A stretch of DNA of 47,590 bases, taken from Eubacteriales bacterium (GTDB lineage: Bacteria > Bacillota > Clostridia > Oscillospirales > CAG-272). Where the stretch lies: NCBI GenBank assembly GCA_045613605.1, contig JAZLBH010000151.1, forward strand, positions 1-47,590. Reading direction: 5' to 3'. The notes under the pieces are model-generated. The model saw only the letters and a list, made by a program, of their open reading frames with translations, was not told where the DNA came from and searched no databases. Of this stretch, positions 1 through 47,590 are shown in pieces. Numbering within the stretch: the stretch's first letter is position 1; each line of letters begins with the position of its first letter. The position numbers were made by a program, and so were the translations under genes.

Positions 1-79
1 CTCCCACCAAAATCTCATTTTTTCCTTTAATGGGTGCAACCTTGGTCTCGGTTGCACCCATATCGATACATATGGTCAT
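1..79 (-). CDS. 5' fragment of a sugar-kinase-like protein (ASKHA fold; ROK/BadF/NanK-like); continues beyond the window start
   Basis: ATG at 77-79, 1 nt after the TAA (81-83) of the upstream permease. It opens a frame reading MTICIDMGATETKVAPIKGKNEILVG to the window edge. I-x-I-D-x-G-x-T-x-x-K resembles the phosphate-1 loop of ROK/BadF sugar kinases. Only 26 codons are visible. Confidence 0.3.
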   Translation of the reverse strand, partial: MTICIDMGATETKVAPIKGKNEILVG

Positions 80-80
80 A

Positions 81-956
81 TTATCCTTTTACAGCTCCTA
101 CTGTTACACCCTTTGTGAAATACTTAAGTACTAATGGGTAAACAAGAAGGATGGGTATTATACTTACAACGATCATAGCCGCCTCTATATTGCTCTTTTG
201 AATATTTTCAAGCGTTCCCGAAAGTACGTCGGGCTCGGACTGAATATAGTTAAGCATATAGAGTGACAAGGGGTACCATTTTTCTTCAGTACCAAGATAA
301 AGCAATGCGCTTGTGTAGTTGTTCCAAAGCGTAACCGCTGTGAACAAGCTTACGCTCGCTACACATGGCATGGACATTGGCAACAAAATTTGAAACATTA
401 TCTGAAGATTGTTTGCTCCGTCGATCGAAGCAGATTCTTCAAGCTCACCCGGAAGCGATTCAAGATAACTCTTTATCAAAATAAGGTTATAAACCTGAAC
501 TACCGAAGGCAAAATCAATGCCCAAGGTGTTTTTGTGAGCCCTAATGCACTTACAACAAGGTAATTAGGAATCATACCGCCTGAGAAGATCATGACGATA
601 ATGAAGAACACCATAAGCGCCTTACGAAGTGGGAATTGTGGCTTAGACAATGCATAAGCCGCAGCGAACATTACCGTTACTGAAAGCAATGTTCCACATA
701 CTACGACAAGGAATGATACACCCATCGCTCTCCAAAATCCGGGATCAGAGAACACGTATTGGAAGTTAAAGAGTGTAAAGCCCTTGGGAGTAAAGTTAAC
801 GTCATTACCCGCAGTAGAAAGAGCTACTGAAAGTACGTTAAGAAATGGTATAAAGCAGATAACCGAAATAATTATCAACATAAAAACGTTGATAAAATTA
901 AACACGCGGTTCTCTTTTATTTTATTGTTACGTTTTACTGTCAAATTCTTATCCAT
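81..956 (-). CDS. carbohydrate ABC transporter permease (CUT1, MalG/LplC-like)
   Basis: ORF-track frame 81..965 starts at a GTG. The first ATG (954-956) lies just past the TAA (959-961) of the preceding permease. Multiple hydrophobic TM stretches. EAA-type loop LESLPGELEESASIDGANNLQIMFQILLPM is typical of sugar ABC permeases. Confidence 0.85.
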   Translation of the reverse strand: MDKNLTVKRNNKIKENRVFNFINVFMLIIISVICFIPFLNVLSVALSTAGNDVNFTPKGFTLFNFQYVFSDPGFWRAMGVSFLVVVCGTLLSVTVMFAAAYALSKPQFPLRKALMVFFIIVMIFSGGMIPNYLVVSALGLTKTPWALILPSVVQVYNLILIKSYLESLPGELEESASIDGANNLQIMFQILLPMSMPCVASVSLFTAVTLWNNYTSALLYLGTEEKWYPLSLYMLNYIQSEPDVLSGTLENIQKSNIEAAMIVVSIIPILLVYPLVLKYFTKGVTVGAVKG

Positions 957-958
957 AA

Positions 959-1900
959 TTACCACACACCATTTCCTGTTTTCTTTTTACTAAAGTAGTT
1001 AGCGCTAAGTATCAAAATCAAAGAAATGATACCGTTAAACAAACCTACCGCAGTTGATAAGCCGTAATTACTCTTACCCATTCCGAATCCCAATCTATAT
1101 ACGTAAGTACCAATGATTTCACCGGTTTCTCTTGTTTGTGAGTTGAGCATAGCATAAACCTGCTCAAAGCCCGCATCCATAAGATAACCGATACGAATTA
1201 TAAGCATTACTATAATTGTAGGCATAATCGAAGGAATCGTTATATTCCAAATTTGCTTCATCTTACTTGCACCGTCAATTTTCGCAGCCTCGTACAAAGC
1301 AGGGTCAATGGACATAATAGCCGCAATATAAGCAATTGAGCTATAACCAATTTCCTTCCAACCTGAAAGAATTACAACAAGCCATCTAAACCATCCCGGC
1401 TCACCCATATAGTGAATCGCTTCTCCGCCAAGAGCCACACCGATGTTATTGATTGGGCCATACATTCCGAAGATACTGTTGAAAATACCAACGATAACTA
1501 CCCAAGAGAAAAAGTGAGGCAAGAATACTATTCCCTGCACGAGCTTAGAAAATCTTTTATTTCTAAGCTCTGTGATCATTACTGCCAATACAACGGGCAA
1601 TGGGAACAAAATAACAATCTTCATAACAGAAATAATCAATGTGTTTCTGATATAAGAAAGAATTTCAGGGTCGGAAAAGAGTATCTTGAAGTTTTCAAGT
1701 GTCCACTCGGACTTTTGGAACGCCGTAAAAACGTCGTATCTCAAAAAGTTTGGGTTGTCCTTGAATGCAATCAGAATACCCGCCATAGGTAAATAAGAGA
1801 ATATGAGAGCAAACAATACTGCAGGGATAACAAAAGGAATCAAGCTTTTATACTTTTTTACTTTTGCACCCAATGTCATTTTTTCCTTTTTAGTGCTCAT
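959..1900 (-). CDS. carbohydrate ABC transporter permease (CUT1, MalF/LplB-like)
   Basis: 313-aa polytopic membrane protein. EAA loop YEAAKIDGASKMKQIWNITIPSIMP. AAGGAG lies 8 nt upstream of the ATG. Confidence 0.85.
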   Translation of the reverse strand: MSTKKEKMTLGAKVKKYKSLIPFVIPAVLFALIFSYLPMAGILIAFKDNPNFLRYDVFTAFQKSEWTLENFKILFSDPEILSYIRNTLIISVMKIVILFPLPVVLAVMITELRNKRFSKLVQGIVFLPHFFSWVVIVGIFNSIFGMYGPINNIGVALGGEAIHYMGEPGWFRWLVVILSGWKEIGYSSIAYIAAIMSIDPALYEAAKIDGASKMKQIWNITIPSIMPTIIVMLIIRIGYLMDAGFEQVYAMLNSQTRETGEIIGTYVYRLGFGMGKSNYGLSTAVGLFNGIISLILILSANYFSKKKTGNGVW

Positions 1901-1924
1901 ATTGTATACTCCTTAATGGATTTA

Positions 1925-3484
1925 TTATTTTGCAGAATACCAAGCGTTAATGGCTGCTGTAGCTTCTGTACACTTATACTGACCGTTAAGCTTTTGCTGA
2001 TAGTTAGCAAGCTCGCCTGTGCCATTCTTAAGCATAATATAGAACCAGTCCTGTGCATTTGTTTCAATGTTAGCACGGTTTGCTGTATAAGCTGCGATGG
2101 GAGGTGTAAAGTCAACAACGTTATATACACCTACTGTATCAGCATTATCCATAAGCTCTGACCAAGCTCTGAAGAGTTCGGGCTGCTTACGTACACGTGC
2201 AAGCCAATAAGCTGTGTACTTTGTTTCGTTAGAACCTGTCATATAGTAAGACGCCTGGTCCTTTTCAGCAAAGTTAGCTGCAGGCATATATCCGCCGTCA
2301 GCAGTATATGTCCAATGGTTGCCCTCTTCACCGATAACGATCTGACGGAAGTTGTCCTCTGTTTCAGTATCCTTGATCTTGGAGTTCATCCAGTCAAGAG
2401 CATAACCTGCATTTTCAGCCATGTAGTAAGGAATTGCTGTGATGTATGTATAACCGCTGCTGCGATATACCTTTTCAGGAGCATCCTTGCTGGACTTCAA
2501 AGCACGAAGGTATGCAAGCTCATTTGTAAGCTCACCGTCTGTGTTGATACCCTTAGTGTCAAGACCTGTAACGATAGCAGGAACTGTCCACAAAGAGCAT
2601 GCATAAGCAGCTGCCTTAGCACCGCTTGCACTAGAATCAAAGCTATTTACAAAACGGTTTGTTGCATCAGCAGCACCGTTTGTTGCAACTTCAACGTCGA
2701 TATAACCCTTTGTATACAAGGAGTGCATATATTCAACGTATTCGCTGTATCTGGGAGCGTTCATATAGAAAAGAACTTCACCGTTATATTCCTGCCAGTA
2801 AGAGTAGATACCGAAAGCAGCAGAAATAGAATATACGAGGGGAGTAAACTTATCGAATGTCAAAGCGGGCTGACCAAGCTTTTCTGTCAAAACCTTAAGA
2901 ACGTTTTCAAATTCTTCAAGAGTTTCGGGCATATCAAGGCCACATTCAAGCATAAGGTCATAGTTGAAAACGATGGGGTTTTCAATGTTGTCGCTGGAAG
3001 CTCTTTCGGGAATACCGTAGATCTTACCGTCAACTGTTACAACGTCCCAAGATTCCTGAGAAATATTTTCAAGCATATCGGGAGCAAACTTTTGAAGTGC
3101 TTCGATGGGAAGTTCAAGAAGCATATCCTGGTCAACAAGGTCAGCAAACTGATCCTTAGTGAGCTTCATAACGTCATACTGCTCTTTATCCATAAGGATT
3201 GTGTTAAGAGTGTTAGTAGCGTCAGCAGGAAGCTGAGTGTAAGTTACGTCGTAACCTGTAAGCTCTTCAATAAGAGCAGCTGTGGGGTCACTGTTAACTG
3301 CATCAATAGACTTACCGGAGTTAGGCATCAAAACCTTAAGAGAAGGCTTGCTATTCAAATCAATATCCATATTGATTGTTTCCGAGCCATTGTTTGTTGT
3401 GCCGTCACCGTCTTTACATGCTACAAAAGCAAGGCTTGTAAGAAGCATGGACAACATAAGCACAAGGGATAAAATCTTTTTCAT
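1925..3484 (-). CDS. extracellular solute-binding lipoprotein of the ABC importer (LplA-type, family 1)
   Basis: Signal peptide with lipobox (LTSLAFVAC|KDG). The ~520-aa size and position upstream of two CUT1 permeases fit the family. AAAGGAG RBS. Confidence 0.8.
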   Translation of the reverse strand: MKKILSLVLMLSMLLTSLAFVACKDGDGTTNNGSETINMDIDLNSKPSLKVLMPNSGKSIDAVNSDPTAALIEELTGYDVTYTQLPADATNTLNTILMDKEQYDVMKLTKDQFADLVDQDMLLELPIEALQKFAPDMLENISQESWDVVTVDGKIYGIPERASSDNIENPIVFNYDLMLECGLDMPETLEEFENVLKVLTEKLGQPALTFDKFTPLVYSISAAFGIYSYWQEYNGEVLFYMNAPRYSEYVEYMHSLYTKGYIDVEVATNGAADATNRFVNSFDSSASGAKAAAYACSLWTVPAIVTGLDTKGINTDGELTNELAYLRALKSSKDAPEKVYRSSGYTYITAIPYYMAENAGYALDWMNSKIKDTETEDNFRQIVIGEEGNHWTYTADGGYMPAANFAEKDQASYYMTGSNETKYTAYWLARVRKQPELFRAWSELMDNADTVGVYNVVDFTPPIAAYTANRANIETNAQDWFYIMLKNGTGELANYQQKLNGQYKCTEATAAINAWYSAK

Positions 3485-3518
3485 AATGATCTCCTTTATG
3501 AATTAAATAAATTTATTT

Positions 3519-5180
3519 TTAGGAAAATAATTCCATAAAAAACTTAGCTATAGCATCAAAAAATGCTTTAATAAATGCCATAAATGAGTTAGGCTTTGCA
3601 GCAGGCTCTGTGGAAGATGTATAATTAGGATCCTCTTCCCCACATTCGCACTTGCCTTCAACGTATTCGTGTTCATGAGGAACGTAATCGGGATCAACCT
3701 CTCCACATTCACACTTGCCTTCTATGAACTCGTGCTCATGAGGAGGCACGTAATCGGGATCAGCCGCTTGGCATCTTGTACAAACACCGTTATAGTATTT
3801 ATGTCCAAGAGGATTGCCGAGAGTCTCACCACATTCACATTTAGCGGGCTCTGTGCAGGTCGCATCGTTCCAGTAATGACTGTGAGAATCACCTGATCCT
3901 GAGCCTGTGTTGTAGTTAGGATCAACCTTACCACAGGAGCAAACACCGTCTACGTAGCTATGCTCGTGAGGTTCAGTCTCCTTAGACTTTTCTACAAGCA
4001 TAATAGCATTTGAAACCTTACGCATAGAACCGTCGGATGGAGAGTTACGAAGTGTAAGTGTATCATTGATACGAACTACCATCGTAGAAGAACCGCCACC
4101 GTCAAGCTCAAGTGCATACTGAGCACCGAGAACACTTGCAAGCTGTGCTTCCTGTTTAACCGTAATACCGGTAGAACCGCCCGCACCGCGTCCGTCAACT
4201 ACACAAAGGAATCCTGTACCGTCAGCCTTGAAGCCAATAAAAGTACGTGGTGCAGATGCATTACCGTCATTGTCGGTGTGACAGTCCGTGTTAACAACAT
4301 TATTGTTAACCAATGCATCATATCCGCCAACTACCCAAGTGCATCCTGCAAATTTACCTGCAGGAATTTCAACAAGGTCAACGGGCTGTCCATAAACATG
4401 ACTTGCAAAGATTTCTTCATTTGCCGCACCGTAAACGATAGCATATTGACCGCTCTTAAGAGTGAACTCTTTTGCTGTTTGAACGCCTGTAGCACTCATT
4501 GTGTAGTCAGAACCCCAAACGGGATAAGCAGTGAGATTTGTGCTTTCTGCCTTAACAACCATAGCTCCCGCATTGTATACTGTATAAGTACCTGCAACGT
4601 TATAGATTGCTATCTCACCCGATGAGGGCTGCTGATTAAATTTATCAATTTTGAAAAATTGAGGTTCATTATTTTCATTGTAAATAACGATGCGAGACTC
4701 AACCTCTGTCATTCTGCCAACCACAACTTTTCCGTTGTTATCAAAGCCAATGCAATTTTTGTTTTGCATATTTCCCTTTGTAATAACGATACCGTTATTT
4801 ACGTAGGAATCTACGTTAGCGCCTGTATTATAAAAAAAGTCGCCGTTTACCGCAAGCATAACCTTGCGTCCTGTTTCAGCCTCATAATTCTTGGCAATAT
4901 TCATAACGTTTGAAAGAGTGGTATTTGAACCGTCTCTAACACTGTGAATTACCCATTCATACTCAGCATCTGCGGTGGTAGAATTGTACTCACCGTAAAA
5001 AATCTTTTGTGTAGATCCGTTTTCTTTTACTGTTGCTTCCTTGTAAACGATACCATTAATATTCTTAGAATACGTAGGAGTAGAAAGAACGCTTGACGTG
5101 AAAGCGGATACTGTAATAGTCATCAGAAGAACCAATGCCACTACTATTGTTAAAGAAGTTAAAATTTTTTTCATTTTCAT
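3519..5180 (-). CDS. secreted phosphodiester glycosidase family protein (NAGPA/DUF2233 domain) with C-terminal Cys/His mini-modules and a conserved amphipathic tail
   Basis: N-terminal signal/anchor (ILTSLTIVVALVLLMTITVSA). Motifs AVNGDFFY and RTFIGFKADGTGFLCVVDGRG...ALELDGGGSSTMVV match the NAGPA (uncovering-enzyme-like) domain. Repeated HEHxF/YxxGxCxCGxxDP(D/N)Y units at 3621-3968. The last 23 aa (NSFMAFIKAFFDAIAKFFMELFS) are the shared tail. Confidence 0.75.
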   Translation of the reverse strand: MKMKKILTSLTIVVALVLLMTITVSAFTSSVLSTPTYSKNINGIVYKEATVKENGSTQKIFYGEYNSTTADAEYEWVIHSVRDGSNTTLSNVMNIAKNYEAETGRKVMLAVNGDFFYNTGANVDSYVNNGIVITKGNMQNKNCIGFDNNGKVVVGRMTEVESRIVIYNENNEPQFFKIDKFNQQPSSGEIAIYNVAGTYTVYNAGAMVVKAESTNLTAYPVWGSDYTMSATGVQTAKEFTLKSGQYAIVYGAANEEIFASHVYGQPVDLVEIPAGKFAGCTWVVGGYDALVNNNVVNTDCHTDNDGNASAPRTFIGFKADGTGFLCVVDGRGAGGSTGITVKQEAQLASVLGAQYALELDGGGSSTMVVRINDTLTLRNSPSDGSMRKVSNAIMLVEKSKETEPHEHSYVDGVCSCGKVDPNYNTGSGSGDSHSHYWNDATCTEPAKCECGETLGNPLGHKYYNGVCTRCQAADPDYVPPHEHEFIEGKCECGEVDPDYVPHEHEYVEGKCECGEEDPNYTSSTEPAAKPNSFMAFIKAFFDAIAKFFMELFS

Positions 5181-5192
5181 TCTCTTCTATTC

Positions 5193-5216
5193 CCCCATCG
5201 CCCGAAGGCGATGGGG
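5193..5216 (-). other. intercistronic GC-rich stem-loop (10-bp stem, UUCG loop) between the giant lipoprotein gene and the phosphodiester glycosidase gene
   Basis: Minus-strand RNA reads ccccaucgcc-uucg-ggcgaugggg. It is preceded by an A-rich run and not followed by a U-tract. It ends 12 nt before the ATG at 5180 and contains the G-rich stretch that would serve as SD. Confidence 0.6.
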
Positions 5217-5253
5217 TTATTTTGTTTTTATTAATTGTATATTCAGTTAAGAA

Positions 5254-8200
5254 TTACTGGAATGTAAATCCTGTGATACTCATCTTCTGACCTACGAGAA
5301 AACGGCAATCAAGACCAACCTGACGAGCTGCATTACCGTCGGAACCACCGTTAGGAAGGATTACGAGTGTTTCGCCCTCCTGAAGGCTTTCCCAAGCCAA
5401 TGTAGCAAAGTTGTTTACAGTTACACCGTGTGTTTTATCATTAACACCGCTGGTTGCATCAGTATAACCAGCATTTGCACCGTCGTAAATTCTTGCAACC
5501 TTACCCTGAGCATCAAGAACTACTGCTACACCATAACCGTTAGTTGTGAATGTGCCTGTAAATCCCTTATCGTAGATAATGATAGCATAGCTAGCTGCAT
5601 TTGAAGTTGTTACAGCTGTGTTATAAAGCCACTTACCTTCTGTAGCTGTGTATGTCTTAGAACCGATTGTAATTGTCTTATTGGGGTCAGCAAATGTAAC
5701 ACCTGTAAGATGCATTGTCTGGTTGAAGAGATAACGGCAGTCAAGACCGATCTGACGAGCCTTATTTCCATCCGCACCATTGGGGAATACAACAAGTGTT
5801 TCACCTTCCTGAAGCTCGGACCAAGCTACTGTTGCAAATGTATTTGCATTAAAGTGAGCAGATGCCTGTTTACCTGCGGGCAACCAATAACCAACGTTTG
5901 CACCGTCATATACTCTTGCTACTCTTCCGTATGCATCAAGTACAACTGCTACACCATAGCCGTTTGTATTGAAGCTACCTGTGTAGCTCTTGTTAAATAC
6001 CCAAACTGCCTTTGTTGCGGCATTGGATGTTGTGATTTCTTCATTGATAGCCCACATGCCATCAACTGCTACGTACAATTTAGAACCGATTGAAACTGTG
6101 AAGCAGTTGCACTTCTTAGCACAAACTTCTTCTGTGCAAGCTGCATTTGTACAGCTACCGCATGTTTCGCATACGTTTTCGCAATAATGAGTGTGACCTG
6201 CGCACTTGGAAGCACAAACCTCTTCTGTGCACTCTGCATCAAGGCAAAGTCCGCACTGAGGACATTTGCTTTCACATTCGTGAGCGGGAACGCTGAATGT
6301 ATAACCAGTCAATACTACTTCTTTACCCATAGTATTTGCCCAGTTATCGCAAAGACCCTTACCGAATGTACGAGCAGAGTCTGCTGCATTTACAGCGTCA
6401 TTGGGGAAGATAATAAGAACTTCACCTGCTTTAAGCTCAGCAAAAGCTGTTGTAGCATAGTCGCCTACTGCATAGTGGATAGCTACCTTACCTTCAGCTG
6501 TGTAGTAACCGTCCCAAGCATAACCCTTAACGAGCTTGCCGTTACCGTCAACTACAAGCGCTACACCGTAGCTATTTGTAGAGAATGTACCTGTATAATT
6601 TCTATCAAAGATAATCATCTTATAGTTCTGTGCCTTAGGCTCAGTTGTATTACCGCACTGTGTATTATACAACCATTTGCCTTCAGCTGCCATAAATGAT
6701 GTACCGTTTATAGCAAAGTATTTGTTTGCGCTTGTATCTGTGCATACACACTTCTTAGCGCATACTTCATTTGTACATTCTGTATCCTTGCATCCGCCGC
6801 AGATAGCGCAAAGGCTTTCACAGTCGTGGCAAGAGCACTTTGTTTCACAAGCCTTTTCTGTACAAGCGGGATCCAAGCATCCGTTACACTTAGCACAAAT
6901 GCTTTCACATCTGTGGCAAGCACACTGAGCAAGACACGCGGGCATGATGCAAGTTGCATCCATACACTTACCGCAATCTGCACAAGCGCTTTCACAAGCG
7001 TGCTCAGGAAGTGCTTCAAATGTTACACCGGGAATTGTTGCAAGAGCACCAATTACACGAACACCACCAAGGAAGCTACGGCCTGCATTACCGTTCAAAC
7101 CGCCGTTAGCTCCGAGAATAAGGGTTTCACCCTCAGAAAGAGATGCATAAGCATCCTTCAATGTATCACCTGCAGCAGTAACACCTGCGATACCTGCTCT
7201 GTTAGCAGCATCGAAGTACTTACCACCACTTACGCCGTCGTAAATACGAACAACCTGACCGTACTGGTTAAGGATGAATGCCTGTGCCCAGCCGTTGCTC
7301 CAAGAAAGAGTTGCATTATCTTTCTTGAAATTATATGTATAAACTACAAAGTTATAAGAACCAAGAGTAGGTTTAGCTTCATCAATAGCAATTGTTCCGC
7401 CAAGAATCTTAAGAGACTTGCCATTAATTACTACTGTTACACAGTCACATTTAGCTGCACAAACCTCATTGTCACATTCGGAAGTACATTTTGCACATAC
7501 TTCGCAAATGTCTTCACAGTTGTGAACGTGACCTGCACACTTGTTAGCGCAAGCTGATTCTGTGCATTCTGCATCAAGGCAAAGACCGCACTGAACGCAA
7601 ACACTTTCACACTTGTGTTCAAATGTGATACCGGGAATTACTACCTTCGCACCGATTGTACGGTTAGAGAGCAAGAATCCTCTTGTAGCATTACCGTTAC
7701 CGTTAGGAGCAACAAGGAGATATTCTCCTGCCTGACGAGAGTTAAATGCCTCTGTCAAGTATCCAGCTGCTGTGCACTTAGATGCATCAGCTATACCCGC
7801 AGGATTTTCAACATCATAATACTTACCGTTAGCACCGTCGTAGATACGAACTACTTCGCCGTACTGGTTGATTATAAAGGCTTCACCCCAACCGTTTGCC
7901 CAGTTGAGATTGCCTGTATAACTAGGTGTATAAATTACAAATACGTTCTTACCAAGAGCATTGAGATCCTTGTCGATTGCAACAAGAGATTCAACTGTTG
8001 TATAAGCATTACCGTTAATAGAAATTTCATAAGCACTTGTTGTAACCTCAACAACACGAGTTACTGTTGTTGCATGTGTGCCGTCAGTAGCTTCAAGGGT
8101 AATTGTATATTTACCTGCTACGCCGATATCAAATCCACCGTCGTTAACAATAGTAACTGTAACAGCTGTATTGTCAGCAACGTCGAATGTGCCGTTATCG

Positions 8201-9336
8201 TCTGTAGCTACTACGCCTTCAAGTACCTTTACACTGAGATCATAATCAGAACCGGAAGCATAAAGCTGAGTTGTATGTCCGCTGATTACGGGAGCCTGGT
8301 CAACGTAAGGTGTGAGAACCTCAGCTGTGTCAGCCCAAAGAAGACGAACTACGTTACCGTATGTACCGATTACGTTATAGTTCATAAATCCACGTCCGTC
8401 AGAGTCAACTGTTGTACCAGCATAACCGGACTGAACTACGATCGCATAACCGCCTGCGGGAATCTTCATATCATCAGCAACCTTGTTGATGTTTTCCAAA
8501 GTAGCTGTGGTGGATCCACGGTTGGGGTTAGCAGCATTAAGAAGCTTATTGTTAGCACCGTCACGACCTTCAATAACTACACCGTTAGCTGTGATAATAG
8601 CTACTACTGCATAGTCACTGTTAGATACTGTAACTGTGATCTCAGAGGAAGATGCATTGTAGAATACACCACTCTGCTTATCGAATGTTGCGCTTTCATT
8701 AAGAACGTGATATTCATTGTTCTTAAAGTTAAGTATGCAACCTGTCCACTTTGTTTCACCAAGAAGGTTCTTCTGAACTTCAAGTGTAAGAGCAGAGAGA
8801 GCTTTGTTAACTACAACAGTACGTGTTGCAGTTGCTTCGTTACCATACTTATTCACTGCAAGATAGGTGATTGTGTAGGTACCTTCAACGTCCTTATCAA
8901 AGCCGTCGTCGTCCTCAATCCAAAGACGAACCTCATCGTCACCGGAATCAGTTACAGTTACACCGAACATAAGGTCGATATCATCACCTGCGTTGATCTC
9001 AAGTTCTTCGGGAACTACAGAGATAACGGGTGTTGTGCCTTCGGGTGTACTTGCATGTCCTGCACACTTATTAGCACAAACGTCCTCTGTGCAATCTGCG
9101 TCAAGACACAATCCACACTCGGAGCATTTGCTTTCACAAGCGTGGTCAACAGGGGGTTCTTCTCCGCCAGGTCCATCGGGATTGGTGGGCTCTGTAGGAG
9201 TTGCTGGGGTTGTAGAAACTTCTTGCTTCTGTGTTGCAGAAGGTTCGGTTTCCACAGGGAAAAGATCACACGATGTCATTGCGAGTACAAGCACAAGAAC
9301 AAGTGCAATCGCTGTCAAGATTCTTGACATTTTCAT
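5254..9336 (-). CDS. giant cell-surface lipoprotein: 2 Ig-like (DUF5011-like) domains, 6 copies of a ~140-aa beta-rich repeat, and 8 seven-cysteine mini-modules
   Basis: GAGGAGG lies 8 nt upstream of the ATG at 9334-9336 (M16 of the ORF-track protein). Signal peptide plus lipobox-like LVLAMTSC. Ig-like signature GTYTITYLAVNKYGNEATATRTVVV and GKYTITLEATDGTHATTVTRVVEV. Repeats carry NG(W/Y)G.A.(I/V)..(Q/A).G.V.R(I/V)YDG...GE.L...PNG. Cys modules are CE..C..C..C....C....C...C. Confidence 0.8.
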   Translation of the reverse strand: MKMSRILTAIALVLVLVLAMTSCDLFPVETEPSATQKQEVSTTPATPTEPTNPDGPGGEEPPVDHACESKCSECGLCLDADCTEDVCANKCAGHASTPEGTTPVISVVPEELEINAGDDIDLMFGVTVTDSGDDEVRLWIEDDDGFDKDVEGTYTITYLAVNKYGNEATATRTVVVNKALSALTLEVQKNLLGETKWTGCILNFKNNEYHVLNESATFDKQSGVFYNASSSEITVTVSNSDYAVVAIITANGVVIEGRDGANNKLLNAANPNRGSTTATLENINKVADDMKIPAGGYAIVVQSGYAGTTVDSDGRGFMNYNVIGTYGNVVRLLWADTAEVLTPYVDQAPVISGHTTQLYASGSDYDLSVKVLEGVVATDDNGTFDVADNTAVTVTIVNDGGFDIGVAGKYTITLEATDGTHATTVTRVVEVTTSAYEISINGNAYTTVESLVAIDKDLNALGKNVFVIYTPSYTGNLNWANGWGEAFIINQYGEVVRIYDGANGKYYDVENPAGIADASKCTAAGYLTEAFNSRQAGEYLLVAPNGNGNATRGFLLSNRTIGAKVVIPGITFEHKCESVCVQCGLCLDAECTESACANKCAGHVHNCEDICEVCAKCTSECDNEVCAAKCDCVTVVINGKSLKILGGTIAIDEAKPTLGSYNFVVYTYNFKKDNATLSWSNGWAQAFILNQYGQVVRIYDGVSGGKYFDAANRAGIAGVTAAGDTLKDAYASLSEGETLILGANGGLNGNAGRSFLGGVRVIGALATIPGVTFEALPEHACESACADCGKCMDATCIMPACLAQCACHRCESICAKCNGCLDPACTEKACETKCSCHDCESLCAICGGCKDTECTNEVCAKKCVCTDTSANKYFAINGTSFMAAEGKWLYNTQCGNTTEPKAQNYKMIIFDRNYTGTFSTNSYGVALVVDGNGKLVKGYAWDGYYTAEGKVAIHYAVGDYATTAFAELKAGEVLIIFPNDAVNAADSARTFGKGLCDNWANTMGKEVVLTGYTFSVPAHECESKCPQCGLCLDAECTEEVCASKCAGHTHYCENVCETCGSCTNAACTEEVCAKKCNCFTVSIGSKLYVAVDGMWAINEEITTSNAATKAVWVFNKSYTGSFNTNGYGVAVVLDAYGRVARVYDGANVGYWLPAGKQASAHFNANTFATVAWSELQEGETLVVFPNGADGNKARQIGLDCRYLFNQTMHLTGVTFADPNKTITIGSKTYTATEGKWLYNTAVTTSNAASYAIIIYDKGFTGTFTTNGYGVAVVLDAQGKVARIYDGANAGYTDATSGVNDKTHGVTVNNFATLAWESLQEGETLVILPNGGSDGNAARQVGLDCRFLVGQKMSITGFTFQ

Positions 9337-9411
9337 AAGAAATACCTCCTCAAGTATTTTTTTAATTATTTTAAGATGCAAAGCATCAGAAAATCTGTTT
9401 TTTTCGATTTA

Positions 9412-11490
9412 TTAAGCCAAACCGAAAAGCTTTTTGAAGAAATTAGCTATAGCCAATATCAATCTTTGGAAAAATCCGAGTTTAACGGGTGTTTCGGTAG
9501 CATTTCCCTCTTCTTCACCGTTATTTCCTTCATTTTCATTACCGTTTTCGTCATAAGAATTGTCATCATTACCGTTTTCGTCGTCTGGTAGCGGGGCTTC
9601 TTCTTCAACGTCCACGATAATTTCCATCAAGGATCTAGTCTCAATAATTTCAGCAAGATAACTCAAGTTCTCAGTAATTCTTTGAGTTGCATATCCACTT
9701 GAATAGGAGCTTACGTTTGCAAGAATTTCATTAAGACTGTTGTAAATTGCTGCAATTTCCTCGTTAGTTTCAAATGGCATTTGTTGAATCTCAAGCATAG
9801 CATTTTTAAGATTTGCTCTTTGCTCTGCCGTCATTGCTCCCGCAGGAACGTAAAGTCTGTCGGCTTTATCCAAAATGTCACCAAAGCTTGCTTCAAGAAT
9901 CTTATCAATACTTGCGTGTGGCAAAACTGCCCATTTATTATTGATACCACTTGAAAGCACGTCTTGAACGTCCTTATGTCCGATAATTTGCGCACCTGAG
10001 AAAATTACGTATCCGCAAGCGCCCGCTTCATAAGAAGCCGTAACAAAATTCTTGTTCTCATATGCGGGAAGTCCGCTATATGATGATGCGATTCCCGTAT
10101 AGTAGAGACATTTGCTACCGCCAAGCTCAATCATTGTCTTCACGTTTGTTTTCACGGTGGACGCACTTGAATAATAAGCCATTGGAGTTGCTATTTCAAT
10201 CCAACCGTTCTTAAACCAAGTTTGCCAATCCTGTTTTTTGGAATCCAACGATTCACTGATGGTTGCAAAAACAGCAGTTGAAAGAACAATTTTATTAGGA
10301 ATCTTTACCTCTTGCTTGATTCGATATACGAAATCAGTGATAACCTGCTTTCGATATTCGACCCAAAGATTATAGTTTTGGTCAGCCTCTGCCTGTCCAC
10401 CGGCAAGATAGTCCTTATTGAATAACTGCAGGAATTTATTTCTCATTTTTTTGCTATCAGCAAGCTGTTCAGCAGTAAATTCCTTACCAAGTAATTCATA
10501 AAAGCCCTTCATAGCGCCGGGGGCAAAGCCCGTATCCATAGATTTGTTGGACACAGGATAACGAATATAATCAAGATTAAGTCCCTTTACCTCGGGATGC
10601 TTTTTGAATAAATCGTTATAATAATTAATAAGAAGATTTTGGACCTCAACGTTAGCGGGGTCAATAAAGATGTACTGACCTCCCTCTTTACGCTGAAGGA
10701 ACGTGCCATCATCGTTATACATCACCCAATCGGGATGATCCTTAACAATTTTGGTGTTTGCATTGATACCGACGTAGAAGTTTTCAGTCCACGCGTGCAC
10801 TTCAATTCCGTTTTCAGAGCACAATGCAACGAATGCGGAAAGATAATCGTCATAAACTACGTTATTCTCGGTATCAGTATAAGTATCAACCAAATCGGGA
10901 TGATAAGGTATATCGCTTATATCGGTTTTGAATGCTGAGCATCCGTGATAAAAGGTTTCAAGGAAAATAAGATTGATCCCTGCTTTCTTGAAGGATTCAA
11001 CATTCTCTTTTATCTCAGCGTAGGTCTTTTCACACGGTCTATACCAAGTGGAACGCGCTGAAACGACCTTGCTTTCAACCAAAGACACTTCAATCAGAGT
11101 ACAAAGCTCCTCAATACGTGCTTTAGAATTGTTAAATTCAGATATATACGTTTCTACGTTTGAACCGTTGATATTATTAACAATATTGTTTTTGAGCGAA
11201 TTGGCTTTATTTATTTCACCTTGCACCTCAGAGATATAACCATCAATGAGCTTTGTATCAAGGTCATACAGCTGTAAAATTTTAGACTGTGCTGCATTTA
11301 CAGCTGAATTAACCTTGCTCGCTAAAGTGCTATATGTATTATTTATTGAAGAAGCGCTAACGCTTGCATCCTTATTCATATCAATTACATTATCGAAATT
11401 TTGCAAAGCGGATATGGAAATCAATGAAGTAAGTGTTATCAAAGCTATCAATAAAGCAATAATTTTAATTGCTATTTTTTTAATATACAT
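9412..11490 (-). CDS. secreted GHL10 (DUF187, glycoside hydrolase-like family 10) protein with N-terminal coiled-coil region and conserved C-terminal tail
   Basis: N-terminal signal/anchor. Motifs INLIFLETFYHG, IEVHAWTENFYVG, YIFIDPAN and GLNLDYIRYP are characteristic of DUF187/GHL10 TIM-barrel proteins. Acidic low-complexity linker, then the tail LGFFQRLILAIANFFKKLFGLA. Confidence 0.75.
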   Translation of the reverse strand: MYIKKIAIKIIALLIALITLTSLISISALQNFDNVIDMNKDASVSASSINNTYSTLASKVNSAVNAAQSKILQLYDLDTKLIDGYISEVQGEINKANSLKNNIVNNINGSNVETYISEFNNSKARIEELCTLIEVSLVESKVVSARSTWYRPCEKTYAEIKENVESFKKAGINLIFLETFYHGCSAFKTDISDIPYHPDLVDTYTDTENNVVYDDYLSAFVALCSENGIEVHAWTENFYVGINANTKIVKDHPDWVMYNDDGTFLQRKEGGQYIFIDPANVEVQNLLINYYNDLFKKHPEVKGLNLDYIRYPVSNKSMDTGFAPGAMKGFYELLGKEFTAEQLADSKKMRNKFLQLFNKDYLAGGQAEADQNYNLWVEYRKQVITDFVYRIKQEVKIPNKIVLSTAVFATISESLDSKKQDWQTWFKNGWIEIATPMAYYSSASTVKTNVKTMIELGGSKCLYYTGIASSYSGLPAYENKNFVTASYEAGACGYVIFSGAQIIGHKDVQDVLSSGINNKWAVLPHASIDKILEASFGDILDKADRLYVPAGAMTAEQRANLKNAMLEIQQMPFETNEEIAAIYNSLNEILANVSSYSSGYATQRITENLSYLAEIIETRSLMEIIVDVEEEAPLPDDENGNDDNSYDENGNENEGNNGEEEGNATETPVKLGFFQRLILAIANFFKKLFGLA

Positions 11491-11515
11491 TTGTTACTCA
11501 CTTTCCGTCAAGCAA

Positions 11516-14500
11516 TCAAGCGATGCCAAAAAGTCTTTTGAAGAAATTGATAATTGCCTGGAAGATTCTTGCAAAGAAGCCAAGCTGCTCGGGCTCTTCT
11601 GCAGGCTTATTGATATTGATGTTACCACCCTCGTTTACAGGAGGCGTATTATTTGTTCCACCGGGAGCAAAGATACCGTCTTCATTAACTACGGGACGCT
11701 GAGGATTCTCTTCAGGATTCCACTGTCCGTCCTCAATAAGCTTCATAGAAATTCTTGCATCAAGCACGTCAGCAAGATAATTGAGCTGCTCAATGATTCT
11801 CTGGCGTGAGTATCCGTTTGCATAGTTCTTAATTACATTTGTCTTTGCAAGCTCAGTGATTGCCTTTTTAATCTTATAGATTGCAACTGCATCACTGTCA
11901 TCCATAGCTGCAATTTCGTCAAGAATTGCCTTAAGCTCAGCCTTTTGAGCCTCGGTCATACCGCCTGCGGGAATATAGAGTCTATCTGCCTTATCAATGA
12001 TATCCGCAAAGCCTGCCAAAAGAATCTCATTGATGTCTGCATGAGGAAGAACTCCCCATTTGCTGTTTACACCGTTCTTGAGGGCATTTTGAACGTCCTC
12101 GTGACCGATAATCTGTGTTGAACAGAAAATTACGTAACCTGATGCACCCGCATTATAGGATGCTTCGATAAATTCCTTATTATAGTATGCAGGAAGTCCG
12201 CTGTAGGAGGAAGCAAGACCTGCATAGTACATACAAGTGTTACCACCCATAAGGATCATTTCCTTAACTCTTGCATTTACGTCAGAAGCATTGTTGTAAT
12301 ATGCCATGGGTGTTGCAATATCAATCCAACCGTTATTGAACCAAGTTTTCCAATCCTGCTTCTTTGCACCGCTTGATTCACTCAAGGATGCAAATACTGA
12401 CGTTGAAAGCATAATATCGTTAGGAAGCTTAACCTCATCCTTAATTCTGCGAACGTATTCAGTAATAATGGAAGCACGGTATTTAACCCACTTATCGTAG
12501 TTTTCAGTTGCTTCTGCTTCACCGCCCTTGAGGTAATTAGGATCAAAGAGCTGCTTAAACTTATTGTACATTTTTTCTCTTGATGAAAGCTGGTTATCAG
12601 TAAATTCTTTACCAAGAGTTGCATAGAAGCCCTTCATAGCCTCAATTGTAAAGCCTGTATCCTCAGTTGCATCGGAAACAGGATAACGAATATAGTCAAG
12701 GTTAAGTCCTGAAATTTCAGGGTGCTTTGTCAAAAGATCGTTATAATATTTGATAAGTGTATCCTGAACGGCCTTATTAGCGGGGTCGATGAAATAGTAA
12801 GGACCACCCTCGTTACGCTGAATTGTCGTGCCGTCATCGTTGTACATTACCCAATCGGGATGCATGGTCAAAACTTGAACTGTCTTATCAGTTCCAACGT
12901 AGAAGTTTTCAACCCAAGCATGTACCTCAATGCCGTTTTCAATACAGCAAGCTACAAAAGCAGAAAGGTAATCGTTATAAATTGTACCCTCTTCCGTTCT
13001 ATATGTTTCGGAAAGGTTCTTGTGATATGGGAATTCGGCAACATCGCTTCTGAATGTTGAATATCCATTATAAAGTGTTTCAACAAAAACAAGGTTAATG
13101 CCTATTTCCTTATACATCTTTACATTAGTCAAAATTTCAGCATATGTCAATTCAATGGGTCTGTGCCATACTGCTCGAGCAGAAACAACGTTGCTCTCAG
13201 CTGAGCACATAATAATTGTCTGACGAAGCTTTTCAATTACAAGCTGACTATCATTATATCTCATAAGAAGACTAAGACGAGCGTCTTCAGTAAGATCGGG
13301 ATCTTCAAGGGCAACCTCGATCTCCTCTTTTACTGATTTTAATTTTCCAAGCTCTTCTCTTGCCTGATCAATGTAGCCGTTCAAAGCCTCTGCGTTTACA
13401 TCATAAAGCTGTTTGATTCTTGTTTCAGCATTTGAAATCGCTGATTCAACGCTTGTTACAAGATTTTCGTAGTAAGAGTTAAGGGTTGTGGAAACAGAAT
13501 ATCTATTATTCTCTTCATCAAGAACTACTGTTGCACCAACAACGATATTACCACGAATAAAGTCACGACCCAATCCGTGACCGGATATTACGTAACCTCC
13601 CTCGGGAATTGATGAAACGTTTACACCAAGCTCAACAACGATGCCGTTAGCATCAACTGCGGCTTCAAAGCCATAAACGTTTGTACCTGTACCGGACGCG
13701 CCCTTATAGTCCCAACCGTACTTATAAATAATAGTTTGGTCAGTACCGCGGAACGCAGGAAATTCTTCAGTAGAAGTTTCCATACCGTTGGGGTTGCTTT
13801 CCTTTGTAGGGTTAATATGGTCAAAGGTGCCGTAAACCGTACCGCCAAATCTTACGAAATCAAAGCCAACCATCTTAACCTCGTCGCCAACGTTAAACAA
13901 TTGAAGCTTAGCGAGAAGCTGACGGTAACCGGGACCGTAAGCACTAAGAACGAATCCGTTATCGGGAATTACGGAACCGGAATCATCTCCGATACCGAAG
14001 GGACGGAAATCTTTAACCACGAACGTGTTCTTTTCGAAATCGAACTGACACATCATTTCAGTACCAAATACGTTAGTACCTGTCTTTTCACCGTACTGAT
14101 AGTCGTAATAAACGACCATGGACGTTGAACGGTTAGCATTTGTTGCATCAACAACAACTCTGCTTCCGCTTGTAGATTCAACTGCCTTTGTGGGAATAAC
14201 AAGCTTCTTTTCACCGCCCAATGTAACTACGTCACCGATTTTTGCAAAATCAAGATGAATATTGCTGTTAAGTGAAAGAACAAAACCGCCTACAGGAATA
14301 TATGTAGTACCGTCACCGCTTGTATTAATCTTAGTTACAACATAACTTCCATCACTGTACTCACAAACGTATTCAGTATAATTACCAACACGTCCGGTAG
14401 TGGTTTTGGGATAATACGCAGTGTAAATTATAGAATCTTCATCGTAGATAGTATCATAATGAATTTCATAGTCCGTCAATGAACCACCACTTGCAACTTC

Positions 14501-14686
14501 CCAGTAATCTGCCGGGTCTGAGGATACACCTGAGATGGTGTTTTCACCAACCGTAACGGTGATTCCTCTGATTGAAATGTCACGAGTATACTCACCCTCT
14601 TGCGCTGCGAAGATCATCACTCCGCTAACTGCCAAAAGAGAAACAAGTAACACACACAATCCGATTCTAAATAAATTTCTTTTCAT
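11516..14686 (-). CDS. secreted GHL10 (DUF187) protein with ~430-aa N-terminal beta-rich extension and conserved C-terminal tail
   Basis: Signal peptide (LCVLLVSLLAVSGVMIFAAQ). The C-terminal ~600 aa are a close paralog of 9412..11490 (INLVFVETLYNG, IEVHAWVENFYVG, YYFIDPAN, GLNLDYIRYP). Tail LGFFARIFQAIINFFKRLFGIA. Confidence 0.75.
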   Translation of the reverse strand: MKRNLFRIGLCVLLVSLLAVSGVMIFAAQEGEYTRDISIRGITVTVGENTISGVSSDPADYWEVASGGSLTDYEIHYDTIYDEDSIIYTAYYPKTTTGRVGNYTEYVCEYSDGSYVVTKINTSGDGTTYIPVGGFVLSLNSNIHLDFAKIGDVVTLGGEKKLVIPTKAVESTSGSRVVVDATNANRSTSMVVYYDYQYGEKTGTNVFGTEMMCQFDFEKNTFVVKDFRPFGIGDDSGSVIPDNGFVLSAYGPGYRQLLAKLQLFNVGDEVKMVGFDFVRFGGTVYGTFDHINPTKESNPNGMETSTEEFPAFRGTDQTIIYKYGWDYKGASGTGTNVYGFEAAVDANGIVVELGVNVSSIPEGGYVISGHGLGRDFIRGNIVVGATVVLDEENNRYSVSTTLNSYYENLVTSVESAISNAETRIKQLYDVNAEALNGYIDQAREELGKLKSVKEEIEVALEDPDLTEDARLSLLMRYNDSQLVIEKLRQTIIMCSAESNVVSARAVWHRPIELTYAEILTNVKMYKEIGINLVFVETLYNGYSTFRSDVAEFPYHKNLSETYRTEEGTIYNDYLSAFVACCIENGIEVHAWVENFYVGTDKTVQVLTMHPDWVMYNDDGTTIQRNEGGPYYFIDPANKAVQDTLIKYYNDLLTKHPEISGLNLDYIRYPVSDATEDTGFTIEAMKGFYATLGKEFTDNQLSSREKMYNKFKQLFDPNYLKGGEAEATENYDKWVKYRASIITEYVRRIKDEVKLPNDIMLSTSVFASLSESSGAKKQDWKTWFNNGWIDIATPMAYYNNASDVNARVKEMILMGGNTCMYYAGLASSYSGLPAYYNKEFIEASYNAGASGYVIFCSTQIIGHEDVQNALKNGVNSKWGVLPHADINEILLAGFADIIDKADRLYIPAGGMTEAQKAELKAILDEIAAMDDSDAVAIYKIKKAITELAKTNVIKNYANGYSRQRIIEQLNYLADVLDARISMKLIEDGQWNPEENPQRPVVNEDGIFAPGGTNNTPPVNEGGNININKPAEEPEQLGFFARIFQAIINFFKRLFGIA

Positions 14687-14743
14687 AGTGCCTCCCTATG
14701 CTTTTTATTTTTTGCCCATTTTTTGTAGACATTTTTAACTTAA

Positions 14744-15886
14744 TTAATCATTTGAGCCGTATTTTTGACTCAAGAAGCTATGATAATCTTGCTTCGCTTC
14801 AAAAAAGGTTTTTGCAGCGTCAAAGAGTATAGTTCCCTCCGCGCCTGCGGCTTTGCTCGCCTCAATATGTGTATCAAGCTCATCGGTTGTTTGGTTATGA
14901 TAGGTTGTATAAAGTCCTGTATAGCACTTTGCTCCGTTACACATTGCCTTAAGATTTTTAACTGCCTCTCCAACCTGTGTAGCACTGTAAAAATGCACCA
15001 TGGGAGTTACCATATCCACATACTTATTATTCAACCAAGCCTTAATGCTTTGTTTTTTGAAATTATAGGTTTGCTCAATTTCAGGGAAAATTGCGGTCGA
15101 CACCCATACTCCTGCATGCTTTTCATCAACCATGTCACGAACACTCTTTATAAATGAGGTAATGTATTCCGAACGGTATGCGATCCACTCAGCTTCAAGA
15201 TTATTTTCCTTGATAAGAGCATTAAATTTTGGGGGATTATTATCATTTCCAACATTAAGTCCGCAACGCTCGGCAAAGCCGCGCATTGAAACCTCAGTAT
15301 ATCCCGTATCCGTATTGTCTGCCATAACTGAAATGGGATAACGAATATAATCAAGGTTAAGACCCTTTATCTGCGGGAATCTTTCGAGAATCTCGTCATA
15401 AAGATTAACCAAATAATTTCTAACCTCCGGATTTGCTGGGTCAATAAAAAGATAACCGCCAAATCCGTGACCCTCAGTCGTGTGTCTTAATTTTCCGTCT
15501 TGATTGATAAGCATCCATTCGGGATGCTCAACAACAAACGTTGCCTCTTCCTTAACCCCCACGTAAAAATCCTGAACCCACGCGTGCACGTGTATTCCTC
15601 GTTTTTCCGCTTCATTTACGAAAGCGCTGAGATAGTCGGGATATTCACCGTAATTAAATCCTTCAAGCTTTGGACGGTACGGAACGTTTTTTGATTTGAA
15701 AATAGCTGCTCCGTGGAAAAACGTTTCAAGAAAAACAAGATTAACTCCCGCTTCTTTAAATTCGTCAAGAACCAAGCAAAGCTCTTCAAGATTTGTTTCT
15801 CTCTCGCTGGAGTTTGGTCTATGCCATACTCCCAAGATTTGTTTATTTGATTGTAGTGCCTCGTCAGCACAGTTATTTGTATTCAT
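14744..15886 (-). CDS. cytoplasmic GHL10 (DUF187) family protein
   Basis: No signal peptide (MNTNNCADEALQSNKQILGVWHRP). Same core motifs: VNLVFLETFFHG, IHVHAWVQDFYVG, YLFIDPAN, GLNLDYIRYP. Confidence 0.7.
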   Translation of the reverse strand: MNTNNCADEALQSNKQILGVWHRPNSSERETNLEELCLVLDEFKEAGVNLVFLETFFHGAAIFKSKNVPYRPKLEGFNYGEYPDYLSAFVNEAEKRGIHVHAWVQDFYVGVKEEATFVVEHPEWMLINQDGKLRHTTEGHGFGGYLFIDPANPEVRNYLVNLYDEILERFPQIKGLNLDYIRYPISVMADNTDTGYTEVSMRGFAERCGLNVGNDNNPPKFNALIKENNLEAEWIAYRSEYITSFIKSVRDMVDEKHAGVWVSTAIFPEIEQTYNFKKQSIKAWLNNKYVDMVTPMVHFYSATQVGEAVKNLKAMCNGAKCYTGLYTTYHNQTTDELDTHIEASKAAGAEGTILFDAAKTFFEAKQDYHSFLSQKYGSND

Positions 15887-15941
15887 AAAAGTTTAACTCC
15901 GAGTATACGATTCAAAGCATCATTTTGCCTTGTACATAAAT

Positions 15942-17438
15942 TTAGTTTTTTTCTCTCAATGCAAGATCGACCTCAAACATTCTCTTCCAAGGCATTCTGC
16001 ATATTGAAATTTCATACCTTTGAACAAGCTCAGGGAAATTTTCAGCAATATATTTCTCAAGCTCTTTTTTCACTATTTTGGCAACCTCTCCGTCGGTTTC
16101 ACCTGCATCAAAATAGTTATATCCCATTTTAGGCAACACGTTATTTGTTACGTGAGCGCGAATGCATCCGCAATAGCCAACGTCCTCATAAATTCTTTCC
16201 GCCAAAAATCTTCTTTGGTCAGCACTGTCACCAAACAGCAAAACGAACACCGCTTGGCAAATTACTGTTCCAAGTGTATTTGAGGATGTATTCCATCCTG
16301 CATAAGCGGAAAGACTTAGCAAGTCCATCTCTTTTCCAAGCATCTGCAAAAATTCTTTATCTCCACCGTTACAGTATGCACCGTCAGCCAAAGCGGTAAC
16401 CTTGCTTGAAGCAATACTGCATTTTATTTGAGAAATGAATTCTTCAAGATTTCTCTCGTCATATCCCGCACTCTTTTCTTGCCAAACCTCAACGGGGTCG
16501 TATGCAGGATAATTCAAATAAAGATGGATATCGGCATTTTCTTTAACGCCATCCTCCACACAACCTGCCGAACCTATTTGAAAGGGCAAGGTTTTATAGA
16601 GGGGTCTATCCTCATAAAGAGGAGTAATGTTAGGAGCATCCTTGTGGGGAAACTCACAATAAATTCTAGGTGTAATTCCCTTATACTCACAAGCCGCGCG
16701 AGCAAGCAAGGTCATACCAACCTCATCGGCACCAGGATACATAGCCACGTCATCAAGACCGTTTTCTTTAAGCGCATTTTTTATTGCTTCCCTATCCATT
16801 GAGGTATATCCAAATTCCGCCGAGTCGTCCTGCGGAATAATAAGAAAATCTATTGATTTATGCAATCTTTCAACCGTCTTAATCAGCATATTTCTGTTAA
16901 TAATACGGCGAGCTTCAAAATCACTAAGATTATCACCAGTCGCTTTTGCATATTCAGAAATCAATGACTGTGCTTCAGTTTCACTGATAATTCCAAGTTC
17001 AAGCTTGTGCTTTGCCTGTCCTGTAAGGAATATCTCTCTGCCGCAGTATTCATAGTAATCGGGCTCTTCGTCCGAGCTTGAATATTTAGGGCATCTCATA
17101 ATAAGTGCGAAAGCATATATTTTAATTTTAGGGTTAATTGCTTTTATTTCATCAACAAGTGCCAAGCGTTCGCAAAGCTCTTCTTCAGTAAAATGATGTA
17201 ATCTTGATGGAATGATTCCACCGTAAAGCAACATATCGAGTGAAATTACAAGAGCATCTGCAAAAGCCACGTTTTCAAGAATAAACTTTTTTATTCCATC
17301 AAAGCTTGCAGGCTCCTTCTTGTTACCGAGCAACATTATGTCCGGGGCAATCACCTCAACCTCGGAGCCCTTCGCGATTCTTTGTGCGAAATAATAGTTA
17401 CACGGTCTTTCGTCCAATGGAATGTAGATTAATCTCAT
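15942..17438 (-). CDS. DUF4127 family protein (function unknown), cytoplasmic
   Basis: 498 aa, no signal peptide. The N-terminus MRLIYIPLDERPCN and overall size match my recollection of the DUF4127 family. Its start codon lies 1 nt after the nanE stop. Confidence 0.55.
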   Translation of the reverse strand: MRLIYIPLDERPCNYYFAQRIAKGSEVEVIAPDIMLLGNKKEPASFDGIKKFILENVAFADALVISLDMLLYGGIIPSRLHHFTEEELCERLALVDEIKAINPKIKIYAFALIMRCPKYSSSDEEPDYYEYCGREIFLTGQAKHKLELGIISETEAQSLISEYAKATGDNLSDFEARRIINRNMLIKTVERLHKSIDFLIIPQDDSAEFGYTSMDREAIKNALKENGLDDVAMYPGADEVGMTLLARAACEYKGITPRIYCEFPHKDAPNITPLYEDRPLYKTLPFQIGSAGCVEDGVKENADIHLYLNYPAYDPVEVWQEKSAGYDERNLEEFISQIKCSIASSKVTALADGAYCNGGDKEFLQMLGKEMDLLSLSAYAGWNTSSNTLGTVICQAVFVLLFGDSADQRRFLAERIYEDVGYCGCIRAHVTNNVLPKMGYNYFDAGETDGEVAKIVKKELEKYIAENFPELVQRYEISICRMPWKRMFEVDLALREKN

Positions 17439-17439
17439 A

Positions 17440-18117
17440 TTAGTCTTCTAACTTAAGTGCTCCAAGCAATCTTTCTGTTATTACCTTTGGTCTTGTTATT
17501 GCTGAACCAACGACCACAGCATAAGGATTAACCTTAGAAATAGCTTCCATATGAGAAACCTCAAAAACGCCACCCTCAGCTATCACCTTTGCATTTTTCA
17601 CGTGCTTTACACACTCAGCAACCAAATCAACATCTGGAATTTCATACTGTGTTGTATAGGGAGTATATCCCCTTAAGGTTGTAGAAATATAATCAAACCC
17701 AAGCTTGTCAGCATTAATGGCTTCTTCAAGAGTTGAAACGTCCGCCATTATTTCTCTTCCGTTAGCATTTTTGCGAGCATATTCATAAAGCTCTTCAAGT
17801 GTTTCACCGTTAGGACGGGCGCGAAGTGTAGCGTCCATACAAAGAACATCGCATTTAGTTGCAAGAAGTCTGTCTATTTCCTTTTTAGTGGGCGTAATAT
17901 ATATCTCACTGTCATCATAGCATTCTTTAACAAGGCCGATAATAGGAAGTCCGACCTCGTCTTTTATACTATCAATGTCGTCAACCAACGCACGAATTCC
18001 GCAAGCTCCGCCTTCTTTAGCCGCCTTTGCAAACAAATGCATAATTCCATATCCGTAAAGGGGTTCGCCCTTAACCGCTTGGCATGATACGATCATACCT
18101 CTTTTCAAAATACTCAT
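17440..18117 (-). CDS. nanE: N-acetylmannosamine-6-phosphate 2-epimerase
   Basis: MSILKRGMIVSCQAVKGEPLYG... is the typical NanE N-terminus. Further matches: GIRA, TLRGYT, and IAEGG near the C-terminus. I prefer the ATG at 18115-18117 (GAAAGGA RBS 7 nt upstream) over the longer ORF-track start at 18177. Confidence 0.85.
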   Translation of the reverse strand: MSILKRGMIVSCQAVKGEPLYGYGIMHLFAKAAKEGGACGIRALVDDIDSIKDEVGLPIIGLVKECYDDSEIYITPTKKEIDRLLATKCDVLCMDATLRARPNGETLEELYEYARKNANGREIMADVSTLEEAINADKLGFDYISTTLRGYTPYTTQYEIPDVDLVAECVKHVKNAKVIAEGGVFEVSHMEAISKVNPYAVVVGSAITRPKVITERLLGALKLED

Positions 18118-18150
18118 TACTTGTCCTTTCTGTATATAGCAATAATCAAT

Positions 18151-18171
18151 CTTTGTGTAAATTGCACAAAG
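18151..18171. promoter_or_regulatory. candidate operator: palindrome CTTTGTG-N7-CACAAAG in the nanE operon leader
   Basis: ctttgtgtaaattgcacaaag has 7-bp perfect inverted arms and a 7-nt AT-rich spacer. It lies between the predicted -10 (18200-18205) and the nanE RBS. Confidence 0.45.
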
Positions 18172-18199
18172 ATACACGTATCCATTTTTATCTTATTAT

Positions 18200-18228
18200 A
18201 TTATATAACTTATCATTCATAATGTCAA
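18200..18228 (-). promoter_or_regulatory. sigma-A type promoter of the nanE-to-ABC operon
   Basis: Minus strand reads TTGACA-17 nt-TATAAT (perfect consensus), ~75 nt upstream of the nanE ATG and just downstream of the GH38 terminator. Confidence 0.65.
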
Positions 18229-18292
18229 TAGTTTTTGTGTTTTTTTATTTCAAAAAGCAAAACTTTTTTTGAAAATAAATTTCATTTTTAGC

Positions 18293-18323
18293 AACAAAAA
18301 ACAGGCTCAATTTTCATTGAGCC
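18293..18323 (-). terminator. rho-independent terminator after the GH38 gene
   Basis: Minus strand: ggctcaat-gaaa-attgagcc followed by tgttttttg. Confidence 0.7.
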
Positions 18324-18332
18324 CATTATTTT

Positions 18333-21257
18333 TTATTTGATTTTGATAGTTTTTATCTCAAAGGGCTTAAAGCTTATGGATACACTTCCCTTGCCCAGGC
18401 ATTGAAGCTCATCCTCAAGAACGTTACATTCAGTTATTTCTCTTCCCTCAGCACTAAAGGCTATAGCACCGGATGCGCCAAGCGCTTCATAAAAACGAAG
18501 CACGATTCCATCATCCTCACCGTACTTAACGGTTTCAAGAACGATACTTTCCGCGCCCTCAAAATCAAAGGGTACACAAAGTGACTTTTCATCGGTCAAT
18601 ACGGGCGTATAATTGAATCCGTATCCGCGCCTTACCGTATCCATTCCAAGTCCGTTTGCGTGAGGATAAATTGCATATTTGAAGAAGCTTTCTCCAAGAT
18701 CGCCCCTCGCATCGGGATGAGTTCCGCTCTTGTGAAGGGTCATACCCATTCGACCGCCCTGACAAGACACGCCGTACTTACAGTTGCTTAACAAGGAAAC
18801 ACCCAATCCGTGCTCTGAAAGGTCGGTCCATTTATGAGAGCAAACCTCGAATTTAGCAATATCGCTCTTATCCCTGTCAAAGCAATTGCGTTCAACGTGG
18901 CCAAATTGAGTTTCGCACTTATATGACGATGCAAACAACGTGGTATCAAATTCAGCTCTTATAAGAGTATGCTTATCACCGGCAATAAGGTGATTTTCAA
19001 ATTCGATTGTCGGATCATCATATCTAAGCTTGATATCCGTTTCAAGGAAGGAGTTATCCGCTATTTCGTGCTTCACCCTAATTACAAGAAGAAATTCACC
19101 GTTGCTAACAACCTCTTGACCTATGAATCGAACGTTTTTCTCCTTCATTCGATAGTCTGCATCAATGTCCCAGTTGTCGTAAATGCAAGGAATATCCTCG
19201 TAGCATTTAATGATGTTAAATCCACCCTTACCCACAAGCTCTCTTCCGTTGTATACAAGGGACTTGATAACACCGTCAGTGAGTGTAAGTGTTAAATACG
19301 GAGTAGTAATAACATCCCCACAAATCGTAAACGGAATTCCTTTATTTTTTGCTCTCTTTCCATATCCAAACGCATCAAATTTGAATGGAGCAACAGTACG
19401 CTTTCCATCAATTGCTTCATAGCTTTGACCCTGCTCTGCAGGCAAAATCTCATTACGCGCAAACGGCAAGGTGTTGAAATATGGCTTTCTTAATTTTCTT
19501 CCCCTGCCCACGATATAATCGTTAGCCTTCTTCAAAGCCTCTCTTTGCTCCTCCAACGCTACATCAGTCGCCTCAGCCAAGCAGGTTCCGGGCAATATAT
19601 CATGGAATTGATTAAGCATAAGCGTATCGTAAAGATTGTCAGTTAATGCTTTAGCATCCTTGTCCTCAGCCAACACAGATATGAGCTCTGCGTCATGAAG
19701 TGCCTCTTCAAGACGGCGATTATACATTTTCAAATTATGATTGGTCGTGTATGTTCCGCGATGCAGCTCAAGATAAAGCTCTCCAAAATACGTCGGAAGC
19801 TCTCGAGCGCTCACTTTTTTCATAAAATCAGATACAGTCGTATGCTCGACCTTTACGTCCTTGCAGTACTTTTCCGTATGTATTGCGCGTGTCACCATCT
19901 CGTCAGCAGGACCGCCGCCACCGTCACCAAAGCCGTATGCCATAAGGAACGAGTCGGTCTCTCTCATATTTCGAATATCGTTGATTCGCTTCGCAACTGA
20001 TTCCTCATCGATCCAGGTGTGAATCGTATTAAAATGAACGGGCACTTCACTTCCGTCAATTCCCTTCCACATAAACGTTTCATAGGGGAACATATTAGTA
20101 TCATTCCAGCTGAGCTTGGTTGTCAAGAAATACTCAACGTCGCTCTTTTTCATAATCTGAGGAAGCGCGGCAGAATATCCAAATGTATCGGGAAGCCAAA
20201 ACGCATTAGACTCATATCCGAATTTTTTTCTCAGATATCTCTTGCCTCGCAAAAATTGACGGCAAAATGCCTCAGAACCCGTAAGATTTCCGTCGCATTC
20301 AACCCAAGTAGCGCCGTTTACCTCAAATCTGCCCTCGGCAATCAATTTTTTAATATCCTCGAACAAAACAGGGTCTTCATCCTCTATCCATTTGAGATAA
20401 AGAACAGTCGACATAAAGAATTTATATTCGGGGTGTCTTTTAAGCAAGGTTACCGCATTTGAAACGGTACGCATCAGCTTTCTTTTGGTTTCATCAACCG
20501 TCCAAAGCCACGCGGTATCAAGATGACTGTGACCTATAATTCCCACATACGGGAGCTTCCTTTCACTAGCAAAGAAATCGTCAATTATCTTTGTTCCGTC
20601 AATCAGATAATGACTTTCGGGTCGCTTCTTTTCCAAGGGTAAGAGTTTAAAAAGCTCGAGATAAATCTTCTCAATTTCAGCGCGCTGAAATCTATCCTTT
20701 TCGGAATTATAAAGCTTGTTCAACAGCGTTAATTTTTCACAAAATTCCTTAATTTCCTGATCCAATACCGCAAGTGCAATTTGCTGATACGGTCTATCCT
20801 CAATCAATGAATCATAAGCCCATGTAAAAGGCTCATCATAAGGATTTAATCCGGAAATCGGGTGTGAAAAATAAGCCTCAAGAGTTACCAAATCACCGTT
20901 TTTAAGTCCTTCAAGAAGAAGATATCTATGGGTTCTTGCAGGCGGCTCAAAAGCATTGGTAATATAATCGAGCATGCCGACCTTTTTACCGTTAACGCAC
21001 ACTAAATGCTCAGCCGCGCCTGAGTTTGCAAAGACGTAATGCTTCTCATTTTCATCAATATTTTCAACCACAAATGAGAATGTCTGACACTTAAAATCGC
21101 TTCCCCATCTATAGCCGTTGCTCACCTCGATCTCTTTGCCGTTCCTTAATGTCGTAACTCTTGGCTCAACTATATTTTTCACAAGAAATCCACCATACAT
21201 TTGCTCAAGTCGAGCAACCTTTTGGACCATTCTTTCAACCTGTCTGTCCTGTAACAT
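18333..21257 (-). CDS. GH38 alpha-mannosidase, cytoplasmic
   Basis: 974 aa, no signal peptide. GH38 motifs GHSHLDTAWLW, FWLPDTFGYSAALPQI and NQFHDILPGT. Confidence 0.9.
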   Translation of the reverse strand: MLQDRQVERMVQKVARLEQMYGGFLVKNIVEPRVTTLRNGKEIEVSNGYRWGSDFKCQTFSFVVENIDENEKHYVFANSGAAEHLVCVNGKKVGMLDYITNAFEPPARTHRYLLLEGLKNGDLVTLEAYFSHPISGLNPYDEPFTWAYDSLIEDRPYQQIALAVLDQEIKEFCEKLTLLNKLYNSEKDRFQRAEIEKIYLELFKLLPLEKKRPESHYLIDGTKIIDDFFASERKLPYVGIIGHSHLDTAWLWTVDETKRKLMRTVSNAVTLLKRHPEYKFFMSTVLYLKWIEDEDPVLFEDIKKLIAEGRFEVNGATWVECDGNLTGSEAFCRQFLRGKRYLRKKFGYESNAFWLPDTFGYSAALPQIMKKSDVEYFLTTKLSWNDTNMFPYETFMWKGIDGSEVPVHFNTIHTWIDEESVAKRINDIRNMRETDSFLMAYGFGDGGGGPADEMVTRAIHTEKYCKDVKVEHTTVSDFMKKVSARELPTYFGELYLELHRGTYTTNHNLKMYNRRLEEALHDAELISVLAEDKDAKALTDNLYDTLMLNQFHDILPGTCLAEATDVALEEQREALKKANDYIVGRGRKLRKPYFNTLPFARNEILPAEQGQSYEAIDGKRTVAPFKFDAFGYGKRAKNKGIPFTICGDVITTPYLTLTLTDGVIKSLVYNGRELVGKGGFNIIKCYEDIPCIYDNWDIDADYRMKEKNVRFIGQEVVSNGEFLLVIRVKHEIADNSFLETDIKLRYDDPTIEFENHLIAGDKHTLIRAEFDTTLFASSYKCETQFGHVERNCFDRDKSDIAKFEVCSHKWTDLSEHGLGVSLLSNCKYGVSCQGGRMGMTLHKSGTHPDARGDLGESFFKYAIYPHANGLGMDTVRRGYGFNYTPVLTDEKSLCVPFDFEGAESIVLETVKYGEDDGIVLRFYEALGASGAIAFSAEGREITECNVLEDELQCLGKGSVSISFKPFEIKTIKIK

Positions 21258-21268
21258 TTTACACCTCG

Positions 21269-22090
21269 TTAAATTGATTTGTTAGAAACGGCATTTGCCG
21301 TTCTAAGAGTATATTCGTATCCTTCAGCTCCCAATTTTTCATATATCGCATTATACAAAACATTGATAATGTACGATATAGAAACGATAGTTGACACCGA
21401 GCCGCCCTCATAAGCCGCTTCGCGCCTTGTTGAGAACAATATATAATCGGCATATTTAGCAAGCGGAGAATGATCGTAGCAAGTAATAACGACTATGTTT
21501 ACACCATTTTTCTTAGCAATCTCCGCAACGTCAATTATATCCTTTGTACTACCTGAAACACTTATTAAAATTACTGTATCATCCTCGCAAAGGTTGCTTG
21601 TTATCATTGATTGAAGATGGCTGTCGGGAGTATAAGTAACCATAACACCTATACGCGCCAAAACGTTACTTATTTCCATAGCCGTAATTGAAGAATTTCC
21701 TACGCCAAAGGCACAAATTTTTCTTGAATTTATCAGCAAATCAGCTATTTTAAGACATTCATCATAGCGTATTGAACGAGAGGTCTCGTTTATGGCATCC
21801 ACCATTTGCAGGGCTATTCTTTTTTCAATGCAATCCGCGGATATCTGATTTCTCATTCCGGTTTCTTGACTCAAATGAAGCTTAAATTCTTGAAAGCCGT
21901 TATACCCCAGCTTTTTACAAAAACGGACCAAGGTCGCATCTGCAACCTTCAAACGTGTTGCAAGGTCACTGATCGAAAGATAAATAATCTCCTCCGGGGG
22001 TATTTTCAACAACGCATCTATTACCTTTTTTTCAGTTTTAGTGGCTATTTCCTTTGCGGCATAGATTCTATCCAAAGCCTTTCCTACCAT
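21269..22090 (-). CDS. MurR/RpiR family transcriptional regulator (HTH_6 + SIS sugar-phosphate-binding domain)
   Basis: N-terminal HTH ISDLATRLKVADATLVRFCKKLGYNGFQEFK. SIS domain motifs ICAFGVGNSS and VILISVSGSTKD. AAAGGAG RBS. Confidence 0.85.
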   Translation of the reverse strand: MVGKALDRIYAAKEIATKTEKKVIDALLKIPPEEIIYLSISDLATRLKVADATLVRFCKKLGYNGFQEFKLHLSQETGMRNQISADCIEKRIALQMVDAINETSRSIRYDECLKIADLLINSRKICAFGVGNSSITAMEISNVLARIGVMVTYTPDSHLQSMITSNLCEDDTVILISVSGSTKDIIDVAEIAKKNGVNIVVITCYDHSPLAKYADYILFSTRREAAYEGGSVSTIVSISYIINVLYNAIYEKLGAEGYEYTLRTANAVSNKSI

Positions 22091-22138
22091 AAAGCAAGCT
22101 CCTTTAAATAAATTAGTATTTTTTGTACACTTTTATAT

Positions 22139-22167
22139 ATTTTAATACATTTAGATATATCTGTCAA
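22139..22167 (-). promoter_or_regulatory. sigma-A type promoter of rpiR-GH38
   Basis: Minus strand reads TTGACA-17 nt-TAAAAT, ~45 nt upstream of the rpiR ATG. Confidence 0.55.
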
Positions 22168-22211
22168 GAGGATTTGCACTTTTTATTCTATTTATGCACA
22201 ATTTTATGTAC

Positions 22212-22244
22212 AAAAAAAGAAGCAGGTGCTTTTGCACCTGCTTC
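22212..22244 (-). terminator. rho-independent terminator after the 582-aa secreted protein gene
   Basis: Minus strand: gaagcaggtgc-aaaa-gcacctgcttc followed by ttttttt. Confidence 0.8.
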
Positions 22245-22258
22245 TCATTATCAATTAA

Positions 22259-24007
22259 TTATTTTTTGAAAATTGCAAGAAGCTTATTGATAAGATCTGT
22301 AAACCAAGCAATAATCTTCTGGAAGAAGTTAAGCTCGGGCTGAGGTTCAGGTTGAGAATCAACGGGAGCCTCGTAATCGGGATCCTCTGCACCACAAGCG
22401 CACTTGCCGTCAACATATTCGTGTGCAAGAGCTTCACCCTCTGTTGTACCACATGCTGAACATGTCTTAGGGGCTGTACATGTAGCATCTACCCAAGTGT
22501 GTCCAAGAGCTTCACCCTCTGTTTCACCGCAAACTGAACATGTCTTAGGAGCTGAGCATGTAGCATCTGCCCATGTGTGACCAAGAGCATTGCCCTGTTC
22601 TTCACCACATTCGCATGTAGCGGGAGCTGTACAAGTTGCAGGAGCAAATGAATGCTCATGAACTTCAACCTCTACCTTGCACCAGTAGTTACCGCCAGCA
22701 ACGTTACCGATAAGGTATGCGCCTGCCTTAGGAAGAACAAGTGTAGTAACTGCTGTTACTTTGTTATCAGCGGGCTCAACATTTGATTGAGCAACAATAG
22801 TTTTGCCATCCATTTCATAAACAGCTACTTCTCTATAAGCACCTGCTGCATTCCAATAAATTGTAACCTTTGCTTCGCCAGCAGTAACAATCTGAACGTA
22901 GTTCTTAAATCCACCATTGGAAACAGCAGCTTCACCCTCTCCGTTATTGCAAGGAGCAGAAGCGCCGCCAAAGTTCATTCTATGTGTAGAAGGCCAGCCA
23001 TCGTCAAACTCTTTAATGAAGTTTGCATCAGTTCTATAACCATTGCTAAGGTGACAAGCAAATACACCGTCAACCACTCTAACTTCACCGTCGAAGAGTG
23101 AGTACTGTGCAATACCCTCAAGATCAGCCGCATCAAGAACGTACTTGCCGTCAGTCATAACACCAACTGCATCGGATTCAAAATGCATACCACATACTGA
23201 ACAATCAGCAATTGTGTTGCCTGCTGCCTCAGCTGTAGGAAGTGTATTAACGAATGTAAGTGTATGACCGAGAGCTTCAACAAGCGTGAGATCACATCTT
23301 GTGCACTTCTGTGCAGTTGTACATGTTGCTTCAGCACCTGCTTCGTGACCAAGAGCTTCGCCCTCTACTGTTCCACACTTAGGACAGTTCTTAGCTGTTG
23401 TACATGTAGCTTCAATATATGCATGTTCGCAAGTAGTGGGATCTGCAAGCTCAACGCTCCAAGACACCTCTACCTTGAATATGTAGTTACTTCCTTCAGG
23501 ACCTGCGATTGCATATGTACCCGCTGCGGGAATACTGAACTCATCAATATAAAGGGAATTCTTTGTTGTAGCTGTTGTGGTTGCACTAAGAGTTGTTGCA
23601 TTTTCATCCCAAAGAGCTACGGTTCTGCCGTCACCACCGCATACCCACCAAACCTTAACGGTTGCAGCTCTATCAACTGTAAACTTAACCAAATTCAAGG
23701 AAGAAGTCGATTTTCCGCCCCAGTTAATTCTTTGACCGGACGTATATCCATCTTCAAATACTTTTGAACTGGAATCGATTTTTACTTTAGCACTCATTAC
23801 AAGTGTAAAGAAATCATCAGTTCCTGCAATTACTTCTTGTCCGTCAGCAAAAGCACCCTGAGCCGCAGCGTCAAGCAAAGATGCTTCAAGCACCTTAGTT
23901 ACTGTACCTGTGTTTGCTTCTTCAGCACTTGCAGTGATAATGCTCAAGCCCATCAAAACCGTCATTACAACGAGTACAAGAGCCAAAATTTTGCTTGTGT
24001 TTTTCAT
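22259..24007 (-). CDS. secreted protein: two paralogous beta-sandwich-like domains, each followed by Cys/His mini-modules, plus the conserved C-terminal tail
   Basis: Signal peptide (ALVLVVMTVLMGLSIITASA). Two ~150-aa internal paralogous domains (...RINWGGKS...VKVWW... and ...RMNFGGAS...VTIYW...). Repeats of ATC(T/S)APKTCSxCGxTEGEALGH. HEYVDGKCACGAEDPDY precedes the tail LNFFQKIIAWFTDLINKLLAIFKK. Confidence 0.7.
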   Translation of the reverse strand: MKNTSKILALVLVVMTVLMGLSIITASAEEANTGTVTKVLEASLLDAAAQGAFADGQEVIAGTDDFFTLVMSAKVKIDSSSKVFEDGYTSGQRINWGGKSTSSLNLVKFTVDRAATVKVWWVCGGDGRTVALWDENATTLSATTTATTKNSLYIDEFSIPAAGTYAIAGPEGSNYIFKVEVSWSVELADPTTCEHAYIEATCTTAKNCPKCGTVEGEALGHEAGAEATCTTAQKCTRCDLTLVEALGHTLTFVNTLPTAEAAGNTIADCSVCGMHFESDAVGVMTDGKYVLDAADLEGIAQYSLFDGEVRVVDGVFACHLSNGYRTDANFIKEFDDGWPSTHRMNFGGASAPCNNGEGEAAVSNGGFKNYVQIVTAGEAKVTIYWNAAGAYREVAVYEMDGKTIVAQSNVEPADNKVTAVTTLVLPKAGAYLIGNVAGGNYWCKVEVEVHEHSFAPATCTAPATCECGEEQGNALGHTWADATCSAPKTCSVCGETEGEALGHTWVDATCTAPKTCSACGTTEGEALAHEYVDGKCACGAEDPDYEAPVDSQPEPQPELNFFQKIIAWFTDLINKLLAIFKK

Positions 24008-24102
24008 AAAATTTCCTTTCAGATTTTGTGCCTTTCGGCAATTTAGTTAATAATATACACCCAAAAAGCACATACTTTTCAAGATATTATTATTACATTA
24101 TA

Positions 24103-24131
24103 AGTATAATCCCGATTTACACAAATGTCAA
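24103..24131 (-). promoter_or_regulatory. sigma-A type promoter of the 582-aa secreted protein gene
   Basis: Minus strand reads TTGACA-17 nt-TATACT. The spacer contains TTTGTGTAAAT (plus coordinates 24115-24125), identical to one arm plus spacer of the nanE leader palindrome. Confidence 0.5.
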
Positions 24132-24244
24132 CATTTTTCGGGAATTATAACAACTATTCTACCATATGCACAATTTGTTTTTATGGTTTTTGTACAAAAA
24201 GCAAAGAAAAATCAGCAATGTTCATAAAAAATTAATTTATATAT

Positions 24245-24274
24245 AAAAAAAGACCGTGAAAAATTACACGGTCT
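24245..24274 (-). terminator. rho-independent terminator after mgtE
   Basis: Minus strand: agaccgtg-taattttt-cacggtct followed by ttttttt. Confidence 0.7.
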
Positions 24275-24280
24275 TAATAA

Positions 24281-25648
24281 TTATAATAAAATAAGGCTTG
24301 CAATTGCAAAATAAATCAAAAGAGAAACTGCATCAACAATAGTTGTAATAAATGGACTTGCCATTACCGCGGGGTCGAGCCCCACCTTTTTTGCCGCAAC
24401 AGGAAGCGCGCATCCAACTATTTTAGCAACCACTACCGTTGCCAAAAGTGTAAGTGAAACTACAAGATTTGCTTGTAATGATACTTCGTTATGGAAAATA
24501 AAATTATCCACCAAAATAATTTTAACAAAGTTACATACAGAAAGAACTATACCGCAAAGCAATGCAACGCGAGTTTCCTTCCAAATAATTTTCCAAATAT
24601 CCTTGTTTTCAATTTCACCAACCGCAAGACCACGAATAACGGTTACTGATGATTGACCTCCACTGTTACCGCCCGTACCCATAAGCATAGGGATGAAAGC
24701 GATAAGAACAGGCACCGCCGCAAGCTTACTTTCAAAGCCGGCAATTATTTGTCCTGTAAACGTTGCAGAAAGCATCAAGAGCAAAAGCCACGGGATTCTT
24801 GTCTTCCAAATTTCGAATGCACCTTGACGCATATAAGGTTTATCGGATGGAACGATAGCCGCCATTTTTTCGATATCCTCGGTTGCCTCTTCTTCTATAA
24901 CGTCAAGTGCGTCGTCGACGGTAACAATACCAACAAGACGATTTTCCTTGTCAACAATCGGAAGAGCAAGCATGTCGTATTTTTGAATCATTGCAACAAC
25001 GTCCTCTTGGTGGTCAAGAGTATTTGCACAAAGTATTTCAGTGTCCATTATATCACCGATTATTGCATCGGGATCGGCAAATATCAAATCCTTAAGAGAA
25101 ACTATACCTTCAAGGATTCGGGATTCATTGGTAACGTAGGCAACGTAGACAGTTTCTTTATCTACACCTTTTTTTCTAATATTTGAAATTGCCTGCGCAA
25201 CCGTCATTTCTTTATGAAGGTCGATAAATTCGGCAGTCATAACACTTCCCGCACTGTCCTCGGGATATGAAAGAAATTTATTGATAAGATTTCTTGTTTC
25301 GGGGCGAGAAAGCTTCAAAATTCTCTTTACCATAATAGCGGGAAGCTCTTCAAGAATATCAACCGCGTCGTCAACGAAGAGATCTTCAATAATCATTGCA
25401 ATTTCGGTATCACTCATTCGGTTAATCATGGTTTCCTGCATTTCAAAATCCATAAATGAGAAAATACCTGCCGCGGTATCCTTTTTAAGCATTCTAAAAG
25501 CACTGAGCATCGCTTCGTCGGGAAGTGACATCAAATATTCGGCTGCATCAATCTCATTAAGCTCGTCAATAAGATGCATAAATTCAGAATATTTCTTTTC
25601 TAAAAGCAGTGAATTAAGCTTTTCAAAAACTTCTTCTCTATTTTCCAT
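24281..25648 (-). CDS. mgtE: magnesium transporter MgtE
   Basis: 455 aa with MgtE N-domain, tandem CBS region and C-terminal TM domain. Motifs GTGGNSGGQSS and DAVSLLIYF. Confidence 0.9.
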   Translation of the reverse strand: MENREEVFEKLNSLLLEKKYSEFMHLIDELNEIDAAEYLMSLPDEAMLSAFRMLKKDTAAGIFSFMDFEMQETMINRMSDTEIAMIIEDLFVDDAVDILEELPAIMVKRILKLSRPETRNLINKFLSYPEDSAGSVMTAEFIDLHKEMTVAQAISNIRKKGVDKETVYVAYVTNESRILEGIVSLKDLIFADPDAIIGDIMDTEILCANTLDHQEDVVAMIQKYDMLALPIVDKENRLVGIVTVDDALDVIEEEATEDIEKMAAIVPSDKPYMRQGAFEIWKTRIPWLLLLMLSATFTGQIIAGFESKLAAVPVLIAFIPMLMGTGGNSGGQSSVTVIRGLAVGEIENKDIWKIIWKETRVALLCGIVLSVCNFVKIILVDNFIFHNEVSLQANLVVSLTLLATVVVAKIVGCALPVAAKKVGLDPAVMASPFITTIVDAVSLLIYFAIASLILL

Positions 25649-25681
25649 ATTTGCACTCCCTTCAGTTTGAAATCATATAGG

Positions 25682-25713
25682 ATTATATTATACCTTTTTT
25701 CTCTTGATGTCAA
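25682..25713 (-). promoter_or_regulatory. probable mgtE promoter
   Basis: Minus strand has TTGACA followed by overlapping TATAAT/TAATAT hexamers. Spacers are 15 and 20 nt to the two TATAAT hexamers and 17 nt to TAATAT. The resulting leader is short. Confidence 0.4.
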
Positions 25714-25756
25714 GGTTTATTATGTTAAATTTTTTAAAAAATATTAAAAAAAGTAC

Positions 25757-25785
25757 TTGATTTTTTCATCAACTTATGATACAAT
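25757..25785 (+). promoter_or_regulatory. sigma-A type promoter of tRNA-Leu
   Basis: TTGATT-17 nt-TACAAT, ending ~14 nt before the tRNA 5' end. Confidence 0.6.
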
Positions 25786-25799
25786 ACCATTTGTTGAAT

Positions 25800-25886
25800 G
25801 CCGGTGTGATGGAATTGGCAGACGTGCTGGACTCAAAATCCAGTGGTAGCGATACCGTATCGGTTCGACCCCGATCACCGGCACCA
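25800..25886 (+). tRNA. tRNA-Leu (anticodon CAA), class II with long variable arm, CCA encoded
   Basis: Acceptor stem GCCGGTG/CACCGGC. Anticodon stem-loop gctgg-aCTCAAAAt-ccagt (written as read from the sequence). Long variable arm. T-arm ggttcgacccc. 3' ACCA. Confidence 0.9.
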
Positions 25887-25888
25887 AA

Positions 25889-25918
25889 GGCTTAGCTGTA
25901 AAAAGCTAAGCCTTTTTT
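25889..25918 (+). terminator. rho-independent terminator after tRNA-Leu
   Basis: ggcttagct-gtaaaa-agctaagcc followed by tttttt. Confidence 0.8.
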
Positions 25919-25943
25919 GTTTTTATTGGCTATATGTGGATGC

Positions 25944-25970
25944 AAAAAGCACGGGATTGCCGTGCTTTTT
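25944..25970. terminator. bidirectional terminator (typA on the minus strand; backup for the tRNA on the plus strand)
   Basis: aaaaagcacgg-gattg-ccgtgcttttt, with A-run and T-run on either side. Confidence 0.7.
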
Positions 25971-25976
25971 TGCTTA

Positions 25977-27818
25977 TTATTTAATATCAATAATTCCGCG
26001 TCTTGCTCTCATCTGAGCCTTCATACGAAGCTCGGTATTGAGAATCTTCTTACGGAGTCTGATTGACTTAGGTGTAACCTCGATAAGCTCGTCATCATTG
26101 ATATACTCAATTGCTTCCTCAAGGCTAAAGATTTGAGGAGGTGTCAAGAGAAGCTTTTCATCAGCGCCGGTTGAACGGATAGCTGTGAGGTGCTTTTCTT
26201 TACAGGGGTTAACTGCGATATCGTCGTTCTTGGGGTTTTCACCGATAATCATACCCTCATAAACCTTTGTTTGAGGACCAACGAAAAGACGTCCTCTTTC
26301 CTGAGTATTGAAAAGACCGTATCTTGTTGTTTCACCGTTTTCACTTGCGATAAGACAGCCTGTAAATCTCATTGTTACCTCACCCTTATAAGGCTGATAT
26401 CCGTCAAAGAGTGTATTGATAAGGCCCTCACCTCTTGTGTCAGTCAAGAACTCTGAACGGTAACCGAAAAGACAACGAGAAGGAATTGAATATTCAACTC
26501 TCATTCTGTTTCCAAGAGGAGTCATTTCGATAAGATCACCCTTACGTCTGCCAAGCTTTTCAATAACTGAGCCAACGTAATCGGTGGGCACGTCGAGAGT
26601 AACTCTTTCCATAGGCTCACATTTAACGCCGTCAATTTCCTTATAAAGAACTCTTGGGTTAGAGCACATAAGCTCAAAGCCCTCGCGTCTCATATTTTCG
26701 TTAAGTATTGAAAGGTGCATTTCGCCTCTACCTGCAACCTTAAATGAGTCCGTTGTATCACCGTCGCTTACACGAAGAGAAACGTCCTTAAGAAGCTCAC
26801 GGTAAAGTCTGTCACGAATCTGACGGGACGTAACGAACTTACCCTCCTGACCCGCAAGCGGGCTATCGTTAACCGCAAATGTCATTTCCATTGTAGGCTC
26901 ACTAACCTTAACGAATTCGAGTGGCTCAATGCAGGTTGTTGATGTAATTGTATCACCGATTGTGATATTCTCTGCTCCGCTAAAGCAAACGATATCACCG
27001 ATTTTTGCATTTTCAACCTGTACTCTGCCAAGACCGTTAATCTGGTAAAGAGAAACGATCTTAGCTCTCTTGGGAGCGGCCTTTGAGTGGAAGTTAGAAA
27101 TCATAACCTCCTGTCCCTGCTTGATAGTACCGCGCTCAACACGGCCAATACCTATACGGCCAACGAAATCGTTATAGTCAATAGATGAGATGAGCAACTG
27201 AAGGTCGCCTTCCTCATCACCCTCAGGTGCAGGAATATAGTCAAGGATTTTATTGAAAAGAGGCTTAAGGTCTGTTCCCTGAACGTCCATATCCTCGCTT
27301 GCAGTACCTGCTCTACCCGAGCAGAAGAGCATGGGAGAATCCAGCTGCTCGTCATTTGCACCAAGGTCAATAAGAAGCTCAAGAACCTCATCGATAACCT
27401 CGGAAATACGAGCGTCGGGCTTGTCTATTTTATTTACAACAACTATTACTCTATGGTTAAGCTCAAGCGCTCTCTGCAAAACGAAGCGTGTCTGAGGCAT
27501 AGGTCCCTCTGCTGCGTCTACAAGCAAAATTACACCGTTTACCATTTTAAGAATACGCTCAACCTCACCACCGAAATCCGCGTGTCCGGGAGTGTCAATT
27601 ATGTTGATTTTTACATCATTGTACATAACGGCAGTATTCTTAGCAAGAATAGTAATACCTCTTTCACGCTCGAGGTCATTTGAGTCCATAACTCTTTCTT
27701 CGGTTGCTTGATTTTCACGGTATATACCGCCCTGCTTCAAAAGCTGGTCAACGAGTGTTGTTTTTCCGTGGTCAACATGCGCAATAATCGCAATATTTCT
27801 TAAATCTTCTCTTACCAC
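25977..27818 (-). CDS. typA: translational GTPase TypA/BipA
   Basis: GTG start with GGAGG 6 nt upstream. G-motifs [26 protein letters not shown] and NKID. The 613-aa length is typical. Confidence 0.95.
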
Positions 27819-27855
27819 TTTGTGCCTCCGTATTTTTATTAAACATTAACAATAT

Positions 27856-27864
27856 ATTATAACA
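27856..27864 (-). promoter_or_regulatory. extended -10 element (TGTTATAAT) upstream of typA
   Basis: Minus strand has TGTTATAAT ~38 nt upstream of the GTG start. There is no good -35. Confidence 0.4.
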
Positions 27865-27950
27865 TTTTTTTCTCCAATAATATATAGTTATTCTCACGGA
27901 ATTTTCGATTTTTTTAGATATTTTTTTGTGATATTTAACAAAAAATATAT

Positions 27951-27979
27951 TTGACATATTATGAACAATATGGTATAAT
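27951..27979 (+). promoter_or_regulatory. sigma-A type promoter of the HAD-PAP2 pair
   Basis: TTGACA-17 nt-TATAAT (perfect consensus), ~35 nt upstream of the ATG at 28015. Confidence 0.65.
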
Positions 27980-28014
27980 TAATACTGATATAATACTTTT
28001 TGAAAGGATTTTAC

Positions 28015-28677
28015 ATGAGATCTTATATAAAAGCATTGATTTTTGACCTTGACGGTACTCTTGCAGATACTATTCCTGCCATTACCGATGCAGTCAATAT
28101 GACACTGACCGAGCTCGGATTTCCCACCCGTGAGCACAGCGAAATCAGAAGCTATATCGGAAAAGGTCCGCGCCATCTTATCTCTGAAGCGCTCCCAAAG
28201 GATGCTGTCTTAGATGATCCGTCCCTCGTTGATAGGGCGCTTGGCATTTACGATAAAATGTATGCTAAGACATATCTTAATACCAATTCCCTTTACGATG
28301 GAATGGAAGAGGCTATAATCACGCTCTCAAAATATTACAAAATCGCGGTGCTTTCAAACAAGCAAGACGAATACGTAAAAAATTTGGTTAAACAGCTTTT
28401 GCCCGACGGGATATGTGAGCTTGCTCGCGGAACTGTCGACGGCATTCCCGCAAAGCCCAATCCCTCTGCCCTTTTGGAAATAATGGATAAGCTTAACGTA
28501 TTTAATTACGAATGCATTCTTATCGGTGACAGTGAAATCGACATAGCAACGGCTAAAAACGCCGAGATTGAATGCTTGTCCGTTTCGTGGGGATACGCCT
28601 CTAAAACAAAGCTCATTATGAAGGGCGCGCAGGAAATAATCAATTCACCCAACGAATTATTAGAATATTTCAAATAA
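28015..28677 (+). CDS. HAD-superfamily hydrolase (phosphoglycolate phosphatase-like, subfamily IA)
   Basis: Motif I FDLDGTLADT, motif III SNK, motif IV GDSEIDI. I prefer the ATG at 28015 (GAAAGGA RBS) to the TTG at 28000. Confidence 0.8.
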   Translation: MRSYIKALIFDLDGTLADTIPAITDAVNMTLTELGFPTREHSEIRSYIGKGPRHLISEALPKDAVLDDPSLVDRALGIYDKMYAKTYLNTNSLYDGMEEAIITLSKYYKIAVLSNKQDEYVKNLVKQLLPDGICELARGTVDGIPAKPNPSALLEIMDKLNVFNYECILIGDSEIDIATAKNAEIECLSVSWGYASKTKLIMKGAQEIINSPNELLEYFK

Positions 28678-28689
28678 AGGAAAATTAAT

Positions 28690-29313
28690 ATGCTTGAAAT
28701 CAAATCAAAACGCAATTTTTGTCTAAAAACAGTTATTATATCAATCGCGTTAGTGCTTTTTGGCTTGCTTCTTTGGAAATATGACTTTGAAATCCTATTT
28801 TTCATTAAGGAGCATATTCGTAACGGATTTCTTGACGTCGTAGTTCCGTTTTATACAAATCTCGGTGACGACGGTATAATTTGGATAGCTGTTGGACTTG
28901 TTATGCTTGTCCTAAAGAAAACCAGAAAATGTGGAATTATGGTTCTTGCCGCTCTACTCGTTATGCTTGTGTTAAACAATATAATTCTTAAAAATCTTAT
29001 TGCAAGACCCCGTCCCTGTGCTACGTATCCTGAATTGGTCGAGCTTGTTAAAATACCGCATTCATACTCATTCCCTTCAGGTCATACAGTTTCTGCAATG
29101 GCAGTTGCATTTACGATATTGACTCAACACAAAAAGCTCGGCATCGTTGCTTTCGTTATGGCATTACTTATGGGGCTTTCCCGTCTTTACGTTGGCGTTC
29201 ACTTCCCGACCGACGTTTACGGTGGAATAATCGTCGGCGCACTTATCGCTCTTATCGTTTGGAGTGCCGAAAAGAAAATTACGCCTATCATATTAAAAAA
29301 ATTCAAGAAATAA
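28690..29313 (+). CDS. PAP2-family membrane phosphatase (undecaprenyl-diphosphatase/PgpB-like)
   Basis: Polytopic membrane protein with acid-phosphatase motifs KxxxxxxRP (LIARPRP), SFPSGHT and SRLYVGVHFPTDV. Confidence 0.8.
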   Translation: MLEIKSKRNFCLKTVIISIALVLFGLLLWKYDFEILFFIKEHIRNGFLDVVVPFYTNLGDDGIIWIAVGLVMLVLKKTRKCGIMVLAALLVMLVLNNIILKNLIARPRPCATYPELVELVKIPHSYSFPSGHTVSAMAVAFTILTQHKKLGIVAFVMALLMGLSRLYVGVHFPTDVYGGIIVGALIALIVWSAEKKITPIILKKFKK

Positions 29314-29314
29314 G

Positions 29315-29348
29315 CAAAAAATCCTGACCGGCGGTCAGGATTTTTCTT
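29315..29348. terminator. bidirectional terminator between convergent genes
   Basis: aaaaaa-atcctgacc-ggc-ggtcaggat-tttt. Confidence 0.75.
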
Positions 29349-30452
29349 TTAGAATAAAAGGTCTAATATTTTATTTGATATCTCGTCATAATCTCCATTG
29401 TTTTCGACAACGTAATCGCAAATTTCTTCATTTCTTCTTTCGTCGTCAATTGAGATAATTCGGTTAACCTTGTCTTCGTTCGTGCTGTTCTTCTCAAGAA
29501 TAGATTTTAACAGCTCGCGCTTATCACGCTTCACATAAATGGTGACCACGTCTTTATAAAGTGTTTTAAGTGACATTGCGCCACATATATCCATAATTGT
29601 AAGGACGGTTTTTCCCTCTCCAATTAAAGCATCAACATCACTTTTCTTCGATCCAAATCCGTGTCCTGCATACATTGTAGATTGAAAAAGCTCGTTGTTA
29701 TCAACCATCTTAAAGAATTCATTTTTATCCACGTAGCTATACCAATCGTTTTCGGTATTTGCCGTGGGGTCAATGGTAGTATAGCTCAAAAGCTTTTCAA
29801 ATCTTGATTCTTTTTCAAGCAGATCCTTTGCAATATCACTTTTACCCGAACCCGAGGGGCCAACGAGAGCCACTATTGAAGGATTCTTCAAATCATCCTT
29901 TACGGTTGAATAGCTGGTGGTGATAACCTCAACAAGCTTCAAAAACTCATCGTAATTGTTAACTGCAAGCATTCCCGTAGCGCTTTGGTTCCAAGGACGT
30001 CGCATCAAAATCGGATATGCCGCATTGGATTTAATTACGTTATGCATACCGTCATCAAAAAGTATATCAACGTTCAGTTTTTCTTTTCTAGTGCCCATAT
30101 AGATATTTTCGGGAGGTATCTCGGGAAACTCTCTCATAATAACCTCAGCGCGAATACTCATAAACTGAGGATAAACCGACGTACAAATAAACACCTCAGT
30201 CATTTGAGAAAGCTTTTTCACAAATTCTCGTGCGCCCGCAATAACAGGTTGAGTTCTGAAAAATTCTTCAGTAAAGAATTCAAATATAACGTCCGCGCGT
30301 GTTCCAAGCTTGCCCCAACGGTCAACCTCGTGAATTGTAAGCGGCGGATCAAAATTATATTTTTCATTTGCTAATTTTATAGCGTAAGGAATACATTCAA
30401 GCAAAACGTCATCAACGTCAAGTGCCGTTGTCATTCTAAATCTTCTGCTCAT
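29349..30452 (-). CDS. fusion protein: 5'(3')-deoxyribonucleotidase-like HAD domain + guanylate-kinase-like P-loop domain
   Basis: The N-terminal half has the DxD nucleophile motif (ALDVDDVLLE) and ...ILFDDGMHN..., as in NT5C/YorS-type nucleotidases. The C-terminal half has the P-loop VGPSGSGKSD and guanylate-kinase-like layout, but S-Y-T-T-I-D-P-T-A-N-T-E replaces the canonical S-x-T-T-R-x-x-R-x-x-E. Confidence 0.55.
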   Translation of the reverse strand: MSRRFRMTTALDVDDVLLECIPYAIKLANEKYNFDPPLTIHEVDRWGKLGTRADVIFEFFTEEFFRTQPVIAGAREFVKKLSQMTEVFICTSVYPQFMSIRAEVIMREFPEIPPENIYMGTRKEKLNVDILFDDGMHNVIKSNAAYPILMRRPWNQSATGMLAVNNYDEFLKLVEVITTSYSTVKDDLKNPSIVALVGPSGSGKSDIAKDLLEKESRFEKLLSYTTIDPTANTENDWYSYVDKNEFFKMVDNNELFQSTMYAGHGFGSKKSDVDALIGEGKTVLTIMDICGAMSLKTLYKDVVTIYVKRDKRELLKSILEKNSTNEDKVNRIISIDDERRNEEICDYVVENNGDYDEISNKILDLLF

Positions 30453-30481
30453 TTTCGTTCCTTCCTTTCAAATGATAAATA

Positions 30482-30736
30482 TTATTTCTTGTTTTTCTTT
30501 TTCTTCTTTTTGGGGAAGCATGTCCATGCTACCAAAAGAGCACCCATTGATAAAAACAAGAACAACACACCAAGCTGTCCAATAAGATCCGTTAAAAAGG
30601 GTTTAGCAACCTCCTCGTGAAATTCTAACGTAAATCCCGCATCGGTAACGTAATGAAAGCAATAGTAATCTATGCCAAAAATTATAGCAGAAATAAGAAA
30701 CGATATTCCTGACAATTTGAATAAATTGTAACGCAT
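30482..30736 (-). CDS. small membrane protein (2 TM, poly-Lys C-terminus), function unknown
   Basis: 84 aa, two hydrophobic helices, C-terminal KKKKKKNKK. No recognisable family. Confidence 0.4.
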   Translation of the reverse strand: MRYNLFKLSGISFLISAIIFGIDYYCFHYVTDAGFTLEFHEEVAKPFLTDLIGQLGVLFLFLSMGALLVAWTCFPKKKKKKNKK

Positions 30737-30769
30737 AATAATCTCCTCTTCTTTTTTTGTTTATTATAA

Positions 30770-30806
30770 CATATAAAACGGGAAAATACAAGTGTATTTC
30801 CCCGTT
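30770..30806 (-). terminator. rho-independent terminator after the pectate lyase gene
   Basis: Minus strand: aacggggaaataca-cttg-tattttcccgtt (one mismatch) followed by ttat. Confidence 0.55.
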
Positions 30807-30817
30807 TGCTAATAAAA

Positions 30818-32638
30818 TTATTCAATAATTAATACTGAAAGCTTGTTCGCTCCCGCATGCTTTTGAACAAATTCGGGAACCTCGTCGGCATTAAGTAAAA
30901 TACTAACGTCACTGCACTTGTTTGCGCTATCATAATAGAACAATGTGCTGCTAGTATCGAAATTTGCCATATTTGTAGAATTATCGGGCTTGCAGGTACT
31001 AGTTACCGTTTTAGTTCTATCAGTAACAATTATACCATTTACTGAACCGCAATTATCGAATATATCTCCAAATGATTTTGAATAGCTTGAGTTAAGAATA
31101 AACGGATTAGTAGTTGATTTGAAATAGTTGCTTTCACTAAAGATATATGAGCTCTTTCTCAAGTCGGAGCAATTCTTACACTCCTCAAAATAGTTATTAT
31201 ATGAGTGAATATTAACGTTTCTACCAAGGGGCAATCTTGACTCAACCTTATAAAAATAGTTGTGATGCATAGTCATATTCATGCACGCCTGTGAATCACC
31301 GCTACCGAAAAGCATACTCTTTTTGCTATTGTTATAGTAATTATATGCAAGAGTTGTATAAGAAACGTTGTTAAAGTCAATGGAGCCGTCACCAGCATAC
31401 TTATCGCGTTCACCGGAAATATCCCAAGCATTGTAGCCGCGATTCAAGGTGCAGTTGTGTATCCAATATCTGCCGAAATTAGCAAGATCTGCTCTGTCAC
31501 CGCCAAGGAAGTTGAGAGCATCCTCGGGATAATCGGTAAAGGTCAGATTTTTAATTTCAATGCTGCTGCACTCCTCAAAGCTGATACCAAATTGGAATAT
31601 TTCAGCGCCTACCCCAATACCCTCAACGGTAATATTCTTTGATCCCTTAACCTCAAGCATGTTGTAATAGGAATCATCGTCGTAAACGGTTTTACCGCTA
31701 AGAGACGGAAAATCGCTTCCCTTATATGTTGTAGTTGAGGAGCTTGTACCCGTAACTCTTACGTCTGTAAGACCCGTGGGGGTCGTTCTGTAGTTATAGG
31801 TAGCAGGATCACTGCCCTTATTGTTGATTTTAACGATAAGATTTGCAAGGTTTTCTCCATACTCACTTGAAAACGTGTTGTTAAAGAAATCCGCGTTTGA
31901 ATTTGAACCGTTAGTAAGTCTTGGCTCAACGTTCTTATAATTCCATTGGTTTGTAGTGATCTTTCCAATGATACGAACGAGCATAGGTGTGCTTGACTTA
32001 TACTGCGCTTGAAGAATGTTTACAAGACCTGTGTATACTTCACCGTTAATCTCGCAGGTAACGGTATTTTTGTTCGCATTGGTAACGTAAATTACCTTTG
32101 TTCCCGCTTTAACGGTTCCGTCGTTGTTGTATGCGCCAACGCCCTCGGTCGCGCCAAAATGAGCATAACCGCTTCTGTCCTGCGCGTAAACGGATATATT
32201 GTTAACAGTAAAATGTCCGACATCGTTTGTTTCCTTGCCTCGGAACTCGACCTTAACGTCATACTCACCGGCAGAAAGTCCAAGAATATAAGCCTCAGTG
32301 GCTTCAGCACCCTGAATAATAAGCTGATCGTCAATCTTAATATAATCTCCGTCAGTTGTTTTCTTATAGTAAACACTGTAAGAATGTGAGCTGGCAAAGG
32401 TAAGAACGATCATCTCGTTAAGACCTTCAACCGCCTTGCAAAAATCGGGCAAATCTTCGGCCGGAGGATTTTCACCCGTTCCGTTTGTTGTTGCATCACC
32501 GGACGTTGTCTTATCAATTTCGTCTCCATGTACAATTGTTGTGCTGAATGGCTTTGACGTTTCGTTGTTGTTACCACCGCACGCAAAAACGGACAAAAGC
32601 ATTGCAAAAACCAAAGTTAATAATAAAATCTTCTTCAT
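30818..32638 (-). CDS. pectate lyase-like lipoprotein (PL1 family, right-handed beta-helix)
   Basis: Signal peptide plus lipobox (LLSVFAC|GG). C-terminal region DGSIDFNNVSYTTLAYNYYNNSKKSMLFGSGDS...MTMHHNYFYKVESRLPLGRNVNIHSYNNYF follows the PL1 pattern (D..iD...vT.s.n.f..h.K..L.G..D....T.hhN.f....R.P..R...H.yNNy). Confidence 0.65.
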   Translation of the reverse strand: MKKILLLTLVFAMLLSVFACGGNNNETSKPFSTTIVHGDEIDKTTSGDATTNGTGENPPAEDLPDFCKAVEGLNEMIVLTFASSHSYSVYYKKTTDGDYIKIDDQLIIQGAEATEAYILGLSAGEYDVKVEFRGKETNDVGHFTVNNISVYAQDRSGYAHFGATEGVGAYNNDGTVKAGTKVIYVTNANKNTVTCEINGEVYTGLVNILQAQYKSSTPMLVRIIGKITTNQWNYKNVEPRLTNGSNSNADFFNNTFSSEYGENLANLIVKINNKGSDPATYNYRTTPTGLTDVRVTGTSSSTTTYKGSDFPSLSGKTVYDDDSYYNMLEVKGSKNITVEGIGVGAEIFQFGISFEECSSIEIKNLTFTDYPEDALNFLGGDRADLANFGRYWIHNCTLNRGYNAWDISGERDKYAGDGSIDFNNVSYTTLAYNYYNNSKKSMLFGSGDSQACMNMTMHHNYFYKVESRLPLGRNVNIHSYNNYFEECKNCSDLRKSSYIFSESNYFKSTTNPFILNSSYSKSFGDIFDNCGSVNGIIVTDRTKTVTSTCKPDNSTNMANFDTSSTLFYYDSANKCSDVSILLNADEVPEFVQKHAGANKLSVLIIE

Positions 32639-32639
32639 A

Positions 32640-32873
32640 TCAGTTCACCTTTCCAACGATTTGATCTTCTTTATAATTATAAACGAACGTGGGGCATTCT
32701 CCACCCATTTGCAAGGTGTAGATTACTTCTCCGTTCTCTTCTCGCGCCTCGTGAATAAATCCGAAATGGAGCTCACCGCGATGACGGAATCTAACGAAAT
32801 CGCGCGGCTTGTACTTTGCATTTTCGGGCCAAGCATCCTTTTTGGGCTTCTTTTTGAATATATCTAAAAACAT
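32640..32873 (-). CDS. small hypothetical protein (77 aa), tightly coupled to the pectate lyase gene
   Basis: ATG with GAGAGGTG RBS-like sequence. Its stop lies 1 nt before the lyase ATG. No family recognised. Confidence 0.45.
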   Translation of the reverse strand: MFLDIFKKKPKKDAWPENAKYKPRDFVRFRHRGELHFGFIHEAREENGEVIYTLQMGGECPTFVYNYKEDQIVGKVN

Positions 32874-32950
32874 AAAATCACCTCTCTATGTTCATAATAA
32901 CATACTTTTGTAAAAATAGCAAGTAAAATTTATTTTTGACAAAAATCTAT

Positions 32951-32979
32951 TGATTATTTGCCCGAAATAGTGTATAATA
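32951..32979 (+). promoter_or_regulatory. sigma-A type promoter of ssrA
   Basis: TTGATT-17 nt-TATAAT with TG extension (gTGtATAAT), 13 nt upstream of the mature tmRNA 5' end. Confidence 0.65.
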
Positions 32980-32992
32980 AGGCATCATACAC

Positions 32993-33385
32993 GGGCTCGT
33001 AATGGTTTCGACGGGAATTTTGAGGTATGATAAGCGTGGCGGGCTGAGTAATCCCGATAACTGCTCAAATTTTAAATTAAACGACAACAATAACGTTGCA
33101 ATGGCTGCCTAATTGACGCGCCCTCGGGCGCTTCAATTGGCAGTGCTGTGACCTGCGGGTCACCCGTTCCTCCGCAGAGGACCACGACTGCGGACTGAGC
33201 GTCATCGTAGTGGTGAACTTGCATCGGCGGTCGCACCTGAACCGATCAAGCAGAAAGGTGCTACGGACTGCGCGTTGCCTGTCAGTTGGCGACGCGTAGT
33301 GGGAAGAAATAAAAACTGACTGCCCACGGAGAAGGTCATATCAAGAGGTTTTCGGACAGGGGTTCGATTCCCCTCGAGTCCACCA
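32993..33385 (+). ncRNA. ssrA: tmRNA (SsrA)
   Basis: 5' GGGCTCG pairs with 3' CGAGTCC-ACCA, including the G3:U alanine identity pair. GGTTTCGACGGG near the 5' end. T-arm gggGTTCGATTcccc at the 3' end. The internal tag ORF ends ...NDNNNVAMAA-TAA (stop 33110-33112). Confidence 0.9.
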
Positions 33386-33395
33386 AAAAAATAAT

Positions 33396-33433
33396 AAGGG
33401 AGTGCTCTTTGGAGTGCTCCCTTGTTATTTTTT
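33396..33433 (+). terminator. rho-independent terminator after ssrA
   Basis: aagggagtgctc-tttg-gagtgctccctt (12-bp stem including two G:U pairs) followed by gttatttttt. Confidence 0.7.
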
Positions 33434-33468
33434 CGTTGCATAAAATGAGGGGGGTCGAACGCAGTGAG

Positions 33469-33696
33469 AAAACAGTCCAGTGGACTGTTTTTGAACGGTG
33501 ACCGAAGAATTTTGCGAGGCATAAACTTTATCACTTTTGCTCCCTGCCTCGCAAAATTCAAGAGCGACTTCCCCTCGAGAATTCCGCGCGTCATTCTCGA
33601 GGGATGTTGCGCCAAGATCCTTCGCTACGCTCGAGGATGACGCTTGAGTGTAAACACTCGTCGCATCGGCGCAACGACCGAAGAATCTTGCGCGGC
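33469..33696. repeat. cluster of intergenic palindromic (REP-like) units
   Basis: Hairpins: 33469-33491 (aaaacagtcca/tggactgtttt); 33507-33521 with 33545-33559 (15-bp perfect arms gaattttgcgaggca/tgcctcgcaaaattc); 33572-33582 with 33593-33603 (ccctcgagaat/attctcgaggg). Direct repeat gaccgaagaatYttgcgMggc at 33500-33520 and 33676-33696 (19/21 identical). Confidence 0.6.
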
Positions 33697-33901
33697 AATC
33701 ATAGCATTAAATCTCTAATTTTACAAAACACACTTGCATAGTAAACTTTACGTTACATGCAGGTGTTTGCTTTTTTATGAGTTAGTTTTTCGGGGAGATT
33801 AAAATTATCAGTTTTTGGAAAGTTTAAACTTGACATAGAAAGCCCGATAAAAATAAATTTGTGAAAGGGTAAAATATTTGAGAAACTTATTTTACTATAA
33901 A

Positions 33902-35026
33902 TTATTGAATTCCATATTTATTGAAAATTTTTCTAATGGTACCATCCTCTATCATTTGATTTATTATTGGAGAAAGTTGTTTTGCTGTTATCTCATCACC
34001 AAATATAGCACACATTTCATCCCAATACGGGGTAGAAAACAAATAGTATTCTGCTCGTTCTGGAGTATATTCAATCCCGAATACAACATCATATTGATTA
34101 TTAATAATTCCATAAAATAAACCATCCCAATCGGAAGTTATAAATTCCACTTTACAATCTAATCTATGGGCTATTTCAACTGCTATATCAACATGTATTC
34201 CATAATATTCACCATTTTTTTGGTCTGAATAAGGATTAAAATTATCTTCTACAGCTACAATTAATGTCTTTTTACTATCATGTTTAATTGCAGATGAACA
34301 CCCTAACGCCAATAATATCAATATTAACAAAATAGCCGCAACTGATATGATTGCCTTTTTTCTATCACAATTATTAGATTTTAATTGTAATAATATATGT
34401 TTATTTATGAAATAATAAAAGACAGCATTTAACCATCCAATAACCATTACTGACAATATATCCGTAGCAAATAGCAATAAAAATATTCCATAAACGATTA
34501 TACTATTAAGAAGGCATAGTTTTTTGATACCTTTAGGAGAAAGACCTTTAATAACGCCAATAAACATTGGTACTATCATCAATACAATACTTATAAAACA
34601 AAAATCTATAGTGCCAAGCAAAAAAGAATAGTCATACAAATCAGATTCAGCATATGGATGCCAAAATTGTATAAAACTCAAAAGTAATAAAACTACTATA
34701 ATCCATCCACTTTTTTTGCTACTTGGGAAATTATATTCATTTCTACTTTTTTCTGTGTAAGTAGTAGATGTTTGTTTGGTTTCGTTTGTTCTATATGAAT
34801 AATTAGACTTTCTTTGACTTTTTAAATAATCATCATATTGTGCTCGTTTATATGTATTTGAAAGCACATCAAAAGCTTCATTTATTTCCTTCATTTTTCT
34901 TTCAGCAAACTGCATGTCACCTTGATATAAATCGGGGTGATATTTTTTTGCTAGTGCTTTATATGCCATATGTATAACTTCATCAGAGGCATTTTCTGAT
35001 ACTTGCAATATTTCATAATAATTCAT
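33902..35026 (-). CDS. J-domain (DnaJ-like) / multi-TM / truncated type-3 solute-binding-domain fusion protein
   Basis: N-terminus [30 protein letters not shown] (J domain with HPD). 4-5 hydrophobic helices in the middle. The C-terminal ~125 aa ([14 protein letters not shown]...[14 protein letters not shown]...[24 protein letters not shown]...TPER...) resemble lobe 1 plus the last helix of SBP_bac_3 proteins. The gene is markedly AT-rich. Confidence 0.6.
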
Positions 35027-35144
35027 ATTTAATCATCCTTTCAATAATTTTATTATGTACCGTTTTACCATAAATTTAGTATGTATAAATGATATCATTT
35101 TTCTATTTTTATTAGTTCAGCAAACTATTTTTTAGCATAATAAT

Positions 35145-36098
35145 TTAGTATCGTATGGGAATTTTAGAATAATCTACTTTGGCAAATAAATATCCATTTG
35201 CTCGTAACATTTCGTCCATTATAGCAAGTTGATTATCCTTTTGCTGAGATTGTATTAGTAATGGTCCAAAATTAACATATGATATATCTTCTTTTTCCAG
35301 TTTTAATTCAATGTAAGGAATAATATATCCACAAGTTTCTCTGTATTTTATTGGTCGTTGCAATTCTCGTTTAGCAATATCAATAACTATACGAACTTCC
35401 TCCTCGTGTTTAAAATATTCTTTTTTGAAAATTAATTTCCAATCTACAAGCCTAGTAGAAACAATTGCTCTAATATGTGGAATATTCTCTTCCAAATAAA
35501 AATCTATTAAACTTAATAAAAGTTGTTTCACTAATTGTTTTTGTTTTTCTTTTTCATATATAACAGGATATATATGAAAAATCCCTTCAATTCCCATAAA
35601 ATAATTGGTTAAAGTTGCTTTTAAATCTACTGAATCAAATCCAATATTAAAGCCTTCGTATTTACTTCCTTTAGAATAATAGTTCCACATAGCCAATGAA
35701 TCTTTATTCTTTGAAAAAGAACAAATATAACGATTACATTCAGAACGCGTAAACTTTAAATCCCCATCAACTTCGCGGTATAGAGGGATGGTTCGTGAAG
35801 TTTTTATGGATGAAAACAGCTTATACATTTCCTCACTGATTTCTTTACTTTTATACATATCATTTGAAACTTCTCTCAAAATTTCTTCTGCAATTGTTCC
35901 TTCGGATACATCATTCAAGCAATCATATCTGCTAGCCCAAAGAACAGCATCAAATTTATCACCGAACAGAATAGATTGAAACCCATTAGAAGAAGTATAA
36001 TGAAACATATCTCCATCATACTCCAACGGCATATAGTTGGTTTTCATCGCCATTAATATTTGAAATTTTTCTAAATTACTTAACTCAATATTTTCCAT
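35145..36098 (-). CDS. DUF2971 family protein
   Basis: MFHYTSSNGFQSIL...LWASRYDCLNDVSEG, ICSFSKNKDSLAMWNYYSKGSKYEGFNIGF and KKEYFKHEEEVRIV follow the DUF2971 pattern as I recall it (HYT..., NDxxE, mW..Y..., E.E.R). The gene is markedly AT-rich. Confidence 0.55.
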   Translation of the reverse strand: MENIELSNLEKFQILMAMKTNYMPLEYDGDMFHYTSSNGFQSILFGDKFDAVLWASRYDCLNDVSEGTIAEEILREVSNDMYKSKEISEEMYKLFSSIKTSRTIPLYREVDGDLKFTRSECNRYICSFSKNKDSLAMWNYYSKGSKYEGFNIGFDSVDLKATLTNYFMGIEGIFHIYPVIYEKEKQKQLVKQLLLSLIDFYLEENIPHIRAIVSTRLVDWKLIFKKEYFKHEEEVRIVIDIAKRELQRPIKYRETCGYIIPYIELKLEKEDISYVNFGPLLIQSQQKDNQLAIMDEMLRANGYLFAKVDYSKIPIRY

Positions 36099-36127
36099 AT
36101 TTTCCCCAGTAAATTGTGTATAGGTTT

Positions 36128-36156
36128 ATTATATCATACAGCAAAAAAGTTGTCAA
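36128..36156 (-). promoter_or_regulatory. sigma-A type promoter of the DUF2971 gene
   Basis: Minus strand reads TTGACA-17 nt-TATAAT (perfect consensus), ~30 nt upstream of the ATG. Confidence 0.6.
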
Positions 36157-36212
36157 TGCCCCTCTCCTAACCCCATAAAATATCCCTTTCCGTGAAAATG
36201 GAGTAATACGCG

Positions 36213-36224
36213 TCGAGCCCACCA
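36213..36224 (+). repeat. degenerate direct copy of the tmRNA 3' end (possible att remnant)
   Basis: TCGAGCCCACCA versus tmRNA 3' end TCGAGTCCACCA (33374-33385): 11/12 identical, same orientation, at the far edge of the AT-rich islet. Confidence 0.35.
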
Positions 36225-36235
36225 CTTATTTTATA

Positions 36236-36262
36236 AACGGCGGCAGCCAGCCACCGCCCTAC
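36236..36262 (+). repeat. REP-like unit AACGG-(GC hairpin)-CCCTAC, copy 1
   Basis: aacggcggcagccagccaccgccctac has the internal hairpin ggcgg/ccgcc and the same AACGG...CCCTAC frame as the two units at 36297 and 36412. Confidence 0.5.
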
Positions 36263-36295
36263 GATATAGCCACATTGATTGTTAGTTAGATATTA

Positions 36296-36441
36296 TAACG
36301 GACAGTCGGGGACGCCTGTCCCTACAACGAACTGCAATATTCCATAATGTGTACTAAAAGCTATGATTTGCAAAATACCTGCGCAGATATAATTAAAGTA
36401 TCCAAAAATTCGTAGGGACAGGCGTCCTCGACTGTCCGTTA
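36296..36441. repeat. MITE-like element: ~30-bp terminal inverted repeats flanking 86 bp of AT-rich sequence
   Basis: 36297-36325 (aacggacagtcggggacgcctgtccctac) is the reverse complement of 36412-36440 (gtagggacaggcgtcctcgactgtccgtt) with 1 mismatch. Each arm is itself an internal hairpin (ggacag...ctgtcc). Confidence 0.6.
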
Positions 36442-36470
36442 AAAACGACTATGAAAAACAAAAGTTATAC

Positions 36471-36500
36471 TAAAAAGTGCTACCCTTTCAGGATAGCACT
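36471..36500 (-). terminator. rho-independent terminator after the DUF1846 gene
   Basis: Minus strand: agtgctatcc-tgaaa-gggtagcact (one imperfect pair) followed by ttttt. Confidence 0.6.
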
Positions 36501-36515
36501 TTCTTATTTATTCTA

Positions 36516-38009
36516 TTATCCAATAAATATCTCTTTAATCTGATACTTTGGTTCGCAGGTAACGTTAAGCCCGAGCTTTTTGAGGACCTCGACGTCAGCG
36601 CTTGAAAGCATAACGGTCGAATGAATATCACATCCTGCGAGTTTCGGCAAATGCTTTAGCACGTGTGCTGCTGTTGCAGACGTATGTGCCGAAATTGAAA
36701 GCGCGATAAGAATTTCGTTTACGTTCAATTTCTTATACGTTCTTGAAAGATACTGACATTTGAGCTTTTGCACGGGCTCAATTACCTCGGGCGCAAGCAA
36801 ATGAATCGCATCGGGAATGCCCGTTATCTCCTTCAATGCATTAAGAAGCATTGCCGACACGCTTTCAAGCAATTCGGTCGATTTACCCGTGATAATTCTT
36901 CCGTCGGCAAGCTCAATTGCCGCCGCAGGAACTCCTGTTTCGGCACTCTTTGCCTTAGCCGCCGCAACCACCTTGCGGTAATCCTTTGAAATACCTGCCT
37001 GCTGCATCAAAAGCTCGATTTTTTGAACGGCATTTCTATTTCTCTCGGTATCGTCATCTCTGCAAGCACAAAGTGCATCGTAATAACGACGAACGATCTC
37101 TCGCTTTGATGCGTCAGCTACCTTTTCGTCATCAACGATACAGTTGCCAACCATATTTACACCCATATCAGTTGGTGAGAAGTACGGTGAATCGTCACCG
37201 TAAATACCTCTGAATATCGCATCAAGCACGGGGAAAATTTCAACGTCACGGTTATAATTTACCGAAAGCACACCGTATTTTTCAAGGTGATAGGGGTCAA
37301 TCATATTTACGTCATTCAGGTCGGCAGTTGCCGCCTCATAAGCGAGATTTACAGGGTGACGAAGGGGCTTATTCCAAATCGGGAAGGTCTCAAACTTCGC
37401 ATATCCTGCCTTAATTCCCTTTTTATTGTCATTATAAAGCTGAGAAAGACAAACCGCCATTTTTCCGCTCCCGGGACCGGGTCCTGTAACGATAATAAGC
37501 TCCTTTTCGGTTTCGATATACTCGTTTTTACCAAATCCCTCGTCACTGACTATCTTTTCAACGTTTGAGGGGTATCCCGCAATAGTATAGTGGTGATAAA
37601 TCTTGATTCCATGCTCCTTGATCTTTCTTTCAAACTTAGCAACCGCAGGGTGCACCGACTCAAAGCGGGTGAGAACTACGCTGCCCACGAAAAGTCCAAC
37701 CTCTCTGAACGCGCCAATAAGACGAAGCACGTCAAGGTCATAGGTAATTCCAAGGTCACCGCGAATTTTATTCTTTTCAATATCATCAGTATTTACTACA
37801 ATTACAATCTCGGCTCTCTCTTTAAGCTGAAGAAGCATCTGAAGCTTACTATCGGGCTTGAATCCGGGAAGCACGCGAGACGCGTGATAGTCGTCAAAAA
37901 GCTTGCCACCAAACTCAAGATAAAGCTTGCCGCCAAACTTATCAATTCTGTCCTTGATGTGCTTTGACTGTAATTCAATGTATTTTTGATTATCAAAACT
38001 GATATTCAT
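36516..38009 (-). CDS. DUF1846 / UPF0371 family protein
   Basis: 497 aa. The N-terminus FDNQKYIELQSKHIKDRIDKFGGKLYLEFGGKLFDDYHASRVLPGF matches the highly conserved UPF0371 N-terminus. Confidence 0.8.
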   Translation of the reverse strand: MNISFDNQKYIELQSKHIKDRIDKFGGKLYLEFGGKLFDDYHASRVLPGFKPDSKLQMLLQLKERAEIVIVVNTDDIEKNKIRGDLGITYDLDVLRLIGAFREVGLFVGSVVLTRFESVHPAVAKFERKIKEHGIKIYHHYTIAGYPSNVEKIVSDEGFGKNEYIETEKELIIVTGPGPGSGKMAVCLSQLYNDNKKGIKAGYAKFETFPIWNKPLRHPVNLAYEAATADLNDVNMIDPYHLEKYGVLSVNYNRDVEIFPVLDAIFRGIYGDDSPYFSPTDMGVNMVGNCIVDDEKVADASKREIVRRYYDALCACRDDDTERNRNAVQKIELLMQQAGISKDYRKVVAAAKAKSAETGVPAAAIELADGRIITGKSTELLESVSAMLLNALKEITGIPDAIHLLAPEVIEPVQKLKCQYLSRTYKKLNVNEILIALSISAHTSATAAHVLKHLPKLAGCDIHSTVMLSSADVEVLKKLGLNVTCEPKYQIKEIFIG

Positions 38010-38023
38010 TGTAATTTTCCGCC

Positions 38024-38494
38024 TTAATCGTTTCGTGATTTGAATGCGCGTTCCATATCGCGCCTTGCATCGTTGCGAGCCATATCCTCGCGCTTGTCAT
38101 AGAGCTTTTTACCCCTACAAAGCCCAATCTCAACCTTTACCCTTGAATTTTTAAGGTAAATCTGCAAGGGCACAAGTGTATATCCCTTTTGAGATACAAG
38201 TCCAAAAAGCTTTAATATTTCTCTCTTATGAAGAAGTAGCTTTTTGGGACGAAGTGGGTCCTTATTAAACACGTTTCCCTGCTCATATGGGCTTATATGC
38301 ATACCTACAACGAAAACCTCGCCATCCTTGATGTCGCAATATGATTCCTTGAGGTTTACCTTACCTGCGCGAATGCTTTTCACCTCAGTACCGAAAAGCT
38401 CGATTCCCGCCTCATATTTTTCATCAACGAAATAATCGTGATATGCTTTTTTGTTTTGAGCTATTATTTTAACTGAACTCTTATTATCTGCCAT
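38024..38494 (-). CDS. smpB: SsrA-binding protein SmpB
   Basis: 156 aa. [32 protein letters not shown] and KLLLHKREI are typical of SmpB. Confidence 0.95.
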
Positions 38495-38496
38495 AA

Positions 38497-39000
38497 TTAC
38501 ACCAATTTCTCATACGCAACGCGCTCTTGACCGTCAAGCAAGTGAATAGTTCCGCAATATTCAAAGCCGTTCTTTTCAAGCATTCTTCTCATAGGAGCGT
38601 TCCCTTCGTGAGTATCAACCCTAACGCTTGAATATCCGTTTTCATTTGAATACTTGGAAAGGAACTCAATGATACCCTCAGCAATTCCTTTACCACGGTT
38701 TGCACTTTTAATTGCAATTCTATGTAAAGCAAGATATTCGCCCTCGCCTATCCACGCGCCGCAATAGATTTTTTTATATGTAGGCTCTCCGTGAAGCATA
38801 AGCGCAAAGGTAGCGCAAATTTCACCGTCCTCTACAACGACGAAGCTTCTTTCAAGCATAATATCCTCTTTAACTATATCCCTTGTGGGATAGCCGTATT
38901 GCCATTGGTCAATACCAAGACGCCCGATACTCTCACGCGCATCGGCAATTATCTGCATTATTTTGTCAATATCCTTTTTTTCTGCGAGTCTGATAATCAT
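38497..39000 (-). CDS. GNAT family N-acetyltransferase
   Basis: 167 aa. The acetyl-CoA motif A region [19 protein letters not shown] fits the Q/RxxGxG/A pattern. Confidence 0.8.
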
Positions 39001-39034
39001 ATTATTCCCTCCGACTTAGTATATAGACTTAAAA

Positions 39035-39553
39035 TTAATGTTCACATTCACTGCAAGCCTGTGATTTTCCAAGTAATTTTGCAGTTGACACATCAGCAAA
39101 ATATACATTTTGTGCACCAACGATCAGCGCACAGTTAATATCAGTGTGCCAAACGGCTCCGTCTTTAGTAAAGAAAACGTCACCCGCTTGATATTCTCTG
39201 CCCTCAAGCTCCTCATATATGCTTTCGTTATCACCAGAAGCACACCGTTCGCAGGCTTTTTCCTTGCCCGCAAGCTTGGCTTCCTCTACCGTGCCGTGAA
39301 GTATCGTTTTTGAGTTTGCAAGATAAGAGCAATCACAGCTTTCGTGCCACAGCTTGCCTGATTCCGTCCAAAAAACGTCACCGTCATTTGCCAAAAGTGA
39401 GTTTTCTCTATCTTGTATATCCTGTCTTATTGAGGAAACTACACTTTCGTTTGCAAGCATTCCCGTATATCTCGTTTCTTCATTGCTTTGAGAACAAGAA
39501 ATAAAAATCAAGCAAAATATTATTGATAATATAGTCAAATTTGCAATTTTCAT
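39035..39553 (-). CDS. small lipoprotein with two tandem Cys-containing ~50-aa units (Ada-like Zn-module pattern)
   Basis: Signal peptide plus lipobox-like IFISC|S. The units are GDVFWTESGKLWHESCDCSYL...EEAKLAGKEKACERC and GDVFFTKDGAVWHTDINCALI...STAKLLGKSQACSEC. Confidence 0.5.
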   Translation of the reverse strand: MKIANLTILSIIFCLIFISCSQSNEETRYTGMLANESVVSSIRQDIQDRENSLLANDGDVFWTESGKLWHESCDCSYLANSKTILHGTVEEAKLAGKEKACERCASGDNESIYEELEGREYQAGDVFFTKDGAVWHTDINCALIVGAQNVYFADVSTAKLLGKSQACSECEH

Positions 39554-39639
39554 AATTTCTACCTATTTATGAATATATTTATCTATTATAATATTAACAC
39601 AAATTTCCAAAGATAGCAATAGTTTTTTGCTTTTTTAAT

Positions 39640-39673
39640 AAAAAATTAAAGGCACCGAAATTTCGGTGCCTTT
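39640..39673 (-). terminator. rho-independent terminator after the glycogen operon
   Basis: Minus strand: aaaggcaccgaaa/tttcggtgccttt palindrome followed by aatttttt. Confidence 0.8.
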
Positions 39674-39676
39674 ATG

Positions 39677-41590
39677 TTATAATTTCTTCAAAATTCTTGC
39701 ACTTGTGGGAGAAACGGTAATGTAATTTTCAAAGCTTTCATACGAAAGCATGTCAATCCATTTACCCTCAATTCTCGTGCGATAAATACTTTCACCGCCA
39801 TTTGCAATAACCACAACTCGAGAATCATCCTTAGTTCTTTCAAACGAAATAGTTTCCTGACCGTGCTCTATTACGCGGAAATCTCCTCTATCAAATGCCT
39901 TTTCAATATTTCTAAGCTCACCAAGCTTACGGTAATGCTCCAAAAGCTCAAGATTTTCTCTTCCCCAAGGATACGTCTTTCTGCAGAATGGATCGTGATA
40001 CCCCTCAACTCCTGCTTCATCACCGTAAAATACTGACGGAATACCGTAAACGGTATATTGAAGAATTGCGGCCATTTTAAGACGGTTAATCGCTATATCC
40101 TTTTCCTGCGCGCTCATTCTCATAACCGCAAGATGATCGTTTGGCGCATCGGGACGGTAATTGTCACCAAGCACTGTAAGTATTCTTTCAGTATCGTGTG
40201 TACCGAGAATATTCATAAGCGAATCGCTAACGCATCTTGGATACGAAGCATAAAGCTCAACAAGAACGTTATAAAGCATCTCCGCGCTTCCATAAGTAAC
40301 AAAGTCAATAATTCCGTTACGAAGAGGATAGTTCATAACGCTGTCAAGCTGACGGCCGTGGAAATAATTACGTCTGTGACCATAAGCGGTCTTTACTGCG
40401 GCATTTTCCCAAACCTCGCCTATAACTATACCTTGTCCATTTGAATTTTTGTGCACTCTTTCGCGAAGCTGATATAAAAATTCATCGGGCAATTCGTCGG
40501 CAACGTCAAGACGCCAACCTCCAATACCCATTTTTGTATATTTTTCTATAACTCCACCTTCACCAACGAAATAATTTCTGCATTCCTCATTATTTTGATT
40601 CAATTTGGGCAAAATATCAATTCCCCACCATGAATCATAATCACAAGGATAACATTTGAAATTAAACCAGTTTTTATAAGGAGAATTTTCACAATTACAA
40701 GCACCAACAGAATTATATTTTCCATATTTATTGAAATATAAGCTGTCATCACCGGTATGATTGAAAACACCGTCAAGAATAATGCTCATTCCCTTTTCTT
40801 TTGCCCTATTCAGCAAAGAAAGGAATGCTTCTTCACCGCCGAACATTTCGTCAACAGTCATATAGTCTCCGGTGTCATATTTATGGTTTGAATATGCCTT
40901 GAAAATGGGGCTCAAATAGATGACCCTTGTGCCAAGAGACTCAAGATAATCAAGCTTATCCTCAATACCCTTGAGATTTCCACCGAAAAACATGTTGTTT
41001 TTAAGTGGCTCCCCGGGATTTTTAGCATATTGGGGAATTCCGTTGTACCAATCATCGTTAATAACGTAATCCTCACGGTAATACGGTGCAATTTTACCCT
41101 TATTAAATCGGTCAACGAAAATATGGTACATTATACCACTGCCAAACCACTCTTTTGCCTTAAAATAATCCTCATATACAAGAAGTGAAAATTTTGACTC
41201 TGAATGATATGAAAGCTCAAAATCAAAATTATTCACACTGTTTGTAAAGAGCGTTCTTGTTCCGCGAAGAAACAAAAACTCATAGAAAAAGAGTGCGGGC
41301 ACGGGACCGCAAAGATGACGCAAATTAATCTCAACCGTATATTCCTCACGTCCTGTTTCAAAGCTTGCAAGAGTTAGCGGAATATCCCAATAATCCTCAC
41401 CGTCGCGATTAATTCTCATAACCACGCCCTGAGTACCCATATTGGTCGGCAAAACTATTTTGAATCTAATATCATCATTTACGGAAAATGCCCCGCTATA
41501 CGAGGCATTTTTCCATGATGAATCAACTTTTATTTCTTTTATTATTTCAACACCGTTACATACGGCATTGTTTTGTAGTTGACTGTACAT
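39677..41590 (-). CDS. GH13 alpha-glucan hydrolase (neopullulanase/cyclomaltodextrinase-type alpha-amylase family enzyme)
   Basis: GH13 conserved regions GGNLKGIEDKLDYLESLG, ILDGVFNHTG, GGWRLDVADE, GEVWE and LGTHDTER. No signal peptide. Confidence 0.85.
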   Translation of the reverse strand: MYSQLQNNAVCNGVEIIKEIKVDSSWKNASYSGAFSVNDDIRFKIVLPTNMGTQGVVMRINRDGEDYWDIPLTLASFETGREEYTVEINLRHLCGPVPALFFYEFLFLRGTRTLFTNSVNNFDFELSYHSESKFSLLVYEDYFKAKEWFGSGIMYHIFVDRFNKGKIAPYYREDYVINDDWYNGIPQYAKNPGEPLKNNMFFGGNLKGIEDKLDYLESLGTRVIYLSPIFKAYSNHKYDTGDYMTVDEMFGGEEAFLSLLNRAKEKGMSIILDGVFNHTGDDSLYFNKYGKYNSVGACNCENSPYKNWFNFKCYPCDYDSWWGIDILPKLNQNNEECRNYFVGEGGVIEKYTKMGIGGWRLDVADELPDEFLYQLRERVHKNSNGQGIVIGEVWENAAVKTAYGHRRNYFHGRQLDSVMNYPLRNGIIDFVTYGSAEMLYNVLVELYASYPRCVSDSLMNILGTHDTERILTVLGDNYRPDAPNDHLAVMRMSAQEKDIAINRLKMAAILQYTVYGIPSVFYGDEAGVEGYHDPFCRKTYPWGRENLELLEHYRKLGELRNIEKAFDRGDFRVIEHGQETISFERTKDDSRVVVIANGGESIYRTRIEGKWIDMLSYESFENYITVSPTSARILKKL

Positions 41591-41593
41591 TTA

Positions 41594-44026
41594 TTATTTA
41601 TTTCCTGTGATTTTGTTAAGATTCCAGAATTTCTGTGCGTATTCTTCGATACTTCTGTCAGCCGCAAAGTAGCCTGCAGATGCAATGTTCATAAGAGACA
41701 TCTTGTTCCACTTCTGCTTATCAGCATAGTCAGCGATCATTCTTTCGTGTGTTGTGCGGTAGGACTCAAAGTCAGCAAGACACATGAAGGGGTCAGCAAC
41801 GCCCATGCCTGTAAGAAGGTATCTTGAAATATGTGCAAAGGACTGACCTGCAAATCCACGGTTGAGGCAATCAATAATCTTGTTAAGTCTGTTATTGTTT
41901 GCATAGAACTCGTTGGAGTGATAGCCTCTTGCCCAAATTTCTTCAACTTCCTTAGCAGTAAGACCGAAGATATACATGTTTTCTCTGCCTGCAGCAGCAA
42001 GCATTTCAACGTTAGCACCGTCAAGTGTACCGATAGTAAGCGCACCGTTGATCATAAGCTTCATACAGCCTGTACCGCTTGCTTCCTTACCTGCAAGAGA
42101 AATCTGTTCACTGATTTCAGCAGAAGGAATAAGTGCTTCAGCCATACTTACGTTGTAATCCTCAAGGAATACGACCTTAATCTTCTTGGAAACGATGGGA
42201 TCGTTTTCAATTTCACGGCTGATAAAGCAAATAAGCTTGATGATTTCCTTAGCCATCTGATAACCGGGAGCAGCCTTAGCACCGAAAATGAATGTCTGAG
42301 GCTGAACGTCAAGGTTGGGATTTTCCTTAATATCAATATAAAGGTTGATAATGTTGAGAGCATTAAGAAGCTGACGCTTATATTCGTGCAATCTCTTGAT
42401 CTGAACGTCAAATACGGAGTGTGTATCAAGCACTCTTCCCGTCTTCTTGTAAAGAAGGTCAGCAAATGCTTTCTTGTTTTCGTGCTTGATTGTTCTGATC
42501 TGTTCAAGAACTGCCTTATCATCTGCATACTTTGCAAAGTTAGCAAGCTCCTCGGGATTGTGTCTGTATCCTGTGCCAATGCATTCGTCAAGCAAGCCTG
42601 CAAGCTTGGGGTTAGAGTAGCAAAGCCATCTTCTGTGAGCAATACCGTTTGTTACGTTGTCAAATCTATCGGGATACATCTTATAGAAATCCTTAAATGT
42701 GGAATCCTTAAGAATATCGGAGTGAAGCTTTGAAACACCGTTAATGGAGTGAGAACCGATAACTGAAAGGTTAGCCATTCTAACCTGACCGTAACCGATT
42801 ACTGAAAGCTTAGAAATCTTATCCCAGTTGCCGGGGAAAACGTTCCATGCATCCTTGCAGAATCTTTCGTTGATTTCCTTAATGATCTGATGGATTCTGG
42901 GAAGCTTAAGCTGGAAGATATCCTCATTCCATGTTTCAAGTGCTTCAGGCAATACTGTGTGGTTTGTATAGGACACAATTCTTTGAACCATATCCCAAGA
43001 CTTTTCCCAAGAGAAGTGGAAATCGTCAAGGAAAATTCTCATAAGCTCAGGGATACAGAGCGCAGGGTGTGTATCGTTGATGTGAATTGCAACCTTGTCA
43101 GCAAGATTATCAATATTTCCATAAACCGCCATGTGGTCACGAATAATGCTCTGCATTGATGCAGAAACAAGGAAATACTGCTGTGTAAGACGAAGAATCT
43201 TACCCTGAGTATGGTTATCGGAAGGATAAAGAACCTTTGTAAGAATATCGGCATTAGTTGCTTCTTCAAGAGATCTTGCATATTCTCCCTGTGAGAAAAG
43301 GTTCATATTGAAGTTATGGATGTTTCTTGCCTTCCAAAGACGAAGCTGAGATACTGCCTCAGAATCTGCGCCTGAGATCATCATATCGTAAGGAACTGCT
43401 TCATATTCTTCGCAGTTCTCGTAAATAACCTCCATATGGTCCTCACGCCATTCTTCACGAACGCGACCACCAAGGCGAACCTTGAAAACTCTGTCAGTTC
43501 TGGGTGTGAGCCATACTTCACCACCGGGAAGCCATACGTCTGGGAGCTCGATCTGAACTCCATCAATAATCATTTGCTTAAACAAGCCGTACTCATAGCA
43601 AAGCGAAAATCCTGTTGCAGGATAGTCAAGTGATGAGAGAGAGTCCATAAAGCAAGCCGCAAGACGACCAAGACCTCCGTTTCCAAGACCTGCATCGGGC
43701 TCGCATTCATAAAGATCGTTAAGCTCAAAGCCAAGTGCTTTAAGTGATTCACTGTAATTTTCTGCAAGTCCTAAATTGCAAAGATTTGTCTTAAGTGATC
43801 TACCAAGCAAGAATTCCATGCACATATAGTACACTCTTTTTCCGCCTGCTTCGTTTACGTGCTTTTTATATTCTCCTCTTTTCGCTGTGAGAATATCCTT
43901 TACTGTCATGGCAGCTGCCTTATACATTTGTTCTCTTGTTGCTTCTTTACTTGTGCAACCAAAGTATCTGGCAAGCTTGCCTTCTAAATTTTCTGTGATT
44001 TCGTTCACTGTGGGTTGGTAATTCAT
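41594..44026 (-). CDS. glgP: glycogen/maltodextrin phosphorylase (GT35)
   Basis: 810 aa. PLP-lysine region GKEASGTGCMKLMINGALTIGTLDGANVEM. The Cys replaces the Asn or Ser usually found two residues before the Lys. Confidence 0.9.
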   Translation of the reverse strand: MNYQPTVNEITENLEGKLARYFGCTSKEATREQMYKAAAMTVKDILTAKRGEYKKHVNEAGGKRVYYMCMEFLLGRSLKTNLCNLGLAENYSESLKALGFELNDLYECEPDAGLGNGGLGRLAACFMDSLSSLDYPATGFSLCYEYGLFKQMIIDGVQIELPDVWLPGGEVWLTPRTDRVFKVRLGGRVREEWREDHMEVIYENCEEYEAVPYDMMISGADSEAVSQLRLWKARNIHNFNMNLFSQGEYARSLEEATNADILTKVLYPSDNHTQGKILRLTQQYFLVSASMQSIIRDHMAVYGNIDNLADKVAIHINDTHPALCIPELMRIFLDDFHFSWEKSWDMVQRIVSYTNHTVLPEALETWNEDIFQLKLPRIHQIIKEINERFCKDAWNVFPGNWDKISKLSVIGYGQVRMANLSVIGSHSINGVSKLHSDILKDSTFKDFYKMYPDRFDNVTNGIAHRRWLCYSNPKLAGLLDECIGTGYRHNPEELANFAKYADDKAVLEQIRTIKHENKKAFADLLYKKTGRVLDTHSVFDVQIKRLHEYKRQLLNALNIINLYIDIKENPNLDVQPQTFIFGAKAAPGYQMAKEIIKLICFISREIENDPIVSKKIKVVFLEDYNVSMAEALIPSAEISEQISLAGKEASGTGCMKLMINGALTIGTLDGANVEMLAAAGRENMYIFGLTAKEVEEIWARGYHSNEFYANNNRLNKIIDCLNRGFAGQSFAHISRYLLTGMGVADPFMCLADFESYRTTHERMIADYADKQKWNKMSLMNIASAGYFAADRSIEEYAQKFWNLNKITGNK

Positions 44027-44064
44027 GTGTCCTCCAAAATTAAATAGGTAATGCGATTTTTACT

Positions 44065-45498
44065 TTACATTCTTTCGTAAAGCATATAGTATTTTCTTGC
44101 GGAAGTTCCCCAAGAAAAGTCAGTATCCATAATTTTTTTAGCAAATTTAGGATACAGCTCTTTGTTATGATAAAGCTCAAGAGCCGCGGTTGTGCGCTCA
44201 TAAAGCTCACCTGCATAATAGTTGGCAAAGGTAAATCCGTTGCCCAAGATTGTGCCGTTCAAAAGCCAATAGCCCTTAATAGAGTCATAAAGACCGCCTG
44301 TTTCTCTAACTACGGGAATTGCGCCGTAGCGAGAGGCTATCATCTGAGAGAGACCGCAGGGCTCACTCTTTGACGGCATAAGGAAAATATCACACGCAGC
44401 ATATACACGCTTAGACAAATCTCTGTCATACAGCATAAGTGCGCGCACCTTATCCTTTCTGTTGTACTCAAGCTCTCTAAAGAAGTCCTCGTACTGAGCC
44501 TCGCCCTTTCCGAGAATCACAAGCTGCATATCATTGTTATCAACCAGTCCGTATGCAACCTCGCGAACAAGATCAAGTCCCTTATGAGAAGCAAGACGTG
44601 AAATTATTGCTACAAGCGGAACGTCATCTCTTTCGGGAAGTCCAAGCTTTCTTTGAAGCTCCGTTTTATTTTTAACCTTTTTATCAAACTCACCGGAGCC
44701 AAAGTTCATAAATATCTCTTTGTCCGTTTCGGGATTATAATACTTATAGTCGATACCGTTAAGTATACCCGTAAGCTTATGCGCATTCTTATTCAGTATT
44801 GGAGCCAAGCCGTGTGAATATTCATCACTCTTAATCTCCTCTGAATATCTTGGGCTGACCGTTGTAACAACGTTAGCCATTTCAATTGCGCACTTCATAA
44901 GATTTACACATCCGTTGTAATCGAGATAATCGGAATAGTCAAACCCAAAAACGTAGCTAAGCACATCGTGTGAAAACTGTCCCTGGTATTCAATGTTGTG
45001 GATGGTGAAAACTGTTTTAATATTTTGATATTCTCTTCTCCAACGGTATTGGAAGTTAAGATAAGGAAGTGTAAGAGCCGCCTGCCAATCGTGTGCGTGA
45101 AGCACGTCGGGATAGTATCCCAAAACGCCAAGCATTTCAACGGCAGCCTTACAGAAAAATGCATATCTCTCCGCCTCATCATCATAACCGTATAGAGCAC
45201 CTCTCTTAAAGTAGTACTCGTTGTCGATAAAGTAGTAGGTAACGCCGTCCTTTACAAGACTGAGCACTCCGCAATAAAGACTTCTCCAAGAAAGCTGAAG
45301 GTTAAATACTGCTTCAAGCTTCATTTGATTTCTCCATTCGGCTTTGACTGCATCATAAAGAGGCATAACTACACGAATATCAATATCGTCCTTATATTCT
45401 TTTTTAAGAGCTGTAGGTAATGAGCCGAGCACGTCACCAAGACCGCCCGTTGCCGCAAATGGCATTACCTCTGCTCCAACAAACAAAATTTTTCTCAT
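44065..45498 (-). CDS. glgA: glycogen synthase (ADP-glucose type, GT5)
   Basis: N-terminal KILFVGAEVMPFAATGGLGDV. PSKSEPCGLSQMIASRYG near the C-terminus. Confidence 0.9.
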   Translation of the reverse strand: MRKILFVGAEVMPFAATGGLGDVLGSLPTALKKEYKDDIDIRVVMPLYDAVKAEWRNQMKLEAVFNLQLSWRSLYCGVLSLVKDGVTYYFIDNEYYFKRGALYGYDDEAERYAFFCKAAVEMLGVLGYYPDVLHAHDWQAALTLPYLNFQYRWRREYQNIKTVFTIHNIEYQGQFSHDVLSYVFGFDYSDYLDYNGCVNLMKCAIEMANVVTTVSPRYSEEIKSDEYSHGLAPILNKNAHKLTGILNGIDYKYYNPETDKEIFMNFGSGEFDKKVKNKTELQRKLGLPERDDVPLVAIISRLASHKGLDLVREVAYGLVDNNDMQLVILGKGEAQYEDFFRELEYNRKDKVRALMLYDRDLSKRVYAACDIFLMPSKSEPCGLSQMIASRYGAIPVVRETGGLYDSIKGYWLLNGTILGNGFTFANYYAGELYERTTAALELYHNKELYPKFAKKIMDTDFSWGTSARKYYMLYERM

Positions 45499-45511
45499 AG
45501 CCTATCTCCCT

Positions 45512-46648
45512 TTACACAGTCGTACCCTTTCCAATATAGAAAGGAAGAGTCTCATGGCCTGAGAGCATTTTTCCATTTTTAATAGTTACGTCCTTATCGG
45601 TAACTACGCAATTAAGATAAACGTCCTCTCCCGTGTAGGTGTTCTGCATGAGAATGGAGTTTTTAACGACCGTTCCCTTGCCTACCTTTACACCTCTAAA
45701 GAGAATGGAGTTTTCAACAACGCCCTCAATAACACATCCGTCAGCGATAATGGAATTTGTAACCTTAGCGCTTTCAGAATATCTTGTGGGGGCAGAGTTT
45801 CTAACCTTTGTATATACAGGTCTGTTCTTAACGTGGAAAACAAGCTTCCTCTTGCTTGAGTCAAGCATCTTCATATTGCAGAAGAAATATTTTTGCATTG
45901 AGTCGATATAATTGAAATATCCGTCATACTCAAATGCAAAGAAACGGTGCTTGCCAAGATTTCTCATAATGATATCTCTTGAGAAGCTGTCATATCCTCT
46001 GGCGTCAGCCTCGTTAATAAGAGAAAGAAGATATGAGCGCTTGATAATCATCATATTAGTATTGATATGAAGCTCACCCTCTTGTGAGTCATAAGGAAGG
46101 TAATCTACGATTTCGCCCTTATCATTGTAGTCAACCACTCTGATATACTTATCAAGCGGGAATTTGAGCTCATATGTATTTACAAGCTTTGTGATAATAG
46201 TGATATCCGCATTATTTGCGATATGATTGTCAAGAGCATCGCTAAAATCAATATTGCAGATCATATTGCAATCGGAAATGATAACGTGATCAGCTCCGCA
46301 ATTTTCAACGAAATTCTTAACACCGACAAGAGCCTGAAGTCTTGTATTATAAAGCATATCGTTGCCGTGCGTGCCACTTGTGATAAAGGGTGGCAAAATT
46401 CTAATACCACCGGAGCGGCGCGCAAGGTCCCAGTCCTTACCTGTACCGATATGGTCAAGAAGTGACTGATAGTTGTTATGTGTGATAAGTCCTACTGTAG
46501 TGATATCCGAATTCACCATATTGGAGAGAGCAAAGTCTATAAGACGGTATCTGCCGCCAAAAGGAATGCTCGCCATTGTGCGTGGCTTTGTGAGTTCGGG
46601 AATGGATGCATCGTGTATATTGGAAAATATAAGTCCTGCTGCTTTCAT
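45512..46648 (-). CDS. glgD: glucose-1-phosphate adenylyltransferase, GlgD (regulatory) subunit
   Basis: 378 aa, NTP-transferase plus left-handed beta-helix layout. It sits immediately downstream of glgC, as in Firmicutes glgCD pairs. It lacks the canonical GlgC GGxGxRL loop (FGGRYRLIDF instead). Confidence 0.8.
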   Translation of the reverse strand: MKAAGLIFSNIHDASIPELTKPRTMASIPFGGRYRLIDFALSNMVNSDITTVGLITHNNYQSLLDHIGTGKDWDLARRSGGIRILPPFITSGTHGNDMLYNTRLQALVGVKNFVENCGADHVIISDCNMICNIDFSDALDNHIANNADITIITKLVNTYELKFPLDKYIRVVDYNDKGEIVDYLPYDSQEGELHINTNMMIIKRSYLLSLINEADARGYDSFSRDIIMRNLGKHRFFAFEYDGYFNYIDSMQKYFFCNMKMLDSSKRKLVFHVKNRPVYTKVRNSAPTRYSESAKVTNSIIADGCVIEGVVENSILFRGVKVGKGTVVKNSILMQNTYTGEDVYLNCVVTDKDVTIKNGKMLSGHETLPFYIGKGTTV

Positions 46649-46660
46649 ATCGTCACCTCA

Positions 46661-47590
46661 TTATTCAGAATATATCATCTGGTTGTCAGCGATATCCTCG
46701 CCATCTGCAACACTCATTTCAGCGCCGATAACGGTAATACCCTCGGCAATTTCGCGTGCTCTGCCAATTCTTGCACCCTTGCCAACGCTTACGTCGGAGT
46801 CAAGGATGGAGTATTCAACTGTTGCGCCCTCACCAACGGTTACGTGGTGCATAAGAACGGAATCGCGAACAACCGCGCCCTTTTCTACCACAACGCCGTA
46901 GCCAAGAACTGAATTGATAACCGTGCCGTGAATCTCACAGCCCTCAGTAATAGAGGAATTTTCAACTATCGCATCAGCACCAACGTACTGAGGAGCTTCA
47001 TTCTCGTGACGTGAGAAAATTCTCGCCTTTTCATCATCAAGTGCAAGAACGGGCTTTTCACCGAGAAGGTCCATATTTGCTTCCCAAAGAGAAGAAATTG
47101 TTCCAACGTCCTTCCAATATCCTTCAAAGTTATAAGCAAACATTCTTTCACCGTTTGAAAGCATATTTGGAATAATATTCTTACCGAAGTCATTGCTTGA
47201 ATCAGGATTTGCTTCATCCTCAATGAGATATTTGTAAAGCTTATCGGCACTAAAGATGTAAATACCCATAGAAGCAAGATTGCTATCGGGATTTTTCGGT
47301 TTTTCTGAGAATTTGTAAATGGATTTATCGGGGTTAACGCTCATAATACCAAAGCGACTTGCTTCCTCCATAGGCACCTCAAGAACTGCGATAGTACAGT
47401 CAGCATTATTTGCCTTGTGATATTCGAGCATTTTGTTATAATCCATTGTATAGATATGGTCACCTGAGAGAATCAAAACGTATTCGGCTTGATATCTCTT
47501 GATGAACTCAAGGTTTTGGTAAATAGCATTTGCCGTTCCCTTATACCAATCCGAGCCGCTAAAGCCCTGGTATGGGGGAAGGATGGAAAC
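46661..47590 (-). CDS. glgC: glucose-1-phosphate adenylyltransferase (5' end outside the window)
   Basis: The frame stays open to the window edge: [51 protein letters not shown]... (WYxGTAxAIYQN and [13 protein letters not shown] are GlgC signatures). The ORF-track start at 47476 is an internal TTG. Confidence 0.9.

Follow-up and report, generated by a model that had tools for sequence, protein, structure and literature searches.

A conserved, predicted nanE-DUF4127-GHL10-NAGPA operon of uncultured gut Clostridia, a candidate locus for the use of amino-sugar glycopolymers

The nan clusters of Firmicutes comprise an RpiR-type NanR regulator, an ABC importer, NanA, NanK, and NanE. The N-glycan system of S. 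pneumoniae consists of a processing locus (GH20C, ROK, GH38, GH125, GH92, and GH29), EndoD, and the importer NgtS-P1-P2 (PMC5215778). The human uncovering enzyme NAGPA and the Bacteroides DUF2233 protein (3OHG) contain a PF09992 domain with NGDFF-type and DGGGS motifs, and the DGGGS motif is reported to be invariant and functionally central (PMC13474241). A PF02638 TIM barrel is found in the GHL10 proteins DigH/YddW of E. coli and Cwp19 of C. difficile (PMC6016235, PMC5765458). DigH had been taken in an earlier note on this DNA as the only characterized GHL10 member; Cwp19 and DogH (PMC9967864) have also been reported.

Elements of these systems are found in a locus within the window, the whole stretch of 47,590 nucleotides that was analyzed (contig JAZLBH010000151.1). 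As in the nan clusters, there is an RpiR regulator with a binding-protein-dependent importer, and a ROK kinase, NanE, and NagA would channel ManNAc to GlcN-6-P. Unlike in those clusters, NanA lyase and sialidase are missing from the window, as previously claimed, and from the 9 kb downstream, and ManNAc would have to come from a glycoside on which DUF4127, GHL10, and a flavoprotein act. The locus shares with the S. pneumoniae system the sequence of surface trimming, ABC import, cytoplasmic exo-glycosidases including GH38, and a ROK kinase, together with a binding protein distantly similar to NgtS and, in related DUF4127 loci, GH20C. It differs in having no GH125, GH92, GH29, or GH85, in possessing three GHL10 proteins, a NAGPA-type enzyme, DUF4127, a PF12831 flavoprotein, NanE, and NagA, and in its arrangement as a single predicted operon with an RpiR regulator.

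The NAGPA-type protein shares with NAGPA and 3OHG the PF09992 domain, both motifs, and a Cys-rich stalk behind the catalytic core. Unlike NAGPA and 3OHG, it carries an insertion of ~115 residues (162-277) between the domain halves. Its stalk consists of HExxYVxGKCxCG repeats in place of EGF domains, and the protein is bacterial, predicted to be surface-located, and ends in a hydrophobic tail. The GHL10 paralogs share with Cwp19 and DigH the TIM barrel, a predicted extracytoplasmic location (two of the three), and a putative association with cell-wall glycans. Unlike Cwp19 and DigH, they have low family-model scores (89, 57, and 56 bits) with co-matches to DUF4015 and GHL6, one of them, predicted to be cytoplasmic, has counterparts in other species that are fused to DUF4127, and their genes lie in a predicted catabolic operon rather than a housekeeping one. 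The motif LDYIRYP is found in place of FDDYFYP of Cwp19. The features of the locus are as follows.

22259..24007, minus strand: 582-aa secreted protein (two domains without family match, Cys-rich repeats, C-terminal hydrophobic tail)
21269..22090, minus strand: rpiR, RpiR/MurR-family regulator (Pfam HTH_6 7e-22, SIS 2e-23)
18333..21257, minus strand: GH38 alpha-mannosidase, Ams1/MAN2C1 type, predicted cytoplasmic (GH38 N-terminal, middle, and C-terminal domains)
18300..18327, minus strand: intrinsic terminator closing the rpiR-GH38 unit (12-bp stem, then TTTTGTTG)
18267..18284, minus strand: palindrome TGAAATTTATTTTCAAAA, candidate operator/activator site, 40-55 bp upstream of the operon -35
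18200..18228, minus strand: operon promoter (12/12 consensus; TTGAC.-16..18-TA.A[AG]T in 23/24 orthologous spacers)
18151..18171, minus strand: 5'-UTR palindrome CTTTGTGCAATTTACACAAAG (candidate RNA hairpin or second operator; single occurrence in the window)
17440..18117, minus strand: nanE (PF04131)
15942..17438, minus strand: DUF4127 gene (PF13552)
14744..15886, minus strand: GHL10, 380 aa (PF02638)
11516..14686, minus strand: GHL10, 1056 aa (GHL10 domain, residues 521-808)
9412..11490, minus strand: GHL10, 692 aa (GHL10 4e-15)
5254..9381, minus strand: giant lipoprotein, 1375/1360 aa (lipobox, repeats, Ig-like domains)
5193..5216, minus strand: intercistronic hairpin CCCCAUCGCC-UUCG-GGCGAUGGGG without U tract, between the giant and NAGPA genes
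3519..5180, minus strand: NAGPA-type protein (PF09992)
1925..3484, minus strand: binding lipoprotein (lipobox AFVAC)
959..1900, minus strand: ABC permease 1 (BPD_transp_1 7e-19)
81..965, minus strand: ABC permease 2 (BPD_transp_1 2e-14)
1..79, minus strand: ROK kinase gene, 5' end, reading MTICIDMGATETK...

The operon promoter is of the sigma-70 type (TTGACA-17-TATAAT, 18228..18200) and is the sole 12/12 consensus match within the 19 kb scanned. It lies directly after the hairpin-plus-T terminator (18327..18300) of the upstream GH38 gene and is followed by ten complete co-directional genes and one kinase fragment, with intergenic spacings of 1 to about 75 bp. The single consensus promoter ahead of co-directional genes was thus borne out. 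The proposed extent of ~18 kb and 11 genes was too short, since contigs that are near-identical and carry an identical permease continue past the window edge with seven further genes, which encode a ROK kinase, a PF12831 flavoprotein, NagA, a ROK-like protein, an aldose 1-epimerase, an MsmK-type ATPase, and ManA, and with a final hairpin after manA. The window carries the first two-thirds of this predicted catabolic operon of 17 genes and about 26.4 kb, from nanE to manA. No hairpin-plus-U terminator was found inside the operon within the window, as the earlier note held; to this is added the GC-rich, very stable hairpin without U tract at 5216..5193 (region free energy -24 kcal/mol). An equivalent is present in 11 of 14 orthologous loci, with its position kept and its stem sequence different, and it is a candidate mRNA stabilizer, processing site, or attenuating element. 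With this conserved hairpin and a gap of 118 bp before the ATPase gene in the near-identical contigs, the transcript could be split.

The rpiR gene leads a two-gene unit with GH38, preceded by a promoter of its own (TTGACA-17-TAAAAT). The palindrome TGAAATTTATTTTCAAAA has one match only in the window. Its general form, GAAA-N3-8-TTTCAAA, is present in 19 of the 24 orthologous spacers between GH38 and nanE, compared with 62 matches across all the loci retrieved (2 x 1.43 Mb). Visual inspection of the 24 orthologous leaders showed a form related to CTTTGTGCAATTTACACAAAG, TGTGCAA-N-TTGCACA, in 12, and an Rfam search of the 5' UTR palindrome gave no family match. The RpiR protein would probably serve as a sugar-phosphate sensor whose site of action is the conserved palindrome preceding the operon promoter. 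The best PDB relatives of the GH38 protein are Ams1 (3e-118), and its synteny is kept in 24 loci. Assignment as an MngB-like enzyme was rejected (82 bits, cut-off 1138).

All domain calls exceed the Pfam gathering scores, and the domains named in the earlier note held up in the profile searches. Localization was assigned by reading the N-termini by eye. Leaders are absent from NanE, DUF4127, the 380-aa GHL10 protein, and GH38 (no signal peptide); Sec-type leaders are present in the 1056-aa and 692-aa GHL10 proteins and in the NAGPA-type protein. These leaders and the lipoboxes agree with the previously claimed division into surface and cytoplasmic products. NanE (PF04131 4e-47, 160 bits; NF002231 250 bits, cut-off 189) is identified by these profiles as the ManNAc-6-phosphate 2-epimerase, and its ATG at 18117 is preceded by the ribosome-binding site GAAAGGA. 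The DUF4127 protein (PF13552 1e-146, 490 bits) gave an AlphaFold2 model with a pLDDT of 93; no match was obtained for the model against PDB folds at E<=1e-3 or for the sequence against the PDB. The 380-aa GHL10 protein (PF02638 4e-25; DUF4015 1e-11) has Cwp19 as its closest solved structure (1e-10), is 37% identical to each surface paralog, and is predicted to be a cytoplasmic, glycosidase-like TIM barrel. DUF4127-GHL10 fusions occur with gene order kept (P0102, P0107, and P0113).

The 1056-aa GHL10 protein has a signal peptide and an N-terminal half with two partial modules of the giant-protein type (residues 163-211 and 303-352); a helical linker joins this half to the catalytic barrel, which is followed by a C-terminal tail (...LGFFARIFQAIINFFKRLFGIA). 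The 692-aa protein, 51% identical to it over 671 residues, is by this alignment a paralog of its C-terminal two-thirds; it occurs in some orthologous loci and is missing from many. In an ungapped alignment, Asp196, the residue implicated in Cwp19, is matched by Tyr in all three paralogs. The giant lipoprotein (lipobox LAMTSC, likely true start ATG at 9336) contains two Ig-like domains (Bact_surface_Ig-like 4e-11), six GHL10-associated modules of ~135 aa, and about eight Cys-rich spacers of ~30 aa. Psychrobacillus (2e-18) and Paenibacillus lentus carry the module as well, in extracellular GHL10 proteins, and its model (pLDDT 83) had no significant match in the PDB. The giant lipoprotein is a candidate glycan-capturing protein. 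The NAGPA-type protein (PF09992 2e-28, 100 bits) aligns with the 3OHG and vertebrate NAGPA structures, the motifs NGDFF and LDGGGS are kept, and a tail follows its stalk.

The binding lipoprotein had no match in a Pfam search, and its best PDB relatives, S. pneumoniae NgtS/SP0092, are weak (3e-6, 30 bits). BPD_transp_1 was detected in both permeases. The complete ROK protein on the near-identical contigs (L001-L004) has 290 aa, and its best NCBIfam match, NanK, is below the cut-off; manA exceeds its NCBIfam cut-off. In the predicted routes, ManNAc and GlcNAc would be converted to GlcN-6-P via the ROK kinase, NanE, and NagA, and alpha-mannosides to fructose-6-P via GH38, the second ROK-like protein, aldose 1-epimerase, and ManA.

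The order rpiR-GH38 | nanE-DUF4127-GHL10-GHL10-(GHL10)-giant lipoprotein-NAGPA-ABC is shared by no fewer than 17 species-level genomes; the promoter and upstream palindrome are kept as well, and DUF4127 identity reaches down to 46%. By its recurrence, the combination is a genuine, widely conserved unit in uncultured gut Clostridia. DUF4127 is not mentioned in the literature searched; the locus is therefore undescribed there, as the earlier note had supposed. Among 80 species-level DUF4127 loci, a biased sample made up of the closest relatives of one query, NanE is the most constant neighbor (within 10 kb in 47/80), and an RpiR gene is present in 34/80 and in nearly all full-type loci. In one lineage (L041) a GlcNAc 2-epimerase (PF07221) stands beside DUF4127 in NanE's place. 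A smaller cytoplasmic core, of which DUF4127 is the marker gene by these comparisons, consists of DUF4127, GHL10, PF12831, NanE, ROK, RpiR, and an ABC importer; it is often accompanied by GH20C or GH84, by esterases, and by NagA/NagB. It occurs in Paenibacillus, Bacillus, Lachnoclostridium, and the wall-less Acholeplasmataceae/Haloplasma; the core module is also present in Psychrobacillus, Solibacillus, and L. phytofermentans. In soil Bacillota it lacks GH38 and NAGPA. DUF4127 loci of distant lineages carry GH20C, GH84, SGNH/GDSL esterases, GNAT, NagA, and NagB, a rhamnosidase adjoins DUF4127 in two loci (L034 and L036), and Acholeplasmataceae/Haloplasma have multi-copy DUF4127-GHL10 clusters with hexosaminidases and esterases.

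With a probability of about 0.5, the locus is a Gram-positive polysaccharide-utilization locus for a HexNAc/ManNAc bacterial wall glycopolymer, probably phosphodiester-anchored. The most likely substrate would be a ManNAc/GlcNAc glycopolymer of other bacteria, joined to peptidoglycan or polymerized via HexNAc-1-phosphate diesters; secondary cell-wall polymers (SCWP), S-layer glycans, and wall-teichoic-acid linkage units are examples by inference only, as are the phosphodiester capsules named in the earlier note. On the surface, the giant lipoprotein would hold the polymer via its six modules, of a type also present on extracellular GHL10 enzymes. Sugar-1-phosphate diesters would be split by the NAGPA-type enzyme, which would either detach the polymer from its anchor or cut up its repeat units, and both secreted GHL10 enzymes would cut the backbone. 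Oligosaccharides would be imported by the ABC system, powered by the MsmK-type ATPase. In the cytoplasm, a conserved set of three proteins (DUF4127, GHL10, and the PF12831 flavoprotein) would dismantle them and set ManNAc free, the roles of DUF4127 and the flavoprotein being guesses. The system draws on several enzyme families beyond those with known reactions.

This reading is suggested by the HexNAc genes of distant DUF4127 loci, by the NanE and GlcNAc 2-epimerase neighbors, which make the ManNAc link firmer than first claimed, and by the DGGGS and NGDFF motifs kept in the NAGPA protein. The rhamnosidase is consistent with bacterial glycans. ManNAc-based polymers of Firmicutes include the SCWP of B. 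anthracis/cereus (PMC5568421) and the S-layer glycan and pyruvylated SCWP of P. alvei (PMC2943079, PMC6030368); cwp19 is located in the C. difficile anionic-polymer locus, and the substrate of Cwp19 is peptidoglycan (PMC5765458, PMC6016235). Against a wall polymer stand the Tyr at the Cwp19 Asp196 position and a GHL10 specificity that is not readable from sequence. No MurNAc etherase is present in the locus, which counts against the use of glycan strands because an etherase would be expected if strands were consumed. The Ams1-type GH38, manA, and the NgtS-like binding protein are better suited to high-mannose glycans than to classical wall polymers.

These last features give more weight than first claimed to a phosphorylated mannan or N-glycan (fungal phosphomannan, high-mannose glycans) as the substrate, which is nevertheless unlikely. 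The NAGPA-type enzyme would then uncover GlcNAc-1-P-6-Man or Man-1-P-6-Man diesters, surface GHL10 would free oligosaccharides for the Ngt-like importer, mannose would pass to GH38, the kinases, and ManA, and core GlcNAc to NagA. Ams1/MAN2C1 enzymes trim free high-mannose oligosaccharides, Man5GlcNAc is a ligand of NgtS, and GH38, ROK, and GH20C are all part of the pneumococcal N-glycan locus (PMC5215778); of these, GH20C recurs in DUF4127 loci. The aldose 1-epimerase and second ROK-like protein also fit, and the sole NAGPA-family enzyme with a defined reaction in the literature searched acts on GlcNAc-1-P-6-Man. However, GH125, GH92, and an endo-beta-N-acetylglucosaminidase (GH85/GH18) were not found in the window or the downstream 9 kb, the similarity to NgtS is weak, and a mannan explains neither the constancy of NanE beside DUF4127 nor the soil core without GH38 or NAGPA.

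Somewhat less probable still is turnover of the cell's own secondary wall polymer, in which surface enzymes would remodel or detach it during growth and the operon would recycle the fragments, as in MurR-controlled MurNAc recycling. The RpiR/MurR-type regulator would suit such a role. DigH is a housekeeping wall enzyme. So is Cwp19 (PMC6016235), cwp19 lies in a wall-polymer synthesis locus (PMC5765458), and ManNAc wall polymers are documented in two genera that carry the core, Paenibacillus and Bacillus (PMC6030368, PMC5568421). Yet the multi-copy clusters of Acholeplasmataceae and Haloplasma belong to wall-less organisms, so that the substrate should be foreign, and foraged rather than self-recycled, at least in those lineages. 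The 1360-aa lipoprotein with six binding-type modules, the dedicated high-capacity importer, and the mannose catabolism resemble foraging, and wall-polymer synthesis genes were not found flanking the locus. A sialic or nonulosonic acid route in which DUF4127 and/or the flavoprotein replaces NanA and delivers ManNAc to NanK and NanE is very improbable. The core resembles a nan cluster without NanA (RpiR, ABC importer, ROK kinase, NanE, and esterases), but no sialidase, sialic-acid mutarotase, or lyase was found in any locus examined, the tight coupling both to GHL10 glycosidase-like proteins and to hexosaminidases indicates oligosaccharides rather than a nine-carbon acid, and occurrence in soil Paenibacillus and Haloplasma fits host sialoglycans poorly.

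The gene of the 582-aa secreted protein has its own terminator (22205..22245). Pfam and NCBIfam searches of the protein gave no match, and residues 446-575 align to residues 401-546 of the NAGPA protein (33% identity, 5e-20). The protein shares its C-terminal hydrophobic tail (...NFFQKIIAWFTDLINKLLAIFKK) with the surface enzymes and is probably, as these similarities suggest, an accessory to the glycan system.

The operon promoter, TTGACA-17-TATAAT (18228..18200, minus strand), agrees with the sigma-70-type consensus at 12 of 12 positions and is the sole perfect match in 19 kb. The upstream GH38 gene ends in a hairpin-plus-T terminator (18327..18300), and the promoter follows immediately after it. 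Past the promoter, the minus strand carries ten complete genes and then an eleventh, of which only the first 26 codons lie in the window; the genes are separated by gaps of 1 to about 75 bp. The earlier note had assigned NanE, DUF4127, three GHL10, NAGPA, and ABC permease domains to these genes, and every one of the assignments was confirmed in a Pfam search, with two ABC permeases among the products. Its division of the products into surface and cytoplasmic proteins is backed by the N-terminal sequences, as read by eye and not as the output of a predictor. Lipoboxes are present in the giant protein (LAMTSC) and in the binding protein (AFVAC), and Sec-type leaders in both large GHL10 enzymes and the NAGPA protein; NanE, DUF4127, the 380-aa GHL10 protein, and GH38 are without a leader.

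An identical permease is encoded on six metagenomic contigs, the longest of which (L001, 52.7 kb) derives from a closely related strain and carries the same intergenic hairpin sequence as the window. Contig L001 adds seven genes beyond the window edge, and the size first proposed for the operon (11 genes over about 18 kb) was thus too small. The last of the seven, manA, is followed by a long hairpin, and the unit therefore comprises 17 genes over about 26.4 kb. A single transcription unit fits the sequence, yet a conserved hairpin that has no U tract lies inside it, and 118 bp separate the ATPase gene from the gene before it.

Genes downstream of the window edge on contig L001, in order
Gene 1: ROK kinase, 290 aa; best NCBIfam match NanK, below cut-off
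Gene 2: PF12831 FAD-type protein, 529 aa; 3e-90
Gene 3: NagA; TIGR00221, 366 bits against a cut-off of 226
Gene 4: distant ROK-like protein, 458 aa
Gene 5: aldose 1-epimerase
Gene 6: MsmK/MalK-type ATPase
Gene 7: class I mannose-6-P isomerase (ManA); TIGR00218, 125 bits against a cut-off of 116

The binding-protein gene of L001 (8417..9976) is split into ORFs of 425 and 75 aa, by either a strain frameshift or an assembly error; both the window and contig L002 have the intact gene (519 aa). Upstream of the operon, an RpiR/MurR-type regulator and the cytoplasmic GH38 form a two-gene unit. Farther upstream, a 582-aa secreted protein (22259..24007) has Cys-rich repeats and the C-terminal tail common to the surface enzymes, and is a member of no known family.

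More than 2,700 relatives of DUF4127 were found at E ≤ 1e-10. A neighborhood scan of one genome per GTDB species provided 80 loci, which were annotated with the window's own proteins. The genes within 10 kb of DUF4127 in these loci include NanE (47), GHL10 (36), RpiR (34), GH38 (24), ROK (23), and PF12831 (13), counts that describe a sample leaning to close relatives of the query, with some loci short, and that test no hypothesis. The combination of genes singled out in the earlier note is kept across species: the order rpiR-GH38 / nanE-DUF4127-GHL10 (cytoplasmic)-GHL10 (large)-(GHL10)-giant-NAGPA-binding protein-permeases appears in at least 17 of them, and several further loci are interrupted by contig ends. 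The carriers of the full order are MAGs of uncultured Oscillospiraceae, Eubacteriales, or Clostridia from the guts of yak, sheep, roe deer, chicken, rabbit, and human, and DUF4127 identity among their loci extends down to 46%.

The operon promoter is kept in 23 of 24 orthologous spacers and is flanked in the window by two conserved palindromes.

18267..18284, minus strand: upstream palindrome, kept in relatives
18151..18171, minus strand: 5' UTR palindrome, kept in relatives

In 19 of the 24 spacers the upstream palindrome, GAAA-N3-8-TTTCAAA, is located 40-55 bp before the -35 element, against a background of only 62 matches in 2 × 1.43 Mb of all fetched DNA. The 5' UTR palindrome, TGTGCAA-N-TTGCACA, is found in 12 of 24 leaders, those of the 12 closest relatives (counted by eye). 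Half-sites resembling it (TGTGCA, GTGCAAAT, GTGTACAAAA) also precede the rpiR promoter (22130..22215). No known RNA family in Rfam matches the operon leader. Between the giant and NAGPA genes, a GC-rich hairpin without a U tract (5193..5216 in the window) is present in 11 of 14 loci and often has a UUCG-like loop; equivalents include those of the fetched loci L011, L014, L015, L018, L021, L022, L025, L027, and L029. Its position is kept across species and its stem sequences are completely different between loci, so structure rather than sequence is under selection. The hairpin may cause the genes on its two sides to differ in mRNA level.

DUF4127 matches PF13552 over its full length (490 bits, profile positions 2-488 of 489). 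The predicted model consists of alpha/beta domains (pLDDT 93, pTM 0.93). No PDB structure was matched by this model with Foldseek at E ≤ 1e-3, and the sequence search of the PDB was empty. Assignment of a fold was rejected: the highest-scoring comparisons, with periplasmic-binding, DJ-1, and SDR-like folds, gave a TM of at most 0.25. In 45 sequences, about 140 positions do not vary; many of these are acidic or arginine, a pattern that would fit an enzyme with sugars or sugar phosphates as substrates. No relative of the PF12831 flavoprotein was found in the PDB, and its NCBIfam match is confined to the FAD-binding N-terminus. NanE is matched over its full length, at scores exceeding the curated cut-offs (PF04131, 160 bits versus 27; NF002231, 250 bits versus 189). 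The literature searched contained nothing relevant on PF13552, PF12831, or Lachnoclostridium phytofermentans with ManNAc, and no mention of DUF4127 or of an N-acetylmannosaminidase.

The NAGPA-type protein scores 100 bits with PF09992 (gathering score 25). It also matches 3OHG (6e-14) and vertebrate NAGPA (4e-5). The segment LELDGGGSST aligns with the DGGGS of 3OHG, guinea-pig NAGPA, and zebrafish NAGPA, and an NGDFF-type motif is kept. About 115 residues are inserted into the domain, and a Cys-rich stalk is also present. In human NAGPA, the N-acetyl group and the phosphate are read by E226, T227, T260, and R316; the alignment is below 20% identity. A 2026 structural study describes DGGGS as invariant from bacteria to man and as central to the binding of GlcNAc-1-P (PMC13474241).

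The three GHL10 paralogs score 89, 57, and 56 bits with PF02638 (gathering score 27.9) and are mutually 37-51% identical. Their closest solved structure is Cwp19. DigH is another GHL10 member, and both Cwp19 and DigH act on peptidoglycan glycan strands. In the HMMER alignment, FDDYFYP of Cwp19 stands opposite LDYIRYP; the paralogs retain the first Asp, and Tyr takes the position of the second unless the ambiguous alignment is shifted by one residue. This part of Cwp19 is the implicated Asp-Asp-Tyr segment (Asp195, Asp196, Tyr197), which includes the proposed catalytic residue (PMC5765458). The GHL10 members treated in the literature searched are Cwp19 and DogH (PMC6016235, PMC5765458, PMC9967864).

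Almost no Pfam signal was obtained for the 519-aa binding protein and the giant lipoprotein. In the latter, a module of about 135 aa occurs six times alongside two Ig-like domains, with about eight Cys-rich spacers of about 30 aa between them. With an iterated profile, the module was detected as two partial copies within the N-terminal half of each orthologue of the large GHL10 enzyme, and as full copies in extracellular GHL10 proteins of Psychrobacillus and Paenibacillus lentus. This distribution marks the module as GHL10-associated, and it is interpreted here as carbohydrate-binding. The module model (pLDDT 83) has no significant match in the PDB, the best Foldseek match being the NAGPA-domain protein 6OZD (E 0.1, TM 0.37). 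The module was also considered as a degenerate NAGPA domain; the motifs are alike by eye, but profile-profile comparison gave a probability of only 1.6%, and this assignment was dropped.

Cys-rich modules of the surface proteins
Giant protein (window 5254..9381): residues 79-114, 588-640, 793-880, 1034-1091
NAGPA-type protein: residues 401-546 (window 3519..3980)
Secreted 582-aa protein (22259..24007): also present

The Cys-rich modules are of the type H.CES.C..CG.C.D..C....CA.KC, with HEHxYVxGKCxCGxxDPxY and ATCTAPKTCSxCGxTEGEALGH as other types. No Pfam family matches these spacers and stalks. In the surface proteins of this anaerobe they lie between domains, may serve in metal binding or form disulfides, and are reminiscent of the stalk of human NAGPA, likewise Cys-rich. 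A C-terminal tail of about 22 residues, preceded by an acidic or Pro-rich linker, is shared by four secreted proteins.

Shared C-terminal tails
11516..11590: GFFARIFQAIINFFKRLFGIA
9412..9480: GFFQRLILAIANFFKKLFGLA
3519..3590: FMAFIKAFFDAIAKFFMELFS
22259..22330: NFFQKIIAWFTDLINKLLAIFKK

When a strict pattern was applied to the 4038 ORFs from the fetched loci, only GHL10 surface enzymes had the tail, which may act as an uncharacterised anchor or sorting signal at the C-terminus.

A reduced set of genes (RpiR, ABC importer, DUF4127, PF12831 protein, cytoplasmic GHL10, NanE, and ROK) is carried by Paenibacillus, Bacillus, Psychrobacillus, Solibacillus, L. phytofermentans, and other Lachnospiraceae. 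GH38, NAGPA, and the giant protein are all absent from these loci, which carry in addition a GH20C hexosaminidase and an esterase. The reduced set is a smaller, older core. The loci of Haloplasma and Acholeplasmataceae have two or three tandem DUF4127 genes with GHL10 on the flanks, together with GH20C or GH84, GDSL esterases, GNAT, NagA, and NagB. One further lineage has a GlcNAc 2-epimerase (PF07221) adjoining DUF4127, which is a link to ManNAc independent of NanE. DUF4127 and GHL10 are joined in a single polypeptide in three database proteins, in the same order as the window genes. In two loci of Christensenellales-like MAGs (L036 and L034, 5330..15000), DUF4127 is accompanied by a flavoprotein of family PF12831 and by a GH78 rhamnosidase, as well as by GH2 and a HAD phosphatase. 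The same region has a weak match to a 3-keto-disaccharide hydrolase (PF06439, 24 bits, below the gathering score of 26.8); the pairing with the flavoprotein, if real, hints at oxidative glycoside cleavage and proves nothing.

The identification as a glycan-utilisation locus is firmly supported. A regulator, a binding-protein-dependent importer, secreted and cytoplasmic glycosidases, and sugar catabolism are co-located here, the features by which a Gram-positive polysaccharide-utilisation locus is recognised. The gene assignments firmly support a predicted ManNAc branch, in which ManNAc would be converted to ManNAc-6-P by the ROK kinase (its NanK assignment being below the NCBIfam cut-off), then to GlcNAc-6-P by NanE and to GlcN-6-P by NagA. 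Equally firm support is given to a predicted parallel branch, in which GH38 would release mannose from alpha-mannosides for conversion via Man-6-P to Fru-6-P by ManA. GH38 was also considered as an MngB-like phospho-mannoside hydrolase, which would have joined the NAGPA products to ManA, and was rejected at 82 bits against a cut-off of 1138. At the surface, the giant lipoprotein would capture the polymer, the NAGPA-type enzyme would cut sugar-1-phosphate diesters, and both secreted GHL10 enzymes would break up the backbone. The oligosaccharides would be imported by the ABC system and taken apart by DUF4127, GHL10, and the flavoprotein, freeing ManNAc, and the RpiR regulator would sense a sugar phosphate.

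The S-layer glycan repeat of Clostridium symbiosum may be linked via GalNAc-1-P-6-ManNAc; it was not used as evidence. The substrate may be a bacterial wall glycopolymer, a reading to which we assign a probability of about 0.5. In its favor are the ManNAc signature of the locus, the phosphodiester glycosidase, the HexNAc, esterase, and rhamnosidase genes near DUF4127, and the earlier wall-related record of GHL10. LCP ligases use HexNAc-1-P to join wall polymers to MurNAc. Polymers based on ManNAc are known from Firmicutes (PMC5568421, PMC2943079, PMC6030368). More tentatively, DUF4127, with the fused or adjacent GHL10 and the PF12831 flavoprotein, could be the missing machinery that frees ManNAc from ManNAc-containing bacterial glycans, and the secreted NAGPA-type enzyme could be a bacterial "unhooking" enzyme for the HexNAc-1-phosphate bond of LCP-attached wall polymers to peptidoglycan. 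The occurrence of the core in wall-less bacteria argues for foraging, at least in those lineages, and recycling of the cell's own wall polymer is considered quite unlikely.

Use of mannan or N-glycans is favored by the Ams1-type GH38, manA, the GH20C of DUF4127 loci, and the substrate of the sole defined NAGPA reaction, GlcNAc-P-Man. The binding protein is weakly similar to pneumococcal NgtS (PMC5215778), its best PDB match at only 30 bits over residues 59-271. In the pneumococcal-type N-glycan locus, GH38 is paired with GH125 and accompanied by GH92 and an endo-beta-N-acetylglucosaminidase, whereas only GH38 is present in the window and the downstream genes; NanE would also be left unexplained, and we regard this substrate as unlikely. 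The earlier note had reported no sialidase or NanA, and indeed no DHDPS/NanA or BNR/sialidase domain occurs in the window genes or L001. A sialic-acid nan cluster is recognised by a NanA lyase, a sialidase, or both. A non-canonical route for sialic acid is very improbable. Only a slim chance is left to substrates other than those considered.

The kind of system, a Gram-positive polysaccharide-utilisation operon, is known, but its composition is not. ManNAc-containing wall polymers (SCWP, teichoic-acid linkage units, S-layer glycans) are abundant in Gram-positive bacteria, and no catabolic route for them was described in the literature searched. The locus is a concrete candidate gene set for this purpose, conserved across species. 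Four of its families (DUF4127, GHL10, PF12831, and bacterial NAGPA) are without an assigned reaction in this context, and there is a real chance that the locus hides new enzyme chemistry. Because culturable Paenibacillus, Bacillus, and L. phytofermentans have the compact core, the question can be tested directly. Should the locus act on bacterial necromass, it would mark a niche in which uncultured Oscillospirales-like gut bacteria live by cross-feeding. If ManNAc release and unhooking are both true, this would be the first described pathway for bacteria eating each other's secondary wall polymers.

The remaining window contains housekeeping genes, including those for BipA, MgtE, tmRNA, SmpB, and glycogen metabolism. 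Situated between such genes is a lipoprotein pectate lyase (PF00544, 30818..32638) without the C-terminal tail of the locus enzymes. The tmRNA gene (32993..33385, plus strand) encodes the tag DNNNVAMAA; a 137-aa ORF at 33202..33615 overlaps it and was rejected as a gene. The block right after the tmRNA gene (within 33900..36100) has a G+C content of 28%, encodes a DnaJ-SBP_bac_3 fusion and a DUF2971 protein, and looks like a small island inserted beside the tmRNA gene.

Follow-up and report, generated by a model that had tools for sequence, protein, structure and literature searches.

The locus studied here raises the question of why several exported proteins should end in the same short peptide. 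The window, a stretch of 47,590 nucleotides, was assigned to gut or rumen Clostridia and contains four exported proteins with a C-terminal amphipathic tail. The initial annotation took this tail for a possible new surface-retention or sorting signal. The four minus-strand open reading frames (ORFs) that it reported exist, each with the quoted tail right before the stop codon (0-2 residues intervene in all four), and the DNA coordinates are correct (Table 1). The signal peptides also hold: judged by eye, all four N-termini have a K/R-rich stretch, followed by a hydrophobic region up to an A-x-A-like site. We propose that the tail is probably a helix of 18-20 residues able to bind membranes by itself, like the C-terminal anchor of E. 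coli PBP5/PBP6, and that it most likely pins the four proteins to the outside of the cell membrane. Physics and analogy are the basis for membrane binding here; binding itself, topology and the role of the linker are what we infer.

The four tails had been presented as carrying the same motif. They are indeed present, but they are uneven: scored with a tail HMM built from sequences outside the window, they range from 57 down to 3 bits, two being canonical (9415-9480 and 11519-11584) and two diverged copies (22262-22333 and 3522-3590). The canonical tails, on the 9412 and 11516 ORFs, have 15 of 22 residues in common, 8 of these through different codons, which places the conservation at the protein level. 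The weak tails, on the 3519 and 22259 ORFs, are counted as members only because orthologues carry canonical tails in register: P0145, 58% identical to the 3519 ORF, terminates in LNFFQRLIQAILNFFRNLFSK, and P0189, 54-58% identical to the 22259 ORF, terminates in NFFQKIIAWITSFFSKILGIFKK. A six-frame scan of the window with a tail HMM returned only these four tails, the next best match having E=0.15.

Table 1. Tail-bearing proteins, their tails and the lipoproteins used for comparison.
Feature	Position	Strand	Details
Carrier 1, NAGPA phosphodiester glycosidase, 553 aa	3519..5180	-	Pfam PF09992, E=1.9e-28; signal peptide, NAGPA domain, HE(Y/F)VEGKCECGExDPDY repeats, tail
Strongly diverged tail of carrier 1, NSFMAFIKAFFDAIAKFFMELFS	3522..3590	-	only 3 bits vs independent HMM
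Giant lipoprotein, same gene row, comparison	5254..9336 (ORF 5254-9381)	-	lipobox LAMTSC; N-terminal MKMSRILTAIALVLVLVLAMTSC
Carrier 2, GHL10, 692 aa	9412..11490	-	Pfam PF02638; signal peptide, coiled region, GHL10 domain, linker, tail
Canonical tail of carrier 2, LGFFQRLILAIANFFKKLFGLA	9415..9480	-	57 bits vs tail HMM without window sequences; moment 0.58
Acidic/Asn-rich disordered linker of carrier 2, residues 627-670, GHL10 fold to tail	9481..9612	-	pLDDT <50
Carrier 3, GHL10, 1056 aa	11516..14686	-	Pfam PF02638; signal peptide, N-terminal extension, GHL10 domain, linker, tail
Canonical tail of carrier 3, LGFFARIFQAIINFFKRLFGIA	11519..11584	-	53 bits vs independent HMM
Carrier 4, Cys-repeat protein, 582 aa	22259..24007	-	orthologue P0189; signal peptide, two beta-rich modules, Cys-containing repeats, tail
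Diverged tail of carrier 4, LNFFQKIIAWFTDLINKLLAIFKK	22262..22333	-	14 bits vs independent HMM; moment 0.61
Pectate lyase lipoprotein, comparison, without tail	30818..32638	-	lipobox LSVFAC; Pfam PF00544

The tails were also said to sit on otherwise unrelated domains. This is true of NAGPA, of GHL10 and of the 22259 ORF, which matches no Pfam family at the curated cut-off, but two of the proteins, from the 9412 and 11516 ORFs, are paralogues that share the GHL10 domain and 51% identity (carrier 3 is P0076 in the homologue list of carrier 2); thus, only three architectures are present, one of them twice. By these Pfam assignments, the window carriers are not Peptidase_S11 DD-carboxypeptidases, and the same search found no match to PF06207 (DUF1002) in any window protein. 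Similarly, the acidic or Pro/Asn-rich linkers described for every tail are long (~45 residues, acidic or Asn-rich) only in the two GHL10 proteins, but 10-13 residues, following Cys-rich repeats, in the NAGPA and Cys-repeat carriers.

Outside the window, the tail proves to be a widespread element. Its consensus is (L)(N/G)FF-x-(R/K)-I-W-x-A-I-x-(N/D)-FF-(K/R)-x-LFG, and a profile of 50 tails, run against 1.84 billion cluster representatives, retrieved 230 of them at E<=1e-3, in a search biased to tails resembling the GHL10 set. Among the best 150 of the 230, the match lies at most 5 residues from the C-terminus in 133 and 6-15 residues from it in 13 (146/150 in total), and a signal-peptide-like N-terminus is present in 58 of 75 full-length carriers, which bears out the idea of a modular C-terminal tag on exported proteins. 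A total of 53 Pfam families is matched by 72 carriers, and the 25 families listed are mostly of extracellular type (X25, CBM26, CBM77, BspA LRR, Ig-like, pectate lyase, GH95, GH3, NAGPA, DUF1002). Pfam, NCBIfam and PDB contain no entry covering the tail, Pfam and NCBIfam giving no match even at E<=10, and our literature search found no paper that treats the conserved motif as a module common to many proteins. In this sense it is right that such a motif had not been described before, but this does not hold for the C-terminal anchor of PBP5/6, which is classic. The tail is a widespread C-terminal module, promiscuous across dozens of unrelated surface enzymes, and newly seen as such. Apparently cytoplasmic proteins without signal peptide (ParB_N, CoxG) bear the motif at their end as well, which suits an autonomous lipid-binding helix but not a signal for an extracytoplasmic enzyme.

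Physically, the tail makes a helix with marked amphipathicity and much too little hydrophobicity for a membrane span, as had been suggested. In the window, the hydrophobic moment at 100 degrees is 0.53-0.69, reached by at most 0.9% of shuffles (carrier 3, 0.69, 0/2000 shuffles; carrier 1, 0.53, 0.05%, with net charge 0), and the mean over 122 tails is 0.61. The Kyte-Doolittle 19-residue maximum is 1.1-1.4, the summed cost of insertion comes to +8 to +9 kcal/mol, and 2-3 charged and 2-3 amide residues lie mid-helix. In carrier 2, AlphaFold2 places a helix at residues 673-688 (pLDDT ~79), detached from the fold. Self-identity is 0.35 at a lag of 11 residues, compared with at most 0.15 at other lags.

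The choice of anchor among related proteins points in the same direction. In 120 listed GHL10 homologues of carrier 2, 98 have the tail, 21 a C-terminal transmembrane helix and 1 neither; in these 21, the helix is hydrophobic (Kyte-Doolittle 2.6-3.3) and KKK comes after it. By sequence, helix plus lysines takes the place of the tail in these homologues and appears to be its functional replacement. The exported window proteins examined have either a lipobox (1925, 5254 and 30818 ORFs) or the tail (the four carriers). Indeed, the giant lipoprotein was correctly described as having a lipobox and lacking the tail; it ends in ...ITGFTFQ and does not match the tail HMM. Certain carriers bear lipobox and tail together, which would be redundant if both serve only as anchors, and this counts against a plain-anchor reading. 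The tail very probably serves surface or membrane retention.

We propose the following course of events. First, the protein would be exported by Sec through its N-terminal signal peptide. Second, the segment that leaves the channel last would fold into the amphipathic helix, consisting of two 11-residue repeats, x-N-F-F-x-x-h-W, then x-A-I, then x-N-F-F-x-x-L-F; the N/G/S before the helix and the Gly after it may be helix caps. Third, by analogy with PBP5, the Lys/Arg/Gln/Asn face would lie at the head groups. Fourth, the disordered acidic or Pro-rich linker would give the enzyme or binding domain enough length to enter or cross the wall. The outcome would be non-covalent surface retention of glycan-degrading and glycan-binding proteins, the tail serving in place of the lipobox or C-terminal transmembrane helix of neighbours and orthologues.

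It is possible, though unlikely, that the tail instead docks onto a particular partner (a membrane protein, a scaffold or a wall polymer, for instance), on which retention would depend, and that its aromatic face fits a protein groove and not lipid. Seven positions, F/I/F/F/L/F/G, are at least 90% conserved across carriers of unrelated fold, more than a generic lipid-binding helix needs, which leaves room for such a partner, and the motif persists in net-acidic form in DUF1002 proteins. However, no gene family or enzyme recurs beside the carriers across non-syntenic loci in a comparison of 15 loci and the window, AlphaFold2 leaves the tail undocked on its own protein, and the motif occurs in proteins on both sides of the membrane. 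Its range, which takes in E. coli PBP5, Firmicutes, CoxG proteins of Actinomycetota and an archaeon, makes a single conserved partner unlikely.

A weakly hydrophobic transmembrane stop-transfer anchor, perhaps oligomeric with a buried polar face and with the terminal Lys in the cytoplasm, is an improbable reading. A helix of 18-20 residues is long enough for a bilayer, many Clostridial tails terminate in GKKK or GIKD, and true transmembrane anchors stand in the same place in homologues. The energetics argue otherwise: the summed insertion cost on the Hessa scale is +8 to +12.6 kcal/mol for the tails vs -1.6 to -3.9 for those transmembrane anchors, consistent with the polar residues mid-helix and the low Kyte-Doolittle maximum. 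Moreover, many tails stop right after LFG, leaving no cytoplasmic residues (the median number of residues after LFG is 3 in Clostridia and 0 in DUF1002), and in the window the last residues of the tails are GLA, GIA and S.

The view that the tail is a sorting signal, on which a dedicated enzyme of the sortase, exosortase, archaeosortase or rhombosortase kind would act by cleavage or transfer to attach the protein covalently to wall or lipid, is very unlikely to be correct, and the proposal of a new sorting signal in the LPXTG/CTERM sense finds no support here. In favour of this view, many exported proteins, with several in one genome region and four in this window, share a conserved signature at their very C-terminus, and basic residues often come after it. 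Yet the tail lacks the three-part layout in which a signature precedes a hydrophobic helix and a basic cluster, for it has no hydrophobic span. The NCBIfam sorting-domain models gave no match at E<=10, and the 15 loci and the window show no candidate enzyme as a recurrent neighbour. The motif also ends cytoplasmic-type proteins as well as E. coli PBP5, whose tail stays and acts as an anchor. That the likeness reflects chance or the composition of AT-rich, Phe/Lys/Ile-rich C-termini, for which the 3 bits of the 3519 tail might speak, can practically be dismissed and is rejected for three of the four tails by HMM scores (53-57 bits for two) and by the canonical orthologue tails in register with the two weak ones, together with hundreds of independent carriers with the motif at the C-terminus and the synonymous differences between the paralogous tails, which indicate selection on the peptide.

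The membrane-binding helix that we favour has its closest known counterpart in PBP5 and PBP6, and the analogy drawn earlier with low-molecular-weight PBPs was the right one. Like the tail, their anchor is the last 18-20 residues of a Sec-exported protein, amphipathic and too polar for a membrane span, and lies outside Pfam (PBP5_C stops at residue 383 of 403); the two share the ungapped register (N/G)FF-x-(K/R)-(I/V)-(I/W)-x2-(I/V)-x3-F-x2-(L/W)-F-G. Against two tail matrices, PBP5 (DacA) aligns without gaps at 13.8 and 18.0 bits (1 and 0 of 20000 shuffles score as high); for PBP6 (DacC), which ends in GGFFGRVWDFVMMKFHQWFGSWFS, the values are 6.8 and 9.3 bits (23 and 105 of 20000 shuffles); DacD has no similarity to the matrices in this test. 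The HMM local score is only 2.4 bits, so the sequence link is real but weak, and the similarity, over just 19 residues of restricted composition, may reflect convergence or common descent, which are inseparable here. A DacC homologue from the Firmicutes lineage UBA1393 (L107, E=1e-56) has the Clostridial-type tail NVFVRAFRAIANFFRGLFGRGKSR, although it was located by a DNA pattern that itself demanded AIxNFFxxLFG. None of the fetched tail carriers matches DacA, and the element common to PBP5/6 and the window carriers is, as far as sequence tells, the anchor and not the enzyme. It has been proven that the PBP5 tail keeps the enzyme at the outer surface of the cytoplasmic membrane; without it PBP5 is soluble, and PBP5 retained in the cytoplasm is still found in the membrane fraction (PMC2909392). 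The systems also differ. The PBP5 anchor is on DD-carboxypeptidases and directly follows a beta-sandwich, whereas the Clostridial tail is on glycosidases, carbohydrate-binding, LRR and Ig-like proteins, usually behind a long disordered linker; its hosts are presumably monoderm, as their assignment to Clostridia suggests, unlike E. coli; its second half reads FF-(K/R)-x-LFG instead of MFHHWFG; and it is more cationic and more amphipathic (moment 0.66 vs 0.43).

Of 120 DUF1002/YpuA (PF06207) homologues (Bacillaceae, Roseburia, Lachnospiraceae), 107 terminate in the motif, again outside the Pfam model, and the DUF1002 proteins of Streptococcus sanguinis and one from a Staphylococcus aureus plasmid have the same terminal motif. 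Unlike the window proteins, they carry the DUF1002 domain, and their tails follow a helical region instead of a low-complexity linker. The net charge of these tails is close to zero or negative (mean -0.12, minimum -5); thus, simple electrostatic pull to anionic lipids cannot explain everything. A DUF1002 protein of S. suis, compared here by family and not by tail, is reported to be surface-localized (PMC13125869).

C-terminal transmembrane anchors and LPXTG/CTERM signals occupy the same position in the protein, presumably with the same outcome of surface retention, but the tail has no hydrophobic span, cleavage motif or NCBIfam match, and no enzyme recurs beside it in the loci compared. The membrane-targeting sequences of MinD, FtsA and RNase E are short amphipathic helices that lie at the interface, and apolipoproteins, alpha-synuclein and perilipins bind lipid surfaces through 11-residue-repeat helices, this periodicity giving a straight hydrophobic face. 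The tail resembles both in being short and amphipathic, in its lag-11 signal and in ending signal-peptide-less proteins too; whereas those helices are poorly conserved and act from the cytoplasm or at lipid droplets, the aromatic pattern of the tail is fixed and its repeats number only two. Set beside these systems, the tail reads best as a membrane-retention tag of the low-molecular-weight PBP kind, not new as a class of sorting signal but new as a promiscuous module.

The tail of about 22 residues that the initial annotation placed at the C-termini of four exported proteins is essentially as described: the four minus-strand reading frames are real, each opens with a signal-peptide-like N-terminus, and each carries the tail directly before the stop codon. 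Scanned in all six frames with the tail HMM, the whole window yields these four tails only, the next best match standing at E=0.15. All four are the same element, as claimed, though unequal in strength: an HMM built without window sequences gives 57 and 53 bits to the GHL10 pair (9412 and 11516 ORFs), versus 14 to the 22259 ORF and 3 to the 3519 ORF. The two weak tails belong to the family because their orthologues, P0189 (54-58% identity to the 22259 protein) and P0145 (58% identity to the NAGPA protein of the 3519 ORF), have tails of canonical form in register with them. The domains under the tail, described as unrelated, amount to three architectures rather than four, since the GHL10 proteins are paralogues. 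The two most similar window tails have 15 of 22 residues in common, eight of these through different codons, so that conservation lies at the peptide level and no DNA repeat is involved; a repeated-DNA or mobile-element origin was dropped, as 43 of 66 bases are identical and synonymous changes occur. The giant protein has a lipobox and lacks the tail, as stated.

Coordinates of the features discussed; positions are in the window unless a genomic locus (L) is named
Feature	Position	Strand	Remark
NAGPA protein (3519 ORF)	3519-5180	minus	tail
GHL10 protein (9412 ORF)	9412-11490	minus	tail
GHL10 protein (11516 ORF)	11516-14686	minus	tail
Protein without Pfam match (22259 ORF)	22259-24007	minus	tail
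ABC sugar transporter and lipoprotein resembling its solute-binding component	81-3484		downstream; lipoprotein without family match
Putative solute-binding protein	1925-3484		lipobox
Giant protein	5254-9381		lipobox
Pectate lyase	30818-32638		lipobox
GHL10 protein	14744-15886		cytoplasmic; without signal peptide or tail
DUF4127	15942-17438		
NanE-like ManNAc-6-P epimerase	17440-18177		
GH38 alpha-mannosidase	18333-21257		
RpiR regulator	21269-22090		
DnaJ and SBP_bac_3 protein	33902-35026		low-G+C region
Unannotated 317-aa ORF	35145-36098		low-G+C region
ParB_N-domain protein	L054 5293-5691		Spirochaetales MAG; motif at end, without signal peptide
Protein without Pfam match	L057 2429-3019		Actinomycetota; motif at end, without signal peptide
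CoxG protein (Pfam COXG)	L060 894-1505		Actinomycetota; motif at end, without signal peptide
Mini-proteins	L124 427-798; L125 490-825		also protein matches P0123, P0147, P0153, P0166, P0175, P0193, P0253

The surroundings of the carriers look like a glycan-utilisation locus, for which a phosphorylated mannose or ManNAc glycan is a plausible substrate because an exported NAGPA phosphodiester glycosidase is present. Short Cys-containing repeats without a Pfam match occur in the 22259 protein (aa 190-545), in the 3519 protein (aa 404-520) and in several blocks of the giant protein, and may represent an undescribed stalk or spacer module. One type, H-x-W-x-D-A-T-C-T-x-P-K-T-C-x-x-C-G-x-T-E-G-E-A-L-G, runs straight into the tail in many unrelated carriers (...TCKNCGATEGEKLNFF..., P0178, P0193, P0212, P0229); the others are HE(Y/F)VEGKCECGExDPDY and CES(K/V)CxxCGLCLDAxCTExxCAxKC. 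Separately, positions 34001-36000 have a G+C of 0.28 against about 0.40 elsewhere and may be foreign DNA.

Of the 120 homologues listed for the 9412 protein, which come from Clostridia and Ruminococcaceae metagenome-assembled genomes, 98 have the tail at their end. Run against 1.84 billion cluster representatives, a 50-tail profile matched 230 proteins at E<=1e-3, 17 of them at E<=1e-10. Among the best 150 of the 230, 133 have a match ending no more than 5 residues from the C-terminus and 13 have one ending 6-15 residues from it; with these 146, and with a signal-peptide-like N-terminus in 58 of the 75 carriers of at least 280 residues, the proposed C-terminal position on exported proteins is upheld. 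The other four are P0236, in which extra repeat units follow the tail; P0198, whose match falls on a low-complexity linker instead of the tail; the top match P0121, a false lead in which an internally repeated protein covers 12 profile positions only; and P0162. The last (784 aa) bears the motif GFFSSIIDAIVKFFSKLLG at residues 22-43 and 406-432, where it opens the two long tandem repeats of the protein and precedes a Gly/Ser linker, and is the sole clear non-C-terminal case found. A 44-residue profile against proteins gave 16 short fragments only, and a degenerate DNA pattern matched at least 120 loci, most of them chance matches in other phyla. Between them, 72 full-length carriers match 53 different Pfam families, of which the 25 listed are mostly of extracellular type (pullulanase X25, CBM26, CBM77, BspA-type LRR, Ig-like domains, pectate lyase, GH95, GH3, NAGPA and DUF1002). 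The consensus is E-(E/K)-L-(N/G)-F-F-x-(R/K)-I-W-x-A-I-x-(N/D)-F-F-(K/R)-x-L-F-G, then 0-4 mostly basic residues, with F, I, FF, L, F and G each at least 90% conserved.

The genome scan also matched DUF1002/YpuA proteins of Streptococcus sanguinis, Heyndrickxia, Clostridium sp. and Tissierellia. The Pfam DUF1002 model ends 30-50 residues short of the tail. The motif is terminal in 107 of 120 DUF1002 homologues, and a Staphylococcus aureus plasmid copy also ends in it; as a rare exception, the DUF1002 protein at L007 4070-5074 (uncultured Ruminococcus sp.) continues for 38 more acidic residues. The mean net charge of DUF1002 tails is -0.12 (near neutral or acidic) versus +2.84 in the Clostridial set, thus charge is not the conserved feature. 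One DUF1002 protein of S. suis, which may or may not bear the tail, is reported to be surface-localized (PMC13125869). The motif also ends an archaeal exported protein, as well as three proteins without signal peptide (Table), which fits an autonomous lipid-binding helix working from either face and suggests that the same helix may also serve as a cytoplasmic membrane-targeting sequence. In mini-proteins of 76-123 residues, a signal peptide or lipobox is joined to the tail by an acidic Pro-rich linker, and nothing else is present; two of them are complete reading frames inside their contigs. Those with lipobox and tail would be tethered at both ends.

The physical character of the tail fits a putative membrane-binding helix. 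At 100 degrees the window tails have a hydrophobic moment of 0.53-0.69, a value reached by at most 0.9% of shuffles, and the average over 122 distinct tails is 0.61, confirming the amphipathicity proposed in the initial annotation. The core consists of two 11-residue repeats (x-NFF-xx-hW / x-NFF-xx-LF), with a self-identity of 0.35 at lag 11 versus at most 0.15 at other lags, and this periodicity gives a straight hydrophobic face. AlphaFold2 models the GHL10 fold of the 9412 protein confidently (mean pLDDT 80.8), followed by a disordered linker (627-670, pLDDT <50) and a detached helix (673-688, pLDDT ~79); in a DUF1002 protein the tail helix has low confidence (pLDDT ~50) and is uninformative on docking.

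A dedicated sorting enzyme acting on the tail is unlikely and the proposed new sorting signal is not supported, as NCBIfam sorting-domain models give no match at E<=10, the tripartite design is absent, and neighbourhood clustering of 15 carrier loci and the window finds no recurring gene family, syntenic orthologues aside. A membrane-spanning tail is also disfavoured. Its Kyte-Doolittle 19-residue maximum is 1.1-1.4, and on the scale reportedly published by Hessa et al. in 2005 its summed insertion cost is +8 to +12.6 kcal/mol, where the transmembrane anchors of homologues score -1.6 to -3.9 kcal/mol and a signal peptide scores -2.5 kcal/mol; furthermore, many tails have no residues after LFG. 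Judging from sequence, the tail appears to occupy the functional slot of a membrane anchor, because homologues and neighbours bear a transmembrane helix or lipobox instead: in 21 of 120 listed GHL10 homologues it gives way to a classical hydrophobic helix with a Kyte-Doolittle value of 2.6-3.3 and a Lys cluster behind it (one has neither), and each exported window protein examined has either a lipobox or the tail.

The anchoring part of the initial proposal is probably right, in the form of a PBP5/6-type anchor, and the suggested analogy to low-molecular-weight PBPs holds, although the link is modest. The C-termini of E. coli DacA (PBP5) and DacC (PBP6; ...EEGGFFGRVWDFVMMKFHQWFGSWFS in K-12) align ungapped with NFFQRIWQAIVNFFKKLFG, sharing both its register and its place. 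Against position matrices from 122 Clostridial and 50 DUF1002 tails, PBP5 scores 13.8 and 18.0 bits, and of 20000 composition-preserving shuffles 1 and 0 do as well; PBP6 scores 6.8 and 9.3 bits, which 23 and 105 of 20000 shuffles attain; no similarity of DacD to these matrices was found. The link is modest since the tail HMM matches the first half only of the PBP5/6 anchor, at 2.4 bits. A Firmicutes (UBA1393) DacC homologue (E=1e-56) ends in NVFVRAFRAIANFFRGLFGRGKSR, having been retrieved by a DNA pattern that already demands the second half of the motif. PBP5 lacking its C-terminal anchor residues is a soluble periplasmic form, and a cytoplasmic version that keeps them is found with membranes (PMC2909392). 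Neither the databases Pfam, NCBIfam and PDB nor the searchable literature contain the module: scans of full proteins and bare tails placed no Pfam or NCBIfam model over the tail, the profile matched no PDB sequence at E<=10, and searches with motif strings, Firmicutes/Clostridia amphipathic C-terminal anchors and YpuA/DUF1002 found no description of it, the YpuA matches being yeast strain names or promoter-reporter uses. The lack of a database match is explained by Pfam, which leaves the PBP5 anchor unmodelled; PBP5_C ends at residue 383 of 403.

The membrane binding put forward here is an inference, and our confidence in the anchor is limited mainly by the possibility that the tail binds a specific protein partner. 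Its conservation exceeds the need of generic lipid binding, and PBP5 function depends on the kind of anchor; a generic transmembrane helix is reported not to replace the PBP5 anchor (as cited in PMC2909392). This failure hints at a bolder reading, which we consider improbable, that the near-invariant aromatic pattern, shared by E. coli PBP5, Clostridial glycosidases and neutral or acidic DUF1002 tails, marks a specific targeting code. Such a code would set a defined depth, lipid domain or partner at the membrane-wall interface; the tail would be the main device by which these uncultured Clostridia display glycan-degrading enzymes, and the mini-proteins would have a function of their own.

If the tail is an anchor, four of the exported proteins of this one glycan-utilisation locus would be cell-bound and not released, and the same would hold in gut and rumen Clostridia for hundreds of families of enzymes and binding proteins. 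Current predictors would miss this anchoring, the tail being covered by no Pfam or NCBIfam model; a tail profile would sharpen the predicted localisation of many carbohydrate-active enzymes in uncultured Firmicutes and predict a membrane attachment for the widespread DUF1002/YpuA family. The tail is also a candidate short surface-display tag for Gram-positive hosts. What is new here is the recognition of the PBP5/6-type anchor as a conserved, portable module, used heavily by uncultured gut and rumen Clostridia on proteins that degrade or bind glycans, used also by the DUF1002 family throughout the Firmicutes, and offering many natural variants for studying helix-membrane binding. The PBP5/6 anchor, so far treated as a peculiarity of DD-carboxypeptidases, appears here as one instance of this module.
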